Shown here: piece by piece, positions 1-64,000 of the stretch
Numbering within the stretch: the stretch's first letter is position 1
How the letters are laid out: each line of letters begins with the position of its first letter
Assembly (NCBI GenBank): GCA_963837465.1
Contig: CAWINB010000001.1
Coordinates: 629,646-693,645 of the forward strand
DNA from: Candidatus Doudnabacteria bacterium
GTDB taxonomy: Bacteria > Patescibacteriota > Doudnabacteria > UBA920
Direction of reading: 5' to 3'
DNA: 64,000 nucleotides
Translations under genes and position numbers: made by a program
The notes under the pieces: model-generated
The model's database searches: none
Told to the model about the DNA's origin: nothing
Seen by the model: only the letters and a program-made list of their open reading frames with translations

Positions 1-830
1 AGCGTGGATAAATTCCTGGCAAACCGCGACAGGTAAATTTTAATGAAAATATCGCCGATGATGGGAAATTTAATCTTAAGCAAATCCCAATAATGTCTGC
101 CTATATCGGTGGAAGTATAATAACGGGAGCCCAAAATTAACCCGGCGACACCAATAAAACAAAGCCACCAGAACTGGTTAAAAAAATTAGAAAAATCAAT
201 AATAGCCACGGTTACCGGCGGTAAGCTGCCGCCTTGTTCTATAAGCACCGAGGTTAAATTGGGTATAACGAACTTAAACATCAGCAGCGCGATGCCGACC
301 AAAGCCACCAGTACGAATATCGGGTAGGTCATGGCGCTTTTGACTTTGCCTTTAAGTTCGTAATCCTTTTCCAGCTGGTCCGCCAGATAAACCAGGGACT
401 TATCCAAAGAACCTGAAGCCTCGCCGGCTATAACCAAATTAACGTAAACGTTGCCGAAAACTTTTTCGTGCCTGGCCATGGCGGAAGAAAGGCTGTCGCC
501 GTTCTGCACCGCCGTGACCAAATCTTCGGTAATGGACAGCAGGTACTTGGAAGTCAGCTGTTCCTCCAGTATTTTTAAAGCCTGGATTATTGGGACGCGG
601 GCGGAAATAAGCGTGGCCAACTGTCGCGAAAAAAGCACCAGGTCCTTATTGCTGACCGACTTGCCGAAAGGGTTGAATTTTTCAAACGGGTTGTCTTCCT
701 GTTTGGCCAAAGAAATAATAACCAGGCCGTTTTCGGCCAGCAAATGCTCGGCTTTGCCCTCGTCCTGGGCTACCACCACCCCGCTTTGGATAGCCCCCTC
801 CGCGTTTTTTGCTTTGTATGAAAAGTTCAT
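1..830 (-). CDS. pilC: Type IV pilus assembly platform protein PilC/GspF family (partial; 3' end runs off the window start)
   Basis: The minus-strand translation from the ATG at 830 (reverse complement of cat at 828-830) is MNFSYKAKNAEGAIQSGVVVAQDEGKAEHLLAENGLVIISLAKQEDNPFEKF...LATLISARVPIIQALKILEEQLTSKYLL...GEASGSLDKSLVYLADQLEKDYELKGKVKSAMTYPIFVLVALVGIALLMFKFVIP. This is the typical GspF/PilC domain-1 and TM pattern. The ORF has no stop inside the window, which is why it is missing from the ORF track. Confidence 0.8.
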   Translation of the reverse strand, partial: MNFSYKAKNAEGAIQSGVVVAQDEGKAEHLLAENGLVIISLAKQEDNPFEKFNPFGKSVSNKDLVLFSRQLATLISARVPIIQALKILEEQLTSKYLLSITEDLVTAVQNGDSLSSAMARHEKVFGNVYVNLVIAGEASGSLDKSLVYLADQLEKDYELKGKVKSAMTYPIFVLVALVGIALLMFKFVIPNLTSVLIEQGGSLPPVTVAIIDFSNFFNQFWWLCFIGVAGLILGSRYYTSTDIGRHYWDLLKIKFPIIGDIFIKIYLSRFARNLST

Positions 831-835
831 TGGTA

Positions 836-1068
836 AGTTGTATGTTGTAAGTTGGTAAGTTGGTAAGTAACTTAGAAGCTGTTTAAAAAGTCATTTGGGC
901 CGCAATTCCAGAATGTTTGGCGCCTTGCCGAAAAAAATTTTTCCGCTTAGCTTTAGGCTAAACGTCAAAATTTGTTTCCGTCAATCCGCGCAAAATTCTG
1001 TAATTTCGCCTACAAAGCACTTTTTAAACATCTTCTTAGAACTTACAACTTACCAACTTACAACTTGT
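836..1068. repeat. Intergenic spacer between pilT and pilC bounded by inverted GTTGGTAAGTTG-type repeats
   Basis: Positions 836-875 read gttgtaagttggtaagttggtaagt. Positions 1040-1066 read acttacaacttaccaacttacaac, which is the reverse complement. The two flank a spacer of about 160 bp. Confidence 0.7.
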
Positions 1069-2139
1069 TTACGATATCAACGACATAAAGTACTCCTTGT
1101 CCACGACAAAATTCTGCGCCGCGTCAAGATCCACTTGTCCCTGCTTGACCAAAAGGGCCAGTATTTTATCCAGCGGCACCATCCCCTCTTCCAGGCTGGT
1201 GTGGATGATGTTGGAGATTTCGTAAATTTTGTTGTCGCGGATAACATTCCTGACCGCGTGGTTGACCATTAAAATTTCGTAAGCCGGAACCCTTCCGCCG
1301 CCTATCTTGGGCAAAAGCCTTAAGGAGACAACCCCCACCAGCACCGAGGCCAGCTGGGCGCGAATCTGCTGCTGCTGATCCGGGGAAAAAACATCAACAA
1401 TACGGTCTATGGTCTGGGCGGCATTGTTGGTGTGGAGGGTGGCAAAAACCAAGTGGCCGGTTTCCGCCACTGTCAGAGCCGCGGAAACGGACTCCAGGTC
1501 GCGCATCTCCCCTACCAGCACCACGTTAATATCCTCCCGCAACGCCGCCCGCAGGGCGCTGCCAAAACTTGGCGTATCCAGATACAACTCCCTTTGGGAA
1601 ATAATGGATTTATTGGGCGTAAACACAAATTCAATAGGGTCTTCAATGGTCAAAATATGTTCGGCCCGCGTTTGGTTTATTTCATTGACCATAGCAGCCA
1701 AAGCCGTTGATTTGCCGTGTCCTGTCGGGCCAACCATCAGCACCAGGCCCTGCTTCCTTTGTATGAACTGTTTCAGCACGCTCGGCAAATTCAACTCTTC
1801 CATGGTTTTGATATGATTTGGAATGACCCGTAAGGCAACCCCCAAAACACCCTTTTGCCTGTAGGCATTTACGCGAAAACGGATATTGTCCTTAAACGCG
1901 TAGGAAAAATCAACCTCCATATCCTGGTCGAACATTTTTTTCTGCTCCGGAGTCAGAAGGATGCCGAGCAAATCATTAACACTGTCGTTGGACAGGACCT
2001 CGTAGTTATCCAGACGCAAAAGTTCCGTGTCCACGCGGATAACCGGAGGTTCGCCGACCATTAAGTGCAAATCCGAAGCGTCCCGCTCCAGGATGACCGA
2101 AAGCAGTTTATTTAATTCCAGTTCACTGGCTTTGTACAT
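1069..2139 (-). CDS. pilT: Twitching motility ATPase PilT
   Basis: 356 aa. Walker A GPTGHGKST; motifs IEDPIEF, GEMRD, TLHTN and AYEILMVNHAVRNVIRDNK are typical of PilT/PilU retraction ATPases. Confidence 0.9.
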   Translation of the reverse strand: MYKASELELNKLLSVILERDASDLHLMVGEPPVIRVDTELLRLDNYEVLSNDSVNDLLGILLTPEQKKMFDQDMEVDFSYAFKDNIRFRVNAYRQKGVLGVALRVIPNHIKTMEELNLPSVLKQFIQRKQGLVLMVGPTGHGKSTALAAMVNEINQTRAEHILTIEDPIEFVFTPNKSIISQRELYLDTPSFGSALRAALREDINVVLVGEMRDLESVSAALTVAETGHLVFATLHTNNAAQTIDRIVDVFSPDQQQQIRAQLASVLVGVVSLRLLPKIGGGRVPAYEILMVNHAVRNVIRDNKIYEISNIIHTSLEEGMVPLDKILALLVKQGQVDLDAAQNFVVDKEYFMSLIS

Positions 2140-2149
2140 AATATTTGGA

Positions 2150-2192
2150 CGATTAACGATTAACGATTAACGATTAACGATTAACGATTAAC
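2150..2192. repeat. Tandem heptamer repeat (CGATTAA) x6 immediately upstream of pilT
   Basis: Direct read of cgattaacgattaacgattaacgattaacgattaacgattaacc, followed by the related motifs ggttaatggttaattgccaattgtcaattg up to 2231. Confidence 0.9.
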
Positions 2193-2231
2193 CCCATGGT
2201 AAAACGGCGGTTAATGGTTAATTGCCAATTG

Positions 2232-2651
2232 TCAATTGTTTAAGAGCGCTTTGACTATGTCAACCACATCCTGCGGACGGGTTAGCTGTCGGTTAATATG
2301 GCCGGTCGCTCCGGCGTTCATAAGAAGGCCCAGATTTTTGGCGTTTAAATTATAAGCCGTGGTCACGACAAGCAAACGGGGAAACTCGGACTTAAAGTCA
2401 GCTCCCAGCAGATGCTCGACGCCCCGGCTGTCGGCATTAACCAAAAGCAGGTGGGGGGAAAAATTCGCGAGTGCCGCTTTTATTTGGTCCAAACGCGGAC
2501 AATGCTTAATATCAAAATTATGAGCCTCCAAATAATGGCCGTAAAGGGCCGAGAGATAGCTTTCCGGCTCTGAAATGAGGATTTTTTTTGGCGGAGCGGA
2601 CAAACCGGCCAAATCCTTTAAATATAATTTTTGTCTGAATAAATAAGCCAT
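2232..2651 (-). CDS. CheY-like receiver-domain protein (possibly atypical or degenerate) embedded in the pilus operon
   Basis: 139 aa. KILISEPESYLSALYGHYLEAHNFDIKH...LLLVNADS...LLVVTTAYN resembles a response-regulator receiver fold. It sits between pilB and pilT. The phospho-acceptor context is not canonical. Confidence 0.45.
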   Translation of the reverse strand: MAYLFRQKLYLKDLAGLSAPPKKILISEPESYLSALYGHYLEAHNFDIKHCPRLDQIKAALANFSPHLLLVNADSRGVEHLLGADFKSEFPRLLVVTTAYNLNAKNLGLLMNAGATGHINRQLTRPQDVVDIVKALLNN

Positions 2652-2656
2652 GTGTT

Positions 2657-2731
2657 TTAACGATTAACAATTGACGATTAACAATTAACATAAAGGCACA
2701 GTTAATTGTAAATTGTTAATCGTTAATTGTT
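2657..2731. repeat. Palindromic TTAACGATTAACAATTGAC / GTTAATTGTTAA repeat cluster upstream of the receiver gene
   Basis: ttaacgattaacaattgacgattaacaattaac ... gttaattgtaaattgttaatcgttaattgtt. The two halves are approximately reverse complements. It contains the 22-mer caattgacgattaacaattaac, which recurs at 38977. Confidence 0.85.
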
Positions 2732-2738
2732 GTCTCCC

Positions 2739-4496
2739 TTACTCCGTTGTCACCCTGATGATTTCATCCATAGTTGTTTCTCCGCGCAGGATTTTAAGTA
2801 TGCCGTCCTGCTTCATGGTAATCATCCCGAGTTTGCGGGCCTCTTCGTAAATTTTACCGGATGAGGCATGGGCCAGCACCAGGTCCTGGATTTCCGGGGT
2901 ACAGGGCAGCACCTCGTAAATCCCCTCGCGGCCCTTATAGCCGGTATGTCCGCACTTGTCGCAGCCTTCGCCTTTTGAAATTTTTAAATTTTTTGTGTCC
3001 AAACCCTCCAGGTAATCATCCGGCACTCCAACCAGCTGCTTTCTTATTTCATCTTCCACAATCTTGGTCAGTTCCGTCGGTTTTACGCAATTAGGACAAA
3101 TTTTCCGAACCAAGCGCTGGGCAGCCACAACATTCACGGACGCCGCCAGCAAAAAAGCCTCCACGCCCATATCCATAAGCCTGGCCATGGCACCTATGGC
3201 GTTGTTGGTATGCAGGGTGGAAAAAACCAAGTGGCCGGTAAGAGCAGCCTGCACGGCCAGTTCGGCGGTCTCCTTGTCGCGGATTTCACCGACCATAACG
3301 ATATTGGGGTCCTGACGCAAAATACTGCGGAGCCCGGCGGCAAAAGTCATGCCGATGTCGGAATTTATCTGGCTTTGGTTGACGCCTTCAATAAAATATT
3401 CCACAGGGTCTTCCAGAGTCACAATATTAACCGCGGTGGTATTTAAGATGGAAAGGATGGCGTAAAGAGTCGTTGACTTACCGCTGCCGGTAGGGCCGGT
3501 AATAAGAAAAATACCATGGGTTTTTTTAATGTTGTCCTTAACCCAGGTTAAAGCCCTGCCCCTGAAGCCCAACTGTTCCAAAGTCGGCACGCTGCCGGTT
3601 TTATCCAGAATACGCATGACAATTTTTTCACCGTAGATGAGCGGCAAAATTGAAACACGCAAATCAACGGATTTTTTTCCCACATCCATATGGAAGCGGC
3701 CGTCCTGGGGCAGGCGCGATTCATCAATTTTCAGATTGGACAAAATTTTAATTCTGGTCATAATCGCCTGATGAACGCTTTTGGGCAGCATCAGGGAAGT
3801 ATGCAGGATACCGTCTATGCGGTAACGCACGCGGACGTCTTTTTCCGAAGGCTCAATATGGATATCGGAAGCGTTGGCCTCAATGGCGTTGGTTAAAATT
3901 ACCTCCACAATCTTGATAATCGGCGCCTCTTCCAGCACCACGGACTTGGTTTCTTTTTTCTCCTCCGCCGGCTTGCGCACGTCTTCCTTGGTCTGGATAT
4001 CCTTTAACGCCTCGCCGACAACTTTTTTTAAATTCTGCTTTTTGCCTATGACTACGCCCACGGAAGTTTCCGAGGCCAGATAAAGCTGGACCTGGAAATT
4101 CTGTTTCTGTCCCAAAAATTCCAAAGCCTCCAGGGCCGAAAGGTTGGCAGGATCGGTAATGGCGACCTTTAGGCCGCGGCCGGAGAGTTCAAAGGGCACA
4201 AAGTTGTAAAAATTTACCGACTCCTGGGGAATTAAGGAAAGCACCGAAGCCGGGACTTGCGTCTGCCGCAAATCCACGTAAGGTATGTTAAAGAAAGCGG
4301 CTCTGGCTTTGGCCAAATCCTCTTCTTCCAAAGCTTTCTGCGCGACCAGCAATTGGCCAAAATCCTGGCCGGTTTGCTGCTGCATGGCCTGGATTTCCGC
4401 GGCTACCTGAGCTTTAACAAAACCATTGTCGACCAGAAACTTTTCAAAGCCGAGGGAAGCGGAGTTCGCCAAACTGGTTTTTAATTGAGGGTCCAT
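2739..4496 (-). CDS. pilB: Type IV pilus assembly ATPase PilB (GspE family with N-terminal GSPII_E_N domain)
   Basis: 585 aa. Walker A GPTGSGKSTTLYA, VEDPVEY, GEIRD, TLHTN, and the tetracysteine CPNC...CDKCGHTGYKGR. Confidence 0.9.
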   Translation of the reverse strand: MDPQLKTSLANSASLGFEKFLVDNGFVKAQVAAEIQAMQQQTGQDFGQLLVAQKALEEEDLAKARAAFFNIPYVDLRQTQVPASVLSLIPQESVNFYNFVPFELSGRGLKVAITDPANLSALEALEFLGQKQNFQVQLYLASETSVGVVIGKKQNLKKVVGEALKDIQTKEDVRKPAEEKKETKSVVLEEAPIIKIVEVILTNAIEANASDIHIEPSEKDVRVRYRIDGILHTSLMLPKSVHQAIMTRIKILSNLKIDESRLPQDGRFHMDVGKKSVDLRVSILPLIYGEKIVMRILDKTGSVPTLEQLGFRGRALTWVKDNIKKTHGIFLITGPTGSGKSTTLYAILSILNTTAVNIVTLEDPVEYFIEGVNQSQINSDIGMTFAAGLRSILRQDPNIVMVGEIRDKETAELAVQAALTGHLVFSTLHTNNAIGAMARLMDMGVEAFLLAASVNVVAAQRLVRKICPNCVKPTELTKIVEDEIRKQLVGVPDDYLEGLDTKNLKISKGEGCDKCGHTGYKGREGIYEVLPCTPEIQDLVLAHASSGKIYEEARKLGMITMKQDGILKILRGETTMDEIIRVTTE

Positions 4497-4518
4497 AAAT
4501 AAGGGGTTTAAACAAGTT

Positions 4519-4815
4519 CTAAGGAGCTGTCGCGGGTGCCTGAATCAGGTTTTGCGGGGGTATTCCAATCTGGCCAGGGCTAACCTGCTGATACCGCACT
4601 TGTCCAAATTGAAAAGGACGGCTGGTTAAGACGCTGAAATCCAGGCTGTTACCATAGGGTAAAATGCTTTGGGGAGTCTGGACGGACTGGGCAACGGCCG
4701 CATTGGCCGCTAACTCAGACGGGCTGTTGGATTTAAAAAACCCATTATATAAAACCAGACCCGCGGCCGCGAAACAAATCAACATTATTATAATTTGGAT
4801 ATTTTGCTTACTCAT
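4519..4815 (-). CDS. Small membrane-anchored hypothetical protein in the pilus operon
   Basis: 98 aa with an N-terminal TM segment (IIIMLICFAAAGLVLY). The gene is operonic with pilO and pilB. Confidence 0.35.
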   Translation of the reverse strand: MSKQNIQIIIMLICFAAAGLVLYNGFFKSNSPSELAANAAVAQSVQTPQSILPYGNSLDFSVLTSRPFQFGQVRYQQVSPGQIGIPPQNLIQAPATAP

Positions 4816-4862
4816 TTCAATTTAAGACCTGTTTTTAAATTTTTAAGATATATCCCGGTTAA

Positions 4863-5501
4863 TTAAGGAGCCAAATAATATGAATTGACCCCTATCTGCA
4901 AACTAAGCTCGCCTTTGGTGGAGCTGGTTATATTTAAAGAATCGATATCAATAATCCGGCCGCTGTTTTCTATTTTTTCCAAAAATGCTTCCAGTTGGTC
5001 AAAACTACCGACAACCGAGACGGAACCGGATAAAGTATGAAGTGTCCTTTGGGCGCCGTAAGGGTTGTCCAACAGGCTCTTATCCCCCGACACCACATCG
5101 TCGGTTTGTCCGGATAAGGTGATACTGTCTATGCTCACTCCTACTGACTGGGCCAGACTCTGAACCAATAGCTGCAGCCTTATCACATTGCCGTCCAAAG
5201 GCAACGCCTCATCCAGCTGCTGAACTTGCTGCTGGTTGGCATTAAGCTGCGGCACTAACTGCCGCAGGGTTTTTAAAGTGGTGGCCATTTGGGATTCCTG
5301 CCCCCGCAAAGTAGCTAATGAGGCTTGGGAGGTTGCGATTTCAGCTTTTTTAGGCAGGACCACAAACCACCAAAACAGGCCGATTATCGCCACCATAAGA
5401 ACTGATTCCATAATGGAATTTCTTTGGGAGCCAGCTTTGGGTTTTAGGCTGGATTTGGCGTTAGCCGTGAAGTTTACGTTTTGCAATAAGTTAGCGCTCA
5501 T
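4863..5501 (-). CDS. pilO: PilO-like bitopic pilus alignment protein
   Basis: 212 aa. Single TM (VLMVAIIGLFWWFVVL), then a Q-rich coiled coil, then a periplasmic domain. The position after the pilM-pilN genes matches the conserved pilMNO order. Call made from topology and context. Confidence 0.55.
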   Translation of the reverse strand: MSANLLQNVNFTANAKSSLKPKAGSQRNSIMESVLMVAIIGLFWWFVVLPKKAEIATSQASLATLRGQESQMATTLKTLRQLVPQLNANQQQVQQLDEALPLDGNVIRLQLLVQSLAQSVGVSIDSITLSGQTDDVVSGDKSLLDNPYGAQRTLHTLSGSVSVVGSFDQLEAFLEKIENSGRIIDIDSLNITSSTKGELSLQIGVNSYYLAP

Positions 5502-5836
5502 GGAGTGTTTGGCAAAATAATGTTCTTGGAGTCTGTTTAATAAAGGTTCCCCGCGGCAGAGCTGACGAGGTATTAACGCGGGAGCGGCTATCTTTTCGGA
5601 GCGGAGCTCCGCGGTGTTTAACCTGTATCAGCTCCCCGGTTCGGAAATTAAACAGCAAGCTGTTTAATTTCTCCCGCTCTTACGCCCGCGAATAAATTAC
5701 TTTTGTCGCGAAATTTCAGAATTTTGAGCGAAAAGCTTGAAATAAAATGAAATAATACTTAAGCATCGTGAGTTTTGACGAGAATTCTGCGGCCAAAATT
5801 CTGAAATTACAGCCAAATTAATGTTTAAACAGACCC

Positions 5837-6430
5837 CTAATTACCGGAGCCGGAAATTGCCGGATTGTACTGCACCAGAGAAGGATCGTAATCCATTTGG
5901 ACGTTGAATTTAATAGCGTTTGAGTCAGTACCGCCGACTTTATTAAATCCGTCTACGCGGACATTGCTAAAATACTTGTTAAAAGCCGGGAGATTAAAAA
6001 CCTGCATATACTGGTCAAGGTCCTGAAGGCTCGGCACTTCGGCCGACAAAGTTAAAGAATCGCTGGTCGGGTCTACCGTGAGGTTGTCATAGCTGGCGGT
6101 ATTTAGGGTGGCACTGGCCAATTCCGGAAATAATTGCGACCAATAAAGATGGGCGGCGACAAGGCTGTTTAAATCCTTAATCTGCAGTTGGCGGGTCAAA
6201 AGTTCCTGCCGCTGACTCAGATTATCCGCGGTCTCGCTGTCGTTGGCGAGCTGGGCCTGCGCGGCCACAGTTTGGTTTTCAATGCTGCGCTGCTTAAAAA
6301 AAAGCCAGGCGTAATAAACCAAAACCAAAAACAAGACCAACATGAAAAATCGGGCCAAAATTTTATAGGTCGCCGAACCTATGCTGTGGCGGGCGGCGGA
6401 GTTTTGTTTTAGTAAATTAATCTGAGCCAC
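5837..6430 (-). CDS. pilN: PilN-like bitopic pilus alignment protein
   Basis: 197 aa. Short cytoplasmic N-terminus (MAQINLLKQNS), a TM (FFMLVLFLVLVYYAWLFF), and a coiled coil. It lies immediately downstream of pilM. Confidence 0.55.
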   Translation of the reverse strand: MAQINLLKQNSAARHSIGSATYKILARFFMLVLFLVLVYYAWLFFKQRSIENQTVAAQAQLANDSETADNLSQRQELLTRQLQIKDLNSLVAAHLYWSQLFPELASATLNTASYDNLTVDPTSDSLTLSAEVPSLQDLDQYMQVFNLPAFNKYFSNVRVDGFNKVGGTDSNAIKFNVQMDYDPSLVQYNPAISGSGN

Positions 6431-6537
6431 GAAGTTTTTAAATTCCCAATTTCAAATTACAATTACCAAATGCGCGCGAAAAACAGCTGGGCATCGGGGC
6501 TTAATTTGAAATTTGATATTTGCAATTTGGCATTTTA

Positions 6538-7551
6538 TTATTCGTTTCTTAAAGATAGTCCGATGGCGATAGGAAGGCTTAAAGCATAGCGTTTTAGCAC
6601 AGCTTCGGAATCTTTTTTATAAGCCAAAGTTTTTAAAGGATTCCCCAGCTCCACCTTGACGTTTAAGTCGGCAAAAAAATCCACAATACCTGGCAAATTC
6701 GCGCCGCCGCCGACCAGTAATATCTTTTCTACCTGCATATTTTGCGAAGCGGAAATATTGAGCAGCTGCTTAACCTCATTTTTAATGGTATTTAAAACCG
6801 GCCGCACTGTTTCCGGAATAAAAGTAGACCCGCTGATCCCAAAATCCTTTTTAAACTGCTCGGCCCTGGCCAGGCTTATATTTAAAGTCTTGGCGATTTT
6901 ATCGGTAATGGTATCACCCCCGATACTTAAATTCCGCGAGAGTCTCAAAAAGCCATTCTCTATAATATTCAGTCCGGTACTGCAGGCTCCTATATCTATT
7001 ATAACACAGTTAACCGGCATGTTTCCTATTAAGGAACGGGTTAAAGCCAGCGCCTCGATTTCGCCGATTTCCGGGCTTAAACCAGCCAAATCAAAAACCT
7101 GCATATAATTTTTGGTGACCTGTTTGGGCACGGCTGTCAACAAAACTTTCTGGTTACCGCCCAGGCCGCTATGGTCGGCAATGACGGACCAGGATAAATC
7201 AACTTCCGACAAAGCCAACGGTACGTATTTTTTTGCCTCAAACTCCACGGCTGAAGCCAATTCACTCTCGTTCATTTTAGGCAACTGGATGACAGAGGTA
7301 AATACGGCGCTGTTGGGAAAACTAATGACACAGCGATTGGCAGTCACCCCGGCTTTTTCCACCAGAGACCTTAAGATATCAGCCGTTTGCTTAACCGCCA
7401 CCGCGCTATTTTTGCCGCTTAACTGATAAGGGGTGTTAACAATGCCGTAAGTATCCAAAACCGCCGCGCCTTCGTGGGTAATTTGCGCGATTTTAATATT
7501 GGAAGTTCCTATATCCACTCCCAAAATTGATTTTTTTTTGGAAAAAAACAT
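6538..7551 (-). CDS. pilM: Type IV pilus assembly protein PilM (actin-like ATPase fold)
   Basis: 337 aa. LGVDIGTSNIKIAQI near the N-terminus and LLVGGGANLPGI near the C-terminus are the actin/Hsp70-like phosphate motifs of PilM/FtsA. Confidence 0.85.
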   Translation of the reverse strand: MFFSKKKSILGVDIGTSNIKIAQITHEGAAVLDTYGIVNTPYQLSGKNSAVAVKQTADILRSLVEKAGVTANRCVISFPNSAVFTSVIQLPKMNESELASAVEFEAKKYVPLALSEVDLSWSVIADHSGLGGNQKVLLTAVPKQVTKNYMQVFDLAGLSPEIGEIEALALTRSLIGNMPVNCVIIDIGACSTGLNIIENGFLRLSRNLSIGGDTITDKIAKTLNISLARAEQFKKDFGISGSTFIPETVRPVLNTIKNEVKQLLNISASQNMQVEKILLVGGGANLPGIVDFFADLNVKVELGNPLKTLAYKKDSEAVLKRYALSLPIAIGLSLRNE

Positions 7552-7675
7552 TCAAATCCAATTTTTTTATTTCTTTTGGTAAACGGCCGGAAAAAGCAAA
7601 TTATTTCATTTATAATAATACATTTTGCGCCTGTTGTCAAAATTTTCAATATTTGGTAGAATTTGAAAGATGTAG

Positions 7676-7752
7676 GGGCGTATAGCTCAGTTGGTTAGAG
7701 CGCGTCACTGATAATGACGAGGTCCTTGGTTCGAATCCAAGTACGCCCACCA
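7676..7752 (+). tRNA. tRNA-Ile (anticodon GAT)
   Basis: Cloverleaf read by hand. Acceptor gggcgta/tacgccc; D-arm gctc agttggtta gagc; anticodon stem cgtca/tgacg with loop ctGATaa; T-arm cttgg ttcgaat ccaag; encoded CCA. Confidence 0.9.
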
Positions 7753-7870
7753 GCCTTCGCTAAAGCTTCGGCTGGCTTCGCCCCAATAAGTCAGCGTTGA
7801 TAAATACTTAAAAGCCGAAAATAGTACTCAGCGAAGGCCGCGCGCCGAAGTCTGACGAAGGCGGGCCTAT

Positions 7871-8116
7871 ATGTTTTACGTTTATCTTATTTAAAGTATT
7901 AAGTCCCCAAAAGAGCGCTACACAGGTTTTACAGAGGATTTGAAACAAAGGCTCAAAGACCATAATAGCGGAAAGTCAACGCGTACAAATAAATTTAAAC
8001 CTTGGACGTTAATATCATATTTCGCTTTTTCTGATATAAATACCGCTAAAAGTTTTGAAGCTTATTTTAAAACCGGTTCCGGCAGAGCATTTTTGAAAAA
8101 TCATTTTTTAATCTAA
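7871..8116 (+). pseudogene. GIY-YIG nuclease family small protein interrupted by a single in-frame TAA at codon 8
   Basis: The frame from the ATG at 7871 reads MFYVYLI*SIKSPKERYTGFTEDLKQRLKDHNSGKSTRTNKFKPWTLISYFAFSDINTAKSFEAYFKTGSGRAFLKNHFLI*. This is the classic roughly 80 aa GIY-YIG protein (consensus ...YVYILKS...). TAA at 7892-7894 replaces the expected Lys codon. Confidence 0.7.
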
Positions 8117-8121
8117 AACTC

Positions 8122-8406
8122 ATGCCTTTCCTGGCCCGTTTTTTCCTCTCCATACTCACTTTCGCCGCCGGAATTTTGTGTATGAAGTATTCCGTGCAGA
8201 TAACCGAGCAGTTTTCCGGCAAAATAGATTTGGCGGAAAAATACCTGGGTGCAGGCATTGGCGCCGGCACCTACACTTGGTGGAAACTTTTTGGCCTTAT
8301 TCTGTGCGTAATTGCCGTGCTGTGGCTGTTTAACAAATTGCCGGGCGGCGGCGGCGCCAATCAGGCGGGTGTTCCCACTTCGTTGATTACGCGGATGCTG
8401 GTATAA
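8122..8406 (+). CDS. Small hypothetical membrane protein
   Basis: 94 aa with two predicted TM segments and a Gly-rich tail. Confidence 0.35.
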   Translation: MPFLARFFLSILTFAAGILCMKYSVQITEQFSGKIDLAEKYLGAGIGAGTYTWWKLFGLILCVIAVLWLFNKLPGGGGANQAGVPTSLITRMLV

Positions 8407-8485
8407 CCCCGGATAAGCCTGGGGTTTTTAAAAAATACCGCGCTTCCTGGTTTTTCCAATCTCCAACTATCCAACATCCAAACAC

Positions 8486-8561
8486 GGGCCGTTAGCTCAC
8501 TTGGTAGAGCGCCACATTTGCAATGTGGAGGCAACCGGTTCGAATCCGGTACGGTCCACCA
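8486..8561 (+). tRNA. tRNA-Ala (anticodon TGC)
   Basis: Acceptor gggccgt/acggtcc with the G3:U70 wobble pair, which is the Ala identity element. Anticodon stem ccaca/tgtgg with loop ttTGCaa; T-arm accgg ttcgaat ccggt; encoded CCA. Confidence 0.9.
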
Positions 8562-8609
8562 TATCGATTTTTAAAAGACAAAGTTTTAAAATAAACTTTA
8601 AATTACCCC

Positions 8610-9830
8610 ATGGCCACGATGCCGGCTAAAATCTTCGGTATTTCCAAAAAATACCTGCTGCCGTTTATAATCATTGTGGCTTTTATCCTGCGCTTGCCCA
8701 ACAAGTCGGGCACATCGCTTTACTGGTACTCGGAATTGTTCCGGGACTTATCCGCGGAAAAATTATTGGCCGGGGGGACTTGGGTTTTTTACGGGCCACC
8801 CTCGCATTTGGGCGGGTTTAATTTCGGCCCTATTTATTATTATCTGCTTTTCCCTTTCGCGCGGGCTTTCCATTTTACCTTATATTCCACGGCCATAGCC
8901 AGCTTATTTTTTTCCCTGGCCGCCATACTGATGAGTTTTTTTGTGGTGCGGAAATGGCACAGTGAACAGTTGGCTTATATTGTGGCTGCCCTGTTGTCCA
9001 TATGCGAATTCGACATCAGTTTCGCCAGGTACGCGTCCAACCCGAACTTTTTGCCGTTTTTCTCCCTGGTGTTTTTTTACGCTTTCCAGCAAATTATGGA
9101 ACGAAAAAATACCGCCCGCAATACTTTTTTGCTTTCCATAAGTTTTGCCGTCGCCACCCAATTGCATGCTGTGGCGCTCATAAGTCTGCCCGTTATTTTA
9201 GCCGTCGCTTTAATCCGCCGGGACATCTGTTTCTCATTTAAACAATGGGCTATATTTATAACCGGCAACCTGATTTTATACGCGCCGTATTTGTATTTTG
9301 AACTTACCCACCGCTTTGTTGATTTGACCGGACTGCTGCATTTGGCCGGAACTTCGGCCAGCGAAGGCTTGGGGCAAAGGCTGGTTGAATATTTTGGCTT
9401 TTGGCTTGGGCCATGGGTCATAGCTCAGCCGGACTTTGATGTTCTTTATATCATAGGACGACCCATGATCTATGCCATTGCCGCGATCCTGGTTGTGGGT
9501 TATTTTGTTTTTAAATACAATCAAAACCGGTTACAGCCGCGAAGCTTGGGCAGCGGCAAAATCAGCCGGTCCGTTAAAACCACCCTGCTCTATTGGCTGA
9601 TTTTCCCCACTGCGTTATTGCTGACGCCAATTGGGCCGGTTACTACACTTTTAATTTTTTATTTTTTCCTGCTGACTCCGTTGCTGTATTTCCTGTACGG
9701 CTGGATATTTTTTAAGCTGTTCCAGCGCGGATGGAATTTAACAGGCTGGTATCTGCTCACGGTTTTTGTTTGCCTGCAAATTTTCCAGTTTCTTTTATAC
9801 AGCCAGCAGCTAAGGCAAATAAGGTTTTAA
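8610..9830 (+). CDS. Polytopic membrane protein, possibly an ArnT/PMT-like (GT-C) glycosyltransferase
   Basis: 406 aa with at least 10 hydrophobic segments. The N-terminal region and loop pattern resemble GT-C glycosyltransferases. No catalytic motif was verified. Confidence 0.35.
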   Translation: MATMPAKIFGISKKYLLPFIIIVAFILRLPNKSGTSLYWYSELFRDLSAEKLLAGGTWVFYGPPSHLGGFNFGPIYYYLLFPFARAFHFTLYSTAIASLFFSLAAILMSFFVVRKWHSEQLAYIVAALLSICEFDISFARYASNPNFLPFFSLVFFYAFQQIMERKNTARNTFLLSISFAVATQLHAVALISLPVILAVALIRRDICFSFKQWAIFITGNLILYAPYLYFELTHRFVDLTGLLHLAGTSASEGLGQRLVEYFGFWLGPWVIAQPDFDVLYIIGRPMIYAIAAILVVGYFVFKYNQNRLQPRSLGSGKISRSVKTTLLYWLIFPTALLLTPIGPVTTLLIFYFFLLTPLLYFLYGWIFFKLFQRGWNLTGWYLLTVFVCLQIFQFLLYSQQLRQIRF

Positions 9831-9835
9831 CAATT

Positions 9836-11704
9836 ATGGCTTGGCTATTATTTTTGCTGGTTAATTTGTTTTTTGGCTGGACTGTCACCAAAGCTTTGCG
9901 CGTTGAACTGCGGTTTTCGGAAAGTCTGGCTTTAACCGGCTTTTTCGCGGTATTTTGCGGCAGTTGGATGGCGCTGCTTATGGTTTGGCTTGTCGGTTAC
10001 CGTTTTGGAATAATACTGTCGGCTTTAATCCAAGTGGCTGCCATCTTCTTTTTCCATATAAAACCTCCGGGTCGGCAAATTTTGATAACCAGGCCGGCTG
10101 CTACGCCGCAAAAAAAACTCCAATTATACGGCACGGTCCTGTTTGGCGCTTTGGCCGTGTATTTAACTTTTCTCAGCTGGAAACTCAACCTGGCTCCCTA
10201 CCATGGCAGCTTAATCAGCGGCTCCTGGACAGCGCTGGATTTGCCGCTGCACCTGAGTTTTATTTCCAACTTTTCGCAACAGAACTTTTTCACTTTCAAA
10301 AACCCGATTTTCGCTCCCGGGGGTTTGACTTATCCGTTCATAATGGATTTTTATTCCGGAATATTGCTGCGCCTGGGAGCCGGGCTTCACTGGTCGCTGT
10401 TCATCCCGGTTGAAATTTTAATTTTGGCTTTTTTTAGGCTGCTTATCACCACAAGCGAGTTACTGACTAAAAACAAACCCGCCGCTTACATGCACGGGCT
10501 GTTAATCGCCGGCTCCGGAGCGGTGTTCGGCTTATTTTATTTTTTTCAGGATGTCCTGGGAAAAGGCCAAAACTTTACGGACTACGCCATAATCCGCTCC
10601 GAGGGACTGTATTTCAGCAACATCGTCAACACTCACCTGTTTCCGCAACGCTCCATCCTCTTGGGCTTTTGCGCTTTTTTGGTCATCATTTTACTGATTT
10701 ACTGCTCCGAGGCAAGCGCCGAAAAAACCGGCCGAAAATTATACTTTGCCGCGGCCTGCGTAATGTTCGGACTGCTGCCGTTTACCCATGTCCATACATT
10801 TTTATTTACCGGCGCCATGCTCGGCTGCCTGCTTATATATTTTTACGCGCAAGGCAGGCTGAGCGGGGATATTTTGGCTTGTTTTATAATGGGTCTGCTT
10901 TTGGCCACGCCGCAACTTGCATGGCAATTTGCCAATAACTGGAGCAGTCATTTTGGTTATTGGCATTTCGGCTGGTTCGCGCCCGTACCCGCTTCTGTGG
11001 TTGTGTTTTGGCTAAAAAATTGGGGACTGCTGCCGGTCTTTGTGGTATTGGGCTCTCTGCCGCTGCGGCGCTATTTTTCCGGCAGCCTGGCCTGGTCCAT
11101 ATATTGGACAAGTTTAATAATTTTTGTCGCCGCTAATTTATACTCCTTCCAGCCGCAACTTTATGATAATATGAAATTATTAGTCTATTGCTACTGGGGT
11201 TTTAGTCTTATTATGGCCGCCGCATTGTCGCGCTTTTGCTCCACCCAGGCCCGCGCGCTGCTGGTGTTTGGGCTGCTGTCGCTCAGCAGCGGAGCCGGCA
11301 TGCTGGCTTTACTGCGCGATGGCGTATCCAGTTCCGTAGTTTTTACCGCCGCGGACATACAGGAAGGCCGGCAGCTGCAAAAGGAAATACCGGCAGGCAG
11401 CCTTGTGCTGACTATCCCGGAAAAAAACAACTTAGTCTCCACCTACGCGGGCAGACAAATTCTGGTGGGCTCGCCGGAATGGCTGGCCAGCTACGGCATC
11501 AACAGCGGCCAAGTCACGGCCAATGCCGGCCAAATTTTTTCCGGTTCATCCAACAGCCGACAGCTTTTAAAAAATTATAAAATAAATTTTGTGGCCTTTT
11601 CCCGGCAGGAAGTCAGGCCTTTTGGGATTAACTTGGGTTTTTTTCAAAGCCGTTTTAACGATGTGGCTACTGACGGCTCCTGGTACGTATTTAGAGTAAA
11701 TTAG
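9836..11704 (+). CDS. Large polytopic membrane protein (hypothetical; GT-C-like or YfhO-like topology)
   Basis: The ORF track starts at 9731, overlapping the upstream gene. The more likely start is ATG at 9836 (MAWLLFLLVNLFF). At least 12 TM segments plus a C-terminal soluble domain. Confidence 0.4.
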   Translation: MAWLLFLLVNLFFGWTVTKALRVELRFSESLALTGFFAVFCGSWMALLMVWLVGYRFGIILSALIQVAAIFFFHIKPPGRQILITRPAATPQKKLQLYGTVLFGALAVYLTFLSWKLNLAPYHGSLISGSWTALDLPLHLSFISNFSQQNFFTFKNPIFAPGGLTYPFIMDFYSGILLRLGAGLHWSLFIPVEILILAFFRLLITTSELLTKNKPAAYMHGLLIAGSGAVFGLFYFFQDVLGKGQNFTDYAIIRSEGLYFSNIVNTHLFPQRSILLGFCAFLVIILLIYCSEASAEKTGRKLYFAAACVMFGLLPFTHVHTFLFTGAMLGCLLIYFYAQGRLSGDILACFIMGLLLATPQLAWQFANNWSSHFGYWHFGWFAPVPASVVVFWLKNWGLLPVFVVLGSLPLRRYFSGSLAWSIYWTSLIIFVAANLYSFQPQLYDNMKLLVYCYWGFSLIMAAALSRFCSTQARALLVFGLLSLSSGAGMLALLRDGVSSSVVFTAADIQEGRQLQKEIPAGSLVLTIPEKNNLVSTYAGRQILVGSPEWLASYGINSGQVTANAGQIFSGSSNSRQLLKNYKINFVAFSRQEVRPFGINLGFFQSRFNDVATDGSWYVFRVN

Positions 11705-11728
11705 CCTGGCTCCGGCGCCTCGGGACGC

Positions 11729-12139
11729 TTAAAAAATTGCCTGGCCGCAATTATAATTAAGCAGCAAATCCGGGTAAGGGTTGGTATAGCCGCCATTTGG
11801 CGAGGTCTGTTCGCTTACGTAATATATTTGGATGCTGAGCAATTGCTGTTGATAACGGATTGGCTGGTTCCAGGAGCGGCATAAGTAGGCAGCGTAATAG
11901 GGGCGATATACGGCATAACCTGGAGCCTGCAGGTTGGTGAAATATTTTTGCCAGTAAATATCACCGTATCCGGCGCTAACGGATTCGGGCTTGGCAAAAG
12001 TTATGGCTGTGTCCGGATGCGAGACATTAACAGTAAGCCCATTGGTTAAACTCCCGGAAATTACATACCAACCGTCGCCGGTTACAGGGTAAGGCGTCGA
12101 ACATGTCCCAGCGCTGGTCCAAGCGCAAGAAGTTGACAA
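11729..12139 (-). CDS. Hypothetical Tyr/Trp-rich protein, possibly a frameshifted tail of the upstream HTTM gene
   Basis: 136 aa. It overlaps the 3' end of the 12027..13511 ORF by 113 bp in another frame. Confidence 0.25.
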   Translation of the reverse strand: MSTSCAWTSAGTCSTPYPVTGDGWYVISGSLTNGLTVNVSHPDTAITFAKPESVSAGYGDIYWQKYFTNLQAPGYAVYRPYYAAYLCRSWNQPIRYQQQLLSIQIYYVSEQTSPNGGYTNPYPDLLLNYNCGQAIF

Positions 12140-13511
12140 CGGGATAGAGGCTGGTTGGAAACCTATATAAGGCCCGGGGCAAACCGCTCACGTTATAGAG
12201 CAGGGTAACAGTAATTAAAAAAACTCCCGCCATGTTATAAAGCGCCGACAACGGCCTGGAGCTAAAAATTCCGGAACGATGCGCCGGGACCAAGGGCAGT
12301 TCACAGGCGATTTTTCTATGCCCGGCTACATAGTCGTAAAACTTGTCGCCGGTTTTTTTACAAATACGATTATCCAACACAAATCCCAGCGGCCAAAATA
12401 AACGCGACGCTTTAAGAGCCCGCACTACGCCGTCAAACTTAAAATAAACCCCGCGGCTGTCTTTAACTACCCAGGAATTATTAGCGCGCATAATTTCCGC
12501 AGCTTGCGAGTTGGCCTCGGCCGGTAAAACTTCCAAGTCGGGGACAAGAAAAAATACCGCTATGCCATCGGCCAATTTTTTACACGTCCCGCACCGGCCG
12601 TCGTAATAAACGGATAGTTTGCCGCCGGGTTGTTTAAAGCGGCCAAGAATTTGCCAAAAATATTCCGGAAGCAAGGCAAAACCAAAGACTATGACATTAA
12701 GCGGAAACATGCCCAAATGCATAAAAAATCCTATGCCGAGCTGCAAAACCATAAAACCAAAAATTCCCGCGATGCGCAAAGGAATCGTAAAAACCGGAAA
12801 AATCAATAATAACGTTCCCAGAAGCTCAAACCACCATACCGAGTGGGTTAAAAAACGCGTTAACCCGGGATGGCGTAACAACAGCCATGCCCATTTGCCG
12901 GCAAACACTCCGGAACTCAGAGCGTAGTAAACAGCGCTGCCCTGACTGTGCCAGGCCGGAGCGCTTTTAAGAAGGGCCGCGAAAAAATAAATGCTGATAA
13001 ACTGCAAAAAATAGCCGACCGTGGCCGCGGAAATCCTGCGGTACGTTTTAGCGCTTCCCCGCTTTACCGCGTCCACGGAAAAAACTTCCCCCAAAGGTAA
13101 AAACATGGCCCAAAATAACAACAGCCGGAGAGCCACATCGGCATTGCTTAAAATAATCGGATTGCGGTTTTGAACTGAAATAAGCAGCAGCCAGGAAATT
13201 ACGGCAGACAGCCTGGTTTTGTATCCTGCCAATAAAAATAAACCGAAAATAAAAGCCGCGGCAAACAGCGCGGCCTGGATTTGCCACTGCCCGCTGATCA
13301 TATTTATGGAAACGTACCAGGGATTGCCGGCAAATTTAATAGCCGCGTCCCGCGGCAGCACGCCGGAATCGCTGTACATGGCCGCGAGGCTAAAAGCCCG
13401 GTAAGCCCAGCCGGTAATTAAAACCAGAGCCAGGGACACCCGCAGCAACGCCAAAGACCGCACATCCATTCCAAAGATATCGTAAAGATTTTGTTTCAAT
13501 GTTTGACGCAT
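12027..13511 (-). CDS. HTTM-domain membrane protein fused to a DCC-family thiol-disulfide oxidoreductase domain
   Basis: 494 aa. The N-terminal two-thirds is polytopic with an HTTM-like pattern. The C-terminal third has the YYDGRCGTCKK motif characteristic of DCC1-like (DUF393) proteins. Confidence 0.55.
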   Translation of the reverse strand: MRQTLKQNLYDIFGMDVRSLALLRVSLALVLITGWAYRAFSLAAMYSDSGVLPRDAAIKFAGNPWYVSINMISGQWQIQAALFAAAFIFGLFLLAGYKTRLSAVISWLLLISVQNRNPIILSNADVALRLLLFWAMFLPLGEVFSVDAVKRGSAKTYRRISAATVGYFLQFISIYFFAALLKSAPAWHSQGSAVYYALSSGVFAGKWAWLLLRHPGLTRFLTHSVWWFELLGTLLLIFPVFTIPLRIAGIFGFMVLQLGIGFFMHLGMFPLNVIVFGFALLPEYFWQILGRFKQPGGKLSVYYDGRCGTCKKLADGIAVFFLVPDLEVLPAEANSQAAEIMRANNSWVVKDSRGVYFKFDGVVRALKASRLFWPLGFVLDNRICKKTGDKFYDYVAGHRKIACELPLVPAHRSGIFSSRPLSALYNMAGVFLITVTLLYNVSGLPRALYRFPTSLYPVVNFLRLDQRWDMFDALPCNRRRLVCNFREFNQWAYC

Positions 13512-13622
13512 CAGGGCAAGACCTCTTACATAACTTGCTTTTGGATTAATTGTAGCCCTTTTTGGGGCAAAATTCCATGTCTTTGATTATCTTTAATTTT
13601 TTCTATATAATAAGAATAAATT

Positions 13623-15269
13623 ATGCTGCAAACTTTTAAAAAAGCCGCCGGGGAAACTTTGGCGGAAATCAGGGAAGAAAAAAAGCTTCGCGGGACAAAC
13701 GAGCTTTTTTTGTTATTTTCCATGGGCAGCCAGTTTGATCATCTTATAAAACAAAACCTGGACGCTTTGGGCTTATTTTGTTTGGTGGCGGACCCCGCTT
13801 CGGTTACGGCGGATGACGTTAAGGCAGTATCGCCGATTGGGATTATTTTGTCCGGCGGCCCGGCTTCGGCTTACGAACAGCCGCCGTTTGACGGAAAAAT
13901 TTTTGACCTCGGCATTCCGGTTCTGGGTGTTTGCCTGGGGTTTCAAATGCTGGCCCGTCATATAGGAGCAACCGTATCGCCCTCAAATAAAAAGGAGTTC
14001 GGCACTCATACTTTTAATATCATACAACCCTCTCCCCTTTTTGAAGGTCTGCCTAAAAGTTTTAAAGTTATGGAAAGCCACGGTGACATAGTTGAACCCA
14101 GCGGGCACAACTTAGAAGCCTTGGGCGCCACTGACAACGCCCTTATAGCTGCCGGGCACCGCAAACACCTATACGGAATCCAGTTCCATCCGGAAGTTAC
14201 GGAAACGGAATTCGGCGGCAAAATTTACGAAAATTTTTGCTTTAAAATTTGCGGAGCCCAAGATAAGTTTCCGGCTTTGGAAACGGGCAAAAACAAAATC
14301 GACGCTTTGAAGCGGCAGGTCGCGGGCAAAAAAGTTTTACTGGCGCTCTCCGGCGGCACGGATTCTTCTGTTGTAGCTTACTTGCTCAAAGCGGCCTGTA
14401 GCGCGCCGATTTATCGGCTGTCTAATGAACATCAGCCCATAAATGGGCGCGCCGCAACTCCGATCCTCGGCATCTACGTAAAAGGCATTGACCGCCCCGA
14501 CGACGAAGCCAATGTTGTAAAATACTTTGGCAGCCAACATTGGATTAGCGTAAAAATTGTCGACGCGACGGACAAATTCCTTGAAGTATTAAAAGGAAAA
14601 ATATCAATGAGGGACAAGCGCCTGGCCATGCGCGGCGTTTATAAGGAAATTTTGGAAGCGGAAGCAAAAAACTTCGGCGCGGATTTTATCGCCCAAGGCA
14701 CGCTTTACACGGACATTTCCGAAAGCGGGGGCGGCTACGACAGCGGCGCCAGAAAAGCCCAGATCAAAATCCACCACAATGTAAATTTGGAATTTGAGTT
14801 GCCGGAAATCCAGCCGCTAATTGATTGCGTTAAGGACACGGGTCGGCAGCTTGGCCGCGCTTTGGGGGTACCCGAAGATTTACTGGTTCGGCATCCTTTT
14901 CCGGGTCCGGGTTTGATAGTTCGGATAGAAGGGGAAGTCACGGCGGAAAAATTACATACGGCAAGAAAAATTGACGAAATTTATATAGAAGAATTACGCA
15001 AATGGAATTTGTACCAAACCTTATGGCAAGCTGGAGCGGTTGTTACCAACTCAATGACCACCTGCGCCAAAGGCGACGACGCCACAGAAGGTCGCGTTAT
15101 AGCGCTGTGGGCCGTCTGGAGCGTTAACGGTTTTACCGCCCGCGCCGCCGAACTCCCCCACGACTTTTTAAAACACATTTCCCAAAGGATGACCAATGAA
15201 CTAAAAGAAGTCGGCGCGGTGGTTTACAGAATATCCGACAAACCGCCGGTGACTATCGAATGGGGGTAA
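13623..15269 (+). CDS. guaA: GMP synthase (glutamine-hydrolysing), divergent
   Basis: 548 aa. N-terminal class-I glutamine amidotransferase (GVCLGFQML...FHPE), then a PP-loop (LLALSGGTDSSVVAYLL), then a C-terminal GMP-synthase dimerisation domain. Confidence 0.8.
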   Translation: MLQTFKKAAGETLAEIREEKKLRGTNELFLLFSMGSQFDHLIKQNLDALGLFCLVADPASVTADDVKAVSPIGIILSGGPASAYEQPPFDGKIFDLGIPVLGVCLGFQMLARHIGATVSPSNKKEFGTHTFNIIQPSPLFEGLPKSFKVMESHGDIVEPSGHNLEALGATDNALIAAGHRKHLYGIQFHPEVTETEFGGKIYENFCFKICGAQDKFPALETGKNKIDALKRQVAGKKVLLALSGGTDSSVVAYLLKAACSAPIYRLSNEHQPINGRAATPILGIYVKGIDRPDDEANVVKYFGSQHWISVKIVDATDKFLEVLKGKISMRDKRLAMRGVYKEILEAEAKNFGADFIAQGTLYTDISESGGGYDSGARKAQIKIHHNVNLEFELPEIQPLIDCVKDTGRQLGRALGVPEDLLVRHPFPGPGLIVRIEGEVTAEKLHTARKIDEIYIEELRKWNLYQTLWQAGAVVTNSMTTCAKGDDATEGRVIALWAVWSVNGFTARAAELPHDFLKHISQRMTNELKEVGAVVYRISDKPPVTIEWG

Positions 15270-15363
15270 GATAGGGTTTAGGGACAGGAATTGGAAAAAC
15301 ACTTCCGCCGATCGGCGGAAGTGTTTTTGATGCTGCACCCTAATCCCTATCCCTTGTAGTTTT

Positions 15364-16839
<1,476 letters not shown>

Positions 16840-16890
16840 TTAAAAATATTTAAATCAGTATAGTCTTTTTCTGGGGCGTTGTCTATCAGG

Positions 16891-18330
16891 AGTCTTATAC
16901 AATGGAACATGGCCCCTATCTTTGAGACAGCCTCTAAAGGAGGACGGTACCCCAATTGCTGAAACCGGAGGGTTGCCCGGAAGCTGTACAAAGAGCATAA
17001 GCCTGCCACACTGACTTGATGACAATCGATATGACAGACTTAAGCGTTACGAGCATAGCTCAAATCAAGGAATTTCTAAAGGTCAATACAGCAATTAATT
17101 TTACCTCAGTTTCCAGAAAGGAGAAATATGAATGGATTAACAACGTCTTAAACAAGTTTGGCTATGTCCGGCTTAAAGGCAAAAAAGACAAGGGGCAGAT
17201 TAAGGAATATATCCAACGGATGACCGGCATGTCGGGCAGACAGCTAAAACGACTGATTACCAACAAGAGAGGAAGTGGGTTAGTGGCCTTGTCCCCGAAT
17301 TGGGGCAAGAAAAACCGGTTTGTTACTGTTTATGGCCCGGCAGAAATACTATTGCTGGCTGAAACCGATAATCTGCACCAACGAATGAATGCCCATGCCA
17401 CCAAACAGATCCTAATGGCTGAATATGAAATATTCGGTGACGAACGGTTTAAAAGACTAAAAGATATTTCCGTTTCCCATATCTACAATCTGCGAGTTAA
17501 AAGAATTTACACCAGCCACTCCACCACCTTTACCATAACCGATCCAGTAAGCACCCCGATTGGTATTAGAAGAAGACCCGACAATATGGGCATTCCGGGC
17601 TATCTGCGGGTGGATACCGTGCATCAGGGCGACCGTAAGCTGGCTTTGGGCAAGTATGAGAAAGGTATTTACCACTTAAACCTGGTGGATGAAGTCACCC
17701 AATGGGAAATGGTCTTCTGTGTGGAAACGATTTCCGAGCTGCATTTAAAACCCATATTTGAACAGTTGCAGCAAATGTTTCCCTTTACAGTAATTAACTT
17801 CCACTCTGACAACGGTAGCGAGAACATTAATTACACGGTAGCTGATATTCTTAGAAGGTTAGTTATTAAACAGACAAAATCACGAAGCAGGCACTGCAAT
17901 GACAATGCCTTAGTGGAAAGCAAGAACGGCAGTGTCATCAGAAAGTATATGGGCTACACTCATATCCCGAAAACCTACGCGCAGGAGATTAACGAATTTT
18001 ACCAGAAGTTTTTTAACCCTTACCTGAACTTCCACAGACCCTGCGGCTTTGCCACCACCACGGTTGACCATAAGGGCAAGGAAAAGAAAAAATATGATAT
18101 TTACTTAACTCCCTATGCCAAACTGAAGACTCTGGATAATTGGACACGCTACCTTGCCCCAGGACGGACGGAAAAACAACTGGATGACATCAGCACCGGC
18201 CACAGCCATAACGGATGGGCAAAACTTATGCAGGAAGCAAAGTCAGCAGTATTTAAAAACATTAAACTTAAGGAACATCAAAAAATGGCCGCTGGCGGAT
18301 AGGGGCCATGTCTTGATTAGAAACTACTTC
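16891..18330 (+). mobile_element. IS element copy 1 (1440 bp) encoding a DDE/rve-type transposase
   Basis: Its ends were found by comparison with the inverted copy at 41746-43185. Identity starts at agtcttatacaatggaacatggcccctatc and ends at ...ggggccatgtcttgattagaaactacttc. Both termini share the imperfect inverted repeat acatggcccctatc. Confidence 0.8.
17016..18302 (+). CDS. DDE-type (integrase-core/rve) transposase of the IS
   Basis: 428 aa. N-terminal HTH region, HSDNGSE, and RHCNDNALVESKNGSVIRKY (the D..E catalytic region of rve-family transposases). Protein identical to 41774..43060. Confidence 0.8.
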   Translation: MMTIDMTDLSVTSIAQIKEFLKVNTAINFTSVSRKEKYEWINNVLNKFGYVRLKGKKDKGQIKEYIQRMTGMSGRQLKRLITNKRGSGLVALSPNWGKKNRFVTVYGPAEILLLAETDNLHQRMNAHATKQILMAEYEIFGDERFKRLKDISVSHIYNLRVKRIYTSHSTTFTITDPVSTPIGIRRRPDNMGIPGYLRVDTVHQGDRKLALGKYEKGIYHLNLVDEVTQWEMVFCVETISELHLKPIFEQLQQMFPFTVINFHSDNGSENINYTVADILRRLVIKQTKSRSRHCNDNALVESKNGSVIRKYMGYTHIPKTYAQEINEFYQKFFNPYLNFHRPCGFATTTVDHKGKEKKKYDIYLTPYAKLKTLDNWTRYLAPGRTEKQLDDISTGHSHNGWAKLMQEAKSAVFKNIKLKEHQKMAAGG

Positions 18331-18358
18331 AGGCCGCCACCTCAACTGGCAAAACCGT

Positions 18359-19063
18359 AGTGTCAAGGGTGACCCTTGACACTACTCTTCTTCAAAGACT
18401 AAATCGGCAAAAATTAAGTGCTCCGGTTTATAGTTTTTTAACAAAAAACTTTTATAATTTACAGACGTTAGCTTATTTGTATCCATAAATATTTGGGGAT
18501 TGGCCAAACCATTATTTTCTTGGCCTAAATAAACAGCCATACTGGAATATTTCCATTCAAAGGGTTGCAGGGGGTTCAAATGTATGTAAGCAATAAGCTG
18601 CGTTAAGTAACTGTCATTCAAGACATTTTTGCTTTTATAAATTCCTTGAAAAATATGCCCCGAATGGCCGTATTTTTTATTAAAATATGATGAATAAGAA
18701 GTACACAGCCTATGCAAAAATATTTTAAGCCCGTTGACTTGGTTTTGTTTAACTAAAAAATGAAAATGGTTTGGCATTAAGCAATAACTTAAAATCTCCA
18801 ATCCCATTGCAGGCAAAGGTTTCAAGCGAATACTGCCTTTGGCGCTGCGCTTTGGCAACGGCAACAAACCAAGCAGCAACTTAGCCCTGTATATAAAATT
18901 TAGGTAATCTTGTTCATCCAAAAATATAAGCGCTTTATTTGCTCCCCTATTATAAGCGTGGAAATAAGCGCCGACAAAATTTGGTTTATAATCCCTTCCA
19001 ATCATGGCTTAATTATAAAGGAATTTGACACCAAGTCAAGTGTCAAGGGTGACCCTTGACACT
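18359..19063 (-). mobile_element. IS200/IS605-like (RAYT-type) element with identical terminal hairpins
   Basis: A perfect 25 nt hairpin agtgtcaagggtgacccttgacact sits at 18359-18383 and again at 19039-19063, flanking a Y1 transposase gene. Confidence 0.75.
18382..19005 (-). CDS. Y1 (HUH) transposase, IS200/REP-associated tyrosine transposase family
   Basis: 207 aa. HUH motif CLMPNHFHFLV and catalytic-Tyr region LIAYIHLNP. Confidence 0.75.
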   Translation of the reverse strand: MIGRDYKPNFVGAYFHAYNRGANKALIFLDEQDYLNFIYRAKLLLGLLPLPKRSAKGSIRLKPLPAMGLEILSYCLMPNHFHFLVKQNQVNGLKIFLHRLCTSYSSYFNKKYGHSGHIFQGIYKSKNVLNDSYLTQLIAYIHLNPLQPFEWKYSSMAVYLGQENNGLANPQIFMDTNKLTSVNYKSFLLKNYKPEHLIFADLVFEEE

Positions 19064-20506
19064 TCTGACGACAATCGCGTTTCGGGCGGGGCCGGTGCCG
19101 ACCAGTAGGATGGGGGTTTTAAGACGTTTTTCCAAACGGGATAAAAAGTTTCGCGCGGCTTTGGGCAAGTTTGGCTCTTGATCAATGCCGCCGATATTTT
19201 GCGGCCACCCCGGCCACTGCTCAAAAACCGGCTTAACATCCGCCAGCTCCCACGGCGGCGGCATTTGTCCCGGCCTCAAAAGCTTGCCCTTAAGTTTATA
19301 GCCAACGACCACGGGGATTGTTTTTATTCCCGAAAGCATATCAAACCGCGTTAAAGCCAGCCACTTGGGGCCGTTTACTCGGATGGCGTAATGCAGCCAA
19401 GGAATGTCTAAAAAACCCAGGGACCGCCCGCGACCCGTAGTGGCTCCCCGCTCGTCCCCCAAGACCTGAAAGTATTGCGAAGCTTCCGCGTTTGAGGCTT
19501 GCCCTTTGTTGATTTTTAACAACCTTTGGGACAAAAAGTCCGCGCGTTTGTCTGTGTTGGCAATAAACAGCTCACCGTTATTTTTGGCAAATTCCATTAC
19601 CGCGCTTCTTTCCCACATTTCCGACGGCATGGGACCCGAGCCCACGCGCGTAGGCAAAATTTTGACTACCATTAAAGTGGCGCTGAATTTCCCCATGGGC
19701 AAGCCCGTTCCCAAAGCCGCGCCGGAAGCGGCGGAGTTACCGGCCGAGACAAAAGGATAAGTGCCCCAGTGGGAATCCAAACCCAGCGCCTGCGCGCCTT
19801 CAAACAGTATCCGTTTACCGGACCTGGCAGCCTGGTCCAAAAAATAAGCGGTGTCGGCTATTATCGGCTTAACCCGCGGGGCGGCCAAAAGCAACTGCCG
19901 CGAAACTTGTTTGGGCGGCGGAATTTTTTCCCCGGCGGCAAATGCCCGCAAAATCGGCAGCAGCATTTTATACAAAACTTCCAGGGATTCTTCCAGCAAC
20001 TTGGGTTCCCGCAAATAACCGACAACCGGCCCGAGCCGCAATTTATACAAAGCTTCCAAAGGCGCGATACCTTTATTGGTTGTGCCGATTTTTTTTGCGC
20101 CGCGCAACTCCTCTACGTAACTTTCCAAAAGGCCGTGGTAAGGCGTCCATACAGGCGACTGGTAATCTATATAAATCGGCGGCAGATTATTTTCCCCCAA
20201 AATCCGCCTTGAATGTTCAAGTTCGGCCAAAAACAATTCCAGGTTAAAAAATTCCCCCCTGCCGAGCACGCAAATTTTGCCCTGAGCCAGGCCGCAGGGA
20301 ATTAAATGACTGACCAATTTTTTCCCGTCCGGCGTAAACACCGTATGGCCGGCGTTGGCGCCGCCGGAAAAGCGCGCCGTCACATCGTAATGCGCCATTA
20401 TTAAATCTATAATTTTGCCTTTGCCCTCATCCCCCCAATTGGCCCCGACTACAATTAAATTCGGCGCGTCTTTAAAAATAGATTTTAGCTTAACGGCAGT
20501 TATCAT
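19043..20506 (-). CDS. purA: Adenylosuccinate synthetase, with its last 6 codons supplied by the IS200-type hairpin
   Basis: 487 aa. VVGANWGDEGKGK P-loop, GGANAGHTV, and GTTNKGIAP. The C-terminal ...SVKGHP* is encoded by the hairpin at 19043-19063. Confidence 0.85.
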   Translation of the reverse strand: MITAVKLKSIFKDAPNLIVVGANWGDEGKGKIIDLIMAHYDVTARFSGGANAGHTVFTPDGKKLVSHLIPCGLAQGKICVLGRGEFFNLELFLAELEHSRRILGENNLPPIYIDYQSPVWTPYHGLLESYVEELRGAKKIGTTNKGIAPLEALYKLRLGPVVGYLREPKLLEESLEVLYKMLLPILRAFAAGEKIPPPKQVSRQLLLAAPRVKPIIADTAYFLDQAARSGKRILFEGAQALGLDSHWGTYPFVSAGNSAASGAALGTGLPMGKFSATLMVVKILPTRVGSGPMPSEMWERSAVMEFAKNNGELFIANTDKRADFLSQRLLKINKGQASNAEASQYFQVLGDERGATTGRGRSLGFLDIPWLHYAIRVNGPKWLALTRFDMLSGIKTIPVVVGYKLKGKLLRPGQMPPPWELADVKPVFEQWPGWPQNIGGIDQEPNLPKAARNFLSRLEKRLKTPILLVGTGPARNAIVVRSVKGHP

Positions 20507-20715
20507 AAATATATGATAGCGTCTTTCGTCTCATATTAAAAGCCCCCGGTTTTTTCCGGAGGCTTTAACTATCGCGACACTACTACTAACCTTTAACACT
20601 TAAGTTAATAGAGATGTTAATCAAAAATGCTTGATTTTACAGAGTTTGCGACACATCTGATTATTAAGCTATGTGTTAAAGGTCAGTAATATAATTTTCC
20701 ATTCTATCCTCACCC

Positions 20716-23700
20716 CTACGGCACCTCGTCAATAGTCGGATACTGGCCGCCGCAGTAGAACTGCAGCACCGGGGTATTGCCAGTAACCACAATGCTACCG
20801 CTATTGGCGGACAGGGAGAAACTGTTCTGGAAGCGGGAACTGGTGGAGCAGGACCCGCCGGAAACCGCCAGCGTGGCATCGTAGGTTAAAAAGGATTTGC
20901 CGCCCTGGGCTACGGAGTAGCCGCTTAAGTTAACGCTTAGCGTCTGGTTGGGCGCGGTGCCGGTAAGGCTGTACTGGCCGCTGGCCGGATTGGATCCGAC
21001 TTGTATCAGGGCCGTGCCATTGTACTTGACGTTCCAGCCAGCGTTCGGCACGCTTAAGTTAAGCATGCTGTCGGTCAGGCTTAATTTGGTGGCGGTGGCC
21101 TGTCCCTGGTCATTGCATAAATCAATCCTAAAGCTTAACGTGTCTCCCAAATTTAAGTTTGTTCCCGAAGGCAGGGCCGCAAAGCCGTTACACTGGCTGG
21201 GAACCGGGCTGATGGCGTTGCCGCTGATGGCCACAATGTTTTTTGAGGAATCCGTCATAACGGCGGTACAGGCAACCGAAGAGTAAGGGTTGCCGGTTTC
21301 GGCAACCTGGGCCGAAGTACCGTTGCCATTGGTGGCGGCCACGCTGTAGCTGTGGGGGTTGTTGTCAGGCGGGGTGAAGTTGTAAGTTAAGACCTCGCCT
21401 GTCTGGGAAGGCGGAGAACTGGCCGGGACGGTTGTCTGATAAACTCCGTCCATATATATCTTAAAGCCGGTCTCGTTGGTGGAATTATCCGTCCAGGTAA
21501 TCTGGACCTGGCCGCAGGACACGGTACCGCCCGGAGGATTACTGCTGCCGCTGTTGTAGACGCTGCCGCCGGTGGGAGCGGTCGGGCTTTGAGCCACATT
21601 ATTAACCGTTATGTTGGTGTTAAGGGAGTATTGGTTGCCTAAACTGTCAAAGGCTGTAATGGTGATGGTGTGCGGGCCGTTGACCAGAGTCGTGGTGTCA
21701 AAATTGCCGTAAATAAAACCGCAGTTGGAGGAACAGCCCGAAGCCGAATCATTAACCGGATAAAAGGATGGGCTGATGGCGGAATCGGATATTAAGGTAG
21801 AACTGCTGGCTATCCACAGCTGGGCTCTGGTTATGGAAGCGCTGGCCGAAGGCGCTATATAACCTTTAATGTTAATAAGGCCGGAAACCGTGCTGTTGGC
21901 CGCTGGCGTTTCCAAAACTATGTTCGGCGGGCCGTCCACGGTCCAGGTGCCCGTTTGCTGCCAGCCGCTGCCTGCCGTGGCATCGTTGGCGGTCATCCAA
22001 AACTGCTGGGGGCCGACAAACGGCGACAAAAAAGTGTAATTTAAAATTAAAGTAAGATTGCTGCCCGACCTGGAAACGCTGGAGGCGGAAACGTTGGCCG
22101 TACACTGGCTGTTGCTTAAGCTTGCGCCGCTGCCAATGACACTGCCCGTGCTCCAGGCGCTGCCGGAATCATTGAGTAAAAATAGGGAATTAGTGGCGGA
22201 ATCGTAACGCAAATAACAGGCATTGTTGGTGGGATTGGCGGCATAGCTGGACCTTAAAAAGGTCCAAACCTGGGTAATGTCCCCTGCCCCGGCCGTATCG
22301 GTATAGACCTGGGTAAAGCTGGTGCTGCTGGCGACTTCGGAACTGCCGGAAGAAGGAGTTAAAGACGCGGCCGTAATAGTATTAATGACCAGAGAGCTGC
22401 TGACAGGACCGCTGGCCGAACTACAGTTTAAGGTGTAGGTGGTTTGGGCGGCTATGGGCGCGGTGGTATGGCTGGTGGTGGCAATGGCATCGGCCACGCT
22501 GTCGGGATTCTGGTTGTTGGATAACGAGCAGGAACTGACATTAGCGGTAGTCCAAGTCAGGTTGGATGTGCCGCCAAAACTGACCATAACCGAGCTGGCA
22601 GTGGGGGTAACTCCGCCTGTGTTGGTGCCGTACAGCACGGCTGTGGGGATTGTGGAAGAAGCTGTCTGGCTCCAGTTTAAGTAGGCTTGGTCGCCGCCGC
22701 CATCCTGGAAGTATTCATACTTGATGATGTGCTGGCCCGCTCCCAGGCTTACGCTGGCGGTGTTGGTGGCATAGCCCCGCGGATTCCAGTCGCCGGTTAT
22801 GTGGAGGCCATCCACGTAAAGATTGTCGCCATCGTCTGAGCCGGCGGTAAACTGGTAGGTGCCGCCGCTAAAGTTAAAGGTGCCCTGCCAGCGGGCGGAC
22901 CAATTGTCATCCAGGGTCGGATAACTGCCGTTGGAAGTAGCAGGCCCGCCAGCATTCCAGTTTGTGTTAATGGCGGTAAAATTGTCGGCATTGCCGGAAG
23001 CCGTGGCTTGGGCCGGGGCATTGCCGTACTGATTGGTCAAAGTACTGCCATCGGAGTCGTTGTACAAACAGCCAACCAGCTGGTTGGCGCCAGGTCCGGG
23101 CGTGGTGCAGGGAAAGGTGGTGGCCGTGTTATATATAGTTAACTGACTGTATATTTCTGGGGCTGTATAATTAAGATTAGAGCAACCCAGGGTATATACC
23201 GTCGGGCTGTTGTCTATAGGTTGCGTGTCATAGCTCGTATAAACCTGTAGGTTGCCGTAGGGGTCCTGATCTCCATGGTCGCTAGTAAGATTACATAAAC
23301 CATAGCCACTGGGAATGTCCCAGGTCAAAGTTGATGTTCCGCCATAATTAACGGTTACCGAGCCCGCGGTGGGAGTATTACTGCCTGAGTTGGTGCCGTA
23401 AAGAGTTACAACGCCTGCGCACTGATAATTGCAAGTTGAACTAGTATCGCAATGGCCGGGACCGCCATAACCTGTACAGCTATTGTCTGCGCTGCAACTG
23501 CCACTGTTGCAGGAGTAATAGGTGGTGCCACCGTTGTTGCCGCTTCCACAGACATTACTGCAAGTTGAACTAGTATCGCAACTACCGGGACCGCCATAAC
23601 CGTTACAGCTATTGTCTGCGCTGCAACTGCCACTGTTGCAGGAGTAATAGGTGGTGCCGCTGCCACTGCCGTTGCCACTGCTTCCAGATGAGCAATCAAC

Positions 23701-24048
23701 AGGAAAGTCAAAAGTCCACCCTTGAGTTATAACGAAACTGCAAGGATTAGGTGTAGGAAGTGCAACGCATTGATTCGAACTACATTCTGCTTGTGTTAAA
23801 TACCCAAGATATGTTATGGGAGGATTACATTCCTCCACAATCCCGCAATGACCATTTATATTATAAAAACCGCCATAGCCTACTGATGAGCAAGTCGCCG
23901 AGACGGCGGGAACGCAACTACCTGCCAAATAGGAACAGTCAGAACCAGAAGTACAATACTGCGCCTTTGCATAATCCCCACACATAAAGACAAACGCAAT
24001 CGCGAGGATGGTTAAAAAAAATAAACCGCCTTTAAATAAAAATTTCAT
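20716..24048 (-). CDS. Giant secreted surface protein with a PA14 domain, Cys-rich tandem repeats and Ig-like or adhesin-like domains
   Basis: 1110 aa. Signal peptide MKFLFKGGLFFLTILAIAFVF. Two tandem units of about 41 aa TTYYSCNSGSCSADNSC.GYGGPG.CDTSSTC. A PA14-like segment GTFNFSGGTYQFTAGSDDGDNLYVDG...AGQHIIKYEYFQDGGGDQAYLNW. The rest is long and Thr/Ser/Asn-rich. Confidence 0.6.
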   Translation of the reverse strand: MKFLFKGGLFFLTILAIAFVFMCGDYAKAQYCTSGSDCSYLAGSCVPAVSATCSSVGYGGFYNINGHCGIVEECNPPITYLGYLTQAECSSNQCVALPTPNPCSFVITQGWTFDFPVDCSSGSSGNGSGSGTTYYSCNSGSCSADNSCNGYGGPGSCDTSSTCSNVCGSGNNGGTTYYSCNSGSCSADNSCTGYGGPGHCDTSSTCNYQCAGVVTLYGTNSGSNTPTAGSVTVNYGGTSTLTWDIPSGYGLCNLTSDHGDQDPYGNLQVYTSYDTQPIDNSPTVYTLGCSNLNYTAPEIYSQLTIYNTATTFPCTTPGPGANQLVGCLYNDSDGSTLTNQYGNAPAQATASGNADNFTAINTNWNAGGPATSNGSYPTLDDNWSARWQGTFNFSGGTYQFTAGSDDGDNLYVDGLHITGDWNPRGYATNTASVSLGAGQHIIKYEYFQDGGGDQAYLNWSQTASSTIPTAVLYGTNTGGVTPTASSVMVSFGGTSNLTWTTANVSSCSLSNNQNPDSVADAIATTSHTTAPIAAQTTYTLNCSSASGPVSSSLVINTITAASLTPSSGSSEVASSTSFTQVYTDTAGAGDITQVWTFLRSSYAANPTNNACYLRYDSATNSLFLLNDSGSAWSTGSVIGSGASLSNSQCTANVSASSVSRSGSNLTLILNYTFLSPFVGPQQFWMTANDATAGSGWQQTGTWTVDGPPNIVLETPAANSTVSGLINIKGYIAPSASASITRAQLWIASSSTLISDSAISPSFYPVNDSASGCSSNCGFIYGNFDTTTLVNGPHTITITAFDSLGNQYSLNTNITVNNVAQSPTAPTGGSVYNSGSSNPPGGTVSCGQVQITWTDNSTNETGFKIYMDGVYQTTVPASSPPSQTGEVLTYNFTPPDNNPHSYSVAATNGNGTSAQVAETGNPYSSVACTAVMTDSSKNIVAISGNAISPVPSQCNGFAALPSGTNLNLGDTLSFRIDLCNDQGQATATKLSLTDSMLNLSVPNAGWNVKYNGTALIQVGSNPASGQYSLTGTAPNQTLSVNLSGYSVAQGGKSFLTYDATLAVSGGSCSTSSRFQNSFSLSANSGSIVVTGNTPVLQFYCGGQYPTIDEVP

Positions 24049-24674
24049 GGCTGTGGTTGAGACATAGTTACTGTTATAACAGTACCGGAAGTCTGCTGTG
24101 AATTGCCAGCAGTTAATATCTCTATAAAATCCTTATTGGTTTTTGTATTGAGAGCGGCCAACTGAGTGGAACTGTTGAATTGCCCGGGCAACAATGCCCA
24201 ATTATTTGCCAGGAAATAGTTCTTATAGACCGCAAGAACACTGCTGACTGAACTGGAGCTCACAAACTGGAATGTTGACTGCTTTGTCCAAGAAGCGCCA
24301 TTGCCGGGCATCTTAACAAGCATAGACATACTCTGTGTAATCTGATGGGAGGCGGACAATACCGGAAAACCAACCGGAAAAGACGGCGGCAAGGTATTGT
24401 TGCTGTATGCCTGAAAATTAGAAATGGGAATACTGGTGGCAACAGTGGAAGAATGATTGTTTTGAGTTTGGTTTTTTGGAGCAGACGTAACCAAAGGCTT
24501 TACCGGTTTTTGCTTATTAAAAAATGTAAAACCGTACCATCCAAGCGCAAGAATAACTACCAAGATACCCACAGCCCAAAGCCAAACTTTCGGCTTTTTT
24601 GAATTAGTTGGAGGAAGCGGAGTTACAAGCTGTTGGCCAATCTCGGCAGGTTGAGAATTTAACTGTTCGTTCAT
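24045..24674 (-). CDS. Membrane-anchored hypothetical protein, paralogue of 27093..27611
   Basis: 209 aa with an N-terminal TM. A C-terminal domain containing YKNYFLANNWALL is shared with the 27093 protein (YQTYFAKNGWKIL). Its ATGA start overlaps the stop of the PA14 gene. Confidence 0.45.
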   Translation of the reverse strand: MNEQLNSQPAEIGQQLVTPLPPTNSKKPKVWLWAVGILVVILALGWYGFTFFNKQKPVKPLVTSAPKNQTQNNHSSTVATSIPISNFQAYSNNTLPPSFPVGFPVLSASHQITQSMSMLVKMPGNGASWTKQSTFQFVSSSSVSSVLAVYKNYFLANNWALLPGQFNSSTQLAALNTKTNKDFIEILTAGNSQQTSGTVITVTMSQPQP

Positions 24675-24904
24675 ATTTTATAGGGCTTGAGGTAAATTTT
24701 TATAGATACTTTTGGTTTCTTAACCTAAATATAGGTAATGGGATTGCCACGACATTATATATAAAATAATAGCATTAAATAAAAATAAGTCAAAATGGAT
24801 GTCAAAATGTTTAAAAATGCCTACTTATACAAAATGAAACCGCCGACCCATACCCTGCTAGTGGGGTACGTTTCGACGGTTTCGAGGTGTAAAGAGAAGA
24901 AGGG

Positions 24905-25702
24905 CTACTGTTGAGATGGTACGACAAACTGCTTACTGGCGGAGGCCAGCCCATCGTAGTCCACCAGAACGACCTGACGCAGGGGGGATGAGCTCGAGAT
25001 GTCCGGCAGCGGCAGCGTGATGTGCTGCCCGTCCAAACAGTTAGCGGAAGTCAACGTCCCTTGGTTAGGCGGGAGCCCGATAAAAACATTGACGGGAGCG
25101 CCAGTACGACAAACGCCGTTAATTTGGATGGCAAGGGGAGAATTTTCGGTTAATACTTCAACCGAGTTGATCCTGACATCCAGGTTCGGCTTGACGAAAC
25201 CCGCGGGTACGAAACCCACGGTAACACTAAACGTCGTGGGCAGTTCCTGTAGCGAGATACCGGTGTCCTTGACCGGGTTTCCCTGACCATCCGTAACGGT
25301 TACCGTAAAGTCGTAGCGACCAGCCGGCTGTCCGGCGGGAACCACCTTGACGTAAATAGTAGTCGGGCCCGTCCCGAAGGACGTGCCAGTTCCAGGATAG
25401 CTAACCGTAGTTGCAGTTCCAGTAAGACTAACGAAAGTCTCCTGGATGTTATACTGCAACCCTGTCTGGTTAGCAAACCCTTGAATCAGAAATGCTCCGC
25501 CTGGATTAACGCTGTCGGATGCCGGCCACACGAGGGCCGGCTGATTGACTGCCGTGACAATGGCGGTGGATACCGGCAAAAGCTTGCCGGTATAGATGTC
25601 ACCAATGACTTGGCCGTTGGTGACTTTTAGAACTTGGCCGTTCGCAACGATCGCGAGGGCCAGAAAAAACAGCAAAAACATTTTCGTTTTCATCGTTTTC
25701 AT
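24905..25702 (-). CDS. Secreted hypothetical beta-rich protein
   Basis: 265 aa with a signal peptide MKTMKTKMFLLFFLALAIVANG and a Thr/Gly-rich body. Confidence 0.45.
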   Translation of the reverse strand: MKTMKTKMFLLFFLALAIVANGQVLKVTNGQVIGDIYTGKLLPVSTAIVTAVNQPALVWPASDSVNPGGAFLIQGFANQTGLQYNIQETFVSLTGTATTVSYPGTGTSFGTGPTTIYVKVVPAGQPAGRYDFTVTVTDGQGNPVKDTGISLQELPTTFSVTVGFVPAGFVKPNLDVRINSVEVLTENSPLAIQINGVCRTGAPVNVFIGLPPNQGTLTSANCLDGQHITLPLPDISSSSPLRQVVLVDYDGLASASKQFVVPSQQ

Positions 25703-26151
25703 CCTTGATCTGAGATTAACAGAGCCTAGTCCAGGGTCAATTTTGTCCCCGAATAATTGAATGCAAATCGTTATAAAAAAATTACGACGTTACAAAATTA
25801 CATTCAAATCTTCGGGGACAAACCCTAATTTCTTCTTTAAAAATTATGCCTCCTACGGGCTTGGAAAAGAACTAATTTACTTTACTGCGTCGGACTTTTT
25901 ATACAGATTATAATTTATCAAACGCATGGCGCGGAGTCTAAAAAATTCACCTGGCTTTAGGCCGCCTTGCTATGAGTTTAATTTTTTATATTTGTCGTAA
26001 TACTAACCTCCAACTATACTACTATTTTTTCTTTTTGTCAATATAACCCACTCAAATATCGGCAAATAACGCTTATATAAAAGCGTTATTATGTGCTTAA
26101 TTTATTTTAGTATACACTAAATTAATACCTTTTGAAAAGAAAAAGAGAAAA

Positions 26152-26942
26152 GAAAAAGGGGTCAGGAGCTGTTTTTAGGACGCCCTGGTTTTCGCAAAGA
26201 AGATTTCAAACCTAGATCGCTTGCGGTTTTGTGTACCCATTGCTCATTTCCTAAAGGACGATTTTTAATTATTGACCGTCTTATGTTTTCAACTTCTGTT
26301 TTGGACTGAACTGAATTGACCAACAATAAATAATCCTTACCAGGTGGTATCGGCCAAGAACTCAATAACTGCTTCTGTTCTTCATCTCCTTGTTCCCTAA
26401 TCCACAAGCTCCCCCACTGCCAATCTTGGGCTTTGTCCACTAACTTTGCCCTAAGGGGGTTCCTTTCCACATATCTGGTTAATTGCAAAAAATATTCATC
26501 AGACTCAACCGGGAAAGATTTATATCTGCCTTGATACAAATGGCCGCTGCCTACGGTATGGTGTGCCGCATGCCATCTCTGGGCATGTGTCATGGTCAAC
26601 CAGGCCATAGCCTTTGACAAGACACCATTTTGGAAAGGCTTTAAAATTAAATGCCAATGATTTGGCATAATACAAAAAGCCAAAAGCTCTACCGGAAACT
26701 TTTTCTTTGCTTCCGTTAGGACTTCTATAAAAGCTTGATAATCCTTTTCTCTACGAAAAATGGCCAGCCGACCATTGGCACGATTAATCGTGTGATAAAT
26801 AATGTCAGCAACGTCTACTCTGGGAGGCCTAGGCATGCCTTTATAGTTTTAATGGTTCCATTAAAACTATAAAGGCATGCTGATGAAAATTATTTAAAAA
26901 ATAATTAAAAACTTTATACATAATAGCTCCTGACCCCTTTTC
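26152..26942 (-). mobile_element. Second IS200/RAYT-type element with terminal inverted repeats and a 23 bp-stem internal hairpin
   Basis: aaaaggggtcaggagct at 26152-26168 pairs with agctcctgacccctttt at 26926-26942. A long hairpin gcatgcctttatagttttaatgg tt ccattaaaactataaaggcatgc lies at 26828-26877. Confidence 0.7.
26162..26836 (-). CDS. Y1 (HUH) transposase, IS200/RAYT family (second, divergent copy)
   Basis: 224 aa. HUH motif CIMPNHWHLIL and catalytic-Tyr region LTRYVERNP. Confidence 0.7.
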   Translation of the reverse strand: MPRPPRVDVADIIYHTINRANGRLAIFRREKDYQAFIEVLTEAKKKFPVELLAFCIMPNHWHLILKPFQNGVLSKAMAWLTMTHAQRWHAAHHTVGSGHLYQGRYKSFPVESDEYFLQLTRYVERNPLRAKLVDKAQDWQWGSLWIREQGDEEQKQLLSSWPIPPGKDYLLLVNSVQSKTEVENIRRSIIKNRPLGNEQWVHKTASDLGLKSSLRKPGRPKNSS

Positions 26943-27092
26943 TGCCTCGCGGCGGCCAAGACTATTCTTTTAAAAGATCTGCCCCAAGCGCATCTTTGAA
27001 CTTTAAGGAGTGCGCTTTTGAATTTTTCCTAACAAAAAACTCCCCATTTTTTAATGGAGAGTTTTTATACATCAAAATTAAACTGAAAAAAT

Positions 27093-27611
27093 TTATTTGG
27101 CGGCAGATGGCTCGGTCAGTGAAGTTACCACGATGTTGCTTTTTACGGAGGCGTCGTAGCTGATGACTATGTCTATTTGCTGGGTGTTTTTGGAAGCGGA
27201 AATGCCGGTTAGAGTTGGCGTGTCGGTGGTGCTTAAAATTTTCCAGCCGTTTTTGGCAAAGTAAGTTTGATAAACCTTAAGCGCGGCGGGCAAAGTTTTG
27301 GCCGTGGTGACGGTGCGCAAAGTCTGGGTCTGATTTGTGGCCGTAACAGTCACCTGGCTTGCGTGGACCACCTGGCTACCGGCTTCACTGGGAAAATTGG
27401 AGGGGAAATCGGAGTTGGACTTGGCGGCCGTAAGCTGGCTTACGGTTATGGGCGGAATTCCATACTTGGGCATGACAGCAGCGGAAACTTTGGGGCTGGC
27501 GCTTGACGGAGCCTGGACTTTACGGCCATGAGTCGCTATTACAATCACGACAATGGCCAGAACAATGACAATTACAGCCAAAATCAATATATTTTGTTGT
27601 TTGGGTTTCAT
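27093..27611 (-). CDS. Membrane-anchored hypothetical protein (paralogue of 24045..24674)
   Basis: 172 aa. N-terminal TM (ILILAVIVIVLAIVVIVIA) and a shared C-terminal domain motif. Confidence 0.45.
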   Translation of the reverse strand: MKPKQQNILILAVIVIVLAIVVIVIATHGRKVQAPSSASPKVSAAVMPKYGIPPITVSQLTAAKSNSDFPSNFPSEAGSQVVHASQVTVTATNQTQTLRTVTTAKTLPAALKVYQTYFAKNGWKILSTTDTPTLTGISASKNTQQIDIVISYDASVKSNIVVTSLTEPSAAK

Positions 27612-27883
27612 AAGGGTTTTTGTGAACCTGTCTGAAAATTAGCTTTTAAGGGGAAACTGCGGAATTTTGAACGTATTGGTTCTTAACAAATTTTAACGTT
27701 TAGCCAAAGCTAAAGGGAAAAATTTTTAAGACCAAGGCGCCAAAATTACGCAATTTACGCCAAAACGGAATTTTAAAACAGGCTCTATTATCTTTAAAAA
27801 TAGTCTACCATAAGTTAACCAAAAAACAAAATCCCCCGCTTTACCTTTTGGATAAAACAGGGGGTTGGTCCGGCCGGCGCCAG

Positions 27884-29194
27884 TTACCCTCCCCACCACA
27901 GCATAACGGCCAAAATTATCACAAAACTGCAGTTGGCAATTAAAGGCAGATGCTGGACGTGGCGTTTAATGCCAATGGCCAAAATTAAACTGACCAGCAT
28001 AGCCGCGATAAATAAAAGATAGAAACGGTACTCAAAAGCGTTGGGGTCAAAACGCGGGCCGAAAAAACTGACATAGGAAGAAGGCGCGGCCGGGGCCACG
28101 CTGGCCACATTATAGTTGGACGCGGTGGTGGGCGCGAAATCCGCCAACCGCAACTGGCTGGTTTGCCCGTCTATATTAAAAGCTTCCACTTTAACCGTGA
28201 CGCTGCTTTGCGTAAGCTCGGAAGCGGCCACGCTGCCGCTCCACTGGGTTTGGCTTTGCGGCAGGAGCATTATGGCCTGCTGGCCGAAGTAGGCAATAAC
28301 TTTTACGGCCGGCCCCTTTATCCGCGCGGTGATATCCACATTGGATCCGTCCAAATTTATGCTGCCGCTTTGCACGCTGACATTCATGGCGGCGGGCGTG
28401 GCGGCCTTGGGCTTAGCGGCGGCCGGAGCGGCGGAACTGGCGCCGCGGATTTGTCCCACTGCCGGAGTAACGCTTTGAGTTTGAACGCTGACAGCGGGCG
28501 CCGGAACCGCGGCTGTCTGCACCGGCGTCGGCTGGTTATTTATGGCCACGGCCTGGGCCGCGGGCGTGCCGAATTCCTGGACTACAAAAATGGCATTATG
28601 GCCCTGGTAGACCCCCTGGGAAATGCCCACGCCAATATCCTGAAAGTCCGCGTTTAAAATATTGGCGCGGTGGTCGGGACTGTTCATCCAGGCGGTTTCC
28701 ACATCTTCGGCTTCGGTAAAATTGACAGCCAGATTTTCGCCGGCCATCAAATAATTATAACCGGCGGCGGTAACAAAACTCCACGGCGTCCGTCCGTCCG
28801 GAGTAACGTGGGCAAAGTAACCCTTGGCCAGCATATCATTGGCCTTGGCCTGGGCGGCCTGGTCCAGCTCGCTGTTTTCCGTCAGTGACTGTTCGTTGTA
28901 CTGTTGGCGTGAGGCGTTGGTAAGGCTGATAATATTAACCGGGGTAATGGCCGAGGAAAAAGCCGGCTGGATGGCGCCAAAAGCCAGAACAGCCAGAACA
29001 AAAATTTTCATGGCCACCAGCACGGCCGAAAATAAACCCAAAGCCCGGTGGCCGAGGACGTGGGGATGGTAGTTGTTGCGGGCATTGGGAATAAAATGGT
29101 CGTGGATATGGCGGCCCAAAGCCAAAACCGACTCGCCTGCTTTTTTAAAGCAGTAGTCGGCCGGCAAAATCATTATGTCCAAAACATAATCCAT
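27884..29194 (-). CDS. CAP/SCP (PR-1-like) domain protein with flanking TM anchors
   Basis: 436 aa. Contains ...GYFAHVTPDG...SPDHRANILNADFQDIGVG..., the CAP-domain signature. Also has an Ala/Pro-rich linker and a C-terminal TM. Confidence 0.6.
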   Translation of the reverse strand: MDYVLDIMILPADYCFKKAGESVLALGRHIHDHFIPNARNNYHPHVLGHRALGLFSAVLVAMKIFVLAVLAFGAIQPAFSSAITPVNIISLTNASRQQYNEQSLTENSELDQAAQAKANDMLAKGYFAHVTPDGRTPWSFVTAAGYNYLMAGENLAVNFTEAEDVETAWMNSPDHRANILNADFQDIGVGISQGVYQGHNAIFVVQEFGTPAAQAVAINNQPTPVQTAAVPAPAVSVQTQSVTPAVGQIRGASSAAPAAAKPKAATPAAMNVSVQSGSINLDGSNVDITARIKGPAVKVIAYFGQQAIMLLPQSQTQWSGSVAASELTQSSVTVKVEAFNIDGQTSQLRLADFAPTTASNYNVASVAPAAPSSYVSFFGPRFDPNAFEYRFYLLFIAAMLVSLILAIGIKRHVQHLPLIANCSFVIILAVMLWWGG

Positions 29195-29401
29195 TTTTGT
29201 TTTTGTCTGTTTTAGCCGCCAAAACTTACAAACGCGAAACCCTCAAAAATATACAATAAAATCAGCAAAATAATTGCTAATTTTAAGTTTGGGTGGTTGA
29301 ATTTTTATTTTTGTTTCTAAAAATTAAAATTTCCCAATGATTTTGTCAGGAAATTTTATTTATCCATAGTTATTATAGCACAGCCGCGGAAAAAAATCAA
29401 G

Positions 29402-29812
29402 TTAAAAATTTGGCAGCTCCTGCCAGGAAATTAAGGATGAATCCGAAGCGGTAATTACCATCTGTAAATTGGTCGCGGCGCGGGCGTATTGAGCCTGGAC
29501 CTGGATGGTAATCTGACCCGGCTGCGGCGAGTCTTGTTGTACCGACAAAATAGCGCACGAATCACTGCCGATGCTGACGGAACCGGTTAGGCTGCCGCCG
29601 GCTCCTTGCGCCAAACGGACGCGGGCCTCGTCCAGGCAACCGCGCGCCAGATTAAAACTTTGGGTCTTGGCCTGGCCATCCAGCAAATCAAAACGCGAAA
29701 AAAACACCAGCGCGCTGACTGAAGCGGCAATTACCACAAGCAGCGCGCAAATAACCAGCGCGGATATCAAGGCCATAAAACCGGATTGGGAATTACTTTT
29801 GCTGGAACTCAT
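29402..29812 (-). CDS. Pilin-like protein with hydrophobic N-terminal helix (minor pseudopilin, ComGG-like position)
   Basis: 136 aa. N-terminal GFMALISALVICALLVVIAASV. It is the last gene of the pseudopilin operon. Confidence 0.45.
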   Translation of the reverse strand: MSSSKSNSQSGFMALISALVICALLVVIAASVSALVFFSRFDLLDGQAKTQSFNLARGCLDEARVRLAQGAGGSLTGSVSIGSDSCAILSVQQDSPQPGQITIQVQAQYARAATNLQMVITASDSSLISWQELPNF

Positions 29813-29818
29813 TTTAAA

Positions 29819-30307
29819 TTATTTCCATAAATAATCCGTGGCCGTAAAATCCCGGCTCAAAGTTAAACCGCCGGCCGCCGCCGACTTTAGGGTAAAGCCA
29901 AAATCCACGCCCCCGGGCCGGCCGGCCGAAGCGGGAATATCCAAAAAATACAGGCTGGAAACAATAACACTGCTGCTGTTTAAAACTTCCGGCGGAGCAG
30001 CGCCTTCCGCCAGGCTTAAGCTGGCGCCTGTTAAATCAAACACCAGGGGATTTGAAGCAGAATCATATTTGCCGATGGACAGCCGGGATGAAGTCGCGGT
30101 AACGGAAAACGCGCCGGACATTGCCCAGTTAAATTTGGCCAGAATAAAATCCCCTTCTTCCTGCAAAAAACTTTGGCTTTGCGAGCGGCCGGAACTTTGA
30201 ATGATAACTCCCGCCGCTCCGAAAGCGCCGCCTAAAATTACGGCGAAAAGCGCCAGGTAAATTAAAACTTCCATGAGCGTGAATCCTGAAATATTTTTAT
30301 AATTCAT
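29819..30307 (-). CDS. Prepilin-type N-terminal cleavage/methylation domain pseudopilin
   Basis: 162 aa. The GFTLMEVLIYLALFAVILG class-III signal motif. Confidence 0.65.
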   Translation of the reverse strand: MNYKNISGFTLMEVLIYLALFAVILGGAFGAAGVIIQSSGRSQSQSFLQEEGDFILAKFNWAMSGAFSVTATSSRLSIGKYDSASNPLVFDLTGASLSLAEGAAPPEVLNSSSVIVSSLYFLDIPASAGRPGGVDFGFTLKSAAAGGLTLSRDFTATDYLWK

Positions 30308-31746
30308 GGCCCGGCGCTGATTATGGATAAGCTTGATTTGCCGACCGCCGAAACCGAAGCGGCTAAAAGATAATTGCCCTCGCAGGCCAGGGCCGTGCCG
30401 GTGTTGCCGGCCGGCAAAGACAGCGCCGGGGCGTAATTGCTTATGGACAAAGGGTTGTCAACGCGCAAAATTTGCAGCTGGTTGTCGGTCAGCAAAAAAG
30501 CCAGGTAGTCCCGCGCCGCCAGGCCGTCTACGGTTGTGTTGTTGCCGGAGCCGAGGTCCAGGTGACCAAGTTCGCTTATGGACGAAGCGGCGGCAACGTT
30601 TAAAATATAAAATTCATTATTGCCAAAAGTCCGCCCCAAATACAAAGTCTGCCCGACCATGGCCAGGCTTTTGCCGTGCAAACCCCCGCTGGCGTTAAAG
30701 TCTCCGAACGGTTGCATGTTGGCCGACAAATTGCCGGGGCTGACATCAACAGCCAAAACATCATCGGCATTGGGACTGGCGATATAGGCGGCGCTGCCTC
30801 TGACGTAAATATCGTTAACGGCATTACCTACAGCCAGGCCGCCTTTCCAGAGAGGAGCCAGGACATTGGAAACATCTATAATATTAAATTCGGGGCCGGA
30901 AACGGTTTTGGCCAGTCCCAAATAAACATAACCGCCCTGGTAAAACACGCTTCTGCCTATCCCCTGGCTGCTGGAACCGGCTACAATGCTTGATGGAATT
31001 TTGTAAGTAGTGATGACTTTGGGCGGCGTTTGGCTGACATCCACAATTTGCAGCTGGCCTTTGGTAAAACTGCTGGCGCTGGCCACGTAGGCGTATTTGC
31101 CGGCCACAAAAATTCCATTCAGCCCGGTGTCGTCCGCCGGATCGTTATCCAATTTGCCGATTAGCGATGGAGCCTGGGGATTACTGACATCAAAAATAAA
31201 AAATGTCTCCTTGTTGCTGGCGCTGTTGCTGGCTGTGGCGTAAAGTTTTTTCTGGTAAGCATAAAGTCCGGTCACCGCGTAACTGCCGGACGGATCCCCG
31301 ACTGCCTGGGCAAAATCCAGGCTACTGATTCGCGGATGCTGCCAGTCGCCCGACAGCACGGACGCGCAGTCAGAAGCAGTTTGCGCGTTTTGCCAGTTGG
31401 AAATGAGCGTGGAAAACGATTGGGTTAAATTTTGGCCGCCGCTTTGCCAGGTTAAATTGGCGCTGACTTGCTTGGTGTAAATATCGGGCATTTGCACACC
31501 GAGACTTTGCTTGTAAATGCCGTTGGTGGTAGTGGCCAGCGGATTTACAAGGTTAAAGTCTTCGGCCGCGGACGCGCGGGCCGATTCCAGCATGGACCGC
31601 GCCAGGCTCTGCGCCTGGGCGTCGTTCTGGCCGGAAAGCAGAGCAGCCTGGGCGCTAAATACAAAAGCAGCCGCGGCGCTCAGCCCCAGCGCCAAAACCG
31701 CCAGAGCTATCAGCATTTCCAAAGTTATAAATCCGCGGATATTCAT
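30304..31746 (-). CDS. Prepilin-type pseudopilin fused to an LVIVD-repeat beta-propeller domain (putative pilus tip or adhesin subunit)
   Basis: 480 aa. N-terminal GFITLEMLIALAVLALG. Repeated ...YAYVAS...LQIVDVS, YVYLG...FNIIDVSN, AAYIAS...LAVDVS and TLYLG...FYILNV units fit the LVIVD repeat. Confidence 0.6.
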   Translation of the reverse strand: MNIRGFITLEMLIALAVLALGLSAAAAFVFSAQAALLSGQNDAQAQSLARSMLESARASAAEDFNLVNPLATTTNGIYKQSLGVQMPDIYTKQVSANLTWQSGGQNLTQSFSTLISNWQNAQTASDCASVLSGDWQHPRISSLDFAQAVGDPSGSYAVTGLYAYQKKLYATASNSASNKETFFIFDVSNPQAPSLIGKLDNDPADDTGLNGIFVAGKYAYVASASSFTKGQLQIVDVSQTPPKVITTYKIPSSIVAGSSSQGIGRSVFYQGGYVYLGLAKTVSGPEFNIIDVSNVLAPLWKGGLAVGNAVNDIYVRGSAAYIASPNADDVLAVDVSPGNLSANMQPFGDFNASGGLHGKSLAMVGQTLYLGRTFGNNEFYILNVAAASSISELGHLDLGSGNNTTVDGLAARDYLAFLLTDNQLQILRVDNPLSISNYAPALSLPAGNTGTALACEGNYLLAASVSAVGKSSLSIISAGP

Positions 31747-31757
31747 TGAGAGCCTGT

Positions 31758-32219
31758 TTAGGGAGAATTAATCTGCCCTTCCCGGTTAATGCCAATTACA
31801 ACCGGGGCGTGGGCGTGGTCATCCATAATAATATTTCCGATATTGCCGCTCGCGCCGCTTAGCTGGCTAAAGACAACCTCGCTCAAACCGCTGAGCGCGT
31901 AGCCGCCGTTTCCGGGAAAGATAATGTCCTGGGCCGGATCACGAGCCGAGAAACTCAGGCCCTCAAACAGAATATACCGCGTTGGCTGCCGGTTAATGTA
32001 AACACCGTGCGGCTTCTGGTCTATGTTGTTAACGGATTGGCTGCGGGCTTTTTGCAAAAGTCCGACCAGCAAATTTTGTTCGGAAAAAAAACTGTAGGCG
32101 CGGTAATCGTCAAAACTCATCGCCAAAGCCAGTCCGGCGAGCATGGTTAACAGGCTCAGGGAGACAATTATTTCCACTAAAGTAAAACCCTGATTTTTTT
32201 CTTTGAAAACAAACAGCAT
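31758..32219 (-). CDS. Type IV pilin/pseudopilin (major-pilin candidate of the comG-like operon)
   Basis: 153 aa. N-terminal QGFTLVEIIVSLSLLTMLAG prepilin motif. Confidence 0.65.
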   Translation of the reverse strand: MLFVFKEKNQGFTLVEIIVSLSLLTMLAGLALAMSFDDYRAYSFFSEQNLLVGLLQKARSQSVNNIDQKPHGVYINRQPTRYILFEGLSFSARDPAQDIIFPGNGGYALSGLSEVVFSQLSGASGNIGNIIMDDHAHAPVVIGINREGQINSP

Positions 32220-32441
32220 AAATCTTAAAATCTATTTTAAAAATACTTTTTAAACGGACTATGCCGGTTTATATAACAGAAGATGGAGAACACAGATTTA
32301 AAACAGATGAACACGGATGACTGTGCGCGCTATCCGGGTTCTCCGTTTGTCCGCTCCGTGTTAATCCGTTTCCAAAAATTTGTCCCCCGCTGTTCCTGTT
32401 ACTAACTCCCCTAATTTTTCCGGCCACGTGATTATAAAAGA

Positions 32442-33563
32442 CTAAGGGTGAAGATTTTGGGTAATGCCGTAAATGGGCATAATTATAGACACGGCCACAA
32501 ACCCGACTATTAATCCCATAAATATCATCAACACCGGTTCAATGACCGTGGACAGATTTTTGGTTAAATCCCCCAGTTCGTCTTCGTACATAGCCGACAA
32601 ATACAGCAGCCCCGAACTCAGACTGCCGGCTGTTTCGCCCACGCTGATCATTTGCGCCATAACGGACGGGAAAATTTTGGGATGCTCCAGCATATGCGCC
32701 GACAGCTTCTGGCCTTTTAAAATTTTATCGGCCAATATCAGCAGGTGGTTTTTATAAACCTGGTTCTGCGCCGCGCCCGCCGCGATGCGCGCCGCCTCCT
32801 CCAGCCGCACATCGCTTTTAAGCAGCAGCCCCAAAGTCCGGCAAAAATTGGCCAGACAATAGCTTTGCAGCATCCGGCCCAAAAAAGGCAGACGCAAAAC
32901 CAACCGGTCAAAACGTCGTTTTACGTAACTTTTCCGAAGCAGGAACCCGGCGGCAAAAAAAGCCGCGGCCAGGGAAATTAAAATATACGGCCAGCGGCCG
33001 GAAATAAAATTGCTGATAAAAATCAGCGCCCGGGTGGACAAGGGCAGGCGGGTGCTAAAACTTTGAAAAATCGGCAGAATCTTTGGCAGCACATAAACCG
33101 CCAGCAGCCCGGCAATGCCAAATGTCGCAACCACTATCACCGCCGGATAAACCAGGGCGGAAACAACCTTCCTTTTCAGCTCCCGGTTCTTTTTCAGTTC
33201 TTCGGCCAGATAGCTGAGGTTTTCGCCCAAGGTGCCGCTGACTTCGCCGATTCGCACAATATTAAGGGCAAAGCCGCCGAACACGGACGGGAACTTGGAC
33301 ATGGCCGATGATAAAAACTGGCCGTTGTTGACTTCGGCGACAATGGACCGCAGAATCCGCCCGCTGGCCCTGGAGCCGGATTGAGCCGCCATCATTGTCA
33401 GCGCCTGGACAATAGGCGCCCCGGCCTCTATAAGCACAGCCAGGCGTTTGGCGAATAAAATCCGTTCCTGGGAATTAAGGCGCAAAAAATATTTATCCAG
33501 CAATTGATCACGGACCAAAAAAATATTTTTGAGCCGGACGAAAAAAAATTGTTTTTTAATCAT
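32442..33563 (-). CDS. GspF/PilC-family platform protein (second copy; ComGB-like)
   Basis: 373 aa. Two GspF repeats (LAVLIEAGAPIVQAL...; ...SVMAQMISVGETAGSL) and three TM segments. Confidence 0.8.
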   Translation of the reverse strand: MIKKQFFFVRLKNIFLVRDQLLDKYFLRLNSQERILFAKRLAVLIEAGAPIVQALTMMAAQSGSRASGRILRSIVAEVNNGQFLSSAMSKFPSVFGGFALNIVRIGEVSGTLGENLSYLAEELKKNRELKRKVVSALVYPAVIVVATFGIAGLLAVYVLPKILPIFQSFSTRLPLSTRALIFISNFISGRWPYILISLAAAFFAAGFLLRKSYVKRRFDRLVLRLPFLGRMLQSYCLANFCRTLGLLLKSDVRLEEAARIAAGAAQNQVYKNHLLILADKILKGQKLSAHMLEHPKIFPSVMAQMISVGETAGSLSSGLLYLSAMYEDELGDLTKNLSTVIEPVLMIFMGLIVGFVAVSIIMPIYGITQNLHP

Positions 33564-34761
33564 AGGATATCCTCAGAACTTCTTCCAAAGTAGTCAGTCC
33601 GGCCGCGGCTTTGGCCAAACCGTCTTCGGCTAAAACTGCCATACCGGCTTGCCTGGCCAATCCGCTTACGCGCTCAGCCGAAGCTTTTTCCAGCAATGCC
33701 CCGCGAATGGCCGCGTCAGGCGGCAAAACTTCGTGGATGCCCAGACGGCCCAGGTATCCGCTTTGGCCGCAGGCTCCGCAACCCGCGCCTTTGTAAAAAT
33801 CCCCGGCTGTTTCCATGGGCAAAGTTTTACGCAAGCTCGCCAGCGCCGCCTTGCTTATTTGGGTTTTAGTTTTACAATTTTCACAAATTTTTCTGGCCAG
33901 ACGCTGGCCGATAACCAAACTTAAAGTGGAACTCAGCAGATAAGGCTCCACTTTCATATCCAGCATCCGCGGCAGGGTGGAGGCGGCGTCATTGGTATGC
34001 AGGGTGGACAGCACCAGGTGGCCGGTTAAGGCCGTGTTCACGGCCAGGGCTGCCGTATCGCTGTCGCGGATTTCGCCGACCATGATAATGTTGGGATCCT
34101 GCCTTAAGATACTGCGCAGGCCGTTGGCGAATGTTAAGCCGGTTTTGGGATTAACCTGAATTTGCTCAATGCCGGAAATCGCGTACTCAATCGGGTCCTC
34201 CACGGTAATAATGGCCGCCTCTTTGGTATTTAACTGTTTAATTAAAGTATATAAAGTCGTGGTTTTGCCCGAGCCGGTGGGACCGGTGATTAAAATTAAG
34301 CCGTGCGGCCGGCGCAGGGCGTTTTGGATTTTTAGCAGATTGCCTTCCGAAAAACCCAAGCTACCCAAACCAAAATCCTCGGCCTTGTCGCCAAGCAACC
34401 GCAGCACCGCGTTTTCGCCGTAGTAAGTCGGGGCCACGGACACGCGCACGTCCACGGGCTGGCCCGTGCTGAGGTTAAGCCGGAAACGTCCATCCTGCGC
34501 GGCCTGATGTTCGTCGGTGCGCAAACCCGCCAAAATTTTAATCCGGCTGATAATGCCGCTTTGCATTTGCCTGGGGCAAAAATGCGCGTCCCTGAGCACT
34601 CCGTCCACGCGGTAGCGGACGCGGATATCATTATTTTGGGGATGAAAGTGCACGTCCGAAGCGCGCGAAACATAGGCCTCGCAAATCAGCTCCTGCACCA
34701 AATTGATCATGGAAGCGCCATCCCCTTTTGCCAATTCCTCCTTAATTTTGTCTTGAGCCAT
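33556..34761 (-). CDS. GspE/PilB-family secretion ATPase lacking the N1 domain (ComGA-like)
   Basis: 401 aa. GPTGSGKTTTLYT, VEDPIEY, GEIRD, TLHTN, and the tetracysteine CENC...CGACGQSGYLGR. Confidence 0.85.
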   Translation of the reverse strand: MAQDKIKEELAKGDGASMINLVQELICEAYVSRASDVHFHPQNNDIRVRYRVDGVLRDAHFCPRQMQSGIISRIKILAGLRTDEHQAAQDGRFRLNLSTGQPVDVRVSVAPTYYGENAVLRLLGDKAEDFGLGSLGFSEGNLLKIQNALRRPHGLILITGPTGSGKTTTLYTLIKQLNTKEAAIITVEDPIEYAISGIEQIQVNPKTGLTFANGLRSILRQDPNIIMVGEIRDSDTAALAVNTALTGHLVLSTLHTNDAASTLPRMLDMKVEPYLLSSTLSLVIGQRLARKICENCKTKTQISKAALASLRKTLPMETAGDFYKGAGCGACGQSGYLGRLGIHEVLPPDAAIRGALLEKASAERVSGLARQAGMAVLAEDGLAKAAAGLTTLEEVLRISYD

Positions 34762-35204
34762 TATTTGATTTCTTAATTGGTCTTAATTAAAAGCTTTATT
34801 TTATCCTATCATATCCAAAAAACCTTGTAAAGTAAGCCAACAATAAAAAAATCCTTTAATTTTTAAAGGATTTTAATCGGCCCTAAAACCAATCTGTATT
34901 TTTTTCCCGCGCGGATTCTTCAGCTTTTTAAATTCTTTTACAACCTTTTTATCCAAACTTTTAATTTCGTCGTACCGCCAAATTTAAATTACCGGTCGTG
35001 ACTTGGTACAACTGACACTTTGTCTCTACCCTTTTATAGTATACGATTGTTCACCTTTTATCAAGATGGCAATTGTGGATAAGCTTAAGGTTAACGCCTT
35101 ATAAGGGTCTTTTTGAAAAGAATATTTTTTGTTCATTTTATTTTGCATTCTTTGATTATGTTCAAATTTGAAACCCAAAAAGGTTCCTGGCACCTTTTTT
35201 GTTC

Positions 35205-35582
35205 CTATTTTTGCATATCCGTCAGCAGTTGCTCAAAGTGCTTGAGCGCTTCGGGAAGTTGGGCGTAAACTTTTTCAGCGACGGGTTCTCTATAAGTATG
35301 AACGGCTTCATTCCGCAGATCGGCTAAATCCAGCCAATAATTATCAAAGGCCATGACACCCTTGTTGTAGGCTTCGCGAAAAGTATCTTTTGGCGATTTA
35401 CTAATGACACCTTTACGTTCTTCCAAAAAAGTTTTTAAAGTTTTCCAGGCTACGTCAAAAGTAAATTCAAACCGCTTAATGGCCGAATCGCGGATGAATT
35501 CATTTTTTTCCTGCTGTAAAACCTCGTTCAGCCGCTGAACGGCTTTGGAAAAATCACTAAGCGATGATTCTAATTTAGACAT
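35205..35582 (-). CDS. HepT/HI0074-family nucleotidyltransferase-substrate-binding toxin component
   Basis: Likely start MSKLESSL at 35582 (the ORF track extends to 35651). IRDSAIKRFEFTFDVAWKTLKTFLEERKG is typical of the HI0074 family. Confidence 0.65.
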   Translation of the reverse strand: MSKLESSLSDFSKAVQRLNEVLQQEKNEFIRDSAIKRFEFTFDVAWKTLKTFLEERKGVISKSPKDTFREAYNKGVMAFDNYWLDLADLRNEAVHTYREPVAEKVYAQLPEALKHFEQLLTDMQK

Positions 35583-35586
35583 AATT

Positions 35587-35898
35587 TTAGATGCTAATAA
35601 TTTCGGTTTTTGCTTTCGCGGTTTGCCGAAAACTGTCCGAAACGTCGGCAAAATCGACTACATCAATTTTATAAAGCGTGCGAAGATCTTCCAGGTCTTC
35701 ACGAATTTGGGAGATTTTGCTTAAGCCCACCGGCTCCTCGCCTTCAATACCAACGTCAATATCGGAATACTGGTCGCCGCGTCCCGTGACCCGCGAGCCG
35801 AAGAAAAAAACCTGGTGGGTTTTTAAGTCCACATATTTGGCGATAATCTCCAAAATTTTCGCCTTTAGCTCGGCTAAATTTTCATGCTCCAGTCTCAT
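35587..35898 (-). CDS. MNT-family minimal nucleotidyltransferase (antitoxin partner of HepT)
   Basis: 103 aa. FFFGSRVTGRGDQYSDIDVGIEG is the GS-X9-13-DxD nucleotidyltransferase motif. Its stop is 5 bp upstream of the HepT start. Confidence 0.7.
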   Translation of the reverse strand: MRLEHENLAELKAKILEIIAKYVDLKTHQVFFFGSRVTGRGDQYSDIDVGIEGEEPVGLSKISQIREDLEDLRTLYKIDVVDFADVSDSFRQTAKAKTEIISI

Positions 35899-35905
35899 AA
35901 GAATA

Positions 35906-38813
35906 TTATAACACCTTTTTTAAATACTGCCCGGTGTAACTGGCTTTAACTTTCGCCACGTCCTCCGGCGTGCCGGCGGCGACGAGCTGGCCGCCTTTGT
36001 CGCCGCCTTCGGGACCGAGGTCTATTAGCCAGTCCGCGGTTTTTATCATATCCAGGTTGTGTTCAATAACCACAACTGTATTGCCTTTGTCCACCAGTTT
36101 ATTTAAGACCTGCACCAGGCGCTTAACATCGGCAAAGTGAAGGCCCGTGGTCGGCTCATCAAGCAAATACAAAGTGCGGCCGGTGGAAGTGCGGGACAAT
36201 TCCGTGGCCAGTTTAATTCTCTGCGCTTCACCGCCGGAAACCGTGGTGGCGTTTTGCCCAAGGCGCATATAACCCAAACCTACTTGCGAGAGTGTTTCCA
36301 GTTTTTTGTGGATCATCGGCAGGTTGGCGAAAAATATTTTGGCTTCGTCTACGGTCATTTCCAAAACATCGGAAATGGTTTTGTCTTTGTAATGGATTTC
36401 CAGAGCCTGCTGGTTGTAGCGTTTGCCGTGGCATTCTTCGCAGGTAATGTAAACGTCCGGCAAAAAATTCATTTCCACTTTAATGACGCCGTCGCCCGCG
36501 CACTTTTCGCAGCGGCCGCCTTTTACGTTAAAACTAAAGCGTCCGGCCCGGTAGCCGCGCATGCGCGCTTCTTTGGTGTCCGCAAATAAATCGCGGATGG
36601 GAGTGAACAAGCCGGTGTAAGTGGCCGGATTGCTGCGCGGGGTGCGGCCGATCGGCGACTGGTCTATGTTTATGATTTTGTCTATGTGTTCAATGCCGGT
36701 AATTTTTTTATGTTTGCCCGGCTGTTCCTTGCTGTTGTAAAAATATTTGGACAGCGCCGTGGCTAAAATATCATGAAAAAGCGTGGATTTGCCGCTGCCG
36801 GAAACGCCGGTCACGCAGACAAATTTACCCAGCGGAATGTCCACGTTAATATCCTTTAAGTTAAACTCCTCGGCGCCTAAAATTGACAGCTTCCTGCCGT
36901 TGCCCGGACGGCGACGCTTGGGAATTTCCACAAATTCCTTGCCCGAAAGATACTGTCCGGTAATGGATTTCGGGTCTTTTTCAATGGCCTTGGGCGTGCC
37001 CTGCGCCACCAATTCCCCGCCATGCTTGCCGGCTCCGGGGCCAATATCCACCACCCAATCAGCCTCGCGGATGGTTTCTTCATCGTGCTCCACCACAATT
37101 ACCGTATTACCCAAATCCCTTAAATCTTTTAAAGTTTGGAGCAGGCGGCTGTTGTCGCGCTGATGCAAACCAATAGAGGGCTCGTCTAATATATAGAGGA
37201 CGCCGGTTAGGCCGGAGCCGATTTGCGTGGCCAGGCGGATGCGCTGAGCTTCGCCGCCGCTTAAAGTGTCCGCCGCCCTGTCTAAAGATAAATAAGAAAG
37301 TCCCACGTTCAGCAAAAACGACAGGCGCGCGTTGATTTCCTTAAGCACCTGTTTGGCAATGGCCAAATCTCTCTGGTTTAAATTTTTTGCTAAAAATTTA
37401 AAATAATCCGACGCAAGCTCTATATTCATCGCCGACACGTCAACAATCCCTTTGCCGCCCACAGTGACGGCCAGGACTTCGGCCTTAAGGCGCTTTCCAA
37501 GGCATTCCGGGCAGCGCCTTACGCGCATATAGTTTTCAATTTCACCGCGCATGTATTCGGAATCGGTTTCGCCGTAGCGGCGTTCCAGGTTGGGAACCAC
37601 GCCTTCAAAAGCCGTGTTCATTTCAAACTCGCCTTCACCCGAGCGGAATTCGCCGGAGACCCGGATTTTTTTATCGCCCGTGCCGTACAAAATTATATCA
37701 ATATATTTTTTGGGAAATCTTAAACCGGCGTGTTCAGGGAAAAACCGTACTCCTTGGCCACGGCCTGCAAAATTCTGCTGTACCACGACAGTCGCGAGGT
37801 GGTTTTGCTCCAGGGACGGATGGCGCCTTCGGCCAAAGTCAGTCTCTGGTTGGGCATAACCAAATCCGGCTCCACGGTCAATTTGTGGCCAAGACCCTTG
37901 CATTCCGGACAGGCGCCGTGCGGGCTGTTGAAACTAAAATCCCTCGGATCCAGCTCCGCCAGTTGCATATGGCCGTCGGGACAGGCGAATTTTTGGGAAA
38001 GGACAATATCCTGCGCGCTGTAGCGGCATGCCTGGGCGTGCCGTCTTTGGAAGGCGCGCCAGGGCGTGCCTCTGCATTATTTTTATCATCAAAAGGCAAA
38101 GCCATGGCAATCCCGTCCCCCAAATCCAAAGCCTTTTCCAAACTTTCCGACAGCCTGCCTTTATCGGCCGGGTCAATGACCAGGCGGTCCACCACTACAT
38201 CTATAGAATGTTTTTTCTGTTTGTCCAAATTTACGTTTTGGGCTTCGTTTAAATCCATAACCGTGCCGTCCAAACGCACGCGGGCGAAACCGGCTTTTTT
38301 TATCTGCTCAAAAATAACTTTATGCTCGCCTTTTTGGTCTTTAATGAACGGCGCCAGCAAAATAATCCTGCTGCCGGGTTTAAGCGACAATAGCTGTTCC
38401 ACCATGGCGGCAATGGTCTGTCCCTGGATTTTTTTGCCGCAAACCGGACAGTGCGGCTGGCCGATGCGCGCCCAAAGCAGACGCATATAATCGTAAATTT
38501 CGGTTACGGTGCCGACGGTGGAACGCGGGTTGTGGCTGGCGGATTTTTGGTCGATGCTGATGGCCGGAGATAATCCTTCTATTTTATCCACGTCCGGCTT
38601 GTCCATTAGGCCAATAAACTGGCGGGCGTAGGCGGACAGGGATTCCACATACCGGCGCTGGCCCTCGGCGTAAATAGTATCAAACGCCAAAGACGACTTG
38701 CCGCTGCCGGACAAGCCTGTCATTACAATCAGTTTATTCCGCGGCAAATCCACATCCAAATTCTTTAAATTGTGCTGCCGCGCCCCGCGGATGGAAATAA
38801 TGTCTTTAGGCAT
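35906..38813 (-). pseudogene. uvrA: Excinuclease ABC subunit A (uvrA) split over three reading frames by at least two frameshifts
   Basis: Frame a (37878..38813) is correct from [19 protein letters not shown]...[23 protein letters not shown] up to ...[21 protein letters not shown]. Frame b (37720..37968) carries ...[20 protein letters not shown].... Frame c (35906..37903) is correct from about [18 protein letters not shown]... onward and includes the second ABC module ([36 protein letters not shown]). The junctions are near 38030-38100 and 37720-37740. Confidence 0.75.
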
Positions 38814-38976
38814 AAAGCTACAGAACTACAAAAAAATAATCACACTACAGAAAACTACGGAATAACTGCAGTCCCTTTTGTAGGCATCTGTAGTGTTCCC
38901 ATTGCAGTTTTTTGTAGTCACAAACTGGTAAAAATTGTATCACGTCTGTCAAGAGAGGGCAAGGGGTATGGCAGAA

Positions 38977-39006
38977 CAATTGACGATTAACAATTAACAA
39001 TTGACT
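38977..39006. promoter_or_regulatory. Conserved 22-mer caattgacgattaacaattaac (followed by aattgac) upstream of uvrA, identical to the motif at 2669-2690
   Basis: Exact string match between two loci 36 kb apart. Both are 5' of minus-strand genes. Confidence 0.6.
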
Positions 39007-39072
39007 TTAGCTGCCCACGATGCTGGGTAAAAGAAAAGGCCGGGCGCTAAACCTAGCCAAAATCAGCTAAAT

Positions 39073-39645
39073 TTAGCGCTCGGCGCTGGTATGAACTCCG
39101 GTTTGCCGGGCTTGTAGGAGCCAGTGAAGCACTCTGGGTGCCGACAAGCAAAGCGAATAAGAAACGTAGACCGCTGCGGCAACCAAAAATAAGCCGAAGC
39201 ATACGTACGCGGGCGTTAAGCCCGCAGGTTTTTTATTCGCACACCTCCTTAATTGCCTTTTCACTTCATCTAATTCTTTGTTTTTCAGAGGGAACACTGT
39301 CTTGGCTAGATCAAGCACCCAACCCCACAGGACCAAACCTATGGGAAAGGCGATGATTAAAATCAGGGCAAATACTTGTACCCTGACCCTCTGGCAGGCG
39401 GTTCGCACTTTATACGCCGCCCACTGCTCTCTTCTCCACCAGGCAATGACGCGAAGAAGAATTAAGACAAAAACAAGTACAGCAGAAAACCACTCCGCCG
39501 CCTGGAAACTCCCCAACACCTGGGGAGGGTGCTTCCAATCCGATAGCGTCATCGTCCTCCTTACCCGCACCCAAAAGTGCAGTCCGCATTCAGCACAGGG
39601 GCTGGATGTACCTGCTGGCCAGCGGCGAAAGCCACAGATAGCCAC
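39073..39645 (-). CDS. Hypothetical small membrane protein (start uncertain, likely internal at MTLSDWKHPP)
   Basis: GC-rich ORF with two or three hydrophobic segments. It overlaps an alternative 68 aa ORF at 39561..39767. The coding call is weak. Confidence 0.25.
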   Translation of the reverse strand: MAICGFRRWPAGTSSPCAECGLHFWVRVRRTMTLSDWKHPPQVLGSFQAAEWFSAVLVFVLILLRVIAWWRREQWAAYKVRTACQRVRVQVFALILIIAFPIGLVLWGWVLDLAKTVFPLKNKELDEVKRQLRRCANKKPAGLTPAYVCFGLFLVAAAVYVSYSLCLSAPRVLHWLLQARQTGVHTSAER

Positions 39646-39827
39646 AAGGCAATCGCCGCAACAACTATAAACCCGCCAAATACACTAAAAAAGAACCCAT
39701 CTTCTTCGTCCTCACAATCGTCATCCTCGGTCAAACCGAGAAACATCAAGTTGGAATTCATAACCACCTCCGCCCATAAATTAGCAATTTATAGACATCA
39801 AGTCAAACGACGGATATAATTGTATTT

Positions 39828-41678
39828 ATGGAAGTAAAAAATTCCAATCTTAAATACAAAATCCAAAATATTCCCAAACTTCCCGGCGTTTACCAGTTTT
39901 TAAATAAAGATGGCGGGGTTATTTATGTTGGGAAGGCCAAAAATTTACGGTCGCGGGTTGGGCAGTATTTTGGCAGCCACGACAGCCGGCCGCAGTTGCC
40001 TTATTTAATGCGCGAGGCGGCGGATATAAATTACACTGTGGTTAACAACGAACTGGAAAGTTTGTTTTTGGAAAACACGCTCATTAAGCAATACCTGCCC
40101 AAATACAACATTAGCCTGCGCGACGATAAAAACTATGCTTTTATTAAAATAAGTTATTCAACGCAGATTCCTCAGATTGGCTACGCTAGGAAGATTGATG
40201 GCAAGTCAAACGTAAAAGGCCAATTGTCAAATGTTACCAAATATTTTGGACCATATAGCTCGGCCCACAAAATTCGCGATACGCTCCACACTATAAGAAA
40301 AATCTTTCCCTATTGCGCCTCCGAAAAAATCGGCAGCCGCCCCTGCTTTTACTATTACCTGCACCGCTGCCCGGGTGTTTGTATTGGCAAAATTACCTTA
40401 GATGAATATAAACTACAATTGGAAAAAATAGTAAAGTTTTTGCAGGGCGATATGGACGGGGTAACAGGGGAAATTAAAAAAGAAATGCAAAGAGCGGCCA
40501 AAAACAAAAAGTACGAAACCGCCGCGCGCCTGCGCGACCAGTTAAGGGGCCTGGAAATTTTGCGCGAAAGGCAAAACGTGATACTGCCCAAAAAAGTGGA
40601 TTGGGACCTGGTGTCGCTGGCCACGCAAAGCGGCTACGCCTGTATTAACCTGTTTAAAATTAGGGGCGGCAAAATGTTTGACAAGGAAAATTTTGTTTAC
40701 GAAATAAAATATGAATCTTCGGACGTTTATGGACAGGAAATAATACAAAGGTTTTTGGAACAATACTACCTGGAAACTTCCAGCTCGCCCAAATGCGTTT
40801 ACATCCAGTTGCCCGCGCGGGACAGTGAATTAATCAGCCACATTATTTTTTCGCGCTTCGGCAAAAAATCGGATGTTATAAATCCCCAAAAAGGCAAACC
40901 AAGGGACTTGGTTAAACTTGGGCAGGCCAACGCCGGGGAATATCTAAAAAAATGGCTTAGCGACAAAGCCGGCAATTTGGACAAAATTAACAACGCGTTG
41001 TTAAAGCTAAAAGAAACTTTAAATCTGCCGCGTATTCCCAAACGGATTGAATGCTACGATATTTCCAACACGCAGGGCACAAACGCCGTGGGCAGTATGG
41101 TAGTTTTTATAGAGGGTCTTCCGGCTAAAAGCCAATACCGCAAATTTAAAATAAAAACTAAACAAACACCCGACGATTTTGCCATGATGAAGGAGATGCT
41201 GTCGCGGAGACTGCGGAGAATAAAGAATAAGGAATTAGGAATTATGGAAAAGACCGCTTGGCCGCTGCCCGATCTTATTGTAATAGACGGAGGCAAAGGC
41301 CAGTTGGGAGCAGTGTCTTCCGTAATTCAAAATTCAAAATTCAAAATTCCCGCAATAGGATTGGCTAAGCGCATTGAGGAAATTTTTCTGCCCGGCAAGC
41401 CTGAGCCAATTATCCTGCCGCGCGACAATCCTGGCCTGCAGCTCCTGCAAAGACTGCGCGATGAAGCCCACCGTTTTGGCATAACTTTCCACCGAAGCCT
41501 GCGCTCCAGGCAAGCCGTAAAATCGGCCCTGGACGATATTTCGGGCATCGGCCCCAAAACCAAAAAACTCCTGAAACAAAGATTCGGCACTGTCTTTGAA
41601 ATTAAAAAAGCCGATGCCGAAGAGCTGGCAAAAGTTGTGGGAAAAAAACTAGCGCGGACCATAAAACAGAATCTGTAA
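39828..41678 (+). CDS. uvrC: Excinuclease ABC subunit C
   Basis: 616 aa. N-terminal GIY-YIG (GVYQFLNKDGGVIYVGKAKNLRSRV), UvrBC-interaction region, RNase-H-like endonuclease domain, and C-terminal HhH (ISGIGPKTKKLLKQRFG). Confidence 0.9.
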   Translation: MEVKNSNLKYKIQNIPKLPGVYQFLNKDGGVIYVGKAKNLRSRVGQYFGSHDSRPQLPYLMREAADINYTVVNNELESLFLENTLIKQYLPKYNISLRDDKNYAFIKISYSTQIPQIGYARKIDGKSNVKGQLSNVTKYFGPYSSAHKIRDTLHTIRKIFPYCASEKIGSRPCFYYYLHRCPGVCIGKITLDEYKLQLEKIVKFLQGDMDGVTGEIKKEMQRAAKNKKYETAARLRDQLRGLEILRERQNVILPKKVDWDLVSLATQSGYACINLFKIRGGKMFDKENFVYEIKYESSDVYGQEIIQRFLEQYYLETSSSPKCVYIQLPARDSELISHIIFSRFGKKSDVINPQKGKPRDLVKLGQANAGEYLKKWLSDKAGNLDKINNALLKLKETLNLPRIPKRIECYDISNTQGTNAVGSMVVFIEGLPAKSQYRKFKIKTKQTPDDFAMMKEMLSRRLRRIKNKELGIMEKTAWPLPDLIVIDGGKGQLGAVSSVIQNSKFKIPAIGLAKRIEEIFLPGKPEPIILPRDNPGLQLLQRLRDEAHRFGITFHRSLRSRQAVKSALDDISGIGPKTKKLLKQRFGTVFEIKKADAEELAKVVGKKLARTIKQNL

Positions 41679-41745
41679 AATTGCAGGCAGCGCAAAAACT
41701 GCCTACTGTTGATCCTGCCATGGTTTAAATTTCTCAGGCGCCCGA

Positions 41746-43185
41746 GAAGTAGTTTCTAATCAAGACATGGCCCCTATCCGCCAGCGGCCATTTTTTGATG
41801 TTCCTTAAGTTTAATGTTTTTAAATACTGCTGACTTTGCTTCCTGCATAAGTTTTGCCCATCCGTTATGGCTGTGGCCGGTGCTGATGTCATCCAGTTGT
41901 TTTTCCGTCCGTCCTGGGGCAAGGTAGCGTGTCCAATTATCCAGAGTCTTCAGTTTGGCATAGGGAGTTAAGTAAATATCATATTTTTTCTTTTCCTTGC
42001 CCTTATGGTCAACCGTGGTGGTGGCAAAGCCGCAGGGTCTGTGGAAGTTCAGGTAAGGGTTAAAAAACTTCTGGTAAAATTCGTTAATCTCCTGCGCGTA
42101 GGTTTTCGGGATATGAGTGTAGCCCATATACTTTCTGATGACACTGCCGTTCTTGCTTTCCACTAAGGCATTGTCATTGCAGTGCCTGCTTCGTGATTTT
42201 GTCTGTTTAATAACTAACCTTCTAAGAATATCAGCTACCGTGTAATTAATGTTCTCGCTACCGTTGTCAGAGTGGAAGTTAATTACTGTAAAGGGAAACA
42301 TTTGCTGCAACTGTTCAAATATGGGTTTTAAATGCAGCTCGGAAATCGTTTCCACACAGAAGACCATTTCCCATTGGGTGACTTCATCCACCAGGTTTAA
42401 GTGGTAAATACCTTTCTCATACTTGCCCAAAGCCAGCTTACGGTCGCCCTGATGCACGGTATCCACCCGCAGATAGCCCGGAATGCCCATATTGTCGGGT
42501 CTTCTTCTAATACCAATCGGGGTGCTTACTGGATCGGTTATGGTAAAGGTGGTGGAGTGGCTGGTGTAAATTCTTTTAACTCGCAGATTGTAGATATGGG
42601 AAACGGAAATATCTTTTAGTCTTTTAAACCGTTCGTCACCGAATATTTCATATTCAGCCATTAGGATCTGTTTGGTGGCATGGGCATTCATTCGTTGGTG
42701 CAGATTATCGGTTTCAGCCAGCAATAGTATTTCTGCCGGGCCATAAACAGTAACAAACCGGTTTTTCTTGCCCCAATTCGGGGACAAGGCCACTAACCCA
42801 CTTCCTCTCTTGTTGGTAATCAGTCGTTTTAGCTGTCTGCCCGACATGCCGGTCATCCGTTGGATATATTCCTTAATCTGCCCCTTGTCTTTTTTGCCTT
42901 TAAGCCGGACATAGCCAAACTTGTTTAAGACGTTGTTAATCCATTCATATTTCTCCTTTCTGGAAACTGAGGTAAAATTAATTGCTGTATTGACCTTTAG
43001 AAATTCCTTGATTTGAGCTATGCTCGTAACGCTTAAGTCTGTCATATCGATTGTCATCAAGTCAGTGTGGCAGGCTTATGCTCTTTGTACAGCTTCCGGG
43101 CAACCCTCCGGTTTCAGCAATTGGGGTACCGTCCTCCTTTAGAGGCTGTCTCAAAGATAGGGGCCATGTTCCATTGTATAAGACT
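41746..43185 (-). mobile_element. IS element copy 2 (1440 bp), inverted relative to copy 1
   Basis: Nucleotide-identical to 16891-18330 in reverse complement. The flanking sequence diverges immediately outside both ends. Confidence 0.8.
41774..43060 (-). CDS. DDE-type (rve) transposase, identical to 17016..18302
   Basis: The 428 aa protein is identical to the copy-1 transposase. Confidence 0.8.
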   Translation of the reverse strand: MMTIDMTDLSVTSIAQIKEFLKVNTAINFTSVSRKEKYEWINNVLNKFGYVRLKGKKDKGQIKEYIQRMTGMSGRQLKRLITNKRGSGLVALSPNWGKKNRFVTVYGPAEILLLAETDNLHQRMNAHATKQILMAEYEIFGDERFKRLKDISVSHIYNLRVKRIYTSHSTTFTITDPVSTPIGIRRRPDNMGIPGYLRVDTVHQGDRKLALGKYEKGIYHLNLVDEVTQWEMVFCVETISELHLKPIFEQLQQMFPFTVINFHSDNGSENINYTVADILRRLVIKQTKSRSRHCNDNALVESKNGSVIRKYMGYTHIPKTYAQEINEFYQKFFNPYLNFHRPCGFATTTVDHKGKEKKKYDIYLTPYAKLKTLDNWTRYLAPGRTEKQLDDISTGHSHNGWAKLMQEAKSAVFKNIKLKEHQKMAAGG

Positions 43186-43261
43186 CGAGATTGACACGCC
43201 GCCTGCTTTCCTTGTATAATGCACGAGCAAATTATTTATTTAATCGTTTTCCAATAATTTT

Positions 43262-43486
43262 ATGTTTTCCAGCCCAATTTTCAAATTTTTAAATATTATC
43301 GCCATGCTTTTGATGATTGTGGTAATTGCCATGCAGAACAAGTCTTCGGGCTTGTCCAATGTTTTTGGCGGCGGCGGCAATATTGTCCAAACGCGGCGGG
43401 GTTTTGAAAAATGGCTGTTTTACGCGACCATAGTTTTAGGCAGTTTATTTGTACTGATTAATATAGGCTTTCTGTTTTCAAAATAA
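43262..43486 (+). CDS. secG: Preprotein translocase subunit SecG-like
   Basis: 74 aa. Two TM helices separated by a Gly-rich loop, SGLSNVFGGGGN...RRGFEK, as in SecG. Confidence 0.55.
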   Translation: MFSSPIFKFLNIIAMLLMIVVIAMQNKSSGLSNVFGGGGNIVQTRRGFEKWLFYATIVLGSLFVLINIGFLFSK

Positions 43487-43673
43487 TAATTCTTAGGGAA
43501 TTGGGCAAAATTAAGTAAAAATAAATAAAATTAAGTAAAATTTGCCGCGTCGTTGCTGAAAATTTTATTTAATTATGGTCAATTTTATTTAATTTTATTT
43601 AATACCTTAATGAACGGTTTCTCCAACAATTTATTCTCCTCCGCCAAAAGCATCAACCTTAGGGCTCAGGGAG

Positions 43674-45366
43674 TTGCCAAACTTAAGCCTTTCCCGTTTG
43701 CGGAAAGTTTTTTCTTTAATGGGCAAACGGGAAAAAATCGCCCTGGCGCTTTTGGCCGCCGCGGCTTTGCTCAGCCTGCTGGTCTCGCTGAAGGATTTTT
43801 ACTACTCCCGCACAAGCCCCGCCCCGGCCAATGGCGGCAGTTACAGCGAAGGCCTGCTGGGACAGCCGACCTATATAAATCCCCTGCTGGATACAATGGA
43901 GCCCGACCTGTCGTTGACAAACCTGGTGTTTTCCGGCCTCTATAAATATGATACAAACGGACAACTGGCGCCCGACCTGGCCACAGCCATGCCCGCAAAT
44001 TTCCGCCGACCAAAAACAGTACACGGTCAGCATAAGACCGGGCGCCAAGTGGCAGGACGGGACGCCCATAACGGCCGACGACATAGTCTTTACCATCCAG
44101 ACCCTGCAGGACCCCAGCTTTAAAAGCCCGCTTAGGCCGCTGTGGCAATCCACCACCGTTACCAAGCTGTCGGATTACAGCGTTAAATTCACCACGGAAA
44201 ATATTTCCGGGCCGTTTATCCAAAACCTGACACTGCCCATTTTGCCGAAAGCCGTTTGGCAAAACGTCAGCGCGCAAAACTTTTTGCTCTCCAAATACAA
44301 CCTCGAGGCCATAGGCAGCGGCCCTTACTCCATTAAGGAAATAAAAAAACTGCCGAGCGGCAAGGTGGAACAAATTACTCTGGACGCCAACGACAACTAT
44401 TACCAAGGACGGCCTAAAATCAACCAGATAGTGTTTAAATTTTACGACACCGAGGACGATATGCTGAACGCCTTCCACAGCCGCGAAATTTCAGGCTTTG
44501 GCTTTGTCCCTTTAGGCAGTAGTTTATATTTGGATAAAAATCAGCCCGGAGCCAGTATCTACACCATTCCGCTGCCGCAATACCAGGTTGTGTTTTTTAA
44601 CCTCAACAACCCAATCTTAAGCGACCAGAATGTCAGGACGGCTCTGCTGCTCGCCACCGACAGACAGCAAATTATTAATGACGTGTTTAAGGGCAACGCT
44701 CTGTTGCCGGTTTCCCCTTTTGTGTTTAACGATCCCAGTCATCCATTTAATCTGCCTGACGTTACCGACTTAGGCAAAGCCGAAAGTCTGCTTAACTCGG
44801 ACGGCTGGAAAATCGACCCTAAAACCGGCTCGCGGTCCAATTCAAAGGGCCAAATCCTAAGCATGACCATTTCCACCAACGATACTCTGGTTAACGCCAA
44901 CGCGGCCCAGGACCTGGCCGACCAGTGGCGGCAGCTTGACATCCAGGTCAACCTAAGCGTTTTGCCGGCTCAGCAGTTAGCCAACGCGGTTATAAAACCG
45001 AGGGATTTTGATGTGCTGCTGTTTCCCCAAAAATTCGGCGCCGATCCCGATCCCTTTTTGTTCTGGCATTCCAGTCAGGTTAAAGACCCTGGCTTTAACC
45101 TGACTGGCTTTAGCGACCCTGCGGCCGACCAGCTGATTATTGACGCGCGAACCACCACCGACAAACAAAAACGTAGCATGGATTACCAGCAGTTTAACCA
45201 GCTTATTATTTCCAAAACCCCGGTTATTTTTCTGGACCAGACCGAATATATTTACGCGGTGGACAGCAGCGTAAAAAATATCAACATCCATTATCTTTAC
45301 GACCCCAGCCAGCGCTTTGAAGACATTGGCAGCTGGTATATGGAGGAGAAACGGATATGGAAATGA
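43674..45366 (+). pseudogene. ABC transporter substrate-binding protein, family 5 (peptide/nickel type), with a +1 frameshift near 44000
   Basis: ORF 43674..44123 gives a signal-anchor plus ...FSGLYKYDTNGQLAPDLATAMP. The protein continues in ORF 43948..45366 as ISADQKQYTVSIRPGAKWQDGTPITADDIVFT..., the classic SBP_bac_5 signature region. One extra nucleotide in gccatgcccGcaaatt would restore a single frame. Confidence 0.65.
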
Positions 45367-45546
45367 ATTAAAATAAAGTCGAAAGCCTTACAGGTCTAAC
45401 GGGCTTTACAACCCAAGTCCCCCGAGCGTATACTTTAACTTACAGTAAAAAAATTCCATAATATTGCTGTCGTTTTTATATTCTCGTCCAAAAATTCCCT
45501 GCTTAAAAAGAAAATTTATAATTGCCCAACAATTTATCAATTATCA

Positions 45547-45632
45547 GCCGAAGTGATGGAATGGCAGACATGCACGGTTCAGGGCCGTGTGACCGCAAGG
45601 TCATGAGGGTTCGACTCCCTCCTTCGGCACCA
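45547..45632 (+). tRNA. tRNA-Leu (anticodon CAG), type II with long variable arm
   Basis: Acceptor gccgaag/cttcggc; anticodon stem cacgg/ccgtg with loop ttCAGgg; variable arm tgaccgcaaggtcat; T-arm gaggg ttcgact ccctc; discriminator A and encoded CCA. Confidence 0.85.
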
Positions 45633-47127
45633 AGATATTACACAAGGGAATTTTTCCAACTTTTTCTAGGGCTGCCTTAAGGGCAGCCCATTGTGTTTGC
45701 GGGCTAAACTGCAACTGACGGTTTTTTAAAAACAGGTTCGAGCCGAAAATTTGTTGGGCAGCCGATTTTTTGGGGTGCAGTTCGGGCGAAAGCGTTATTT
45801 CGCCCAATTTTTCTGCGTCTTTGAGCCATTGCTTGTAGGGTTCGAGCCAAAAATTACTGCCTTGTTCAATTTTGGTCATTTGCTCCTCCAAAGATTTCTT
45901 TTGAGAGACAAGATTATTCTTGTCTGTACGATACTCTTCCTGTTCAATATCCTGATCCAGGTACATGTCTTTGAGTTTTTGGAGTCTCCTATCTATATCT
46001 GTTTTCTTTAACCCCAGATCTTGAACAAGGATCGTCGTGGTCTGGTTTGCTTCCTGGCTATCCTTTTCAGCCATGCTTAATAGCTCCTCAGCCCACTCCT
46101 TAGGCATGATAAAAGTTTTAAGGGTATTAGACAACTGACTGGCTAATTCCCCGTCTCGTATGAAAGGCTGCGAACAGACAGTACGCTTTTTAGTGCAGCG
46201 GTAATAGGTAAAGACCAGTCCGCTTTTCTTTATGTGGGTTTCGCCGGTAACATTGCGGCCGCACTCGCCGCAGCGCAAAAGTCCGGCTAAGGGCTTGCCC
46301 TCGGCTGGTCTCCTGATAGTTTTACCCCGCTGTTTTAAAACTTCTTGCACTTTATCAAAAAGCTGTTTGGAAATTAAAGACTCATGCTTACCCTGGAATA
46401 GTTCGCCGCCGTATCTGAACAGACCGCAATAAAAGGGATTGGAAAGGATATATTTGGCCTGGTCACGCTTAAATAATTTCCCGCCTTTACTGCCTCCCTT
46501 TTGAATTTGTTTGGTCATAATACCCCTTTCAAACAAAAATCCAGAGGTATTTTCAAGTGAACAAAGGCCTTGTGAATATCTCTCAAAAGCTTGTTTGATA
46601 ATTGGGCCTTTGTGTTGGTCAATAACTATAGATTTATTCCGTACATCATTTAAATAACCTAACGGAGCCAGCCCTGGATATTCTCCCCGCCTGGCTTTCT
46701 CCATAAGGCCACGTTTGGTGTTAACGCTTAAGTCCCTGATGTACTGGTTGGCTATGCCAAACTCCACGTTCATAAGCATGACGTTATCGGCAGAGCGGTA
46801 ACTTCTGTCATGGGTTTGGATATGCTGGATAGTGCCCTCTTGCAGTAGCCACTGGATTTGGGCGGCATCTACGGGATTACGGGCTAGCCTGTCCAGCTTC
46901 CAACAGATAATCCCGGTGGCTTCACCTTTCTGAATCCTGCTCGCCATGTCATTAAACACAGGGCGGCCAGGGCACTTAGCAGATTGCTTTTCCACGAATT
47001 CACAAACAACATTTAAGTTCTGCTCCTTGGCTAAGGAACGCAAAACGGCAAGTTGGTCTTCTATTGACCGAACTTGCTTATCTTCTACGTCAGTAGATTT
47101 ACGGACATACAGGAAATAATTTAGCAT
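45601..47127 (-). CDS. Large serine recombinase (resolvase/invertase N-domain plus recombinase domain plus zinc ribbon); its 3' end overlaps tRNA-Leu
   Basis: 508 aa. N-terminal YVRKSTDVEDKQVRSIEDQ contains the catalytic Ser. Also GIICWKLDRLARN, the recombinase domain, and the zinc ribbon CGECGRN...YYRC. The last 11 codons (...VPKEGVEPS*) are encoded by the tRNA-Leu 3' end. Confidence 0.85.
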   Translation of the reverse strand: MLNYFLYVRKSTDVEDKQVRSIEDQLAVLRSLAKEQNLNVVCEFVEKQSAKCPGRPVFNDMASRIQKGEATGIICWKLDRLARNPVDAAQIQWLLQEGTIQHIQTHDRSYRSADNVMLMNVEFGIANQYIRDLSVNTKRGLMEKARRGEYPGLAPLGYLNDVRNKSIVIDQHKGPIIKQAFERYSQGLCSLENTSGFLFERGIMTKQIQKGGSKGGKLFKRDQAKYILSNPFYCGLFRYGGELFQGKHESLISKQLFDKVQEVLKQRGKTIRRPAEGKPLAGLLRCGECGRNVTGETHIKKSGLVFTYYRCTKKRTVCSQPFIRDGELASQLSNTLKTFIMPKEWAEELLSMAEKDSQEANQTTTILVQDLGLKKTDIDRRLQKLKDMYLDQDIEQEEYRTDKNNLVSQKKSLEEQMTKIEQGSNFWLEPYKQWLKDAEKLGEITLSPELHPKKSAAQQIFGSNLFLKNRQLQFSPQTQWAALKAALEKVGKIPLCNILVPKEGVEPS

Positions 47128-47203
47128 AATCGTATAGATTAATAACTCTATATATAGTTATTATATAACATCTGTTATAATAAATGCAAATTCATACAAT
47201 TTT

Positions 47204-47410
47204 ATGATTGACATAGTAATTAAATTTGGCAAACGAGTTAAAGATATACGCCTGAAGAAACATTTATCCCAAGGTAAATTAGCAAAAATATTAGATGTTC
47301 ATCCCAGCTATATTAGCGGTATTGAACGTGGTTTGACGAATATGTCTTTAAAAAATATAGAGAAGATAGCAAAGTCTTTAAATGTTTCGGTAATCGATCT
47401 TCTAAAATAG
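47204..47410 (+). CDS. XRE-family helix-turn-helix transcriptional regulator
   Basis: 68 aa. LSQGKLAKILDVHPSYISGIERG is the canonical HTH_XRE motif. Confidence 0.7.
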   Translation: MIDIVIKFGKRVKDIRLKKHLSQGKLAKILDVHPSYISGIERGLTNMSLKNIEKIAKSLNVSVIDLLK

Positions 47411-47413
47411 TTT

Positions 47414-47980
47414 ATGATAAAGGCAATTATTTTTGATATTACTGGCGTATTATTCCCCGTTCAACCGTGGATAGGAGAGCGTCCATCACATGAAGAATTA
47501 TTAAAAATAAAACAAATTGCTACTGGTATTTATGATAAAGACAAAATGTCAAAAGAATACCTTAAAGAAAAAATCTTCCAAGCTAGCCGCCCACACAATG
47601 AATTAGAGGCTATATATAAAAGCTTAACTTTAATTGATGAGGATGTTTTCAATCTTATAAAAAAACTTTCGGAAAAATACTCTCTTTATTCCATAGCCAA
47701 TGAGGCGGAAAAATGGACAGATATTAGAAAAGATTTATATGGGTTTCAAAAGTACTTTAAAAAACTTTACATTTCAGTTGAAGTCGGAATGAGAAAACCC
47801 GAGGAAAGTATTTACAAATTACTTCTCAGCGAAACAGGACTGCTACCAGAAGAGTGTTTATTTATAGATGATAAAGCAATAAATGTTGAAGCGGCTCAAA
47901 AGCTTGGCTTTCAAGGATTTATATATAAAAATTTTAATAGCCTAAAGGAATATCTTATCAAAAACAATTTACTTGTTTAA
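47414..47980 (+). CDS. HAD-superfamily hydrolase
   Basis: 188 aa. N-terminal IIFDITGVL (the DxD/T motif variant) and C-terminal CLFIDDKAINVEAAQKLG (HAD motif IV). Confidence 0.65.
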   Translation: MIKAIIFDITGVLFPVQPWIGERPSHEELLKIKQIATGIYDKDKMSKEYLKEKIFQASRPHNELEAIYKSLTLIDEDVFNLIKKLSEKYSLYSIANEAEKWTDIRKDLYGFQKYFKKLYISVEVGMRKPEESIYKLLLSETGLLPEECLFIDDKAINVEAAQKLGFQGFIYKNFNSLKEYLIKNNLLV

Positions 47981-48052
47981 GTGTTTTATTGTCAATTGCG
48001 TTTGCGTTCTGCGCCCTGCGTCTCCCCAAAAAATCTTCCCTATCTCCGAACC

Positions 48053-48165
48053 TGTTTTTAAAAAACCGTCAGTTGCAGTTTAGCCCGCAAACACAATGGG
48101 CTGCCCTTAAGGCAGCCCTAGAAAAAGTTGGAAAAATTCCCTTGTGTAATATCTTGGTGAAGCTT
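48053..48165 (+). repeat. Inverted duplicate of the serine recombinase 3' terminal 110 bp (copy B)
   Basis: The reverse complement of 45628-45740 is identical, up to the shared cacca junction. It is annotated in the ORF track as the 71 aa ORF 47989..48204 ending ...KIPLCNILVKLYPDSRSHFIKNS. Confidence 0.8.
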
Positions 48166-48531
48166 TACCCTGACTCTCGATCTCATTTTATCAAAAACAG
48201 CTAACCTTGGCCACCCTAAACCTCCTTGCCCAAGGCTGTTTTTTGATTTAAAATTGAGGTGCCAACTGTATGAACGTCTGTACGAACACCATTCATACAC
48301 CAGAAGCACTAAAATCCTTAATTCCACTACCTCTCACTACTCCAAATATCCCTGACTACTATATATCACCAGATAATCTAACTGAACGACAAAATAGATA
48401 ATAATACTAAAAACAATAACTAAAATACTAATACTTAAAATACTTAAATACTAACTAAATACAAATATACTAAACTAACTTAAAACAAACCAAAAAAACA
48501 AAGTGAACAGAGAGGGGAAAATGGGGGGGGT
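48166..48531. repeat. Left arm of a long inverted repeat (about 370 bp) bounding the 48.2-61.2 kb block
   Basis: The reverse complement of 48166-48531 matches 60790-61174 almost base for base, apart from a few indels including a G8 versus C6 homopolymer. Confidence 0.85.
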
Positions 48532-48534
48532 GAG

Positions 48535-48566
48535 TTTTTTCCGCAAGCTAGAAGCTTGCGGAAAAA
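48535..48566. terminator. Perfect GC-rich hairpin flanked by T6 and A6 (bidirectional terminator-like) at the inner edge of the left repeat
   Basis: ttttttccgcaagct aga agcttgcggaaaaaa. Confidence 0.4.
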
Positions 48567-51336
48567 ATGGGGATGGAAAAAAACATTAAGCCTGTCATTA
48601 AAATTTATGATAGCGCACCAACACATTGTAGCGCAGCCATTAGTTCATCCAAGTTTATCCAATATCAATATTGGATACTTGCTTTGGCTACTGGCACTCA
48701 AAAGTATTCCAAGTTGGGAACGGCTAACTGGATACCTGTTAGGATACTTGGCCATTTTTACTTTGATCCTTGCCAAGTTTACCAATATTAACAGTCATGC
48801 TTTTGAAAAAATGAAGATTAAGCCCAAGGATTTGGAAAAACAACTTTCAGACACTCTATACTTCGAAATCACCATTGCCAAAAACTCCCAAACTACAGCT
48901 TTCCAAGTCCAGCAGAAAATCCTTAAAGCCTTCCACTCCATATATATTGACCCAGTGGAAGGCGCGCATAACTTTGGCTTTTTCTTTTTCTTCCAAAAGC
49001 TCTGGAGAAAGTTGAAGATCAACCGCTCCAAACAAGTTTTCTTTACCATGCAAGTTTGGGCTCAGCACCCATACATCTCTTTTAGGCTCCAAGTGCCAAA
49101 GGTAGAGTTCCAACGTCTGGAGAAAGCCATTTTTAACGCCTATCCTAATGCAGAAGTAGCCACACTAGATAAAAACAAAGCTCTTGAGGAAATTACCAAA
49201 TTTCCCAAGGGCTTTTTAAGTTATGGGGAAACTACAATAGAGGGACAGTTTTACCATAGGGTTAAGACTTTAAAAGATGTATCCAGTGACCCTGTTGATT
49301 CCATCATATCTACCATGGAAGGCCTTAAAAAAGGCCAGTTTATGATCTACAACGTCCTAGTATCTCCGGCTTCCCATTACTTTAACCAGCTAATCCATCA
49401 CCGTATTGAAGACCAGGAACAGCAAGGGGCGGTAAGCCAAGGAGATAAAAAGTTTGCACTACAGAAATGGGGCGCTGGTTCTGAACTGGCTAATGCCACA
49501 AACTCCGCCATGATAGAAAAAATGAAAGCCCCACTTTTCCAGACTATTGTGTCCTACTGGACAGTTGCAGATACAAAAGAGACGGCCGAAGCTAAACTCC
49601 GTAGCATCCAAGGCGTACTGACGGAAATCAACCAAAAAAATATGAACACGCTCAAGCACAATAGGCTGTTTACCAAACAGGTTAGCAAGTTGGAAAAGAA
49701 CGGCCAACTGAAAAATATTATTGACGGCAGGCCAATCTTTAAATTAAAAAGATTTTTCTTCTCCCCATTTGCCAAGTTTAAGAACTATGGGCAAATGCTT
49801 TCTGACAGTGAGCTTTATTCCTTTTGGCATTTACCCAATACTGCCATAAATACAGTATCTTCCATTAGGCTAACTAAGTTTAAAAAGCTCCCTGCTAGTC
49901 AACAACTTAGGGAACATGCTGATAATTTTTTCATTTCCCTTGGCCATGCCAATTTCAGGATGCAGGAAGAAACTCAAGTAGGTATTGCTACTTGGGAAGA
50001 TATGAAAAAACATATCTACATCTTAGGCGGAACAGGTAGCGGAAAATCTGAAACCTTAAAAACCATCCTAAGTAACCTGCTAGAGAAACAGGATGATGAA
50101 AAAACCGCCCTCTTGATAGTTGACCCTAAAAATGATTTCGCTACTGACCTGTTAACTATGATACCGGAGAGTAGAAAGCAAGACGTGGTTTACTTTAATC
50201 CCCAAAGACAAAAACAGAAACCCCTAGCGTTTCCTTTTTTTTCCAAGTTTTCAGGAGACAAGACCGATGAAGAGCGCTTAGAGTTTTTAATTTCCATAAT
50301 GAAACGCTTTGTGCAAATTGATTCCTCCTACTCCTGGGGGCCGGAGCTGGAAAACATTCTTAGGCAATTGTTTGCCACAGCGTTTGTCTTGCCCGAGCAA
50401 TCTCTGTCCGGACTGGATCTATTGCTCCACCAAAAAACTCAAATTCAAAATCTAGTAAGATATTTACCCCCAAGGCTTAAAGCCTTTTGGATGGATTCGA
50501 TTTTAAACAGGACGAATAACGATTTGGCTAAGTATTTAGCCACTACCAACAACAAACTGGGCAAGTTTTTAGACTATCCAGAGTTTATGAATATTGTTGA
50601 CCGCCAAGGCAGTAAAATATCTTTTGAGGATATGATTAACACCGGCAAGATATTTATCGCTAACCTTGGCTCGTGCAGCGAGCAAATGAAAAAATATTAT
50701 TCTGTCTATCTTACTGCTCACATTAGTGAAGCTATTTTTGACCAGGCCAGATTAAGTAGCCAAGACCGCAAACCCTGCGTGTTTGTGGTGGATGAATTCC
50801 AAAGAGTTGCCAGTGATATATTTGAAACCCTGTTTTCCGAGGTTAGGGCTTTTAATACCGCCTTAGTTATCTCTAACCAGTTCATGGGACAGTTAGATAT
50901 TAAAATCCAAAAATCCATAGAATCCAACATTGCCACTAAAATCTTTATGCGAACCCAGTCGGTTGATGACGCCGAGATTGCCGAGAAAATATTAGGCCAG
51001 AAGGTTTTAGTTGAAGACATTATTAACCTACCCACGGGTACGGCTTACATTAAAACCTTAGTTAAGGGTATTCCCCAAGACCCGATGTCTATTAATATCC
51101 AGAAAACCGAACATCCTAAAGATACTGCCAAAGACACCGAGGATTATTTTATCAGTATGGCTATGGACAAGTACGGTACGCCAATTGATGACATCGTAAG
51201 AGAACGCACCGCCGTAAACTCTCTCTATTATTCAGCCGGTGATAAAGAAAAAGAATTTCACGAAACTATGAGCAAGGGAAAAACTTTAACCATCCCGGAA
51301 GAAACACCAGAGGAAAAGACTAGTAATAATTTTTGA
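48556..51336 (+). CDS. Membrane-anchored P-loop ATPase of the FtsK/HerA/TraG-VirD4 (coupling-protein-like) superfamily
   Basis: 926 aa. The true start is probably downstream of the hairpin, around 48607. N-terminal TM helices (IGYLLWLLAL...LLGYLAIFTLILA). A C-terminal NTPase with Walker A ILGGTGSGKSETL, ALLIVDPKNDF, Walker B CVFVVDEFQ and ISNQ. The same architecture is seen in conjugative coupling and DNA-pumping ATPases. Confidence 0.5.
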   Translation: MRKKWGWKKTLSLSLKFMIAHQHIVAQPLVHPSLSNINIGYLLWLLALKSIPSWERLTGYLLGYLAIFTLILAKFTNINSHAFEKMKIKPKDLEKQLSDTLYFEITIAKNSQTTAFQVQQKILKAFHSIYIDPVEGAHNFGFFFFFQKLWRKLKINRSKQVFFTMQVWAQHPYISFRLQVPKVEFQRLEKAIFNAYPNAEVATLDKNKALEEITKFPKGFLSYGETTIEGQFYHRVKTLKDVSSDPVDSIISTMEGLKKGQFMIYNVLVSPASHYFNQLIHHRIEDQEQQGAVSQGDKKFALQKWGAGSELANATNSAMIEKMKAPLFQTIVSYWTVADTKETAEAKLRSIQGVLTEINQKNMNTLKHNRLFTKQVSKLEKNGQLKNIIDGRPIFKLKRFFFSPFAKFKNYGQMLSDSELYSFWHLPNTAINTVSSIRLTKFKKLPASQQLREHADNFFISLGHANFRMQEETQVGIATWEDMKKHIYILGGTGSGKSETLKTILSNLLEKQDDEKTALLIVDPKNDFATDLLTMIPESRKQDVVYFNPQRQKQKPLAFPFFSKFSGDKTDEERLEFLISIMKRFVQIDSSYSWGPELENILRQLFATAFVLPEQSLSGLDLLLHQKTQIQNLVRYLPPRLKAFWMDSILNRTNNDLAKYLATTNNKLGKFLDYPEFMNIVDRQGSKISFEDMINTGKIFIANLGSCSEQMKKYYSVYLTAHISEAIFDQARLSSQDRKPCVFVVDEFQRVASDIFETLFSEVRAFNTALVISNQFMGQLDIKIQKSIESNIATKIFMRTQSVDDAEIAEKILGQKVLVEDIINLPTGTAYIKTLVKGIPQDPMSINIQKTEHPKDTAKDTEDYFISMAMDKYGTPIDDIVRERTAVNSLYYSAGDKEKEFHETMSKGKTLTIPEETPEEKTSNNF

Positions 51337-51347
51337 TTTAAAAATCT

Positions 51348-52244
51348 ATGAGTTTCAACAACCCAGGTGTTAAATTAACCCCAAGAGTCGCAGGCTCTAA
51401 CTATCCCCTAAAGCTTAATCAGTCCGCTTTGGACATCTTAAGCTTAGTGTTTGAATTTAAACTTGCCGCCGCCTGGCACGTCTCGAGGTTTTTAACCCAA
51501 GAAAACCAAAACAAGTATGTCTATCTCAAACTCCGGCGGATGTGGCAGGCGGGCTATTTGGAAAGTTTTAAAGTCCATTCAGAATCCCTCCTTGGCTTTC
51601 CCGTCTACTACATGCTTTCCAAAAAAGGCTTAAGCATTTTAGCGGAGCACGGTCTTTATTCCCCCGGTCAACTCTCTAGTTATCCCTCCCCCAAAACTTT
51701 GTTTTCCCCACACCTGTTTAAACACGAAAGCCAAGTGGTGGAATTGGCCAGTTTGGAAGCCCAAAACCAGACTAAGGATTTAGATATCAAATTTAAAGGA
51801 GAACTAAGTTCACAAGGACAAAACATCCTAAGCGACAAGACTGTTGAAGCCTTAACTCCTGACTACACCGTTACATATATATCCGGCCAAACAGAACATA
51901 AAGTTTTTACCGAGTTTGAACGAACAGCAAAATCTAAAATGGCTCAAACTCGGAAGGTTGAAAGATACTTAAACTTTTTGGACTTTGAGCAGAGGCAGAC
52001 TGTAACCTTAAGGATAATTTTTCAGACATCTGGTATGGAGCAATCATTTTGGCTTAATGCTTTAACTAACCTGTCTAGGCTTTCCAGCTTAAGGATTGTT
52101 ACCACTAATCTTTCGTTACTAGACACCTCTAACCAGTTCCTTAAACCAATTTATAGTTCAGAGCAAACAGTAAAAATGGGAAGATTTGACGGGCGACTGA
52201 CTGTTAATACATCCGAGCGGATAAGGCTGTTTGAGTTTTTATGA
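51348..52244 (+). CDS. Hypothetical protein, possibly a replication-relaxation/plasmid replication-type wHTH protein
   Basis: 298 aa. An N-terminal wHTH-like segment (LDILSLVFEFKLAAAWHVSRFL...YVYLKLRRMWQAGYL) and a central H..HES.VVEL. The resemblance is weak and the call is pattern-based only. Confidence 0.3.
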   Translation: MSFNNPGVKLTPRVAGSNYPLKLNQSALDILSLVFEFKLAAAWHVSRFLTQENQNKYVYLKLRRMWQAGYLESFKVHSESLLGFPVYYMLSKKGLSILAEHGLYSPGQLSSYPSPKTLFSPHLFKHESQVVELASLEAQNQTKDLDIKFKGELSSQGQNILSDKTVEALTPDYTVTYISGQTEHKVFTEFERTAKSKMAQTRKVERYLNFLDFEQRQTVTLRIIFQTSGMEQSFWLNALTNLSRLSSLRIVTTNLSLLDTSNQFLKPIYSSEQTVKMGRFDGRLTVNTSERIRLFEFL

Positions 52245-52326
52245 GCTCAAAATTTTTGCCAGTAAATTTATTCATAGCCTGTAATGGACAAAAGAATGTA
52301 GTTCAACTAATTTTGCAGAAGTAATT

Positions 52327-53337
52327 TTATATACCCCTCTCTCCTAAAATATAAAATGTATTTAAAACTTCTTCTTTAATTTTGTGTGTATTGCCGTGTT
52401 TCAACATTCCTAAATAGGACTGCATTGTTTCGTTTGTGGGATGACCTTTCAAACGATTAAACATTCTTTTGCGGCTAGTTGTTCTCAAGACCTTATGTTT
52501 TGGGAAAACTATCCAACCTAAAAAATCAACTCCCGAAGATAATGTTTTTATAAAAACCTTATCTGGATGTAAGGCAAGTTTAAGTTCTGTATTTAAAAAA
52601 TCAGATATTTTTGGCAATAGGCCAAGTAAACAATTTTTACTTTGAGACAAAAAAACAAAATCATCGGCGTAACGGATATAATGCCGGATTTTGAGCTTGT
52701 GTTTTACAAACTGGTCAAACTCGTTCATATAAATATTACAAAATAACTGTGAGGTTAAATTGCCCAGCGGGAGTCCTTTTTTAGGTTCAACAAAATTAAA
52801 ACTATTTATTACATTTTGTAAAAGCCAAAGTACATTTTTGTCTGGAATATAACTTGTTATAATTCCCTGTAATTTAAAATGATCAATACTAGCAAAAAAC
52901 TTTCGTATATCACACTTAAGCACCCAAGCCGTTTTTGTATGATTTTTACTTACCTGTAAAGCAAAACTTTCAAACCTCTTAATTGCTTTATGCGTTCCTT
53001 TACAAACACGGCACGAATAGGAATCAGCGATAAAAGTTCTGTCAAAAAAAGGATACAGCTTTCGGTAAATAGCATGGTGTAAAACCCTATCCCTTACTTG
53101 GGCTTTATGAATATTACGCGGCTTGGGGTCTGTGATATTAAACGCTTTGTAATCCCCATGAATGTAACTAAAATTGGCAAGATCGCTCTGAAGCTGTAAA
53201 ATGTTATCAGCTAGACTCAAGCTAAACTCCTGAACATCTTTCTTATTTTTCTTACCAAATACAAACTCTTGCCACGCGGCAAATAAATTTTCGCGTGAAA
53301 TTACTTCCTCGTAGCTGGTTTTCAATTGAATTTTCAT
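52327..53337 (-). CDS. Diversity-generating retroelement (DGR) reverse transcriptase
   Basis: 336 aa. RT motifs include ...ITDPKPRNIHKAQVRDRVLHHAI (motifs 1-2), LKCDIRKFFASIDH (motif 3), and GLPLGNLTSQLFCNIYMNEFD. The [I/L]GxxxSQ variant of motif 4 is the DGR-RT hallmark, replacing the QGxxxSP of group II introns. YIRYADDFVFL has the YADD catalytic box. LALHPDK...GVDFLGW follows. The size (about 330-340 aa) and the lack of maturase or endonuclease domains fit a DGR RT. Confidence 0.8.
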   Translation of the reverse strand: MKIQLKTSYEEVISRENLFAAWQEFVFGKKNKKDVQEFSLSLADNILQLQSDLANFSYIHGDYKAFNITDPKPRNIHKAQVRDRVLHHAIYRKLYPFFDRTFIADSYSCRVCKGTHKAIKRFESFALQVSKNHTKTAWVLKCDIRKFFASIDHFKLQGIITSYIPDKNVLWLLQNVINSFNFVEPKKGLPLGNLTSQLFCNIYMNEFDQFVKHKLKIRHYIRYADDFVFLSQSKNCLLGLLPKISDFLNTELKLALHPDKVFIKTLSSGVDFLGWIVFPKHKVLRTTSRKRMFNRLKGHPTNETMQSYLGMLKHGNTHKIKEEVLNTFYILGERGI

Positions 53338-53396
53338 AATTAAGACATAAAAATGGCATTTAATTCACCCCCCCCCCCAACGCGAATTTTGGCAAT

Positions 53397-53744
53397 TTGC
53401 CAGTTTTACAAAAAATAACAAACGGTTACAAGCTTTGGCATAATTATTTACCACATCTTCCAAAACTGGTTAAGTATTCTTTGGCTGAAAAAATAAATAC
53501 TTTGTTTACAGATATTATTGAACTGATACTAACAGCCGGTTTTGCCGCTAAAGAGCATAAATCTGTTTTAGTGCAAAAGGCTAGCATTAAACTGGATACA
53601 CTCAAATATTTTTTACAATTAGCTTGGGAACTTAAAGCACTAGACAATAAACAGTTTTCTGCTATTTCCACGCCTTTAGTTGAAGTCGGTAAAATGCTTG
53701 GAGGATGGCAAAAGCAATTATTAAAAGAAACTCCTCCCAGATAG
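53397..53744 (+). CDS. avd: Avd-like accessory variability determinant (four-helix-bundle, 23S rRNA intervening-sequence protein family)
   Basis: 115 aa. Basic and helical, with the pattern LAEKINTLFTDIIELILTA...LDTLKYFLQLAWELKAL...EVGKMLGGWQK typical of the Avd/IVS family. It is divergently adjacent to the RT. Confidence 0.65.
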   Translation: MPVLQKITNGYKLWHNYLPHLPKLVKYSLAEKINTLFTDIIELILTAGFAAKEHKSVLVQKASIKLDTLKYFLQLAWELKALDNKQFSAISTPLVEVGKMLGGWQKQLLKETPPR

Positions 53745-53762
53745 GAGGAGTAAGAAGACAGT

Positions 53763-53892
53763 AGCGGGGAACAACGAACCGATCGTTGCGATTGTAGTTG
53801 TTGTCGACCCAATTGAAGTTGAGCACCCAACGCTGCGACTTCTCGTTCCAATTGAAGTAGGCAACGTTGCGGTTACGGTTGTCATCGAGCAA
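53763..53892 (-). repeat. DGR template repeat (TR)
   Basis: 130 bp matching 54245-54374 (VR). Every TR/VR mismatch falls where the TR has T on the plus strand, which is A on the minus-strand coding strand. The ORF-track entry 53662..53922 (-) is a spurious translation of the TR. Confidence 0.8.
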
Positions 53893-54224
53893 AATTATGC
53901 AAAACATCTTCTTATCCACCACCCCTTGAATACTCTTGGGGTTGTATTTTATTTGGGGCTATTAGCCCGCCAATACTTTGCACCGAGTATCTTCTTTTTA
54001 GATTTGCTAAAAAATACTCTACCGGAAACCGTGGCCGCCGATACTCTGATTTTTTAGCAATTCGCGATGTGGTTACCTGAAGCCATGACCGCAGGCACAA
54101 ATCCCATCTGTTTGGAGTATATCAAATTTTTCAATTTTTGAAAAAAAACGCCCGCATTTTGACCGAAGTCAAAATGCGGGCAATGCGAAGCGCCAAGGAA
54201 CCAAAACCCAAAAGAGCAAAGGGT

Positions 54225-54884
54225 TCAAGCGGCCAAGGGCAACTCGCGGGGAACAACGAACCGATCGCGGCGATTGTAGTAGCGGTCGACCCAAGGGAAG
54301 GAGAGCACCCAACGCCGCGACCGCTCGTGCCAATTGAAGTAGGCAACGCGGCGGCTACGGCTGACATCGAGCACCTCGGTAAGCGGCATAATAAAATAAT
54401 GCTTGCCGCGCGACTCGACCGGGAAGATTTCTTTCCCTTCCTCCTGCGCCTTCAACAGCGCAAAAGCGTAGCCGAGACTACCAATCGCTTTCATCTCGAT
54501 GGACCGCTGCAGCATGACTTCACCGCTGATGTAGTCGCCGTCACCATCCCGCAAAGGGCAGATGTAGTCGACATTGGCTAACTCGACGTCACCTTCCAGA
54601 CGGTCTTTACGGACGCCATCCTTGGTGACGTAAACCGAATAGCCGTTTGGCATCAGGCCGGTATCTTCAGCCCGAACGGGGGTGACGATGCCGCGAACCT
54701 TGTTGGCGTATTTCCTGATTACGGCTGCGATGTCGTCTTCCAAGCCCGTGCCTGGAAAACCCAATGCGGCTTGAAAGTGTTCTTCGGTAGTGCCTGACTT
54801 GCGAGCCGAGGCACGGAGACGTTCTTCGAGTTTACCTACTTGATTGTTGGATGGGGTAGATGGTGTGGTGGTCATCAGCGTCAT
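54225..54884 (-). CDS. DGR target (variable) protein; C-terminal variable region (VR) encoded at 54245-54374
   Basis: 219 aa. The C-terminal ...RRVAYFNWHERSRRWVLSFPWVDRYYNRRDRFVVPRE aligns to the TR-encoded NRNVAYFNWNEKSQRWVLNFNWVDNNYNRNDRFVVPRY. Asn (AAY) codons in the TR correspond to varied residues in the VR. The tail resembles the ...W...FRVV C-type-lectin-fold VR scaffold. Confidence 0.75.
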   Translation of the reverse strand: MTLMTTTPSTPSNNQVGKLEERLRASARKSGTTEEHFQAALGFPGTGLEDDIAAVIRKYANKVRGIVTPVRAEDTGLMPNGYSVYVTKDGVRKDRLEGDVELANVDYICPLRDGDGDYISGEVMLQRSIEMKAIGSLGYAFALLKAQEEGKEIFPVESRGKHYFIMPLTEVLDVSRSRRVAYFNWHERSRRWVLSFPWVDRYYNRRDRFVVPRELPLAA

Positions 54885-55163
54885 CCTCCTTATTCAATTT
54901 AGATTCAGTTCGCCGAAGCGAATCTGGGGTCAGCTTTCGCCTTAGCTTTAAATCCAAAAACTGTATTTTTTGGACAAATAGATAAGGCTAAAATTAACTT
55001 TTTATTGTACACTATTTTATTACTTATGTCAAGTTTAGCTTAATTGAGGGAAAATTTCCCTAAGTTAGCTCTTGGAGCTTTCCAATTGGCTAGTTCTTCT
55101 CGGTCTTGTTCTCCTGGGTTCATAAATTTATAGTTTCTGCCTAAGAGGCATTAGAGTTTAATT

Positions 55164-55658
55164 TTAGCGTTCGGCTAAATTTAAAGTAGCACCAAGAGTA
55201 TTAAGTTTTTGTTTTTCAACAGGACTTAATACTTGGTTAATGGCTTTATATAGGTCTGCTTCTAGTATAGTGCGTAGTGCAAGTTTTTCTCCATCCGTTC
55301 CAGGACTGTTTTTAATAAATTCTTGAAAATTTCTTGAATTCCTATTAATCTCTTCCACTGCATGTTGTAGATTATCATTATTTGTAGATGGACTATTGAG
55401 CTCGGTTCTAATTTGTTCCAATAAGCCGTTCAAGCTAAAGTGTATGAAATTGTCTACATCTTTTTTAAAATTTTCGGGAGAGGATGCCTGCACTTCATGT
55501 TGGCTTTTTTCTTGTTGTAATTTAACATCATGCTCGTGTGTTTGATATCCCACAATACCTAAAGCTGCAACACCACCTAACGCGGCGGCCTTACCAAGCT
55601 TGCCCGCACTTTTTTTTATATCTGGCTCCTCCGAAAAACCTCTATTTTCTCTTCCCAT
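55164..55658 (-). CDS. Hypothetical protein with N-terminal hydrophobic/Gly-Ala segment
   Basis: 164 aa, with no recognisable motif. Confidence 0.35.
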   Translation of the reverse strand: MGRENRGFSEEPDIKKSAGKLGKAAALGGVAALGIVGYQTHEHDVKLQQEKSQHEVQASSPENFKKDVDNFIHFSLNGLLEQIRTELNSPSTNNDNLQHAVEEINRNSRNFQEFIKNSPGTDGEKLALRTILEADLYKAINQVLSPVEKQKLNTLGATLNLAER

Positions 55659-56017
55659 AAAAAAATTTTATTTCTCCCAAAATGGGGATTATATTTTTAA
55701 ACAACGGCTTGATTAAGCCATCTCCGTTTCAACCACTGTGCACTGGAAGTGCACAGACTGCTCGCCGACTGGAAGTCGAGAACAGCGGAGGAATTATCTA
55801 TTAATTTTTACTGAAGTGACCGCCTGAAGGCGTGGGAACTCACCGCCCCAAATGGAGGCCTTAGATTAATTATATACCAATGGTAATTTAAAGCAATTCA
55901 AATAAGCACAATGTTGTCAGTTTCGTGGGCATGCCATATACCATCTACAGGCGGCTAAATTAACCGACTATAGATGACGGCGCAGAAAACAAAGTTCTCT
56001 GCGCCTACTCCAGACCC

Positions 56018-56251
56018 TCATCTTATCATGTGTCGAAATTCCCACAAATGCAACAAGAGGTCACCGGCAACGATAGCCCAAAAGAAGGCCTTGCGAGCTT
56101 TCCTTTTTGGGGATTCGTTCTGCACTCGTTTGAACATCTCTCGCGCGAACTGATAAGCTTCCTGTTCCCTTGAACGGTAGTCAGCTAATTCTGCCTCCGT
56201 CGCCTCTCTTAATTCATACTGCCTGAACCCGACTTGGACTGGTATTTTCAT
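56018..56251 (-). CDS. Hypothetical small protein
   Basis: 77 aa ORF in a coding-dense region of the block. Confidence 0.3.
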   Translation of the reverse strand: MKIPVQVGFRQYELREATEAELADYRSREQEAYQFAREMFKRVQNESPKRKARKAFFWAIVAGDLLLHLWEFRHMIR

Positions 56252-56347
56252 AACTCCTCCTTCTCCCTACCTCAAAAAATAAAATTTATTTGTTAAGGTA
56301 GAGGTGCAAGAGTCGGTTAAGAATCTTGCACATCCGCATACATGGCC

Positions 56348-56701
56348 CTATACGGCGGGCGAGAACATCTTAGCAACGGCCAGGGCTATCTTGATGCCTT
56401 CTTGAAGGCTGTAGCCCCAGTGGTCATTAACCCATCCTCCGCCGAACCGGGGGGTAAACCGGTCGTAGAACATGGAATACAACTGCATCTCTTGGCTGCC
56501 CTTTCTCAACTTGACTGTAGCACCGCCCCCGTGTCGAGGCCTGACATCACATTCAACTACCAGTCCCGCGGCCTCAAACTCGGGCACTTTTTCCGCAATC
56601 ATCTCCAGGTGCTTGCGAAAGGCTCGTACTGCTTGGCCGCCGCAGTCGTCATCGTACCTAAGCTCACTAGCTGCTTTTAGAAGTTGTTCTTGTGCGTTCA
56701 T
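56348..56701 (-). CDS. Hypothetical protein
   Basis: 117 aa ORF. Overlapping ORFs lie on the other strand, so this is the likelier coding strand from local context. The call is weak. Confidence 0.3.
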   Translation of the reverse strand: MNAQEQLLKAASELRYDDDCGGQAVRAFRKHLEMIAEKVPEFEAAGLVVECDVRPRHGGGATVKLRKGSQEMQLYSMFYDRFTPRFGGGWVNDHWGYSLQEGIKIALAVAKMFSPAV

Positions 56702-56903
56702 AAATCCCCCTTAAGTGGTCCGCTATTGCAAACAGTTGCTTCCCATTTGATTGGGACTTGCTGGCAGTTATCCAAATTACTGCCTAGCATTCGCTGTTTA
56801 CACGGAATGATTTTAGGGTTTGAAACCCTACTTTAATAAACAAATATTATTTACTAAGGTAGGGGCGGAAGATCAACAAAGAGCGTTGTTCTTCCGCGCC
56901 AGT

Positions 56904-57431
56904 TCACTTGCCGAACAGAAAGACGTTCACAAACTGGTCGAAGTGATTTTGTTCTCTTCGATAGCTCCGTTCGTCTTTTTTGACCGTGCTGATTTGGTAA
57001 GGGATGTCTTTGCGCACTTCTTGACGGAAGTCATCTGCGTTGCCGGATTCGATCAACTGGCAGGAGTCCCATTTTTTGAACACATAGCCTTCCAGCTCGC
57101 CACGGCAACGTTGTATGGACTGGAACTCGCCTGTATTTGAGACGGACCAGAAAGTCAGTTCGGAATAGAGAGAGTTGAAAAAAATTACCACGACCCCCTC
57201 ACGGATTATTTTGTCACCAACGGCAACTTTCGGCTCGAAGTCCTTCACGTAAAGAATACTGGCCTTTGAACCGCTGTCCTTGCCGGTGTCCGCGTTCTTG
57301 AAGTAGATATCGACGCTCTGCTTATCGCCAAGCAGCTTTTGCAAATTTTGCGTAAAGCTACTCCGTTCCGGCGCCTGGGCCATTGCGGCGATGGTGGTGA
57401 AAACGAAAATACTAAGCAAGCTCTTCATTTT
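56904..57431 (-). CDS. Secreted hypothetical protein (signal peptide MKSLLSIFVFTTIAAMAQA)
   Basis: The ORF track extends to 57521. The internal Met followed by a signal peptide is the probable start. Confidence 0.4.
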   Translation of the reverse strand, partial: KMKSLLSIFVFTTIAAMAQAPERSSFTQNLQKLLGDKQSVDIYFKNADTGKDSGSKASILYVKDFEPKVAVGDKIIREGVVVIFFNSLYSELTFWSVSNTGEFQSIQRCRGELEGYVFKKWDSCQLIESGNADDFRQEVRKDIPYQISTVKKDERSYRREQNHFDQFVNVFLFGK

Positions 57432-57612
57432 ATTGCCCTCCTTGGGCTTTGGGGGATAAAGTTGCCTCCGGTTCCGAATCCCTGGGTTCGGGGAGGTGCT
57501 ACAATCTATTGTAACTAGCAATTATCACATAAAATTATATTACTGTCAATAATAAGAACTTATTAAATATCATAAAAAACCTATTAATAAAGCTCAAAAT
57601 GGTATTATAGAA

Positions 57613-58404
57613 TTGTTTGTCCAAATACTGGACAAAAATATAATTAGGGTGTATAATGGTTATATGGATTTAAAACAGGTTTTATCAAACATTGGGTTAG
57701 ATGAAAAAGAAACAGCCACTTATATGGCTGTTTTGGAGTTAGGGACAAGCAGTGTTTATTCTATTGCTAAAAAGGCAGAGTTAAAAAGGCCAACAGTTTA
57801 CAGACTATTAGATCAATTAGGTCAAAAAGGTTTAGTAACTATTGTGCCCAGAGTAAAAAAACAGCTTTACACAGCCAATTCGCCGGAACATATAGTTAGC
57901 GAACTACAGCGCAAAGCTGAGGTGATGAAAAATTACTTGCCACAATTTTTGGCCATTTTTAATTCCAAAAAAGACAAGCCCCAAGTGCAGTTATTTGAGG
58001 GCAAAGAGGCAGTAAGGCAAGTTTATCAAAAATGCATTTCTCTTAATAAAGTTTGGTTTTTTGGCAGCGTCAGCGAAATGTTTGATACGGAAGAATTTAA
58101 GCTGTTTTTAAAAAGGGTTAAGGCTGGTGAGTTAAAAGCCCGTGATTTATTTGTTAGCTCAGAAAAAGACCTAGGGTTCGCGCGATCCCAAAAGCCCCAG
58201 GCTAATTATGAAATAAAATTTTTGCCAGAACAAACAGAAAATCCCATAACAGACTTTGCGGTGTTTGGCGATAACTTAGTTTTTTTCTCTTTTCGTCCTA
58301 CAAAATTTGCTGTATTAATCACCAGCAAAGAAGTCGCTGGCACTTTCCGATTGCTCTATGAATCAGCTTGGAGTGGTGCAAAAAATGTCGGCCATATGAA
58401 ATAA
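57613..58404 (+). CDS. TrmB-family winged-helix transcriptional regulator
   Basis: 263 aa; the probable start is MDLKQVL at 57664. LELGTSSVYSIAKKAELKRPTVYRLLDQLGQKGLV is the TrmB N-terminal wHTH. Confidence 0.6.
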   Translation: MFVQILDKNIIRVYNGYMDLKQVLSNIGLDEKETATYMAVLELGTSSVYSIAKKAELKRPTVYRLLDQLGQKGLVTIVPRVKKQLYTANSPEHIVSELQRKAEVMKNYLPQFLAIFNSKKDKPQVQLFEGKEAVRQVYQKCISLNKVWFFGSVSEMFDTEEFKLFLKRVKAGELKARDLFVSSEKDLGFARSQKPQANYEIKFLPEQTENPITDFAVFGDNLVFFSFRPTKFAVLITSKEVAGTFRLLYESAWSGAKNVGHMK

Positions 58405-58564
58405 AACGACTAGCTTAATGTTATGGAACTAATTGAGAAGGTAGAGCAAACTTAAAGTTTGTTAAAATCGTGACCAATTATCTAACGCATGGGGTAGGGA
58501 TTGCTGGTTTGTTGTCCCCTCCCCTTTTATACCTATATGTTACTAAAACAGATTAGGCATAAAT

Positions 58565-59488
58565 TTAATCTCCTGTATTTCTTAAATGCAAAGGCACTTC
58601 CTGCTCTTTTTTATGTCTTTCTCCGTAAGCCGTTGTTGCTGGTTTTAAATCACCTAAAGCTGTTAGCTCGTGGGCTATATTGCCAGACCAAAGCGCTCCG
58701 CTTATATGAGGCTTGGTGGTCTTGCTATAAGAAGATGCTAAATCACTAACCTGTCTTAGCGTCCTGTTCATCACCGATTTATAAGCTTCTTTTAATTCTT
58801 TGGTTCGGGAAAGTTTGGTAATAAATTTACCAAATTCTTCCGCATTAAAAGGCTGCGCAGAAGCGGTTAACTCTTGGAATTTCAAAATTGATTGGAGCCA
58901 CGGTTTTTTATAAGCCCCCTGCTGGTCTTCGTAAATTAAACCTTTTAGCATTTCATATCCTTGCCTCTCCAACCATGCAATCGCTAAAATCATATTCGGC
59001 TCAATACCAACTTCCTTTTCCTGCATCATTTTTTCCAATTTCCCATTTACAATATCCATAGCAAGCCGCAAGGCTTCGGCTGGCACCAAATTTTCGCCGT
59101 TTGCAACCTCAGCCAAAGCCTTATTAAGTTCAGCGTCTGACGTAGCTGGCGGAGCCTCCTCAACCATCTTTGTATTTTCTTCAAGTCTTTTTAATATATC
59201 AATAACTTTTTCTTGTTTTTGTTCCCCATCCACCAAAGTCTTTACCTCTTTATCATAATTGGCTAAATCGTATATTAGAGCTTGTCTTTCTGCGGGAGCC
59301 AAATAGCCTTCCGTCTTAGGTAACAATGTAGGGAGTTCGCCCTTGTCGTGGGTTTCATTGTATTTAATCATTGCCTGGACAACTTCCCTAACCAATGGCC
59401 TTTGGTCGTGGACAAAATCACGAAAAGCTCCGAATGTGCCAGCCAAAGCCAAAGCATTCTTTTCTATTTTGCTCCAGTTTGGCAACAT
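58565..59488 (-). CDS. Hypothetical protein
   Basis: 307 aa. Overlaps the upstream ORF by 71 bp, so a fusion or frameshift is possible. Confidence 0.35.
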   Translation of the reverse strand: MLPNWSKIEKNALALAGTFGAFRDFVHDQRPLVREVVQAMIKYNETHDKGELPTLLPKTEGYLAPAERQALIYDLANYDKEVKTLVDGEQKQEKVIDILKRLEENTKMVEEAPPATSDAELNKALAEVANGENLVPAEALRLAMDIVNGKLEKMMQEKEVGIEPNMILAIAWLERQGYEMLKGLIYEDQQGAYKKPWLQSILKFQELTASAQPFNAEEFGKFITKLSRTKELKEAYKSVMNRTLRQVSDLASSYSKTTKPHISGALWSGNIAHELTALGDLKPATTAYGERHKKEQEVPLHLRNTGD

Positions 59489-60560
59489 TACTTGTCGGCA
59501 CTTCCCGCAAAGCCATTAAAAGTTCATTTATATTTTTTGGGTTGACGTCGACTGCATATGAATGCACGGTAAAATCTGCAATTCCAAAATCACCTCTTTT
59601 CATACCCCATACATTACTCGGCTTTTGTAATACTTCAACTTGAGGGTCTTGTTTATCTATTGCCGGTAGTAATTTATTTTCAAAACCCACAGTAGATTGT
59701 TCAGTCAGTGGGTGGAGTCTTCCATAACTTCTTATCACACGCAAATATGTTGTTGCTGTTTCTGGATTTTTATCAAAGCAGTCTTTAAAAAGCTGAAAGT
59801 ATATTTGCGCTTGTTCTGGGTTGTGTGAGTCACAGGCTAAATGAAAAAATGAATTCTGAAATTCTTTAACAAAATTTTGATTGTCTGGAGCATTTTTTAA
59901 TTCAGCAGGTAAGTCCTCTAAAAATTGCTTGATTTCTTTATAAGTTGCGAACTGAGCTGCGATTTCTTTTTGGTCTCTTTCGGGCGGCTTGGGACTTCTG
60001 TTCCGACCGCTCATCTCGTTAATAAAAGTATTAAACTCTACAACTTTCCTTCTTTTAGAATCCGCATCTTCCTGACTATCGATAGCGGGTTTCCATTCAT
60101 CAAATAACTGCCTATAAAATTTTAGCTTTTCTATGGAGTCGGAAGTGGCTGTAATAGCCTCAATTCGATATCTTCTGCTATCAAGACGATTTTGATCAGG
60201 CTCAAAGGCGGCTATATCCTTTTCAAAGGACATGGTTTCAGCAACATACGAAGCCATCTCTTGTTCCGGAACATTTGCTTTTACAAAATTTGCAACAATC
60301 AGGTCTTTTGTCCAGCCATAGTTAAACTTTGCGTTCCCCGCCATTTGTTTTTGCTCATCAGTAAGGTTATCAACCGTAACGCCTTCTTGTTCCGCAACGG
60401 CCGTTAAAAAATCATCGTCAGAATAATCAGATATATACTCACTGACTAATTTATGAACTTGCTCGGTTTTGATTCTTTCCTTTTCTTCCCTTTGGATTTC
60501 TTCAGGACTCTTAGGCATTACCACCTCAGGAGAGTTATCTATCGAATCTTCAAACGCCAT
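59418..60560 (-). CDS. Hypothetical acidic protein
   Basis: 380 aa, with no recognisable motif. Confidence 0.35.
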   Translation of the reverse strand: MAFEDSIDNSPEVVMPKSPEEIQREEKERIKTEQVHKLVSEYISDYSDDDFLTAVAEQEGVTVDNLTDEQKQMAGNAKFNYGWTKDLIVANFVKANVPEQEMASYVAETMSFEKDIAAFEPDQNRLDSRRYRIEAITATSDSIEKLKFYRQLFDEWKPAIDSQEDADSKRRKVVEFNTFINEMSGRNRSPKPPERDQKEIAAQFATYKEIKQFLEDLPAELKNAPDNQNFVKEFQNSFFHLACDSHNPEQAQIYFQLFKDCFDKNPETATTYLRVIRSYGRLHPLTEQSTVGFENKLLPAIDKQDPQVEVLQKPSNVWGMKRGDFGIADFTVHSYAVDVNPKNINELLMALREVPTSNVAKLEQNRKECFGFGWHIRSFS

Positions 60561-60789
60561 ATTATTTGCATTAAATAATTTTATAGCTTAATAATAACAA
60601 AAAAACCCCTCAATTACGAGCGGGGCGGTTTGCAGTAGGGAGATTGTAGCCCAAATGTGCGCGGATTGGGCGGGTGGGGCAAGCACATTTTCTTCAATTA
60701 ATTCTCTTGTAATGCACCCCTGTTTTTGAGCCAATCCACAACCCTGCCTTTTTCTGATTTCTGCCTGTTTTTTGTCCCTGTTTCTTGTT

Positions 60790-61174
60790 TTCCACCCCCC
60801 ATTTTCCCCTCTCTGTTTCCTTTGTTTTTTTGGTTTGTTTTAAGTTAGTTTAGTATATTATATTTAGTTAGTATTTAAGTATTTTTTAAGTATAGTATTT
60901 TAGTTATTATTGTTTTTAGTATTATTATCTATTTTGTCGTTCAGTTAGATTATCTGGTGATATATAGTAGTCAGGGATATTTGGAGTAGTGAGAGGTAGT
61001 GGAATTAAGGATTTTAGTGCTTCTGGTGTATGAATGGTGTTCGTACAGACGTTCATACAGTTGGCACCTCAATTTTAAATCAAAAAACAGCCTTGGGCAA
61101 GGAGGTTTAGGGTGGCCAAGGTTAGCTGTTTTTGATAAAATGAGATCGAGAGTCAGGGTAAAGCTTCACCAAGA
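60790..61174. repeat. Right arm of the long inverted repeat (reverse complement of 48053-48531 region)
   Basis: Near-identical to the reverse complement of 48148-48531. It continues as a diverged recombinase 3' fragment. Confidence 0.85.
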
Positions 61175-61445
61175 TTAGACCAAGTTTAGTTTCAGGAATT
61201 TTTTTATGGGCTGCCGCAACGGCAGCCCATTGTGTTTGCGGCACGGAAACGATTTTTTGATTTTGCAGCCAGAGGTTCAACCCGAAAATTTTTTTGGCAG
61301 CAGATTTTTTGGCCTGCAAGTCGAGCGAAAGCGTTATTTCGCCCAATTTTTCTGCGTCTTTGATGAAGTTTTTCATAGGTTCAACCCAAATTTTTCCCTC
61401 ATGTTCCAGACGGCTGATTTGTTCTGTGAGGGTCTTCTTTTCCAA
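61122..61445 (-). pseudogene. Diverged C-terminal fragment (about 107 aa) of a large serine recombinase (copy C)
   Basis: ...WVEPMKNFIKDAEKLGEITLSLDLQAKKSAAKKIFGLNLWLQNQKIVSVPQTQWAAVAAAHKKIPETKLGLILVKLYPDSRSHFIKNS aligns to the last roughly 100 aa of the 45601..47127 recombinase. It carries the same tail as copy B. Confidence 0.7.
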
Positions 61446-61457
61446 AGTCGTTTAGGG

Positions 61458-61575
61458 CTTTTGGTGTATGAATGGTGTTCGTACAGACGTTCATACTGTT
61501 GATACCCCAATTTTAAATCAAAAAACAGCCCTCTGGCAAGGGTGGCCAAGGCTAAGAATTGTTGATAAAATAGGT
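61458..61575. repeat. Third, partial and diverged (about 85% identity) copy of the inner part of the inverted-repeat unit
   Basis: ggtgtatgaatggtgttcgtacagacgttcatactgttgataccccaattttaaatcaaaaaacagcc... compared with 61020-61140. Confidence 0.6.
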
Positions 61576-61825
61576 TTGGATGGAGTTAAACATTTCCACC
61601 AGAATAGAACTTAAAAAATTCAAAAAACTCCCGCATCGTGGGAGTTTTAAGTTGGAAAAATTATTAAGAACCTGTTTGAAAAATAATATGCGGGCGGAAT
61701 TTAAGAATTTTGAGACAAAATATCAAAACAAATTTTGAGGTTTAACCTAAGTTAAGCGGAGAAATTTTTTTGGGATTTTGGCCAAAATTCTTAAATCGCG
61801 GCCCGAAGTATTTTTAAAACAGGTT

Positions 61826-62206
61826 CTAAGATCGAACTATGTGCCGAATGCCGGCTTTATCTTCCAGGCGCTTGACCCGGCGTTCCAGATTTTTAACTTC
61901 AAAGTGGGGCGCCATACTCTCCAGCCTTAGCCGGATATTTTCCTGGCCTTGCTCCAACACGACTTGACCTTGTTCTAATCTTGTAATATCTACTTTGGTA
62001 GCCATCTTTTCCATTACATCTTCAAAACCGTTGGCAACCATTCTGGCTAAAGACTCTCTGTTTTCTTCGGCCTTCTCAAAACCAGCGTCCATTTTGGCAT
62101 CCAGTCGTTTAAAGCCGCTGCCCATTCGCTTGTCCGTTCGTTTAAAACCAGCGTCCATTTTGGCGGCCAAAAGTTCTAAAGTGACTTTTTGTGTTTGCTT
62201 ACTCAT
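61826..62206 (-). CDS. Hypothetical protein with internal degenerate repeats (KRxDKRMGSGFKRLDAKMDAGFEK) and coiled coil
   Basis: 126 aa ORF. Confidence 0.35.
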   Translation of the reverse strand: MSKQTQKVTLELLAAKMDAGFKRTDKRMGSGFKRLDAKMDAGFEKAEENRESLARMVANGFEDVMEKMATKVDITRLEQGQVVLEQGQENIRLRLESMAPHFEVKNLERRVKRLEDKAGIRHIVRS

Positions 62207-62543
62207 AGGTTTTTAGCTTAATTTAATAATAACGAGCTGTCAACTTGAGCTTGTGGATAATTCCTTATAAATAAGACGCATTTTAAGCCTTTGACAAAAA
62301 TCATGCCATATGATATAATTTCAATATCGGTTTGGAATCCCAGCGAAATAAAAATTTGTCAGCCAAAAATATTGTTATCAAATTACAGCTAAAAAAATTT
62401 TTTATTTGTAATTTGCTAATTGCGAGCAAACCTGCAGGCGGCCTGGCTGAACAAGCTACTGCCAAAGGTTATCGAGCGATAGATATCGCCACGGTATATT
62501 AATAATTTTTGCCTACCCGCAAATAGGCAGGACAATTTTTAAC

Positions 62544-64000
62544 ATGTTAAGAAAACCACAGCGGCATTTCAGGCCGGCCCAACAAAACAAGCCGGATAAC
62601 CTTGCCGCGCAACCACAAGTACAAAGCGACCGGTTGGACAACCTGATTGACAAAGCCACTCAGCTTGCGCCTGCCAGCTTAAACACCAGCCGTTACACGG
62701 CCTCGAGGCAAAATCTGCGCATTATCCCCATGGGAGGCGTGGAAGAAGTCGGCGAAAACATGACTGTAATGGAATACGGCGATGATTTAATAGTCATAGA
62801 TATGGGACTGGCTTTCCCCGATGACACCATGCCGGGCATTGACTACATTATTCCCGACACCAAGTGGCTGGAAGAAAACAAGCGCCGCATCCGGGGCGTA
62901 ATTATTACCCACGGCCATTTGGACCACATTGGGGCCATACCTTACATTCTGCCCAAAATCGGCGACCCGCCGGTTTACACCATGGGCCTGACAGCGGCTT
63001 TTATAAAAAAACGCCTGGAAGAATTCGGCCTGTTGGGCCGCTCCAAGATTAACGTTTTGACCAAAGACGACGTTTTGTCTTTGGGCAACTTTAAAATCCG
63101 CTTCTTCCGCCTCAACCACAGCATCCCCGACTCCGTCGGCCTGTGCGTTACCACCCCGGTGGGGCAGGTTATTTACGCCACGGACTGGAAATTTGACCAC
63201 ACTCCGGCGGACGGCAAACCCACGGAATTCGACAAAATCGCCAAGTTCGGCGCCGAAGGCGTGACTTTGCTGATGTCGGACTCCACCAACGCCACCAAGC
63301 CGGGCTACTGCGCTTCCGAACGCGAAATCGGCAACACCATAGACCGCACCTTCAGCGACCTTAAAGGCCGGATTATTTTTGCCAACTTTTCCACCAACAT
63401 TTCGCGCATCCAGCAGGTGTTTGATTCCTCGGCCAAATACAACAGGAAAGTAATAGTTACCGGGCGTTCCCTGGTCAACAACATTGAAATCGCTCTGTCT
63501 TTGGGCTACTTAAAAATCCAGCCCAAAATAATCATCAAGTCCGAGCAGGCCAAAAAATTCCCGGATAACCAAATTCTAATCCTGACCACCGGCGCCCAGG
63601 GCGAAGAAGCGGCCGGGCTGGCCCGCATCGCGCGCGGCGACCACAAGACCGTCAAAATTAAAAAAGGCGACACGACCATAGTTTCCGCCTCGCCTATTCC
63701 GGGAAACGAACGCGCCATTTCGGCCATGCTTTCCAATTTGACGCGTTTGGGCAGCCATGTTATTTACAATAAAACTCTTGACATCCATACTTCCGGCCAC
63801 GCCCACCAGGAAGAACTCAAGCTGATGATGGCTTTGGTCAAGCCCAAGTTCTTTATGCCTATCCACGGCGAACACCACATGATTGTGGCCCACGCCGAAC
63901 TGGCCAAAACCATGGGCATTCCGGACAGCAATATTTTTGCCCTGGACAACGGGCAAATCCTGGAAATTAATTCCGCCAAGGAAGCGCGCGCCACGCAGGA
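62544..64000 (+). CDS. rnj: Ribonuclease J (metallo-beta-lactamase / beta-CASP), partial with its 3' end off the window
   Basis: From the ATG at 62544: ...LRIIPMGGVEEVGENMTVMEYGDDLIVIDMG..., ITHGHLDHIGAIPY (the HxHxDH zinc motif), and ...HTSGHAHQEELKLM. It runs to the window end without a stop and is therefore absent from the ORF track. Confidence 0.8.
   Translation, partial: MLRKPQRHFRPAQQNKPDNLAAQPQVQSDRLDNLIDKATQLAPASLNTSRYTASRQNLRIIPMGGVEEVGENMTVMEYGDDLIVIDMGLAFPDDTMPGIDYIIPDTKWLEENKRRIRGVIITHGHLDHIGAIPYILPKIGDPPVYTMGLTAAFIKKRLEEFGLLGRSKINVLTKDDVLSLGNFKIRFFRLNHSIPDSVGLCVTTPVGQVIYATDWKFDHTPADGKPTEFDKIAKFGAEGVTLLMSDSTNATKPGYCASEREIGNTIDRTFSDLKGRIIFANFSTNISRIQQVFDSSAKYNRKVIVTGRSLVNNIEIALSLGYLKIQPKIIIKSEQAKKFPDNQILILTTGAQGEEAAGLARIARGDHKTVKIKKGDTTIVSASPIPGNERAISAMLSNLTRLGSHVIYNKTLDIHTSGHAHQEELKLMMALVKPKFFMPIHGEHHMIVAHAELAKTMGIPDSNIFALDNGQILEINSAKEARATQ

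Follow-up and report, generated by a model that had tools for sequence, protein, structure and literature searches.

Genetic organization of the locus

The window analyzed here is a stretch of 64,000 nucleotides from the chromosome of a Candidatus Doudnabacteria bacterium, a member of the Patescibacteria (CPR), in which two copies of an insertion sequence (IS) in inverted orientation bracket 23.4 kb of chromosome. The bracketed segment carries an IS200-like element, purA, a gene for a PA14 protein, a second Y1 transposase gene, a gene for a CAP protein, a type IV pilus/ComG-like cluster, a frameshifted (split) uvrA, uvrC, and a gene for an LVIVD protein; the PA14, CAP, and LVIVD proteins are of surface type. 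Profile matches agree with the gene content given in an earlier note on this DNA (purA, uvrA/uvrC, a comG-like operon, and surface proteins). The features are listed below, with TSD standing for target-site duplication.

15364..16824, minus strand: guaB (IMP dehydrogenase), downstream of the target promoter of copy 1; IMPDH match, E 1e-158
16857..16885, minus strand: guaB promoter, TAGACA-N17-TATACT; independent consensus scan, 10/12
16886..16890, plus strand: left TSD of copy 1, TCAGG; read off the sequence
16891..18328, plus strand: IS copy 1; identity with copy 2, and the L047 contig is 100% identical over exactly this span
17019..18302, plus strand: copy 1 transposase gene, with 427 aa when counted from the likely start ATG 17019; the ORF opens at TTG 17016 (428 aa)
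18329..18333, plus strand: right TSD of copy 1, TCAGG; read off the sequence
18329..41747, no strand: segment between the copies, 23,419 bp, in the ancestral orientation; gene calls and synteny at both ends
41743..41747, plus strand: TSD of copy 2, uvrC side, CGAGA (TCTCG in the IS orientation)
41748..43185, minus strand: IS copy 2, identical to copy 1; contig L046 gives the uvrC-side junction ACT/TCTCG/GGCGCC
41774..43057, minus strand: transposase gene of copy 2, identical to that of copy 1
43186..43190, plus strand: TSD of copy 2, secG side, CGAGA
43191..43220, plus strand: secG promoter, TTGACA-N18-TATAAT; 12/12 match
43262..43486, plus strand: secG, 74 aa, first gene after the target promoter of copy 2; Pfam SecG, 37.5 bits, above the cut-off

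Boundaries of the element and target-site duplications

The two inverted copies are base-identical, as had been claimed, over 1441 bp (16890-18330 on the plus strand against 41746-43186 on the minus strand) and not over 1440 bp from 16891. The IS proper is 1438 bp long (16891-18328 and 41748-43185) and ends in 5'-AGT...ACT-3'; the identical block exceeds it by 3 bp only because both TSDs read TCnnG in the IS orientation. At these boundaries each copy is flanked by its own perfect 5-bp direct repeat, TCAGG/TCAGG for copy 1 and CGAGA/CGAGA (plus strand) for copy 2. The earlier note saw no such duplication because it had placed the boundaries 1 to 2 bp off. The terminal inverted repeats are imperfect, with ACATGGCCCCTATC as their common part, and this subterminal motif was found at the four IS ends and nowhere else.

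These boundaries recur in independent data. A 1438-bp contig from another assembly (L047, run ERR10755945) matches them exactly, the guaB-side and uvrC-side junctions were recovered in the independent contigs L009 and L046, respectively, and the ends AGT...ACT are present in the window and in every relative examined. Five further independent insertions carry a 5-bp TSD (L010, GTTCC; L021, ATACC; L024, TCGGA; L004, CCATT; and L005, GCGCA), which brings the total to seven insertions, two in the window and five elsewhere. Four to five metagenomic copies (L001, L002, L017, L023, and L042) had no matching TSD; they may have arisen through chimeric assembly of a repeat present in several copies, or through recombination of one copy with another. 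With inverted repeats, a single DDE transposase gene, a TSD, and multiple copies, the element has the generic features of a DDE-type IS. The identity of the copies is consistent with recent transposition, as proposed earlier, and, judged from sequence, would also fit gene conversion between them.

Conserved gene order around both insertions

On the left, the order CAP-purA-guaB-guaA(-)...pilM is kept in the IS-free relatives L033, L034, and L035. On the right, T2SSF-T2SSE-uvrA(-)-uvrC(+)-secG-SBP is kept in the IS-free relatives L044 and L043. Both junctions thus retain the order and orientation of genomes that lack the IS. The earlier view that the segment is housekeeping DNA and not transposon cargo is upheld. 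Because the guaB and secG promoters diverge, two copies inserted in a fixed orientation relative to them are necessarily inverted with respect to each other.

A fixed distance to the -35 hexamer

In both window copies the -35 hexamer of a promoter directly adjoins the TSD, which leaves 5 bp between this hexamer and the IS end upstream of it and places the IS at about -41; the ATG of guaB is found 67 nt away from where the TSD starts. To describe the target more generally, a logo was built from 21 unique left flanks of independent metagenomic insertions of the window IS. It consists of 5 variable nucleotides, TTGACA, a 17-nt spacer, and TATAAT, with counts along the -35 hexamer (n = 21) of T 21, T 18, G 19, A 16, C 18, and A 15. 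In 19/21 left flanks the -35 hexamer stood exactly at offset 5 within a promoter match of 9/12 or better; offset 6 gave 3/21, which are the same promoters one base over, and other offsets gave 0. Poor consensus matches were confined to two of the 21 flanks (L026 and L030). At the right flanks, a promoter at offset 5 was seen in 0/11. The targeted promoters point away from the IS, the left end being the one upstream of the transposase gene. The genes read outward from them are guaB, secG (two independent times), S1, tRNA-Gly, and 16S rRNA. The orthologous promoters exist in IS-free relatives, that of secG in L044 and L043 (TTGACT-N18-TATAAT) and that of guaB in L034. Six relatives of the IS with 46-55% identity show this layout more weakly: their promoter matches at offset 5 score 7-10/12, and in two of the six the TSDs are intact.

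Where the spacer is 16 or 18 nt, the insertion point tracks the -35 hexamer and not the -10 hexamer. Sites with a weak -35 (TTGCGG, TTGTAG, and TTGCTT) have a strong or extended -10, and a poor -35 combined with a strong or extended -10 at the right spacing is found in L024, L026, L042, L004, and L005. This pairing favors recognition of the promoter complex; part of the -10 enrichment could reflect which insertions survive.

Two other kinds of target were considered and rejected. A perfect palindrome at 18357-18385, in the right flank of copy 1, raised the question of REP targeting, but it is confined to the surroundings of the neighboring Y1 transposase gene and belongs to that element. A hairpin, terminator, or dif-like target does not agree with the flanks, which are unlike XerC/XerD sites (Table 8, PMC10132070), or with the downstream genes, tRNA, and 16S rRNA, which mark promoters.

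The transposase

The ORF opening at TTG 17016 does encode the 428 aa reported earlier for the DDE transposase; comparison with homologues indicates that the start is likely ATG 17019, which would give 427 aa. The predicted catalytic residues are D195, D260, and E296 (numbered from the Met at 17031) and are invariant across 20 homologues. The enzyme matches Pfam rve with an E value of 3.7e-5, under the Pfam cut-off, and searches against both Pfam and NCBIfam, with E allowed up to 0.01-5, returned only rve, IS3, and IS481 signals and no Mutator-like transposase. A sequence search of solved structures gave zero matches at E up to 1. Its structural model (pLDDT 79.5) has V-K CAST TnsB, PFV integrase, IstA, and MuA as best PDB matches, and a full-length Foldseek alignment with V-K CAST TnsB covers 429 columns (E 5e-6). 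It differs from IS3 and IS481 in having a longer N-terminal region and, after the core, a domain rich in beta structure and a helical tail. The protein is an rve-type DDE enzyme that falls in no established class, with a predicted fold similar to that of TnsB/MuA. No sigma region 4-like or known RNA polymerase (RNAP)-binding module was detected in the N-terminal domain with Pfam at E up to 5, and a separate model of residues 1-165 gave a weak match to TnsB N-terminal domains only (E 0.27).

Hundreds of clusters of homologues exist elsewhere, 428 of them at E<=1e-30, and the family is common in metagenome assemblies of Patescibacteria (CPR). A genome-contig search gave 8 relatives, mostly Patescibacteria MAGs. 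Acinetobacter was absent among the frequent genera listed in a tblastn search of 72,556 plasmids. The best labelled relatives were annotated as 'ISNCY family transposase' (24% identity). A homologue on a Polaromonas plasmid (44% identity) lies directly after a short TniQ-family ORF, and its promoter-like match is only 9/12; this homologue says nothing either way.

Origin of the IS pair and mode of targeting

On the observed boundaries, TSDs, promoter adjacency, orientation rule, and synteny, we consider it very probable that the pair arose by two independent insertions with their left ends 5 bp upstream of host promoters, and that it represents neither a net inversion nor a composite transposon. 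Both insertions are probably recent. The earlier note had proposed that the copies once underwent homologous inversion and thereby exchanged their inner flanks. Identical inverted repeats of 1.4 kb are indeed able to recombine, and with boundaries 1 to 2 bp off no TSD is apparent. However, either copy is flanked by a perfect 5-bp TSD of its own, the swapped pairs, when compared by eye, mismatch (TCAGG against TCTCG in the IS orientation), and the adjacency and orientation of purA-guaB and uvrC-secG-SBP match those in IS-free relatives. Unswapped, intact TSDs and conserved gene order favor the absence of a net inversion, and we regard a past inversion as very improbable; an even number of inversions would likewise restore TSDs and synteny, while an odd number is contradicted. 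That the copies and the 23.4 kb arrived together as a composite transposon might be suggested by the way in which the IS copies bracket the segment with their left ends outward, but the outer flanks, likewise compared by eye, differ (TCAGG against CGAGA) and hold no common duplication, the two IS copies have separate TSDs, and the supposed cargo is core chromosome with the order and neighbors seen in IS-free relatives, which leaves this origin a negligible probability. The perfect identity of the copies, together with the breaks at the IS in assemblies made from short reads of the same samples, could point to an assembly artifact in which a single IS locus was duplicated or misplaced. This explanation is extremely improbable, given that the copies differ in their flanks and in their TSDs, that three contigs from independent Logan assemblies (L009, L046, and L047) agree with the window, and that both sites obey the target rule of the family.

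The nature of the target signal can be explained in more than one way. Since the promoter-like motif adjoins the left end in nearly all copies, it might be an outward-facing promoter carried at the end of a longer IS. This is hardly conceivable when in seven insertions the IS end is separated from the -35 hexamer by the TSD, when the 17-nt spacers are unrelated between sites and differ even between the two window copies, when the orthologous promoters are present in IS-free relatives, and when the repeat contig L047 ends at AGT/ACT. A more serious alternative is direct readout of TTGACA by the transposase, with the -10 enriched only through survival of insertions at intergenic promoters in a gene-dense genome. 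It would explain why the insertion point is fixed to the -35 hexamer and not to the -10, why the -35 positions are conserved beyond what is typical of natural promoters (T1 in 21/21 and C5 in 18/21), and why an RNAP-interaction module is not recognized in the transposase. Against it stand the five sites that combine a poor -35 with a correctly spaced, strong or extended -10, and a -10 conservation about equal to that of the -35; we consider direct readout possible but somewhat doubtful.

In the mechanism that we propose for the two independent insertions, the transposase makes a 5-bp staggered cut and the IS lands with its left end upstream of a sigma-70-type promoter, at a distance of exactly 5 bp from the -35 hexamer, so that the duplicated 5 bp abut the -35 box and the transposase gene reads away from the targeted promoter. 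Copy 1 in this way lies upstream of the leftward guaB promoter and copy 2 upstream of the rightward secG promoter, with the right ends of both facing the 23.4-kb segment. Insertion of this kind spares both the coding sequence and the core promoter. Beyond a reading of TTGACA, the transpososome may dock on promoter-bound RNAP holoenzyme, through sigma region 4 or the alpha C-terminal domain, a possibility to which we give an even chance. As the N-terminal domain has no likeness to RNAP-binding modules, docking is argued from the site pattern and by analogy.

Relationship to known elements

The closest precedent for such targeting is found in ISLre2, TnGBS, and ISKra4, which have prokaryotic Mutator-like transposases and insert in one orientation 15-17 bp upstream of the -35 box (PMC3942029). 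This is a safe-haven strategy by which genes are spared; the orientation is believed to depend on the asymmetry of the inverted repeats, and the elements have been suggested to contact the RNA polymerase initiation complex (PMC3942029). Oriented insertion upstream of sigma-70-type promoters is shared with the window IS (19/21 left flanks and 0/11 right flanks), but the transposases belong to unrelated superfamilies, Mutator/IS256-like in ISLre2/TnGBS and of a TnsB-like rve/retroviral-integrase fold here. The distance to the -35 is 15-17 bp in the former and exactly 5 bp, with the TSD abutting the hexamer, in the latter; the end facing the promoter is the right one in ISLre2/TnGBS and the left one in the window IS; and the hosts are mostly Firmicutes in the one case and mostly represented by Patescibacteria metagenome assemblies in the other. 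The window IS looks like a convergent variant of ISLre2/TnGBS promoter targeting. A search of the literature found this Mutator-like precedent and no promoter-targeting IS of the rve type.

With the ISAjo2-type elements of the IS1202 family the window IS shares a size of about 1.4-1.5 kb, a single large TnsB-like transposase, a 5-bp TSD abutting a protein-binding site in fixed orientation, and a second subterminal copy of the inner part of the inverted repeat (PMC10132070). The 427-aa transposase also falls within the length and architecture of that family (394-507 aa, TnsB-like, with N-terminal HTH domains, an RNase H fold, a beta domain, and a C-terminal domain), and its secondary-structure elements follow one another in the expected order. 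However, ISAjo2-type elements target the XerC side of dif/pdif sites (PMC10132070), whereas the window IS targets promoters. The IS1202 family ends in 5'-TGT...ACA-3' and the window IS in AGT...ACT. The family has Q at E+7, whereas the motif following E296 in the window enzyme, ESKNGSVIRK, has I at +7 and an invariant R at +8 and K at +9, positions which rest on the assignment of E296. No sequence match to the ISAjo2-type/IS1202 family was obtained with the models used.

The rve core with the motif NDNAxxES and a short TSD are shared with IS3 and IS481. The scores are far below the NCBIfam cut-offs, at 37.8 bits against 160 for IS3 (NF033516, residues 261-341 only) and 30.6 bits against 224 for IS481 (NF033577). 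IS3 elements have two ORFs joined by a -1 frameshift, whereas the window IS has a single ORF and no frameshift, and its ends differ from the TG...CA of IS3/IS481. If the ends of the window IS were abutted, TTGATT of the right end and TACAAT of the left end, 17 nt apart, could make up a junction promoter in the manner of copy-out-paste-in elements.

Ty3 and Ty1 of yeast are eukaryotic LTR retroelements whose integrase is tethered to Pol III factors (TFIIIB and AC40), and the tether has been shown experimentally. The window IS has in common with them the integrase catalytic fold and near-base-precise integration just upstream of transcription units; the tether to the transcription machinery is experimental in Ty3/Ty1 and is inferred for the window IS. 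Taken as a whole, the proposal that the IS belongs to a previously undescribed, CPR-abundant family of rve-type, TnsB-like elements, in which base-precise targeting evolved independently of ISLre2/TnGBS through docking on the sigma-70 holoenzyme at the -35, is put forward tentatively, at slightly less than an even chance.

Implications

The IS pair consists of two clean insertions and is not evidence of a rearrangement; for this reason it says nothing unusual about genome structure except that it forms a latent inversion substrate. The earlier suggestion that the inverted copies can serve homologous inversion holds in principle, as they are two identical 1.4-kb repeats, and a future RecA-mediated inversion is possible.

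CPR genomes are about 0.7-1 Mb in size and very gene dense, and a common problem in such genomes is how to transpose without killing the host. If a second, unrelated transposase superfamily inserts at a constant spacing from the -35, promoter targeting would be a solution to this problem that has arisen repeatedly. With the 5-bp geometry, integration falls in the region bound by activators and by the alpha subunit of the polymerase, and insertions may therefore rewire regulation. The flanks of the IS copies provide free putative maps of native promoters in uncultivated lineages, and the enzyme could seed promoter-directed insertion tools. If the docking reading is true, bacteria would possess in this IS a counterpart of Ty3 that is built on the same integrase fold.

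The IS pair and its target-site duplications

A repeat search found a single long inverted pair in the window, and base-by-base comparison showed that its arms are identical over 1441 bp (16890-18330 on the plus strand, 41746-43186 on the minus strand), beyond which the flanks are unrelated. The earlier description of an inverted identical pair of 1440 bp (16891-18330 and 41746-43185) was thus essentially right. To delimit the element itself, its ends were aligned with those of relatives in other genomes, whose protein is about 80% identical, and of 19 metagenomic contigs that share the left end, that is, the end upstream of the transposase gene. The conserved element begins with AGTCTT and ends with (A/C)TACT, which leads to the following features.

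Features of the IS pair
16891-18328, plus strand: IS copy 1, 1438 bp, conserved ends
16886-16890 and 18329-18333: target-site duplication (TSD) of copy 1, TCAGG, perfect 5-bp direct repeat
16885-16857, minus strand: target promoter of copy 1 (guaB), TAGACA-N17-TATACT
17016, plus strand: TTG opening the transposase ORF of copy 1, a single ORF of 428 aa
41748-43185, minus strand: IS copy 2, 1438 bp, conserved ends
41743-41747 and 43186-43190: TSD of copy 2, TCTCG in IS orientation (CGAGA on the plus strand), perfect 5-bp direct repeat
43191-43220, plus strand: target promoter of copy 2 (secG), perfect TTGACA-N18-TATAAT

The identical block exceeds the IS by 3 bp because both TSDs by chance read TCnnG, and it was this coincidence that hid them from the earlier note, which had reported no obvious TSD. 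Five other independent insertions have the same boundaries and matched 5-bp TSDs: GTTCC (L010), ATACC (L021), TCGGA (L024), CCATT (L004), and GCGCA (L005). A matched TSD is absent in four or five metagenomic copies (L001, L002, L017, L023, and L042), where short-read assemblies may join the flanks of different copies. Independent contigs reproduce the uvrC-side junction ACT-TCTCG-GGCGCC (L046) and the guaB-side junction (L009). A Logan contig from an independent assembly of run ERR10755945 (L047) is exactly 1438 bp long and 100% identical to the delimited IS; its length of 1438 and not 1441 bp hints at one or more further copies (at least one) with a different TSD in that sample. An 868,218-bp contig also carries this transposase. 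The window has four occurrences of the 14-nt subterminal motif ACATGGCCCCTATC, one at every IS end (chance expectation, 0.36), and a search with it revealed no further copies or remnants of the IS within the 64 kb.

Insertion next to host promoters

One layout is common to the left flanks of 21 independent insertions when these are read away from the IS: the duplicated target of five variable bases comes first, followed by TTGACA, a 17-nt spacer, and TATAAT. The counts out of 21 are T 21, T 18, G 19, A 16, C 18, and A 15 for the -35 hexamer and T 17, A 18, T 16, A 14, A 16, and T 20 for the -10 hexamer, whereas the spacer is not conserved apart from an enrichment of G at the -14 position. We scored matches to TTGACA-N16-18-TATAAT (maximum, 12) at every offset from the IS end to the first base of the -35 hexamer. 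With this hexamer exactly at offset 5, 19 of the 21 left flanks reached at least 9/12, with a mean of 10.3/12; three did so at offset 6, where the spacer tolerance lets the same promoters be read with a shift of one base. At the remaining offsets, the left flanks gave no match of at least 9/12 (background mean, about 4.5/12), and the same score found nothing at offset 5 in the right flanks. A TTG-containing hexamer at offset 5 also occurs in six more distant relatives (46-55% identity), which include one from an Acidobacteriaceae genome; they score 7-10/12, and two of the six have intact TSDs. An independent consensus scan recovered both promoters in the window, each of which begins at the base adjoining the TSD. 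The -35 hexamer stays 5 bp from the insertion site when the spacer to the -10 element is 16 or 18 nt.

These promoters are the host's and not part of the IS, since the TSD separates the hexamer from the IS end, the spacers of different sites are unrelated, host genes read outward from the promoters, and IS-free relatives have orthologous promoters at the same place. The guaB ATG lies 67 nt from the TSD of copy 1; secG, which scores above the Pfam SecG cut-off in the window, is found again in L020, and the other outward genes encode ribosomal protein S1, tRNA-Gly (L006), and 16S rRNA (L025). The IS-free orthologous promoters are TTGACT-N18-TATAATGC...ATTTTATGTTTTC (L044) and TTGACT-N18-TATAAT (L043) for secG and TTGACG-N17-TAAACT (L034) for guaB. 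Because the left end always points towards the promoter, the transposase gene and the target gene are transcribed in divergent directions; as guaB reads leftward and secG rightward, the adjoining copies take opposite orientations and turn their right ends towards the 23.4 kb between them. That they form an inverted repeat is therefore a by-product of target choice.

Gene order around the pair

It had been proposed that a past inversion between the copies swapped their flanks. Such an inversion would swap the TSDs as well, yet TCAGG is paired with TCAGG and TCTCG with TCTCG. Three IS-free relatives with GuaB 81-82% identical (L033, L034, and L035) have the order CAP-domain gene, purA, guaB, guaA (opposite strand), then pilM and T2SSE, with purA on the guaB strand and 108-137 bp upstream of guaB. 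The left junction of the window keeps this arrangement, including the strands, except that IS copy 1 and a 0.7-kb IS200-like element separate purA from guaB. The right junction has the order found in L044 (UvrC 68% identical), namely T2SSF(-), T2SSE(-), uvrA(-), uvrC(+), secG(+), SBP_bac_5(+), and in L043, namely uvrA(-), uvrC(+), an uncalled secG, and an SBP gene; copy 2 lies between uvrC and secG. The 23.4-kb segment thus joins ancestral neighbours at each end, which together with the TSDs refutes the inversion; an even number of inversions between the copies is still conceivable for the one assembly examined. Nor did the pair transpose as a unit, in line with the doubt already raised about a composite transposon, because its outer flanks, TCAGG and CGAGA, do not form a duplication and the DNA between the copies is core chromosome. 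It is plausible that the pair could serve as a substrate for a future inversion, and as a structural feature it is ordinary.

Other features of the window
18357-19065: IS200-like unit with the gene of a 207-aa Y1 (IS200/RAYT-like) transposase (18382-19005, minus strand)
26162-26836: second Y1 transposase gene
35906-38813, minus strand: uvrA, split into two overlapping ORFs in different frames
43553-45366: SBP_bac_5 (oligopeptide-binding) gene, downstream of secG, called at 472 aa versus 547-583 aa in relatives
45601-47127: large serine recombinase
52327-53337: group II intron-type reverse transcriptase

The IS200-like unit is bracketed by near-identical palindromes GTAGTGTCAAGGGT.ACCCTTGACACTAC at 18357-18385 and 19037-19065 and, as purA and guaB are directly adjacent in the relatives, represents a second insertion in that intergenic region. 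The two uvrA ORFs, of 311 aa (profile positions 3-246) and 665 aa (341-941), correspond to an intact gene of 949-952 aa in relatives; uvrA is either a frameshift pseudogene or affected by a sequencing error. The shortening of SBP_bac_5 looks like a second frameshift: the gene's frame continues open on the 5' side of the called ATG, and the place of the lacking N terminus is occupied by a junk ORF in a different frame. The region on the right of copy 2 (45601-61530) abounds in mobile elements, has nested repeats, and also encodes an FtsK/TraG-like coupling protein and a Replic_Relax protein. It has a perfect 113-nt inverted repeat (45628-45740 and 48047-48159) around the serine recombinase and a HAD hydrolase gene, a 317-nt inverted repeat of 93% identity (48151-48467 and 60859-61175), and direct repeats of 80-169 nt near 45.7, 48.2, and 61.0-61.5 kb. 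Possibly the region is an integrated element of which one end is invertible or duplicated. Elsewhere, a tandem 129-bp repeat (23412-23669; two copies, 85% identical) lies within the gene of a 1110-aa PA14-domain surface protein, and two diverged T2SSE ATPase paralogues (2739-4496 and 33556-34761) share a 249-nt stretch that is 70% alike.

The transposase and its family

The transposase probably starts at ATG 17019 (427 aa), which matches the MTLNMTD start of its homologues. A Pfam search returned only rve, below threshold. Alignment of 20 homologues showed the invariant acidic residues D195 (RVDTVHQGD), D260 (FHSDNGSE), and E296 (NDNALVESKNGSVIRK). For the AlphaFold model built from this alignment (pLDDT 79.5), the first structural match was TnsB of a type V-K CRISPR-associated transposon, with an alignment spanning the entire model (E = 5e-6); PFV integrase, IstA, and MuA came next. 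Membership of the IS3 or IS481 family was not demonstrable, as the NCBIfam scores were far below the cut-offs (37.8 versus 160 bits and 30.6 versus 224 bits); nor was that of the IS1202 family, given ends of AGT/ACT versus TGT/ACA and I versus Q at E+7.

The family comprises 428 clusters (50% identity) at E ≤ 1e-30 and 2211 at E ≤ 1e-10. Metagenome contigs of 1.4 kb make up most matches, as is usual for a repeat present in many copies. The named genomes are mostly Patescibacteria MAGs (Saccharimonadales, Doudnabacteria, and Uhrbacteria), and the remainder include Acidobacteriaceae and Nitrospiria. For the GuaB and UvrC of the window, whose source contig measures 699,532 bp, most of the nearest named relatives are Patescibacteria or Doudnabacteria, and some named matches are Blastocatellia or Limnocylindria. 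The closest annotated relatives are an "integrase" (44% identity) on a Polaromonas plasmid and rhizobial proteins labelled "ISNCY family transposase" (24%) with the same VE.KNG motif. Among cultured organisms, the nearest homologue is the former (Polaromonas sp. P1-6 plasmid CP087967.1, 509647-511499). It starts where a 166-aa ORF with a TniQ family annotation ends; this ORF represents either a target gene that was truncated or a target selector associated with the homologue, and clear adjacency to a -35 was not observed at this locus.

Target recognition and known systems

The DDE transposase of this IS, with its retroviral-integrase fold, makes a 5-bp staggered cut in the target, and insertion occurs in a fixed orientation at a site set by the -35 hexamer. 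We consider the chances about even that the transpososome docks on promoter-bound RNA polymerase holoenzyme. This proposal is favored by the conservation of the -10 element, which is about as strong as that of the -35 element, and by the consensus or TG-extended -10 found at the right spacing where the -35 is weak (TTGCGG, TTGCGC, TTGTAG, and TTGCTT). Alternatively, the transposase might read TTGACA directly, real promoters being enriched by survivorship in gene-dense genomes; T1 and C5 of the -35 are very strong and a polymerase-binding module is not recognizable in the transposase, both of which fit this reading, and we regard it as possible but somewhat less likely than docking.

The two IS ends differ by a 2-nt indel and in their outer 17-19 nt, and this asymmetry is likely to be the basis of orientation, as proposed for ISLre2 (PMC3942029). 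When the ends are abutted (18310-18328 with 16891-16903; likewise for copy 2), TTGATT of the right end lies 17 nt from TACAAT of the left end. The layout recurs in L005 (TTGACT...TACAAT) and is conserved in the relatives of about 80% protein identity, less clear in others, and not present in all distant relatives. It suggests a junction promoter that would read into the transposase gene in a circle or tandem dimer during copy-out-paste-in transposition, resembling IS that transpose through circles.

Bacterial elements that target promoters are already known. Insertion in a fixed orientation 15-17 bp upstream of sigmaA -35 boxes has been described for TnGBS conjugative elements, the ISLre2 family, and the ISKra4 group, for which contact with the initiation complex has been proposed (PMC3942029). 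However, their transposases are Mutator-like, whereas the enzyme described here has an rve fold resembling TnsB and showed no Mutator-like signal; the -35 lies at a distance of 5 bp instead of 15-17 bp, and it is the other end of the element that points to the promoter. The geometry is similar to that of ISAjo2-type elements, whose 5-bp TSD abuts the XerC-binding arm of dif sites (PMC10132070), and mirrors that of Ty3 at Pol III genes. No rve-type promoter-targeting IS was found in searches of openly accessible papers. The IS appears to represent a new, convergent form of promoter-targeted transposition.

Follow-up and report, generated by a model that had tools for sequence, protein, structure and literature searches.

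RAYTs are known as single-copy genes flanked by REP sequences (PMC5581495; PMC6006769), and such REPtrons are reported not to move as whole units (PMC6006769). The E. coli-type REPtron, in which TnpA-REP (RayT/YafM) is associated with REP/BIME sequences (RAYT groups of Bertels et al., 2017; class 2 of Quentin et al., 2018), is the closest described system to the locus examined here. Its canonical repeat carries a GT[AG]G foot, and atypical repeats without this foot have been reported for subclasses 2.6 and 3 (PMC6006769). Proteins of IS200 subclass 1.1, of ~150 aa, are characterized by the motifs H-[VI]-H and Y-x3-Q (PMC6006769), and TIRYT elements by terminal inverted repeats with the motif GGGGWSAS (PMC3733652). 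REP termini often supply stop codons to flanking ORFs, and REPs also occur inside genes (Di Nocera et al., 2013; PMC3733652). For the Patescibacteria (candidate phyla radiation, CPR), our literature searches on RAYTs and REP-associated tyrosine transposases found no description of such genes; one preprint mentions a RAYT KO near archaeal rbcL.

The window, i.e., the whole 64-kb stretch of Candidatus Doudnabacteria DNA that was analysed and to which the coordinates refer unless another stretch is named, contains a 705-bp unit that we interpret as a REPtron: a single-copy gene for a RAYT, a TnpA-REP-like Y1 HUH ssDNA endonuclease, between two cognate palindromes. We put the probability of this reading at roughly 0.7. 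The original prediction that identical 25-nt hairpins flank a Y1 transposase gene was borne out, as the window contains exactly two copies of the 25-mer AGTGTCAAGGGTGACCCTTGACACT (chance expectation none) with a 207-aa Y1 ORF between them. The two copies are direct repeats, with G as the plus-strand central base in both, and, being near-perfect palindromes, are also 96% complementary to each other; either copy is predicted to fold on both strands into a hairpin with an 11-13 bp stem and a 3-nt loop. In the downstream palindrome (18359-18383; downstream relative to the RAYT gene) the stem reaches a length of 13 bp (18357-18385), and in the upstream one (19039-19063) one extra base pair is possible (19038/19064). 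The RAYT gene itself is intact and lies on the minus strand (18382-19005), with its TAG stop codon (18382-18384) overlapping the left palindrome by two bases. A small alternative hairpin, TTGACAC-TTGACTTG-GTGTCAA (19025-19046, minus strand), can be formed by the 3' arm of the upstream palindrome and a repeated half-site in the spacer. The core of the palindrome family is TGTCAAGG-N5-CCTTGACA, and the extended palindrome TAGTGTCAAGGGTSACCCTTGACACTA has stop codons in two of three frames per strand (TAG at the foot, TGA in the 3' arm). The unit had been described as an "IS200/RAYT-type" element; the Y1 gene with its cognate flanking hairpins stands, but RAYT/REP fits better than IS200 proper because of the HFH and Y-x3-N motifs, the identical perfect palindromes at both ends, the single copy and the existence of solo repeats.

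The 207-aa protein matches Pfam Y1_Tnp (PF01797) with 33.5 bits (cutoff 23) and the NCBIfam equivalog REP_Tyr_transpos (NF047646) with 36.1 bits, which is below the cutoff of 80; the second RAYT of the window scores 70.7 bits with the latter model (cutoff 80). Across 21 aligned family members, with identities as low as 26%, H16, N19, R20, a C-L-M-P-N-H-x-H block, G116, Q120, D131 and Y140-I-H-x-N-P are invariant, and this includes the HUH motif (H80-F-H82) and the catalytic Tyr140, which in the window protein is part of YIHLNP. A sequence search against PDB chains yielded nothing meaningful and the family profile retrieved weak matches only (ISDra2, E=0.02; 4ER8, E=0.5), so that a comparison of folds was needed. 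The best match in the PDB of the AlphaFold (AF2) model (pLDDT 87, pTM 0.86) was 4ER8, the E. coli TnpA-REP bound to a REP hairpin (E=1.5e-6), followed by the ISDra2, IS608, and IS200 transposases, with 2XM3 and 2A6M among the matches. The HUH motif, the single catalytic Tyr and the RRM-like HUH fold of the Y1 HUH superfamily are all found in this protein. The motifs and length of IS200 subclass 1.1 are not: the protein has H-F-H and Y140-I-H-L-N instead of H-[VI]-H and Y-x3-Q, and is ~60 aa longer.

To place the repeat in a wider context, we scanned one genome per species with the pattern TGTCAAGGRTNRYCCTTGACA, the source genome of the window not being among these representatives. The scan returned 58 stretches, nearly all from Patescibacteria (Doudnabacteria, Vogelbacteria, Zambryskibacteria, Paceibacterota, Saccharimonadales, and Magasanikiibacteriota). 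Palindrome pairs that are 660-740 bp apart enclose RAYT homologues (30-77% identity), and the remaining copies are solo, e.g., eight in Doudnabacteria MAG_CO250, five in MFD03726, and eight in Paceibacterota SMAG_U8081. Overall, RAYT homologues (30-79% identity) bordered by this palindrome family were seen in many Patescibacteria genomes, at no fewer than 17 loci, and a cognate palindrome is present on both sides in the window as well as in nine close and eight distant RAYT loci. All homologues of 71-79% identity that were recovered with flanking DNA have the same palindrome family at both ends. In the close loci the upstream palindrome ends 28-30 nt before the ATG, and in eight of the nine close relatives the RAYT stop codon abuts or overlaps the downstream palindrome. 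The central loop has the same orientation at both ends in some RAYT loci and is inverted in others. Exact-core palindromes number about 5-10 per roughly 1-Mb genome, whereas multiple near-identical whole elements per genome were not seen: each reference genome with the palindrome has one RAYT locus, a count of lower confidence since the MAGs are incomplete, and the window holds a single RAYT of this repeat family, its second RAYT being only 27% identical with different ends. It had been expected that REP-like copies of the hairpin would occur elsewhere in the genome. Solo copies are indeed found in relatives, but the 64-kb window has none, as a relaxed search (up to three mismatches) did not find a third copy of the palindrome core.

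For about half of all palindrome copies, an ORF of at least 100 aa ends no more than 40 nt upstream, and many solo copies are found 3-35 nt after stop codons. Variants of the loop and outer stem are specific for a genome and are shared by the RAYT-flanking and solo copies of that genome. The canonical GT[AG]G foot is missing from the repeat; its fixed core is TGTCAAGG/CCTTGACA, with covariation at the outer positions in the 81 distinct copies aligned. Among positions not fixed by the search pattern, pair 8-30 is GC in 26, AU in 24, and CG in 10 copies, and the innermost stem pair is GC in 59 and AU in 16; the covariation score of this alignment was reached by none of 500 shuffles. Compensatory stem changes are also evident in individual RAYT loci; L006, for example, has GGA/TCC and L068 has AGG/CCT in place of GGG/CCC. 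A hairpin is, however, not the only possible source of the covariation, as a symmetric protein-binding site on double-stranded DNA would produce the same pattern.

Some further features of the repeat family were observed. Exact matches to the palindrome pattern also occur in three stretches of two bins outside the Patescibacteria (L021, a Woesearchaeota MAG; L026 and L059, a Prevotellaceae MAG), which may be due to chance, mis-binning or transfer. Carriage of the palindrome by phages was considered and rejected, since no match was found in viral contigs. Directly outside the stem, approximately one-fifth of the palindromes are accompanied by one or two additional half-arms (TTGAC or GTCAA), repeated at intervals of ~9-10 nt (window 19025-19046; L004 3452; L066 780 and 1455; L069 2951; L012 1187; L014/L015/L023/L027; and others). 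These could be remnants of target or cleavage sites, slippage products or additional binding sites. In L042 a 19-nt tandem partial duplication of the repeat is present.

The upstream palindrome coincides with the end of purA (adenylosuccinate synthetase; 19043-20506, minus strand; Pfam Adenylsucc_synt, 359 bits), which encodes 487 aa with a conserved core that ends at Arg481 (...IVVR). No stop codon precedes the palindrome; the last six codons (Ser-Val-Lys-Gly-His-Pro) and the TGA lie wholly inside the repeat (19063..19043), confirming the claim that the PurA C-terminus ...RSVKGHP is hairpin-encoded. Orthologous PurA proteins with the same ending had been named beforehand as the observation that would speak against this claim, and none of 119 PurA orthologues ends in SVKGHP. 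These orthologues share a conserved core up to ...GTGPxRxxIVVR, which is followed by 0-15 variable, unrelated residues. The view that a mobile-element insertion remodelled the 3' end of an essential gene is, therefore, overstated: the repeat does encode the tail and the stop, but only a non-conserved tail is touched.

Comparable gene ends occur elsewhere in this repeat family. A MAG_CO250 gene with an MGMT-type DNA-binding domain (Pfam PF01035, 74 bits; L048 1903-2250) ends with ...SVKGDP in a solo palindrome, using the same palindrome frame and the same TGA as the PurA of the window, and a RAYT homologue of Patescibacteria H41-bin003 (L025 6331-7075) reads into its own downstream palindrome and ends with ...TVKDRP at the internal TGA. 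Three other long ORFs ending in palindromes (L042, 165 aa; L025, 142 aa; L053, 107 aa) look spurious, being Arg-rich or, for L053, of another odd low-complexity composition, and were not counted as overlaps; the 165-aa ORF of L042, the only one of the three that was scanned, had no Pfam match. Such overlaps are tolerated because the palindrome closes two of three frames on both strands. A repeat that donates the last codons and the stop codon of a gene is thus real but known in kind. As in the gene-entering REPs (Di Nocera et al., 2013; PMC3733652) and the Rickettsia palindromic elements (RPEs), the repeat gives C-terminal codons and/or a stop without disabling the gene. The window differs from the published REP stop donors, where the stop is the TAG of the GTAG foot, in that purA reads through six codons of the repeat before it stops at a TGA in the 3' arm, and in that the donor is the RAYT-flanking master copy itself.

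The history of this site can be followed in relatives. The gene order purA-REP-RAYT-REP-guaB, with guaB (IMP dehydrogenase; 15364-16824, minus strand) as the conserved downstream neighbour, is common to the window, L001 (Doudnabacteria MAG_CO250), and L067, the latter containing the RAYT closest to that of the window among those found (79% identity). PurA and GuaB of L001 and L067 are only 67-76% identical to those of the window, and across the three genomes with an occupied site the flanking proteins are 67-82% identical, which does not agree with a recent insertion. The purA genes of L001 and L067 have their own stop codon (after VVRV and VVR, respectively) 5-6 nt before the palindrome, and it is these 8-11 nt that are absent in the window. 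MFD03726 (L070) has an empty site, where purA is directly followed by guaB at a distance of 61 nt, and the tail of its PurA (...VRTGQKL) overlaps a promoter-like site for guaB (TGGACA-17-TATACT) that has been retained downstream of the unit in L001 and L067. The RAYT unit of MFD03726 sits elsewhere, near PaaX, L20, and IF3 (L031). Because the empty site keeps the ...VRTGQKL tail, the unit would seem to have entered right after VVR, cutting off the native tail. Accordingly, the claim that the insertion created the hairpin-encoded end holds only in part: the native tail may have been replaced upon entry, but the read-through into the repeat came later and is lineage-specific, as purA of L001 and L067 stops before the palindrome. 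The fusion of purA to the repeat was a later event, probably a small deletion, and it arose after the insertion and not through it.

Judged by host-gene identity, the flanking genes of L070 are closer to those of L001 and L067 than the genes of the window are. Identities among the RAYTs are star-like (71-85%) and do not clearly track the host genes, and among these homologues the palindrome-gene-palindrome unit keeps its internal geometry constant in five or more different genomic contexts. These comparisons point to a unit that is old and has moved as a whole. Either it would have been gained twice between purA and guaB, or it would have been lost or relocated in L070; in both cases the whole unit has moved. 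Simple vertical inheritance could not be established, as the RAYT identities are star-like and the pattern of occupied and empty sites does not match the similarity of the host genes. Where guaB directly follows purA in a genome, the sequence that encodes the PurA tail (TGQKL, TGQML, TGKKV, AGQKV) doubles in several cases as the guaB -35 box (TGGACA; e.g., L070 5060-5136), and the promoter of the neighbouring gene may have a part in shaping this variable tail.

The upstream repeat also bears on the expression of the RAYT gene. A promoter-like site on the minus strand (19012-19039) consists of TTGACT (19039..19034), a 16-nt spacer, and TATAAT (19017..19012), with the ATG at 19005 following 6 nt later. 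With 11 out of 12 matches it is the best such site of the region; its -35 element TTGACT is the duplicated half-arm of the palindrome and its TATAAT is perfect. The 3' arm of the palindrome contains TTGACA, and in 14 of 17 RAYT loci the TTGACA of the upstream palindrome is located 16-17 nt from a TAnnnT box, which in turn precedes the RAYT start codon by 6-7 nt (by 14 nt in one locus); this geometry is kept even at 30-40% RAYT identity. Since there is no room for a Shine-Dalgarno sequence before the ATG, a leaderless mRNA is suggested, and the RAYT is probably transcribed in this form from a promoter inside its own repeat. Autoregulation, via binding of the RAYT to the repeat or via extrusion of the repeat as a hairpin, could be envisaged from this arrangement. 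The idea that solo palindromes serve as portable promoters was rejected, as a TAnnnT box at 16-18 nt was found beside them on 8 out of 93 sides, which equals background.

A more far-reaching reading would be a Patescibacteria-wide REP/RAYT system in which the repeat core is a sigma-70 -35 hexamer (TTGACA on both strands), the leaderless RAYT mRNA starts from its own repeat and is switched off by extrusion or RAYT binding, any two copies are usable as ends and the unit moves whole, and stop codons in two frames permit landing on gene ends in compact genomes. We consider this extension possible but doubtful.

Two other readings of the unit as a whole need to be weighed against a REPtron. According to the original prediction it would be an autonomous insertion sequence of the IS200/IS605 type, a peel-and-paste unit with the two hairpins as its left and right ends, that landed at the 3' end of purA. 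The occurrence of the unit with constant geometry in five or more contexts among homologues of 71-85% identity fits such an element, as does the empty purA-guaB site of L070, a genome that by host-gene identity is nested between RAYT-bearing ones, and the fold of the protein also matches the TnpA structures of ISDra2 and IS608. An insertion sequence would not, however, be expected to show one copy per genome where this is visible, accompanied by several solo palindromes, and the landing cannot have been recent with the site occupied in three genomes whose flanking proteins are 67-82% identical. Furthermore, the ends are identical perfect palindromes and not distinct imperfect left and right hairpins, tnpB is absent, and HFH with Y-x3-N replaces the H-[VI]-H and Y-x3-Q of IS200 subclass 1.1 (PMC6006769). 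We regard this reading as unlikely. Somewhat less likely still is that the palindromes are mainly host regulatory, acting as a stabilizer or terminator of the mRNA 3' end after purA and the RAYT gene or as an operator or -35 element, with a Y1 protein that no longer moves DNA. Many copies are located just 3' of stop codons, the upstream copy is positioned as a -35 element would be relative to a -10 box, the core is kept across very divergent RAYTs, and RAYTs are regarded as domesticated (PMC5581495). On the other hand, the genome-specific variants, which solo copies share with RAYT-flanking ones, speak for a master from which copies are still being made, the catalytic Tyr and the HUH motif are invariant, and the solo copies lack a -10 box at promoter spacing beyond the background of 8 out of 93 sides. 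Intrinsic termination was rejected as the main role: a terminator scan flags the left palindrome, but in relatives the stems are not consistently followed by a T-tract.

The hairpin-encoded tail of PurA might, in principle, be an assembly or sequencing error, e.g., an indel beside the palindrome, with purA really stopping before the repeat. This exact PurA is known from one contig only, palindromes are error-prone, and purA of the relatives stops 5-6 nt before the palindrome. Yet the difference from these relatives amounts to 8-11 nt and not to one base, an unrelated genome's gene uses the same palindrome frame for its end, and both 25-mers of the window are identical. We regard an error as highly improbable.

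Other mobile elements occur in the window. An rve-type insertion sequence of ~1451 bp (16880-18330, plus strand), which is not part of the RAYT unit, separates this unit from guaB; it is a later insertion and lies 28 nt away from the downstream palindrome. Its 428-aa ORF has a weak rve/IS3/IS481 match, and a near-identical inverted copy is present at 41746-43196. The terminal TGTCTA of the first copy reads TAGACA on the minus strand, 17 nt from the conserved TATACT of guaB (16885..16857), and the end of the insertion sequence appears to replace the -35 box of guaB; the second copy ends with TGTCAA, which is TTGACA on the other strand. A second, divergent RAYT element with different inverted repeats and a 23-bp-stem hairpin had also been predicted, and all three components were found. 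The element (26154-26941) contains a Y1 gene of 224 aa (26162-26836, minus strand) between 17-nt terminal inverted repeats, AAAAGGGGTCAGGAGCT (26154-26170) and AGCTCCTGACCCCTTTT (26925-26941), one of which overlaps the TGA stop codon. As in TIRYT elements, the terminal repeats contain GGGGTCAG, which matches GGGGWSAS, and a repeat overlaps the stop codon. These terminal repeats are conserved in L073, a MAG_CO250 homologue (71% identical) in a different context. Unlike TIRYT elements, it possesses the additional 23-bp-stem hairpin (26833-26880), which overlaps the ATG of the second RAYT; since this hairpin is absent from the MAG_CO250 homologue, it must be a later addition.

The window further contains a repeat cluster at 45628-48528 and 60795-61571, with 317-nt arms of 93% identity (48151-48467 and 60859-61175), 113-nt arms of 100% identity (45628-45740 and 48047-48159), and 80-nt and 169-nt direct repeats, which points to a further duplicated or mobile region. 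Arrays of TTAACGA/TTAACAA-type heptamers (period 7; listed copies 14 nt apart) are present in both orientations at 2139-2240, 2657-2731, 38973-39006, and 40205-40235.

Compared to the E. coli REPtron, the unit shares the Y1 HUH fold, with 4ER8 as best structural match, the single-copy gene between cognate palindromes, the dispersal in relatives of solo palindromes that are mostly extragenic and gene-3'-proximal, and repeat variants that are genome-specific and co-vary with the gene. It differs in its short near-perfect palindrome (11-13 bp stem, 3-nt loop) without GT[AG]G foot, its low copy number, its host phylum (Patescibacteria, CPR), its score below the cutoff of the curated RAYT model, and the relocation of the whole unit between related genomes. 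Movement as a whole is unusual for a REPtron and keeps the IS-like reading alive. With IS200/IS605 elements (IS608, ISDra2, IS200) it shares the Y1 HUH transposase, the same-strand hairpins at both ends, the lack of long terminal inverted repeats, and an apparent mobility over evolutionary time; it is set apart from them by the longer protein and its motifs, the identical perfect palindromes, the single copy, the missing tnpB, and, in relatives, the dispersed solo copies of its ends. The unit is, therefore, not of the IS200 subclass by motif, copy number or end structure. On the sequence comparisons presented here it is best filed with REP/RAYT despite two canonical features that it lacks (the GT[AG]G foot and a score above the threshold of the curated model), dispersal being seen in relatives only.

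By analogy with E. coli TnpA-REP and the TnpA of IS608 and ISDra2, the enzyme of this REPtron would recognize the palindrome as a hairpin on single-stranded DNA and cut and rejoin the DNA next to it. In this way, solo palindromes would reach other, mostly gene-3'-proximal sites, and now and then the palindrome-gene-palindrome unit would be moved in its entirety. In an ancestor, the unit would have entered between purA and guaB, just after the conserved VVR codon of purA. In the lineage of the window, purA would later have lost its own stop, most simply by a deletion of 8-11 nt, and would since then have run six codons into the palindrome to the TGA in its 3' arm.

New here are the lineage (CPR), the type of repeat, the series of empty, occupied, and fused sites, and the geometry of a promoter embedded in the repeat. 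The results extend REP/RAYT biology to the candidate phyla radiation, with its ~1 Mb genomes and minimal intergenic space. They provide a natural series for a gene end supplied by a repeat, from an empty site via an occupied site where purA has its own stop to an occupied site where purA is fused to the repeat, and the embedding of the RAYT promoter in its own repeat is a testable idea. For annotation, the odd C-terminus of this PurA is explained by the repeat, and the gene annotated as a "transposase" is probably a resident RAYT rather than an active insertion sequence.

Follow-up and report, generated by a model that had tools for sequence, protein, structure and literature searches.

The HIJK complexes of type IV filaments (GspH-GspI-GspJ-GspK, FimU-PilV-PilW-PilX, and ComGD-ComGE-ComGF-ComGG) are encoded by four adjacent prepilin genes in the same order, with Glu5 present in the first three proteins and absent from the last, and their expected role is to prime assembly and to form the filament tip. 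The K-type pilin lacks Glu5, modular pilins sit at the tips (PMC9934059, PMC8179133), and HIJK sets can be swapped from one type IV filament to another (PMC9934059). In S. sanguinis, the three minor pilins PilA, PilB, and PilC include a small Glu5-less pilin (PilA) and adhesive modules of the vWA and lectin types that are fused to short pilin modules for presentation at the tip, in an envelope without an outer membrane and with machinery that includes PilM/N/O and PilT (PMC8179133, PMC9934059). Pilins of this kind, which combine a class III signal, a pilin module, and a grafted, independently folding module, have been termed modular type IV pilins (Raynaud et al. 2021). The CPR bacterium TM7x has a second, non-essential-type pilus without its own retraction ATPase, T4P-2, whose propeller-bearing minor pilin PilX2 promotes host binding and not competence (PMC11623550). 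The ComG operon of Firmicutes encodes a short ATPase without an N1 domain and a platform protein, followed by a run of pilins in the order GA-GB-GC(major)-GD-GE-GF-GG, and has neither PilMNO nor a retraction ATPase. In the PilY1/PilC adhesins of T4aP, a β-propeller that is not itself part of a pilin is presented at the tip through a minor-pilin complex.

The locus described here lies in a 64-kb stretch of DNA from a Candidatus Doudnabacteria bacterium, referred to below as the window, and consists of six co-oriented, tightly packed genes on the minus strand (29402-34761) that encode an ATPase, a platform protein, and four prepilins (Table 1). All six ORFs listed in a preliminary description of this DNA were recovered with the same positions and sizes, as was the MNT/HepT pair beside them. 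Its proposal of a second type IV filament set, separate from a pilMNO/pilB/pilT/pilC operon at 0-7.5 kb, is borne out by domain matches far beyond chance and by the pilM/pilO/pilB/pilT/(truncated) pilC genes at that position; PilM, PilO, and PilT belong to this other operon, outside the cassette, and PilM/N/O, a secretin, and a retraction ATPase are absent from the six-gene operon. From the ATPase to prepilin 4, the platform start overlaps the ATPase stop by 8 nt, the next two junctions are gaps of 222 and 11 nt, the ATG of prepilin 3 then shares an ATGA (4-nt overlap) with the stop codon for the 480-aa protein, and the last two genes lie 6 nt apart. The platform/prepilin 1 junction measures 0-12 nt or is an overlap in relatives, compared with 222 nt here. 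This gap is a possible candidate for an internal promoter; a simple scan found no promoter-like site on the minus strand within it.

Table 1. Features of the cassette and its surroundings, in window coordinates
Feature	Coordinates	Strand	Basis
pilM/pilO/pilB/pilT/(truncated) pilC operon, separate	1-7551		ORF profile scan
IS copies, two, perfect, inverted, 1451 nt each	16880-18330 and 41746-43196		
Prepilin 4, 136 aa, Glu5-less cap pilin (K-like / S. sanguinis PilA-like), leader MSSSKSNSQSG/FMALI	29402..29812	-	motif, GspK N-terminus, AF2
Prepilin 3, 162 aa, GspJ/ComGF-like minor pilin, leader MNYKNISG/FTLME	29819..30307	-	N_methyl E=5.6e-7
Prepilin 2, 480 aa, pilin-propeller fusion	30304..31746	-	ORF + LVIVD PF08309 E=6.5e-8
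Prepilin 2: predicted seven-bladed LVIVD β-propeller, residues 134-480	30307..31347	-	AF2 model, LVIVD profile
Prepilin 2: predicted pilin module, ~residues 6-120, I-type (PilV/GspI/ComGE-like)	31387..31731	-	AF2 model m8f098307ba7c
Prepilin 2: class III leader MNIRG, cleavage before F6, Glu at +5	31732..31746	-	homologue conservation
Prepilin 1, 153 aa, GspH/ComGD/FimU-like minor pilin, leader MLFVFKEKNQG/FTLVE	31758..32219	-	N_methyl E=6.5e-7
AT-rich gap between platform and prepilin 1, 222 nt	32220..32441	-	sequence read
Platform protein, PilC/GspF family, 373 aa	32442..33563	-	PF00482 T2SSF E=1.3e-51, two stretches
Extension ATPase, PilB/GspE family, 401 aa, without N1/MshEN	33556..34761	-	PF00437 E=7.7e-121
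MNT/HepT pair	35205-35898		

The cassette is real and conserved, and it represents the small and self-contained sort of type IV pilus locus that is typical of the ultra-small Patescibacteria. The same genes in the same order, with unrelated flanks, were found in nine of ten related Patescibacteria loci (L002-L006 and L008-L011), and the tenth (L007) retains only a remnant. A family search returned 456 clusters at 50% identity with E<=1e-30, and most of its alignments begin at about residue 4. Between the window and its closest relative, L010, all six ORFs are intact at 44-61% identity, which argues for purifying selection. The pilins are 24-53% identical between loci, compared with 57-62% for the ATPases; in the comparison with L010, identity is 76-89% along most of UvrA and 44-53% in the pilins. 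Such fast evolution of the pilins fits a role in surface recognition. The operon had been placed inside a segment bracketed by IS copies, and this location is correct; the bracketing is incidental, however, because uvrA adjoins the cassette in L010 too, on an 18-kb contig whose called genes include no transposase, which speaks against the cassette being cargo of the IS copies. The uvrA gene adjoining the cassette in the window contains two frameshifts.

The nucleotide-binding motifs of the ATPase are intact in translation (Walker A GPTGSGKT, Asp box VEDPIEY, and Walker B IIMVGEIRD), and the protein also has a His box (LSTLHTNDA) and a tetracysteine CxxC...CxxC motif (CENC...CGAC). Its alignments start from its own residue 4-6 at position 95 of 486 in the GspE model and position 169 of 564 in the PilB model; the N1/MshEN region is therefore missing, as had been proposed. 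This region couples GspE/PilB-type ATPases to PilM/GspL-type partners, as in the N1E-GspL pair of the T2SS. The best PDB matches were PilF (364 bits), PilB (350 bits), and GspE (342 bits), and residues 16-401 are 45% identical to residues 191-585 of the 585-aa PilB encoded in the other operon of the window. With the NCBIfam models, the ATPase scored 501 bits for GspE (cut-off 630), 473 for PilB (cut-off 676, with the N-terminal 168 model positions missing), and 252 for the ComGA equivalog NF041000 (cut-off 300), and the platform protein scored 276 bits for GspF (cut-off 424), 240 for PilC (below cut-off), and 139 for the ComGB equivalog NF041012 (cut-off 240). By these scores the cassette belongs neither to the type IVa pili nor to the T2SS or ComG equivalogs. 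The canonical PilB of the window reached 264 bits on the ComGA model, so that the cassette ATPase is, as judged by profile scores, no nearer to ComGA than this PilB.

All four prepilins, including the 480-aa protein, carry class III leaders, and in a six-frame motif scan these were the only ORFs in the whole 64 kb with N-termini resembling class III signals. Written around the cleavage point, the leaders read KNQG/FTLVE, NIRG/FITLE, NISG/FTLME, and SQSG/FMALI. The set therefore comprises three canonical prepilins and one, the last, without Glu5, and the motif is kept in the homologues. The small pilins were assigned from weak, mostly N-terminal profile matches, all below the curated cut-offs, and PDB profile searches with them matched the α1 region alone. 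Among eight syntenic orthologues of prepilin 1, GspH was matched by seven (best E=4.6e-6), ComGD by six (best 6.7e-9), and XpsH by two (6.4e-7), and a Pfam GspH match is precomputed for the L006 orthologue. The H and I assignments are backed by many members at E values of 1e-5 to 1e-9, still below the cut-offs. Nine orthologues of prepilin 3 gave five matches to ComGF and three to GspJ (best 1.1e-5), and because GspI, ComGE, and GspH were matched by five members each, its assignment as J is partly based on position. Prepilin 4 lacks Glu5 in all eight syntenic orthologues and in the consensus of 54 homologues, and it matches the GspK N-terminus with E=5.1e-6, in one member only. Its AF2 model (mec40a919d4f7; pLDDT 89.8) has a helix at residues 9-68 and five strands and, unlike GspK, is minimal and without the large α-domain; among PDB structures this model came closest to PilA of S. 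sanguinis, itself a minor pilin without Glu5 (7o5y; E=0.059, prob 0.96).

These weak but consistent profile matches suggest the pilin order H (GspH/ComGD-like), I (PilV/GspI/ComGE-like), J (GspJ/ComGF-like), and a Glu5-less, K-like cap. An HIJK set is defined by a run of four neighbouring minor pilin genes with Glu5 missing from the last product (PMC9934059), as is the case here; together with the order of the matches, this suggests that the four pilins are the tip or priming set known as comGD-GG or gspH-K. The preliminary description had instead equated them with comGC..GG, a reading that does not hold, since the profiles point to comGD-GG and the operon contains no major pilin. Its broader view that the locus mirrors the comG operon stands for the architecture, in which an N1-less ATPase and a platform protein precede the pilin run and PilMNO and a retraction ATPase are missing, and fails for membership. 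Compared with the ComG order, the cassette reads GA-GB-(none)-GD-GE-GF-GG-like, with a major-pilin-like gene last in the relatives; no com family was found among the window ORFs scanned or the genes called in the flanks of relatives, and ComG pilins do not carry a propeller module.

The I subunit is normally the smallest of an HIJK set, whereas here it carries a propeller of ~350 residues. The AF2 model of the 480-aa prepilin (pLDDT 91.7, pTM 0.87) comprises a pilin module, with the α1 helix at residues 4-62 and a four-stranded sheet at 70-116, and a propeller of 28 strands between residues 134 and 479, mostly with pLDDT >90. Its N_methyl match is weak, the PilV profile aligns to residues 4-85 with E=3.3e-7, and 46 homologues matched ComGE (23), PilV (16), XpsI (6), and GspI (1). 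The leader residues G5 and E10 (G-1 and E+5) are conserved in at least 90% of these homologues, in agreement with the earlier proposal of a prepilin fused to a β-propeller. A regular expression for the class III motif was matched by 185 of 248 family members, the others being mostly GS/AF variants or ORF calls truncated at the N-terminus. Cys127 and Cys455 are invariant in the homologues and may staple the propeller to the linker. As modelled, the protein is a modular pilin with a class III signal, an α1 helix and small sheet, and then a 7-bladed LVIVD β-propeller. Foldseek searches with the model confirmed a propeller fold, returning only generic WD40/BamB-type propellers (E down to 7e-11). 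For the LVIVD domain, we take IPR013211 to be the corresponding entry. Architectures combining IPR012902 and IPR013211 appear in Dataset S1 of PMC8179133, and prepilin-LVIVD fusions have apparently already been catalogued as modular pilins.

A major pilin was found neither in the operon nor in the window by a six-frame class III motif scan and a tblastn search with pilin 5, the latter being a fifth, well conserved, major-pilin-like (GspG/PilA-like) gene that stands last in the cassette in seven of the ten related loci and aligns with up to 96 of the 134 positions in the GspG model. This gene is absent from the window and from the 18-kb contig of L010, and we infer that these two genomes must encode a major pilin at another locus or use that of the pilMNO/pilB/pilT/pilC system. 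No prepilin peptidase (PilD/ComC) was present among the window ORFs scanned, which were most, not all, of those of at least 100 aa. A complete machine in this genome would thus draw its major pilin and peptidase from genes that appear not to be among those in the window.

We consider it somewhat better than an even chance that the cassette is a compact, autonomous type IV filament module of the Patescibacteria (CPR) whose tip-borne propeller is a binding module for a host or surface. By analogy with described systems, its most likely function would be to build a filament, without a retraction ATPase or PilMNO, that binds a host or surface through a propeller adhesin at the tip. The tip-adhesin role suggested earlier for the propeller-pilin fusion is thus also the reading preferred here. 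Following the established HIJK-complex model and S. sanguinis PilABC (PMC9934059), the prepilins would be cleaved by a peptidase encoded elsewhere, and the four pilins would form a staggered complex in the membrane that primes polymerisation on the platform and comes to lie at the tip of the fibre. The pilin without Glu5 would enter first and sit on top, with the propeller facing outwards, and the ATPase would then power addition of the major pilin, which in most relatives would be the product of the fifth cassette gene. The propeller is probably the sticky end of the fibre and may bind a host cell or surface ligand, analogous to PilY1 and PilX2. The resemblance to PilY1/PilC is functional only: the 480-aa protein had no PilY1-family match in the Pfam or NCBIfam tables, PilY1 has a propeller of a different family, and in the cassette propeller and I-type pilin form one covalent chain. 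PilX2 is likewise described as having a C-terminal 7-bladed β-propeller, but that propeller is of the RCC1 type and follows a non-canonical signal peptide, compared with an LVIVD propeller and a canonical class III signal here. T4P-2 further differs in having PilM2/N2/O2 and in encoding its pilins in a separate locus. Its host-binding, non-competence role was shown experimentally.

DNA uptake, which the preliminary description had raised for this operon, is a weaker alternative to host or surface adhesion. As a functional equivalent of comGA-GG, the cassette would form a short dynamic pseudopilus that captures DNA for ComEA/ComEC, and because nucleotide synthesis is missing in CPR, these bacteria need a route for DNA. 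The ComG-like architecture with its D-E-F-G pilin order, the presence of ComGD and ComGE among the best profile matches of pilins 1 and 2, and the wide distribution of comEC and dprA in CPR, together with the natural transformability of Saccharibacteria (PMC6744442, PMC10187176), are consistent with such a role. We nevertheless regard it as unlikely and found no specific support for it. By the preliminary description's own test, whether the ATPase groups with T2SS GspE or with competence ATPases, its GspE, PilB, and ComGA scores, in that descending order, speak against a competence ATPase, as does the ComGB score against a competence platform. In the nine relatives for which Pfam tables had been precomputed, no com or dprA families were found among the genes called within up to 10 kb on either side of the cassette, and the scanned ORFs of the window likewise contained no comEA, comEC, comF, or dprA. 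The acidity of all four mature pilins (pI 4.5-5.1) also counts against DNA uptake, although a local DNA-binding patch would be compatible with net acidity; ComG pilins have nothing like the bulky propeller, and the propeller-pilin pilus of TM7x is dispensable for transformation (PMC11623550). It is more doubtful still that the minor pilins, perhaps with the extra ATPase and platform, make no fibre themselves and instead prime or decorate the main T4aP of the pilMNO/pilB/pilT/pilC system, providing it with an alternative propeller tip. Such an accessory role would agree with the lack of a major pilin in the cassette, the window, and the L010 contig, with the provision of PilM, PilO, PilT, and PilB by the other operon, with the absence of a class III pilin beside the pilM-pilC operon within the window, and with the interchangeability of HIJK sets. 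The cassette, however, always carries its own ATPase and platform, and the ATPase is without the region that couples to PilM/GspL-type partners; the conserved fifth pilin of most related loci likewise favours a separate machine.

Autonomous filament assembly with host or surface binding is also to be preferred to two further readings, both of which we consider very improbable. The cassette might be a T2SS-like piston whose short pseudopilus pushes proteins through the envelope, given that the named models with the highest scores are GspE, GspF, and GspH-K and that the fifth pilin in the related loci aligns with GspG. GspC, the GspD secretin, GspL, and GspM were, however, not found among the window ORFs scanned or the called genes of the relatives' loci, every score is below its equivalog cut-off, CPR have no outer membrane or secretin (PMC6744442), and no T2SS pseudopilin has anything resembling a tip propeller. 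The remaining reading, no more credible, is that the cassette is losing its function in this genome, with its major pilin lost and its neighbourhood disturbed; the absent fifth pilin, the frameshifted uvrA, the inserted MNT/HepT pair, the nearby IS copies, and the unusually long gap between platform and pilin 1 could all be taken as signs of decay. The six ORFs are nevertheless full length with intact catalytic motifs and class III signals, and the six-gene form without pilin 5 is also kept in L010 at the identities given above, so that both lineages have maintained the cassette over a long divergence.

The preliminary description placed a second pilus system of six minus-strand genes in the window, and both the coordinates and the sizes of these ORFs were borne out (see table). 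We refer to this set, which encodes an ATPase, a platform protein, and four prepilins (pilins 1 to 4, pilin 2 being the 480-aa LVIVD pilin), as the cassette. The pilM/pilO/pilB/pilT/pilC operon, here called the main T4aP, is separate from it, as had been stated. The ATPase was also correctly described as lacking N1: with NCBIfam profiles, its residue 4-6 onward aligned to the GspE model from position 95/486 and to the PilB model from position 169/564, and residues 16-401 matched residues 191-585 of the window's canonical 585-aa PilB at 45% identity; the N1/MshEN part is therefore missing. In its translation the Walker A motif, Asp box, Walker B motif, His box, and CxxC...CxxC motif are all intact. 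Neighbouring genes of the cassette overlap or lie no more than 11 nt apart, the exception being an AT-rich gap of 222 nt between the platform and pilin 1 genes, a junction that spans 0-12 nt or overlaps in relatives; the gap could hold an internal promoter that uncouples pilin from machinery expression. A six-frame motif scan of the whole window found class III signal-type N-termini in the four cassette prepilins only, with the leaders KNQG/FTLVE (pilin 1), NIRG/FITLE (LVIVD pilin), NISG/FTLME (pilin 3), and SQSG/FMALI (pilin 4).

Table. Features of the window, with cassette genes in order of transcription; one feature from the related locus L005 is added at the end.
Feature	Position	Strand	Details
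Main T4aP operon	1-7551		pilM-(197 aa)-pilO-pilB-(139 aa)-pilT-pilC (truncated)
tRNA-Ile(GAT), tRNA-Ala(TGC)	7676-8561		733 nt apart
HTTM/DCC1-like fusion	12027-13511	-	494 aa
IS copies	16880-18330; 41746-43196		1451 nt each, inverted, 100% identical; 428-aa rve-type transposase, TTG start
IS200-like Y1 transposase ORFs	18382-19005; 26162-26836		207 aa; 224 aa
PA14-domain surface protein	20716-24048	-	1110 aa; tandem 129-nt repeat at 23412-23669
CAP/YkwD-domain protein	27884-29194	-	436 aa
Cassette	29402-34761	-	six ORFs
ATPase (first ORF)		-	401 aa; Pfam T2SSE, E=7.7e-121
Platform (second ORF)		-	373 aa; Pfam T2SSF, two stretches, E=1.3e-51
Platform to pilin 1 gap	32220-32441		222 nt
Pilin 1		-	153 aa; Pfam N_methyl, E about 6e-7
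Pilin 2 (LVIVD pilin)		-	480 aa; Pfam LVIVD, E=6.5e-8
Pilin 3		-	162 aa; Pfam N_methyl, E about 6e-7
Pilin 4		-	136 aa
MNT/HepT pair	35205-35898	-	Polbeta nucleotidyltransferase and NTase_sub_bind/HepT-like protein
uvrA	35906-38813	-	aa 2-274 in frame -3, 246-383 in frame -2, 362-964 in frame -1
Putative mobile element	45547-53337		repeats to about 61530
Serine recombinase	45601-47127		overlaps tRNA-Leu
VirD4/TraG-like coupling ATPase	48556-51336
Replic_Relax	51348-52244
Reverse transcriptase	52327-53337
Inverted repeat	45628-45740/48047-48159		100%
Inverted repeat	48151-48467/60859-61175		93%
Y1_Tnp gene in L005	12421-13101		226 aa; between pilin 4 and pilin 5

The 480-aa protein had been proposed to be a prepilin fused to a propeller, and the class III signal whose lack would have counted against this proposal is present and conserved; the protein is therefore a genuine modular prepilin. 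Across 46 aligned members, conservation was at least 90% at G5 (the Gly at -1) and at E10 (Glu+5), and the invariant columns included W100, C127, W135, P138, and C455. A regular expression for the class III motif matched 185 of 248 family members; the remainder are mostly variants (GS[ST]TLE or AFSTLE) or gene calls truncated at the N-terminus. The AlphaFold2 model built from the 46-member alignment (pLDDT 91.7, pTM 0.87) consists of a helix (4-62), a four-stranded sheet (70-116), and 28 strands (134-479) that form seven four-stranded blades, the last of which may be stapled to the linker by the invariant Cys127-Cys455 pair. Searching the PDB with this model in Foldseek returned generic WD40/BamB-type propellers only, and a phmmer search of PDB sequences matched nothing meaningful. 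Homology to PilY1 was considered and rejected, as neither Pfam nor NCBIfam gave a family match. A word-indexed search gave 162 homologues, most of them unnamed or "hypothetical" and a few labelled PilV, and every source name that gave an organism was patescibacterial (Parcubacteria, Paceibacterota, Zambryskibacteria, Minisyncoccia). When 1.84 billion cluster representatives were searched exhaustively, 456 clusters (50% identity) passed E<=1e-30 and 1731 passed E<=1e-10; most of the top matches pair the target's first 20 residues with the query from about residue 4 onward.

The four pilins were assigned by scanning each of their syntenic orthologues against NCBIfam, with the limit that every pilin profile score fell below the curated cut-off and that the matches lay largely within the N-terminal helix. 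Pilin 1 matched GspH in seven of eight orthologues (best 4.6e-6), ComGD in six (6.7e-9), and XpsH in two (6.4e-7). Among the 46 members of the LVIVD pilin family, 23 matched ComGE (4.7e-8), 16 PilV (3.3e-7), six XpsI, and one GspI. Pilin 3 matched ComGF in 5/9 orthologues and GspJ in 3/9 (1.1e-5), with GspI, ComGE, and GspH also at 5/9 each, and this J assignment is the weakest among the first three. For pilin 4 the N-terminus of GspK alone was matched, by the window copy only (5.1e-6). When the PDB was searched with profiles of the three small pilin families, the only matches fell on the alpha1 helix of major pilins. A homologue search with the single pilin 4 sequence found only itself, and its homologues were gathered by profile search; Glu5 is absent from all eight syntenic orthologues and from the consensus of 54 homologues, G/F[IVLM]AL[MIV]S. 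The AlphaFold2 model of pilin 4 (pLDDT 89.8) is a minimal pilin, with a helix (9-68) and five strands, and its best PDB match is 7o5y (E=0.059, prob 0.96), the PilA of S. sanguinis, a pilin that likewise lacks Glu5 and has been proposed as the first to join a tip complex (PMC9934059). Pilins H, I, J, and K share one operon, and K is the one without Glu5 (PMC9934059). Because all scores lie below cut-offs and mostly reflect the N-terminal helix, we describe the four pilins as probably working like, and ordered like, an HIJK minor-pilin set, short of proven family membership.

Ten related Patescibacteria loci were collected through exact-protein look-ups and one genome match in a scan of GTDB genomes. 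The cassette occurs in the same order (an ATPase that is always short, at 372-416 aa, then platform, pilin 1, LVIVD pilin, pilin 3, and pilin 4) in nine of them (L002, L003, L004, L005, L006, L008, L009, L010, and L011), and L007 holds only a remnant; the flanking genes vary among genomes. In seven loci (L002, L003, L005, L006, L008, L009, and L011) the cassette is closed by a fifth prepilin, pilin 5, of 147-171 aa, with four cysteines in most copies (N-terminus, 40 protein letters, and consensus stretch, 22 protein letters, not shown). Pilin 5 is 53-58% identical between genomes, compared with about 25-45% identity of the small minor pilins of the same genomes to those of the window, and its matches to GspG cover up to 96 of the 134 model positions; PilA, PpdD, and ComGC are matched as well. 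It is the obvious candidate for the major pilin. The 153-aa protein was rejected for this role, as its orthologues match GspH/ComGD and relatives have the far better conserved GspG/PilA-like pilin 5. Neither tblastn nor the class III motif scan found pilin 5 in the window. It is also missing at L010, the closest relative, where uvrA and the cassette are neighbours as in the window and the locus runs on past the cassette into a 2439-aa surface protein of the Calx-beta/propeller type. UvrA of the window and that of L010 share 76-89% identity over most of their length, compared with 61% for the cassette ATPase, 56% for the platform, and 44-53% for the pilins; the pilus proteins, above all the pilins, diverge much faster than this neighbouring housekeeping gene. 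Since both lineages keep all six cassette ORFs intact at only 44-61% identity, the six-gene form is probably maintained by selection rather than simply decaying, which makes a decaying remnant a highly improbable reading of the cassette.

The likeness to comG proposed in the preliminary description is one of architecture: in both systems a short ATPase and a platform are followed by D-E-F-G-like pilins, and both lack PilM/N/O and a retraction ATPase. It does not extend to the ATPase, where comparison of ComGA with GspE/PilB goes against an assignment to competence. The cassette ATPase scored 501 bits on GspE, 473 on PilB, and 252 on ComGA; the last is below both the cut-off of 300 bits and the 264 bits of the canonical PilB (560 on GspE, 591 on PilB), and ComGA membership was rejected. 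Four cassette ATPases of relatives scored 475-498, 438-464, and 239-261 bits on GspE, PilB, and ComGA, respectively, the platform reached 139 bits on ComGB (cut-off 240), and against the PDB the cassette ATPase gave PilF 364, PilB 350, and GspE 342. Judged by these profiles, it appears to be a generic PilB/GspE-clade extension ATPase from which N1 has been lost. As N1E binds GspL in the T2SS, we infer by analogy that this loss would fit a cassette without a PilM/GspL-type partner. A T2SS-like piston is very improbable; no family match to GspC, GspD, GspL, or GspM was found among the window ORFs scanned or among genes called within at most 10 kb on either side of the cassette in the relatives, and the same scan found none to comEA, comEC, comF, or dprA. 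A Com-like DNA-uptake pseudopilus would suit CPR bacteria, which need external nucleotides and commonly encode ComEC (PMC6744442, PMC10187176), but is unlikely for a cassette whose ATPase is no ComGA relative.

Adhesion would be the most likely role of the cassette. It is favoured over DNA uptake by analogy with PilX2 of the saccharibacterium TM7x, a minor pilin that bears a propeller, belongs to a second pilus without PilT, and is required for efficient host binding and competition but dispensable for transformation (PMC11623550), and by the precedent of modular pilins with an adhesive role (PMC8179133, PMC9934059). Further support comes from the pilins themselves, all four of which are acidic in mature form (pI 4.5-5.1) and have diverged fast relative to housekeeping genes, and from the lack of com neighbours. 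In the proposed mechanism, the four prepilins would be cleaved by a prepilin peptidase encoded elsewhere and form a staggered complex on the platform, with the Glu5-less pilin 4 entering first, on top, and the I-type pilin displaying its propeller outwards; the N1-less ATPase would polymerise the major pilin beneath this complex and thereby bring the propeller to the fibre tip as a binding module. The cassette's minor pilins might instead prime or decorate the main T4aP fibre, which is plausible for this genome because its cassette has no major pilin of its own, and is on the whole quite unlikely. A tentative extension of the adhesion reading, possible if somewhat doubtful, is a Patescibacteria-wide, PilMNO-independent host-recognition pilus in which the fast-evolving LVIVD propeller is the primary determinant of the host cell or surface glycan chosen by an ultra-small episymbiont, and in which the six-gene form of the window and L010 grafts its tip onto the main T4aP fibre.

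Tip complexes of the HIJK type and Glu5-less caps are textbook knowledge, and we take IPR013211 to be the LVIVD entry. Dataset S1 of Raynaud et al. 2021 has several entries for architectures that join a prepilin to IPR013211, and a Falkowbacteria pilin carrying 12 of these motifs "of unknown function" is cited in the text of that paper (PMC8179133); second pili with a propeller-bearing pilin have been described in Saccharibacteria (PMC11623550). No new principle is involved, modular tip pilins, HIJK priming sets, and propeller-bearing CPR pilins all being known. What is added is the placing of the LVIVD pilin at the I position in a strictly syntenic cassette of six to seven genes, the wide occurrence in Patescibacteria of this cassette with an N1-less ATPase and without an alignment complex, and its lineage-specific variant without a major pilin. 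A life attached to other microbes is presumed for Patescibacteria, whose few lineage-enriched, fitness-critical systems include pili; to our knowledge, host recognition is known solely for a few cultured Saccharibacteria. The cassette is compact and easily recognised, its propeller pilin family comprises at least 456 clusters (50% identity), and its tip pilin has a well-modelled binding-type domain; it is therefore a concrete candidate for the recognition of hosts or surfaces in Parcubacteria/Paceibacteria, the uncultured and much larger part of the radiation. Composed of an N1-less ATPase, a platform, and five pilins, it is also a natural minimal type IV filament in which assembly could be studied in the absence of an alignment complex.

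The MNT/HepT pair reported next to the cassette was found between uvrA and the pilus ATPase. It is a lineage-specific insertion, as L010 has no called gene in the 590 nt that separate its uvrA from its ATPase. When the window was searched by tblastn with the intact 964-aa UvrA of L010, uvrA was split over three frames by two frameshifts, which mark either a pseudogene or assembly errors. The IS pair said to bracket the cassette is likewise present, and the 23.4 kb between its copies hold purA, the giant PA14 protein, the cassette, uvrA, and uvrC. The pair is likely a substrate for inversion; a composite transposon carrying the cassette was rejected, since the bracket holds purA, uvrA, and uvrC and L010 keeps uvrA and the cassette adjacent. 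One of the two IS200-like Y1 transposase ORFs lies three genes downstream of the cassette. Two probable surface proteins are encoded downstream of the cassette, the PA14-domain protein and a membrane-anchored CAP/YkwD-domain protein with an Ala/Pro-rich linker, at a position whose L010 equivalent is the 2439-aa protein. Further along, a serine recombinase gene overlaps tRNA-Leu and is followed by low-GC DNA (0.34-0.41) with the genes for the coupling ATPase, the Replic_Relax protein, and the reverse transcriptase, in what looks like an integrated mobile element. tRNA-Ile and tRNA-Ala usually occur together in the 16S-23S spacer; an Rfam scan of the window gave tRNAs only, with no rRNA. The fusion of an HTTM domain to a DCC1-like thiol-disulfide oxidoreductase may be linked to disulfide formation in secreted pilins, given the invariant cysteines of the LVIVD pilin and pilin 4.
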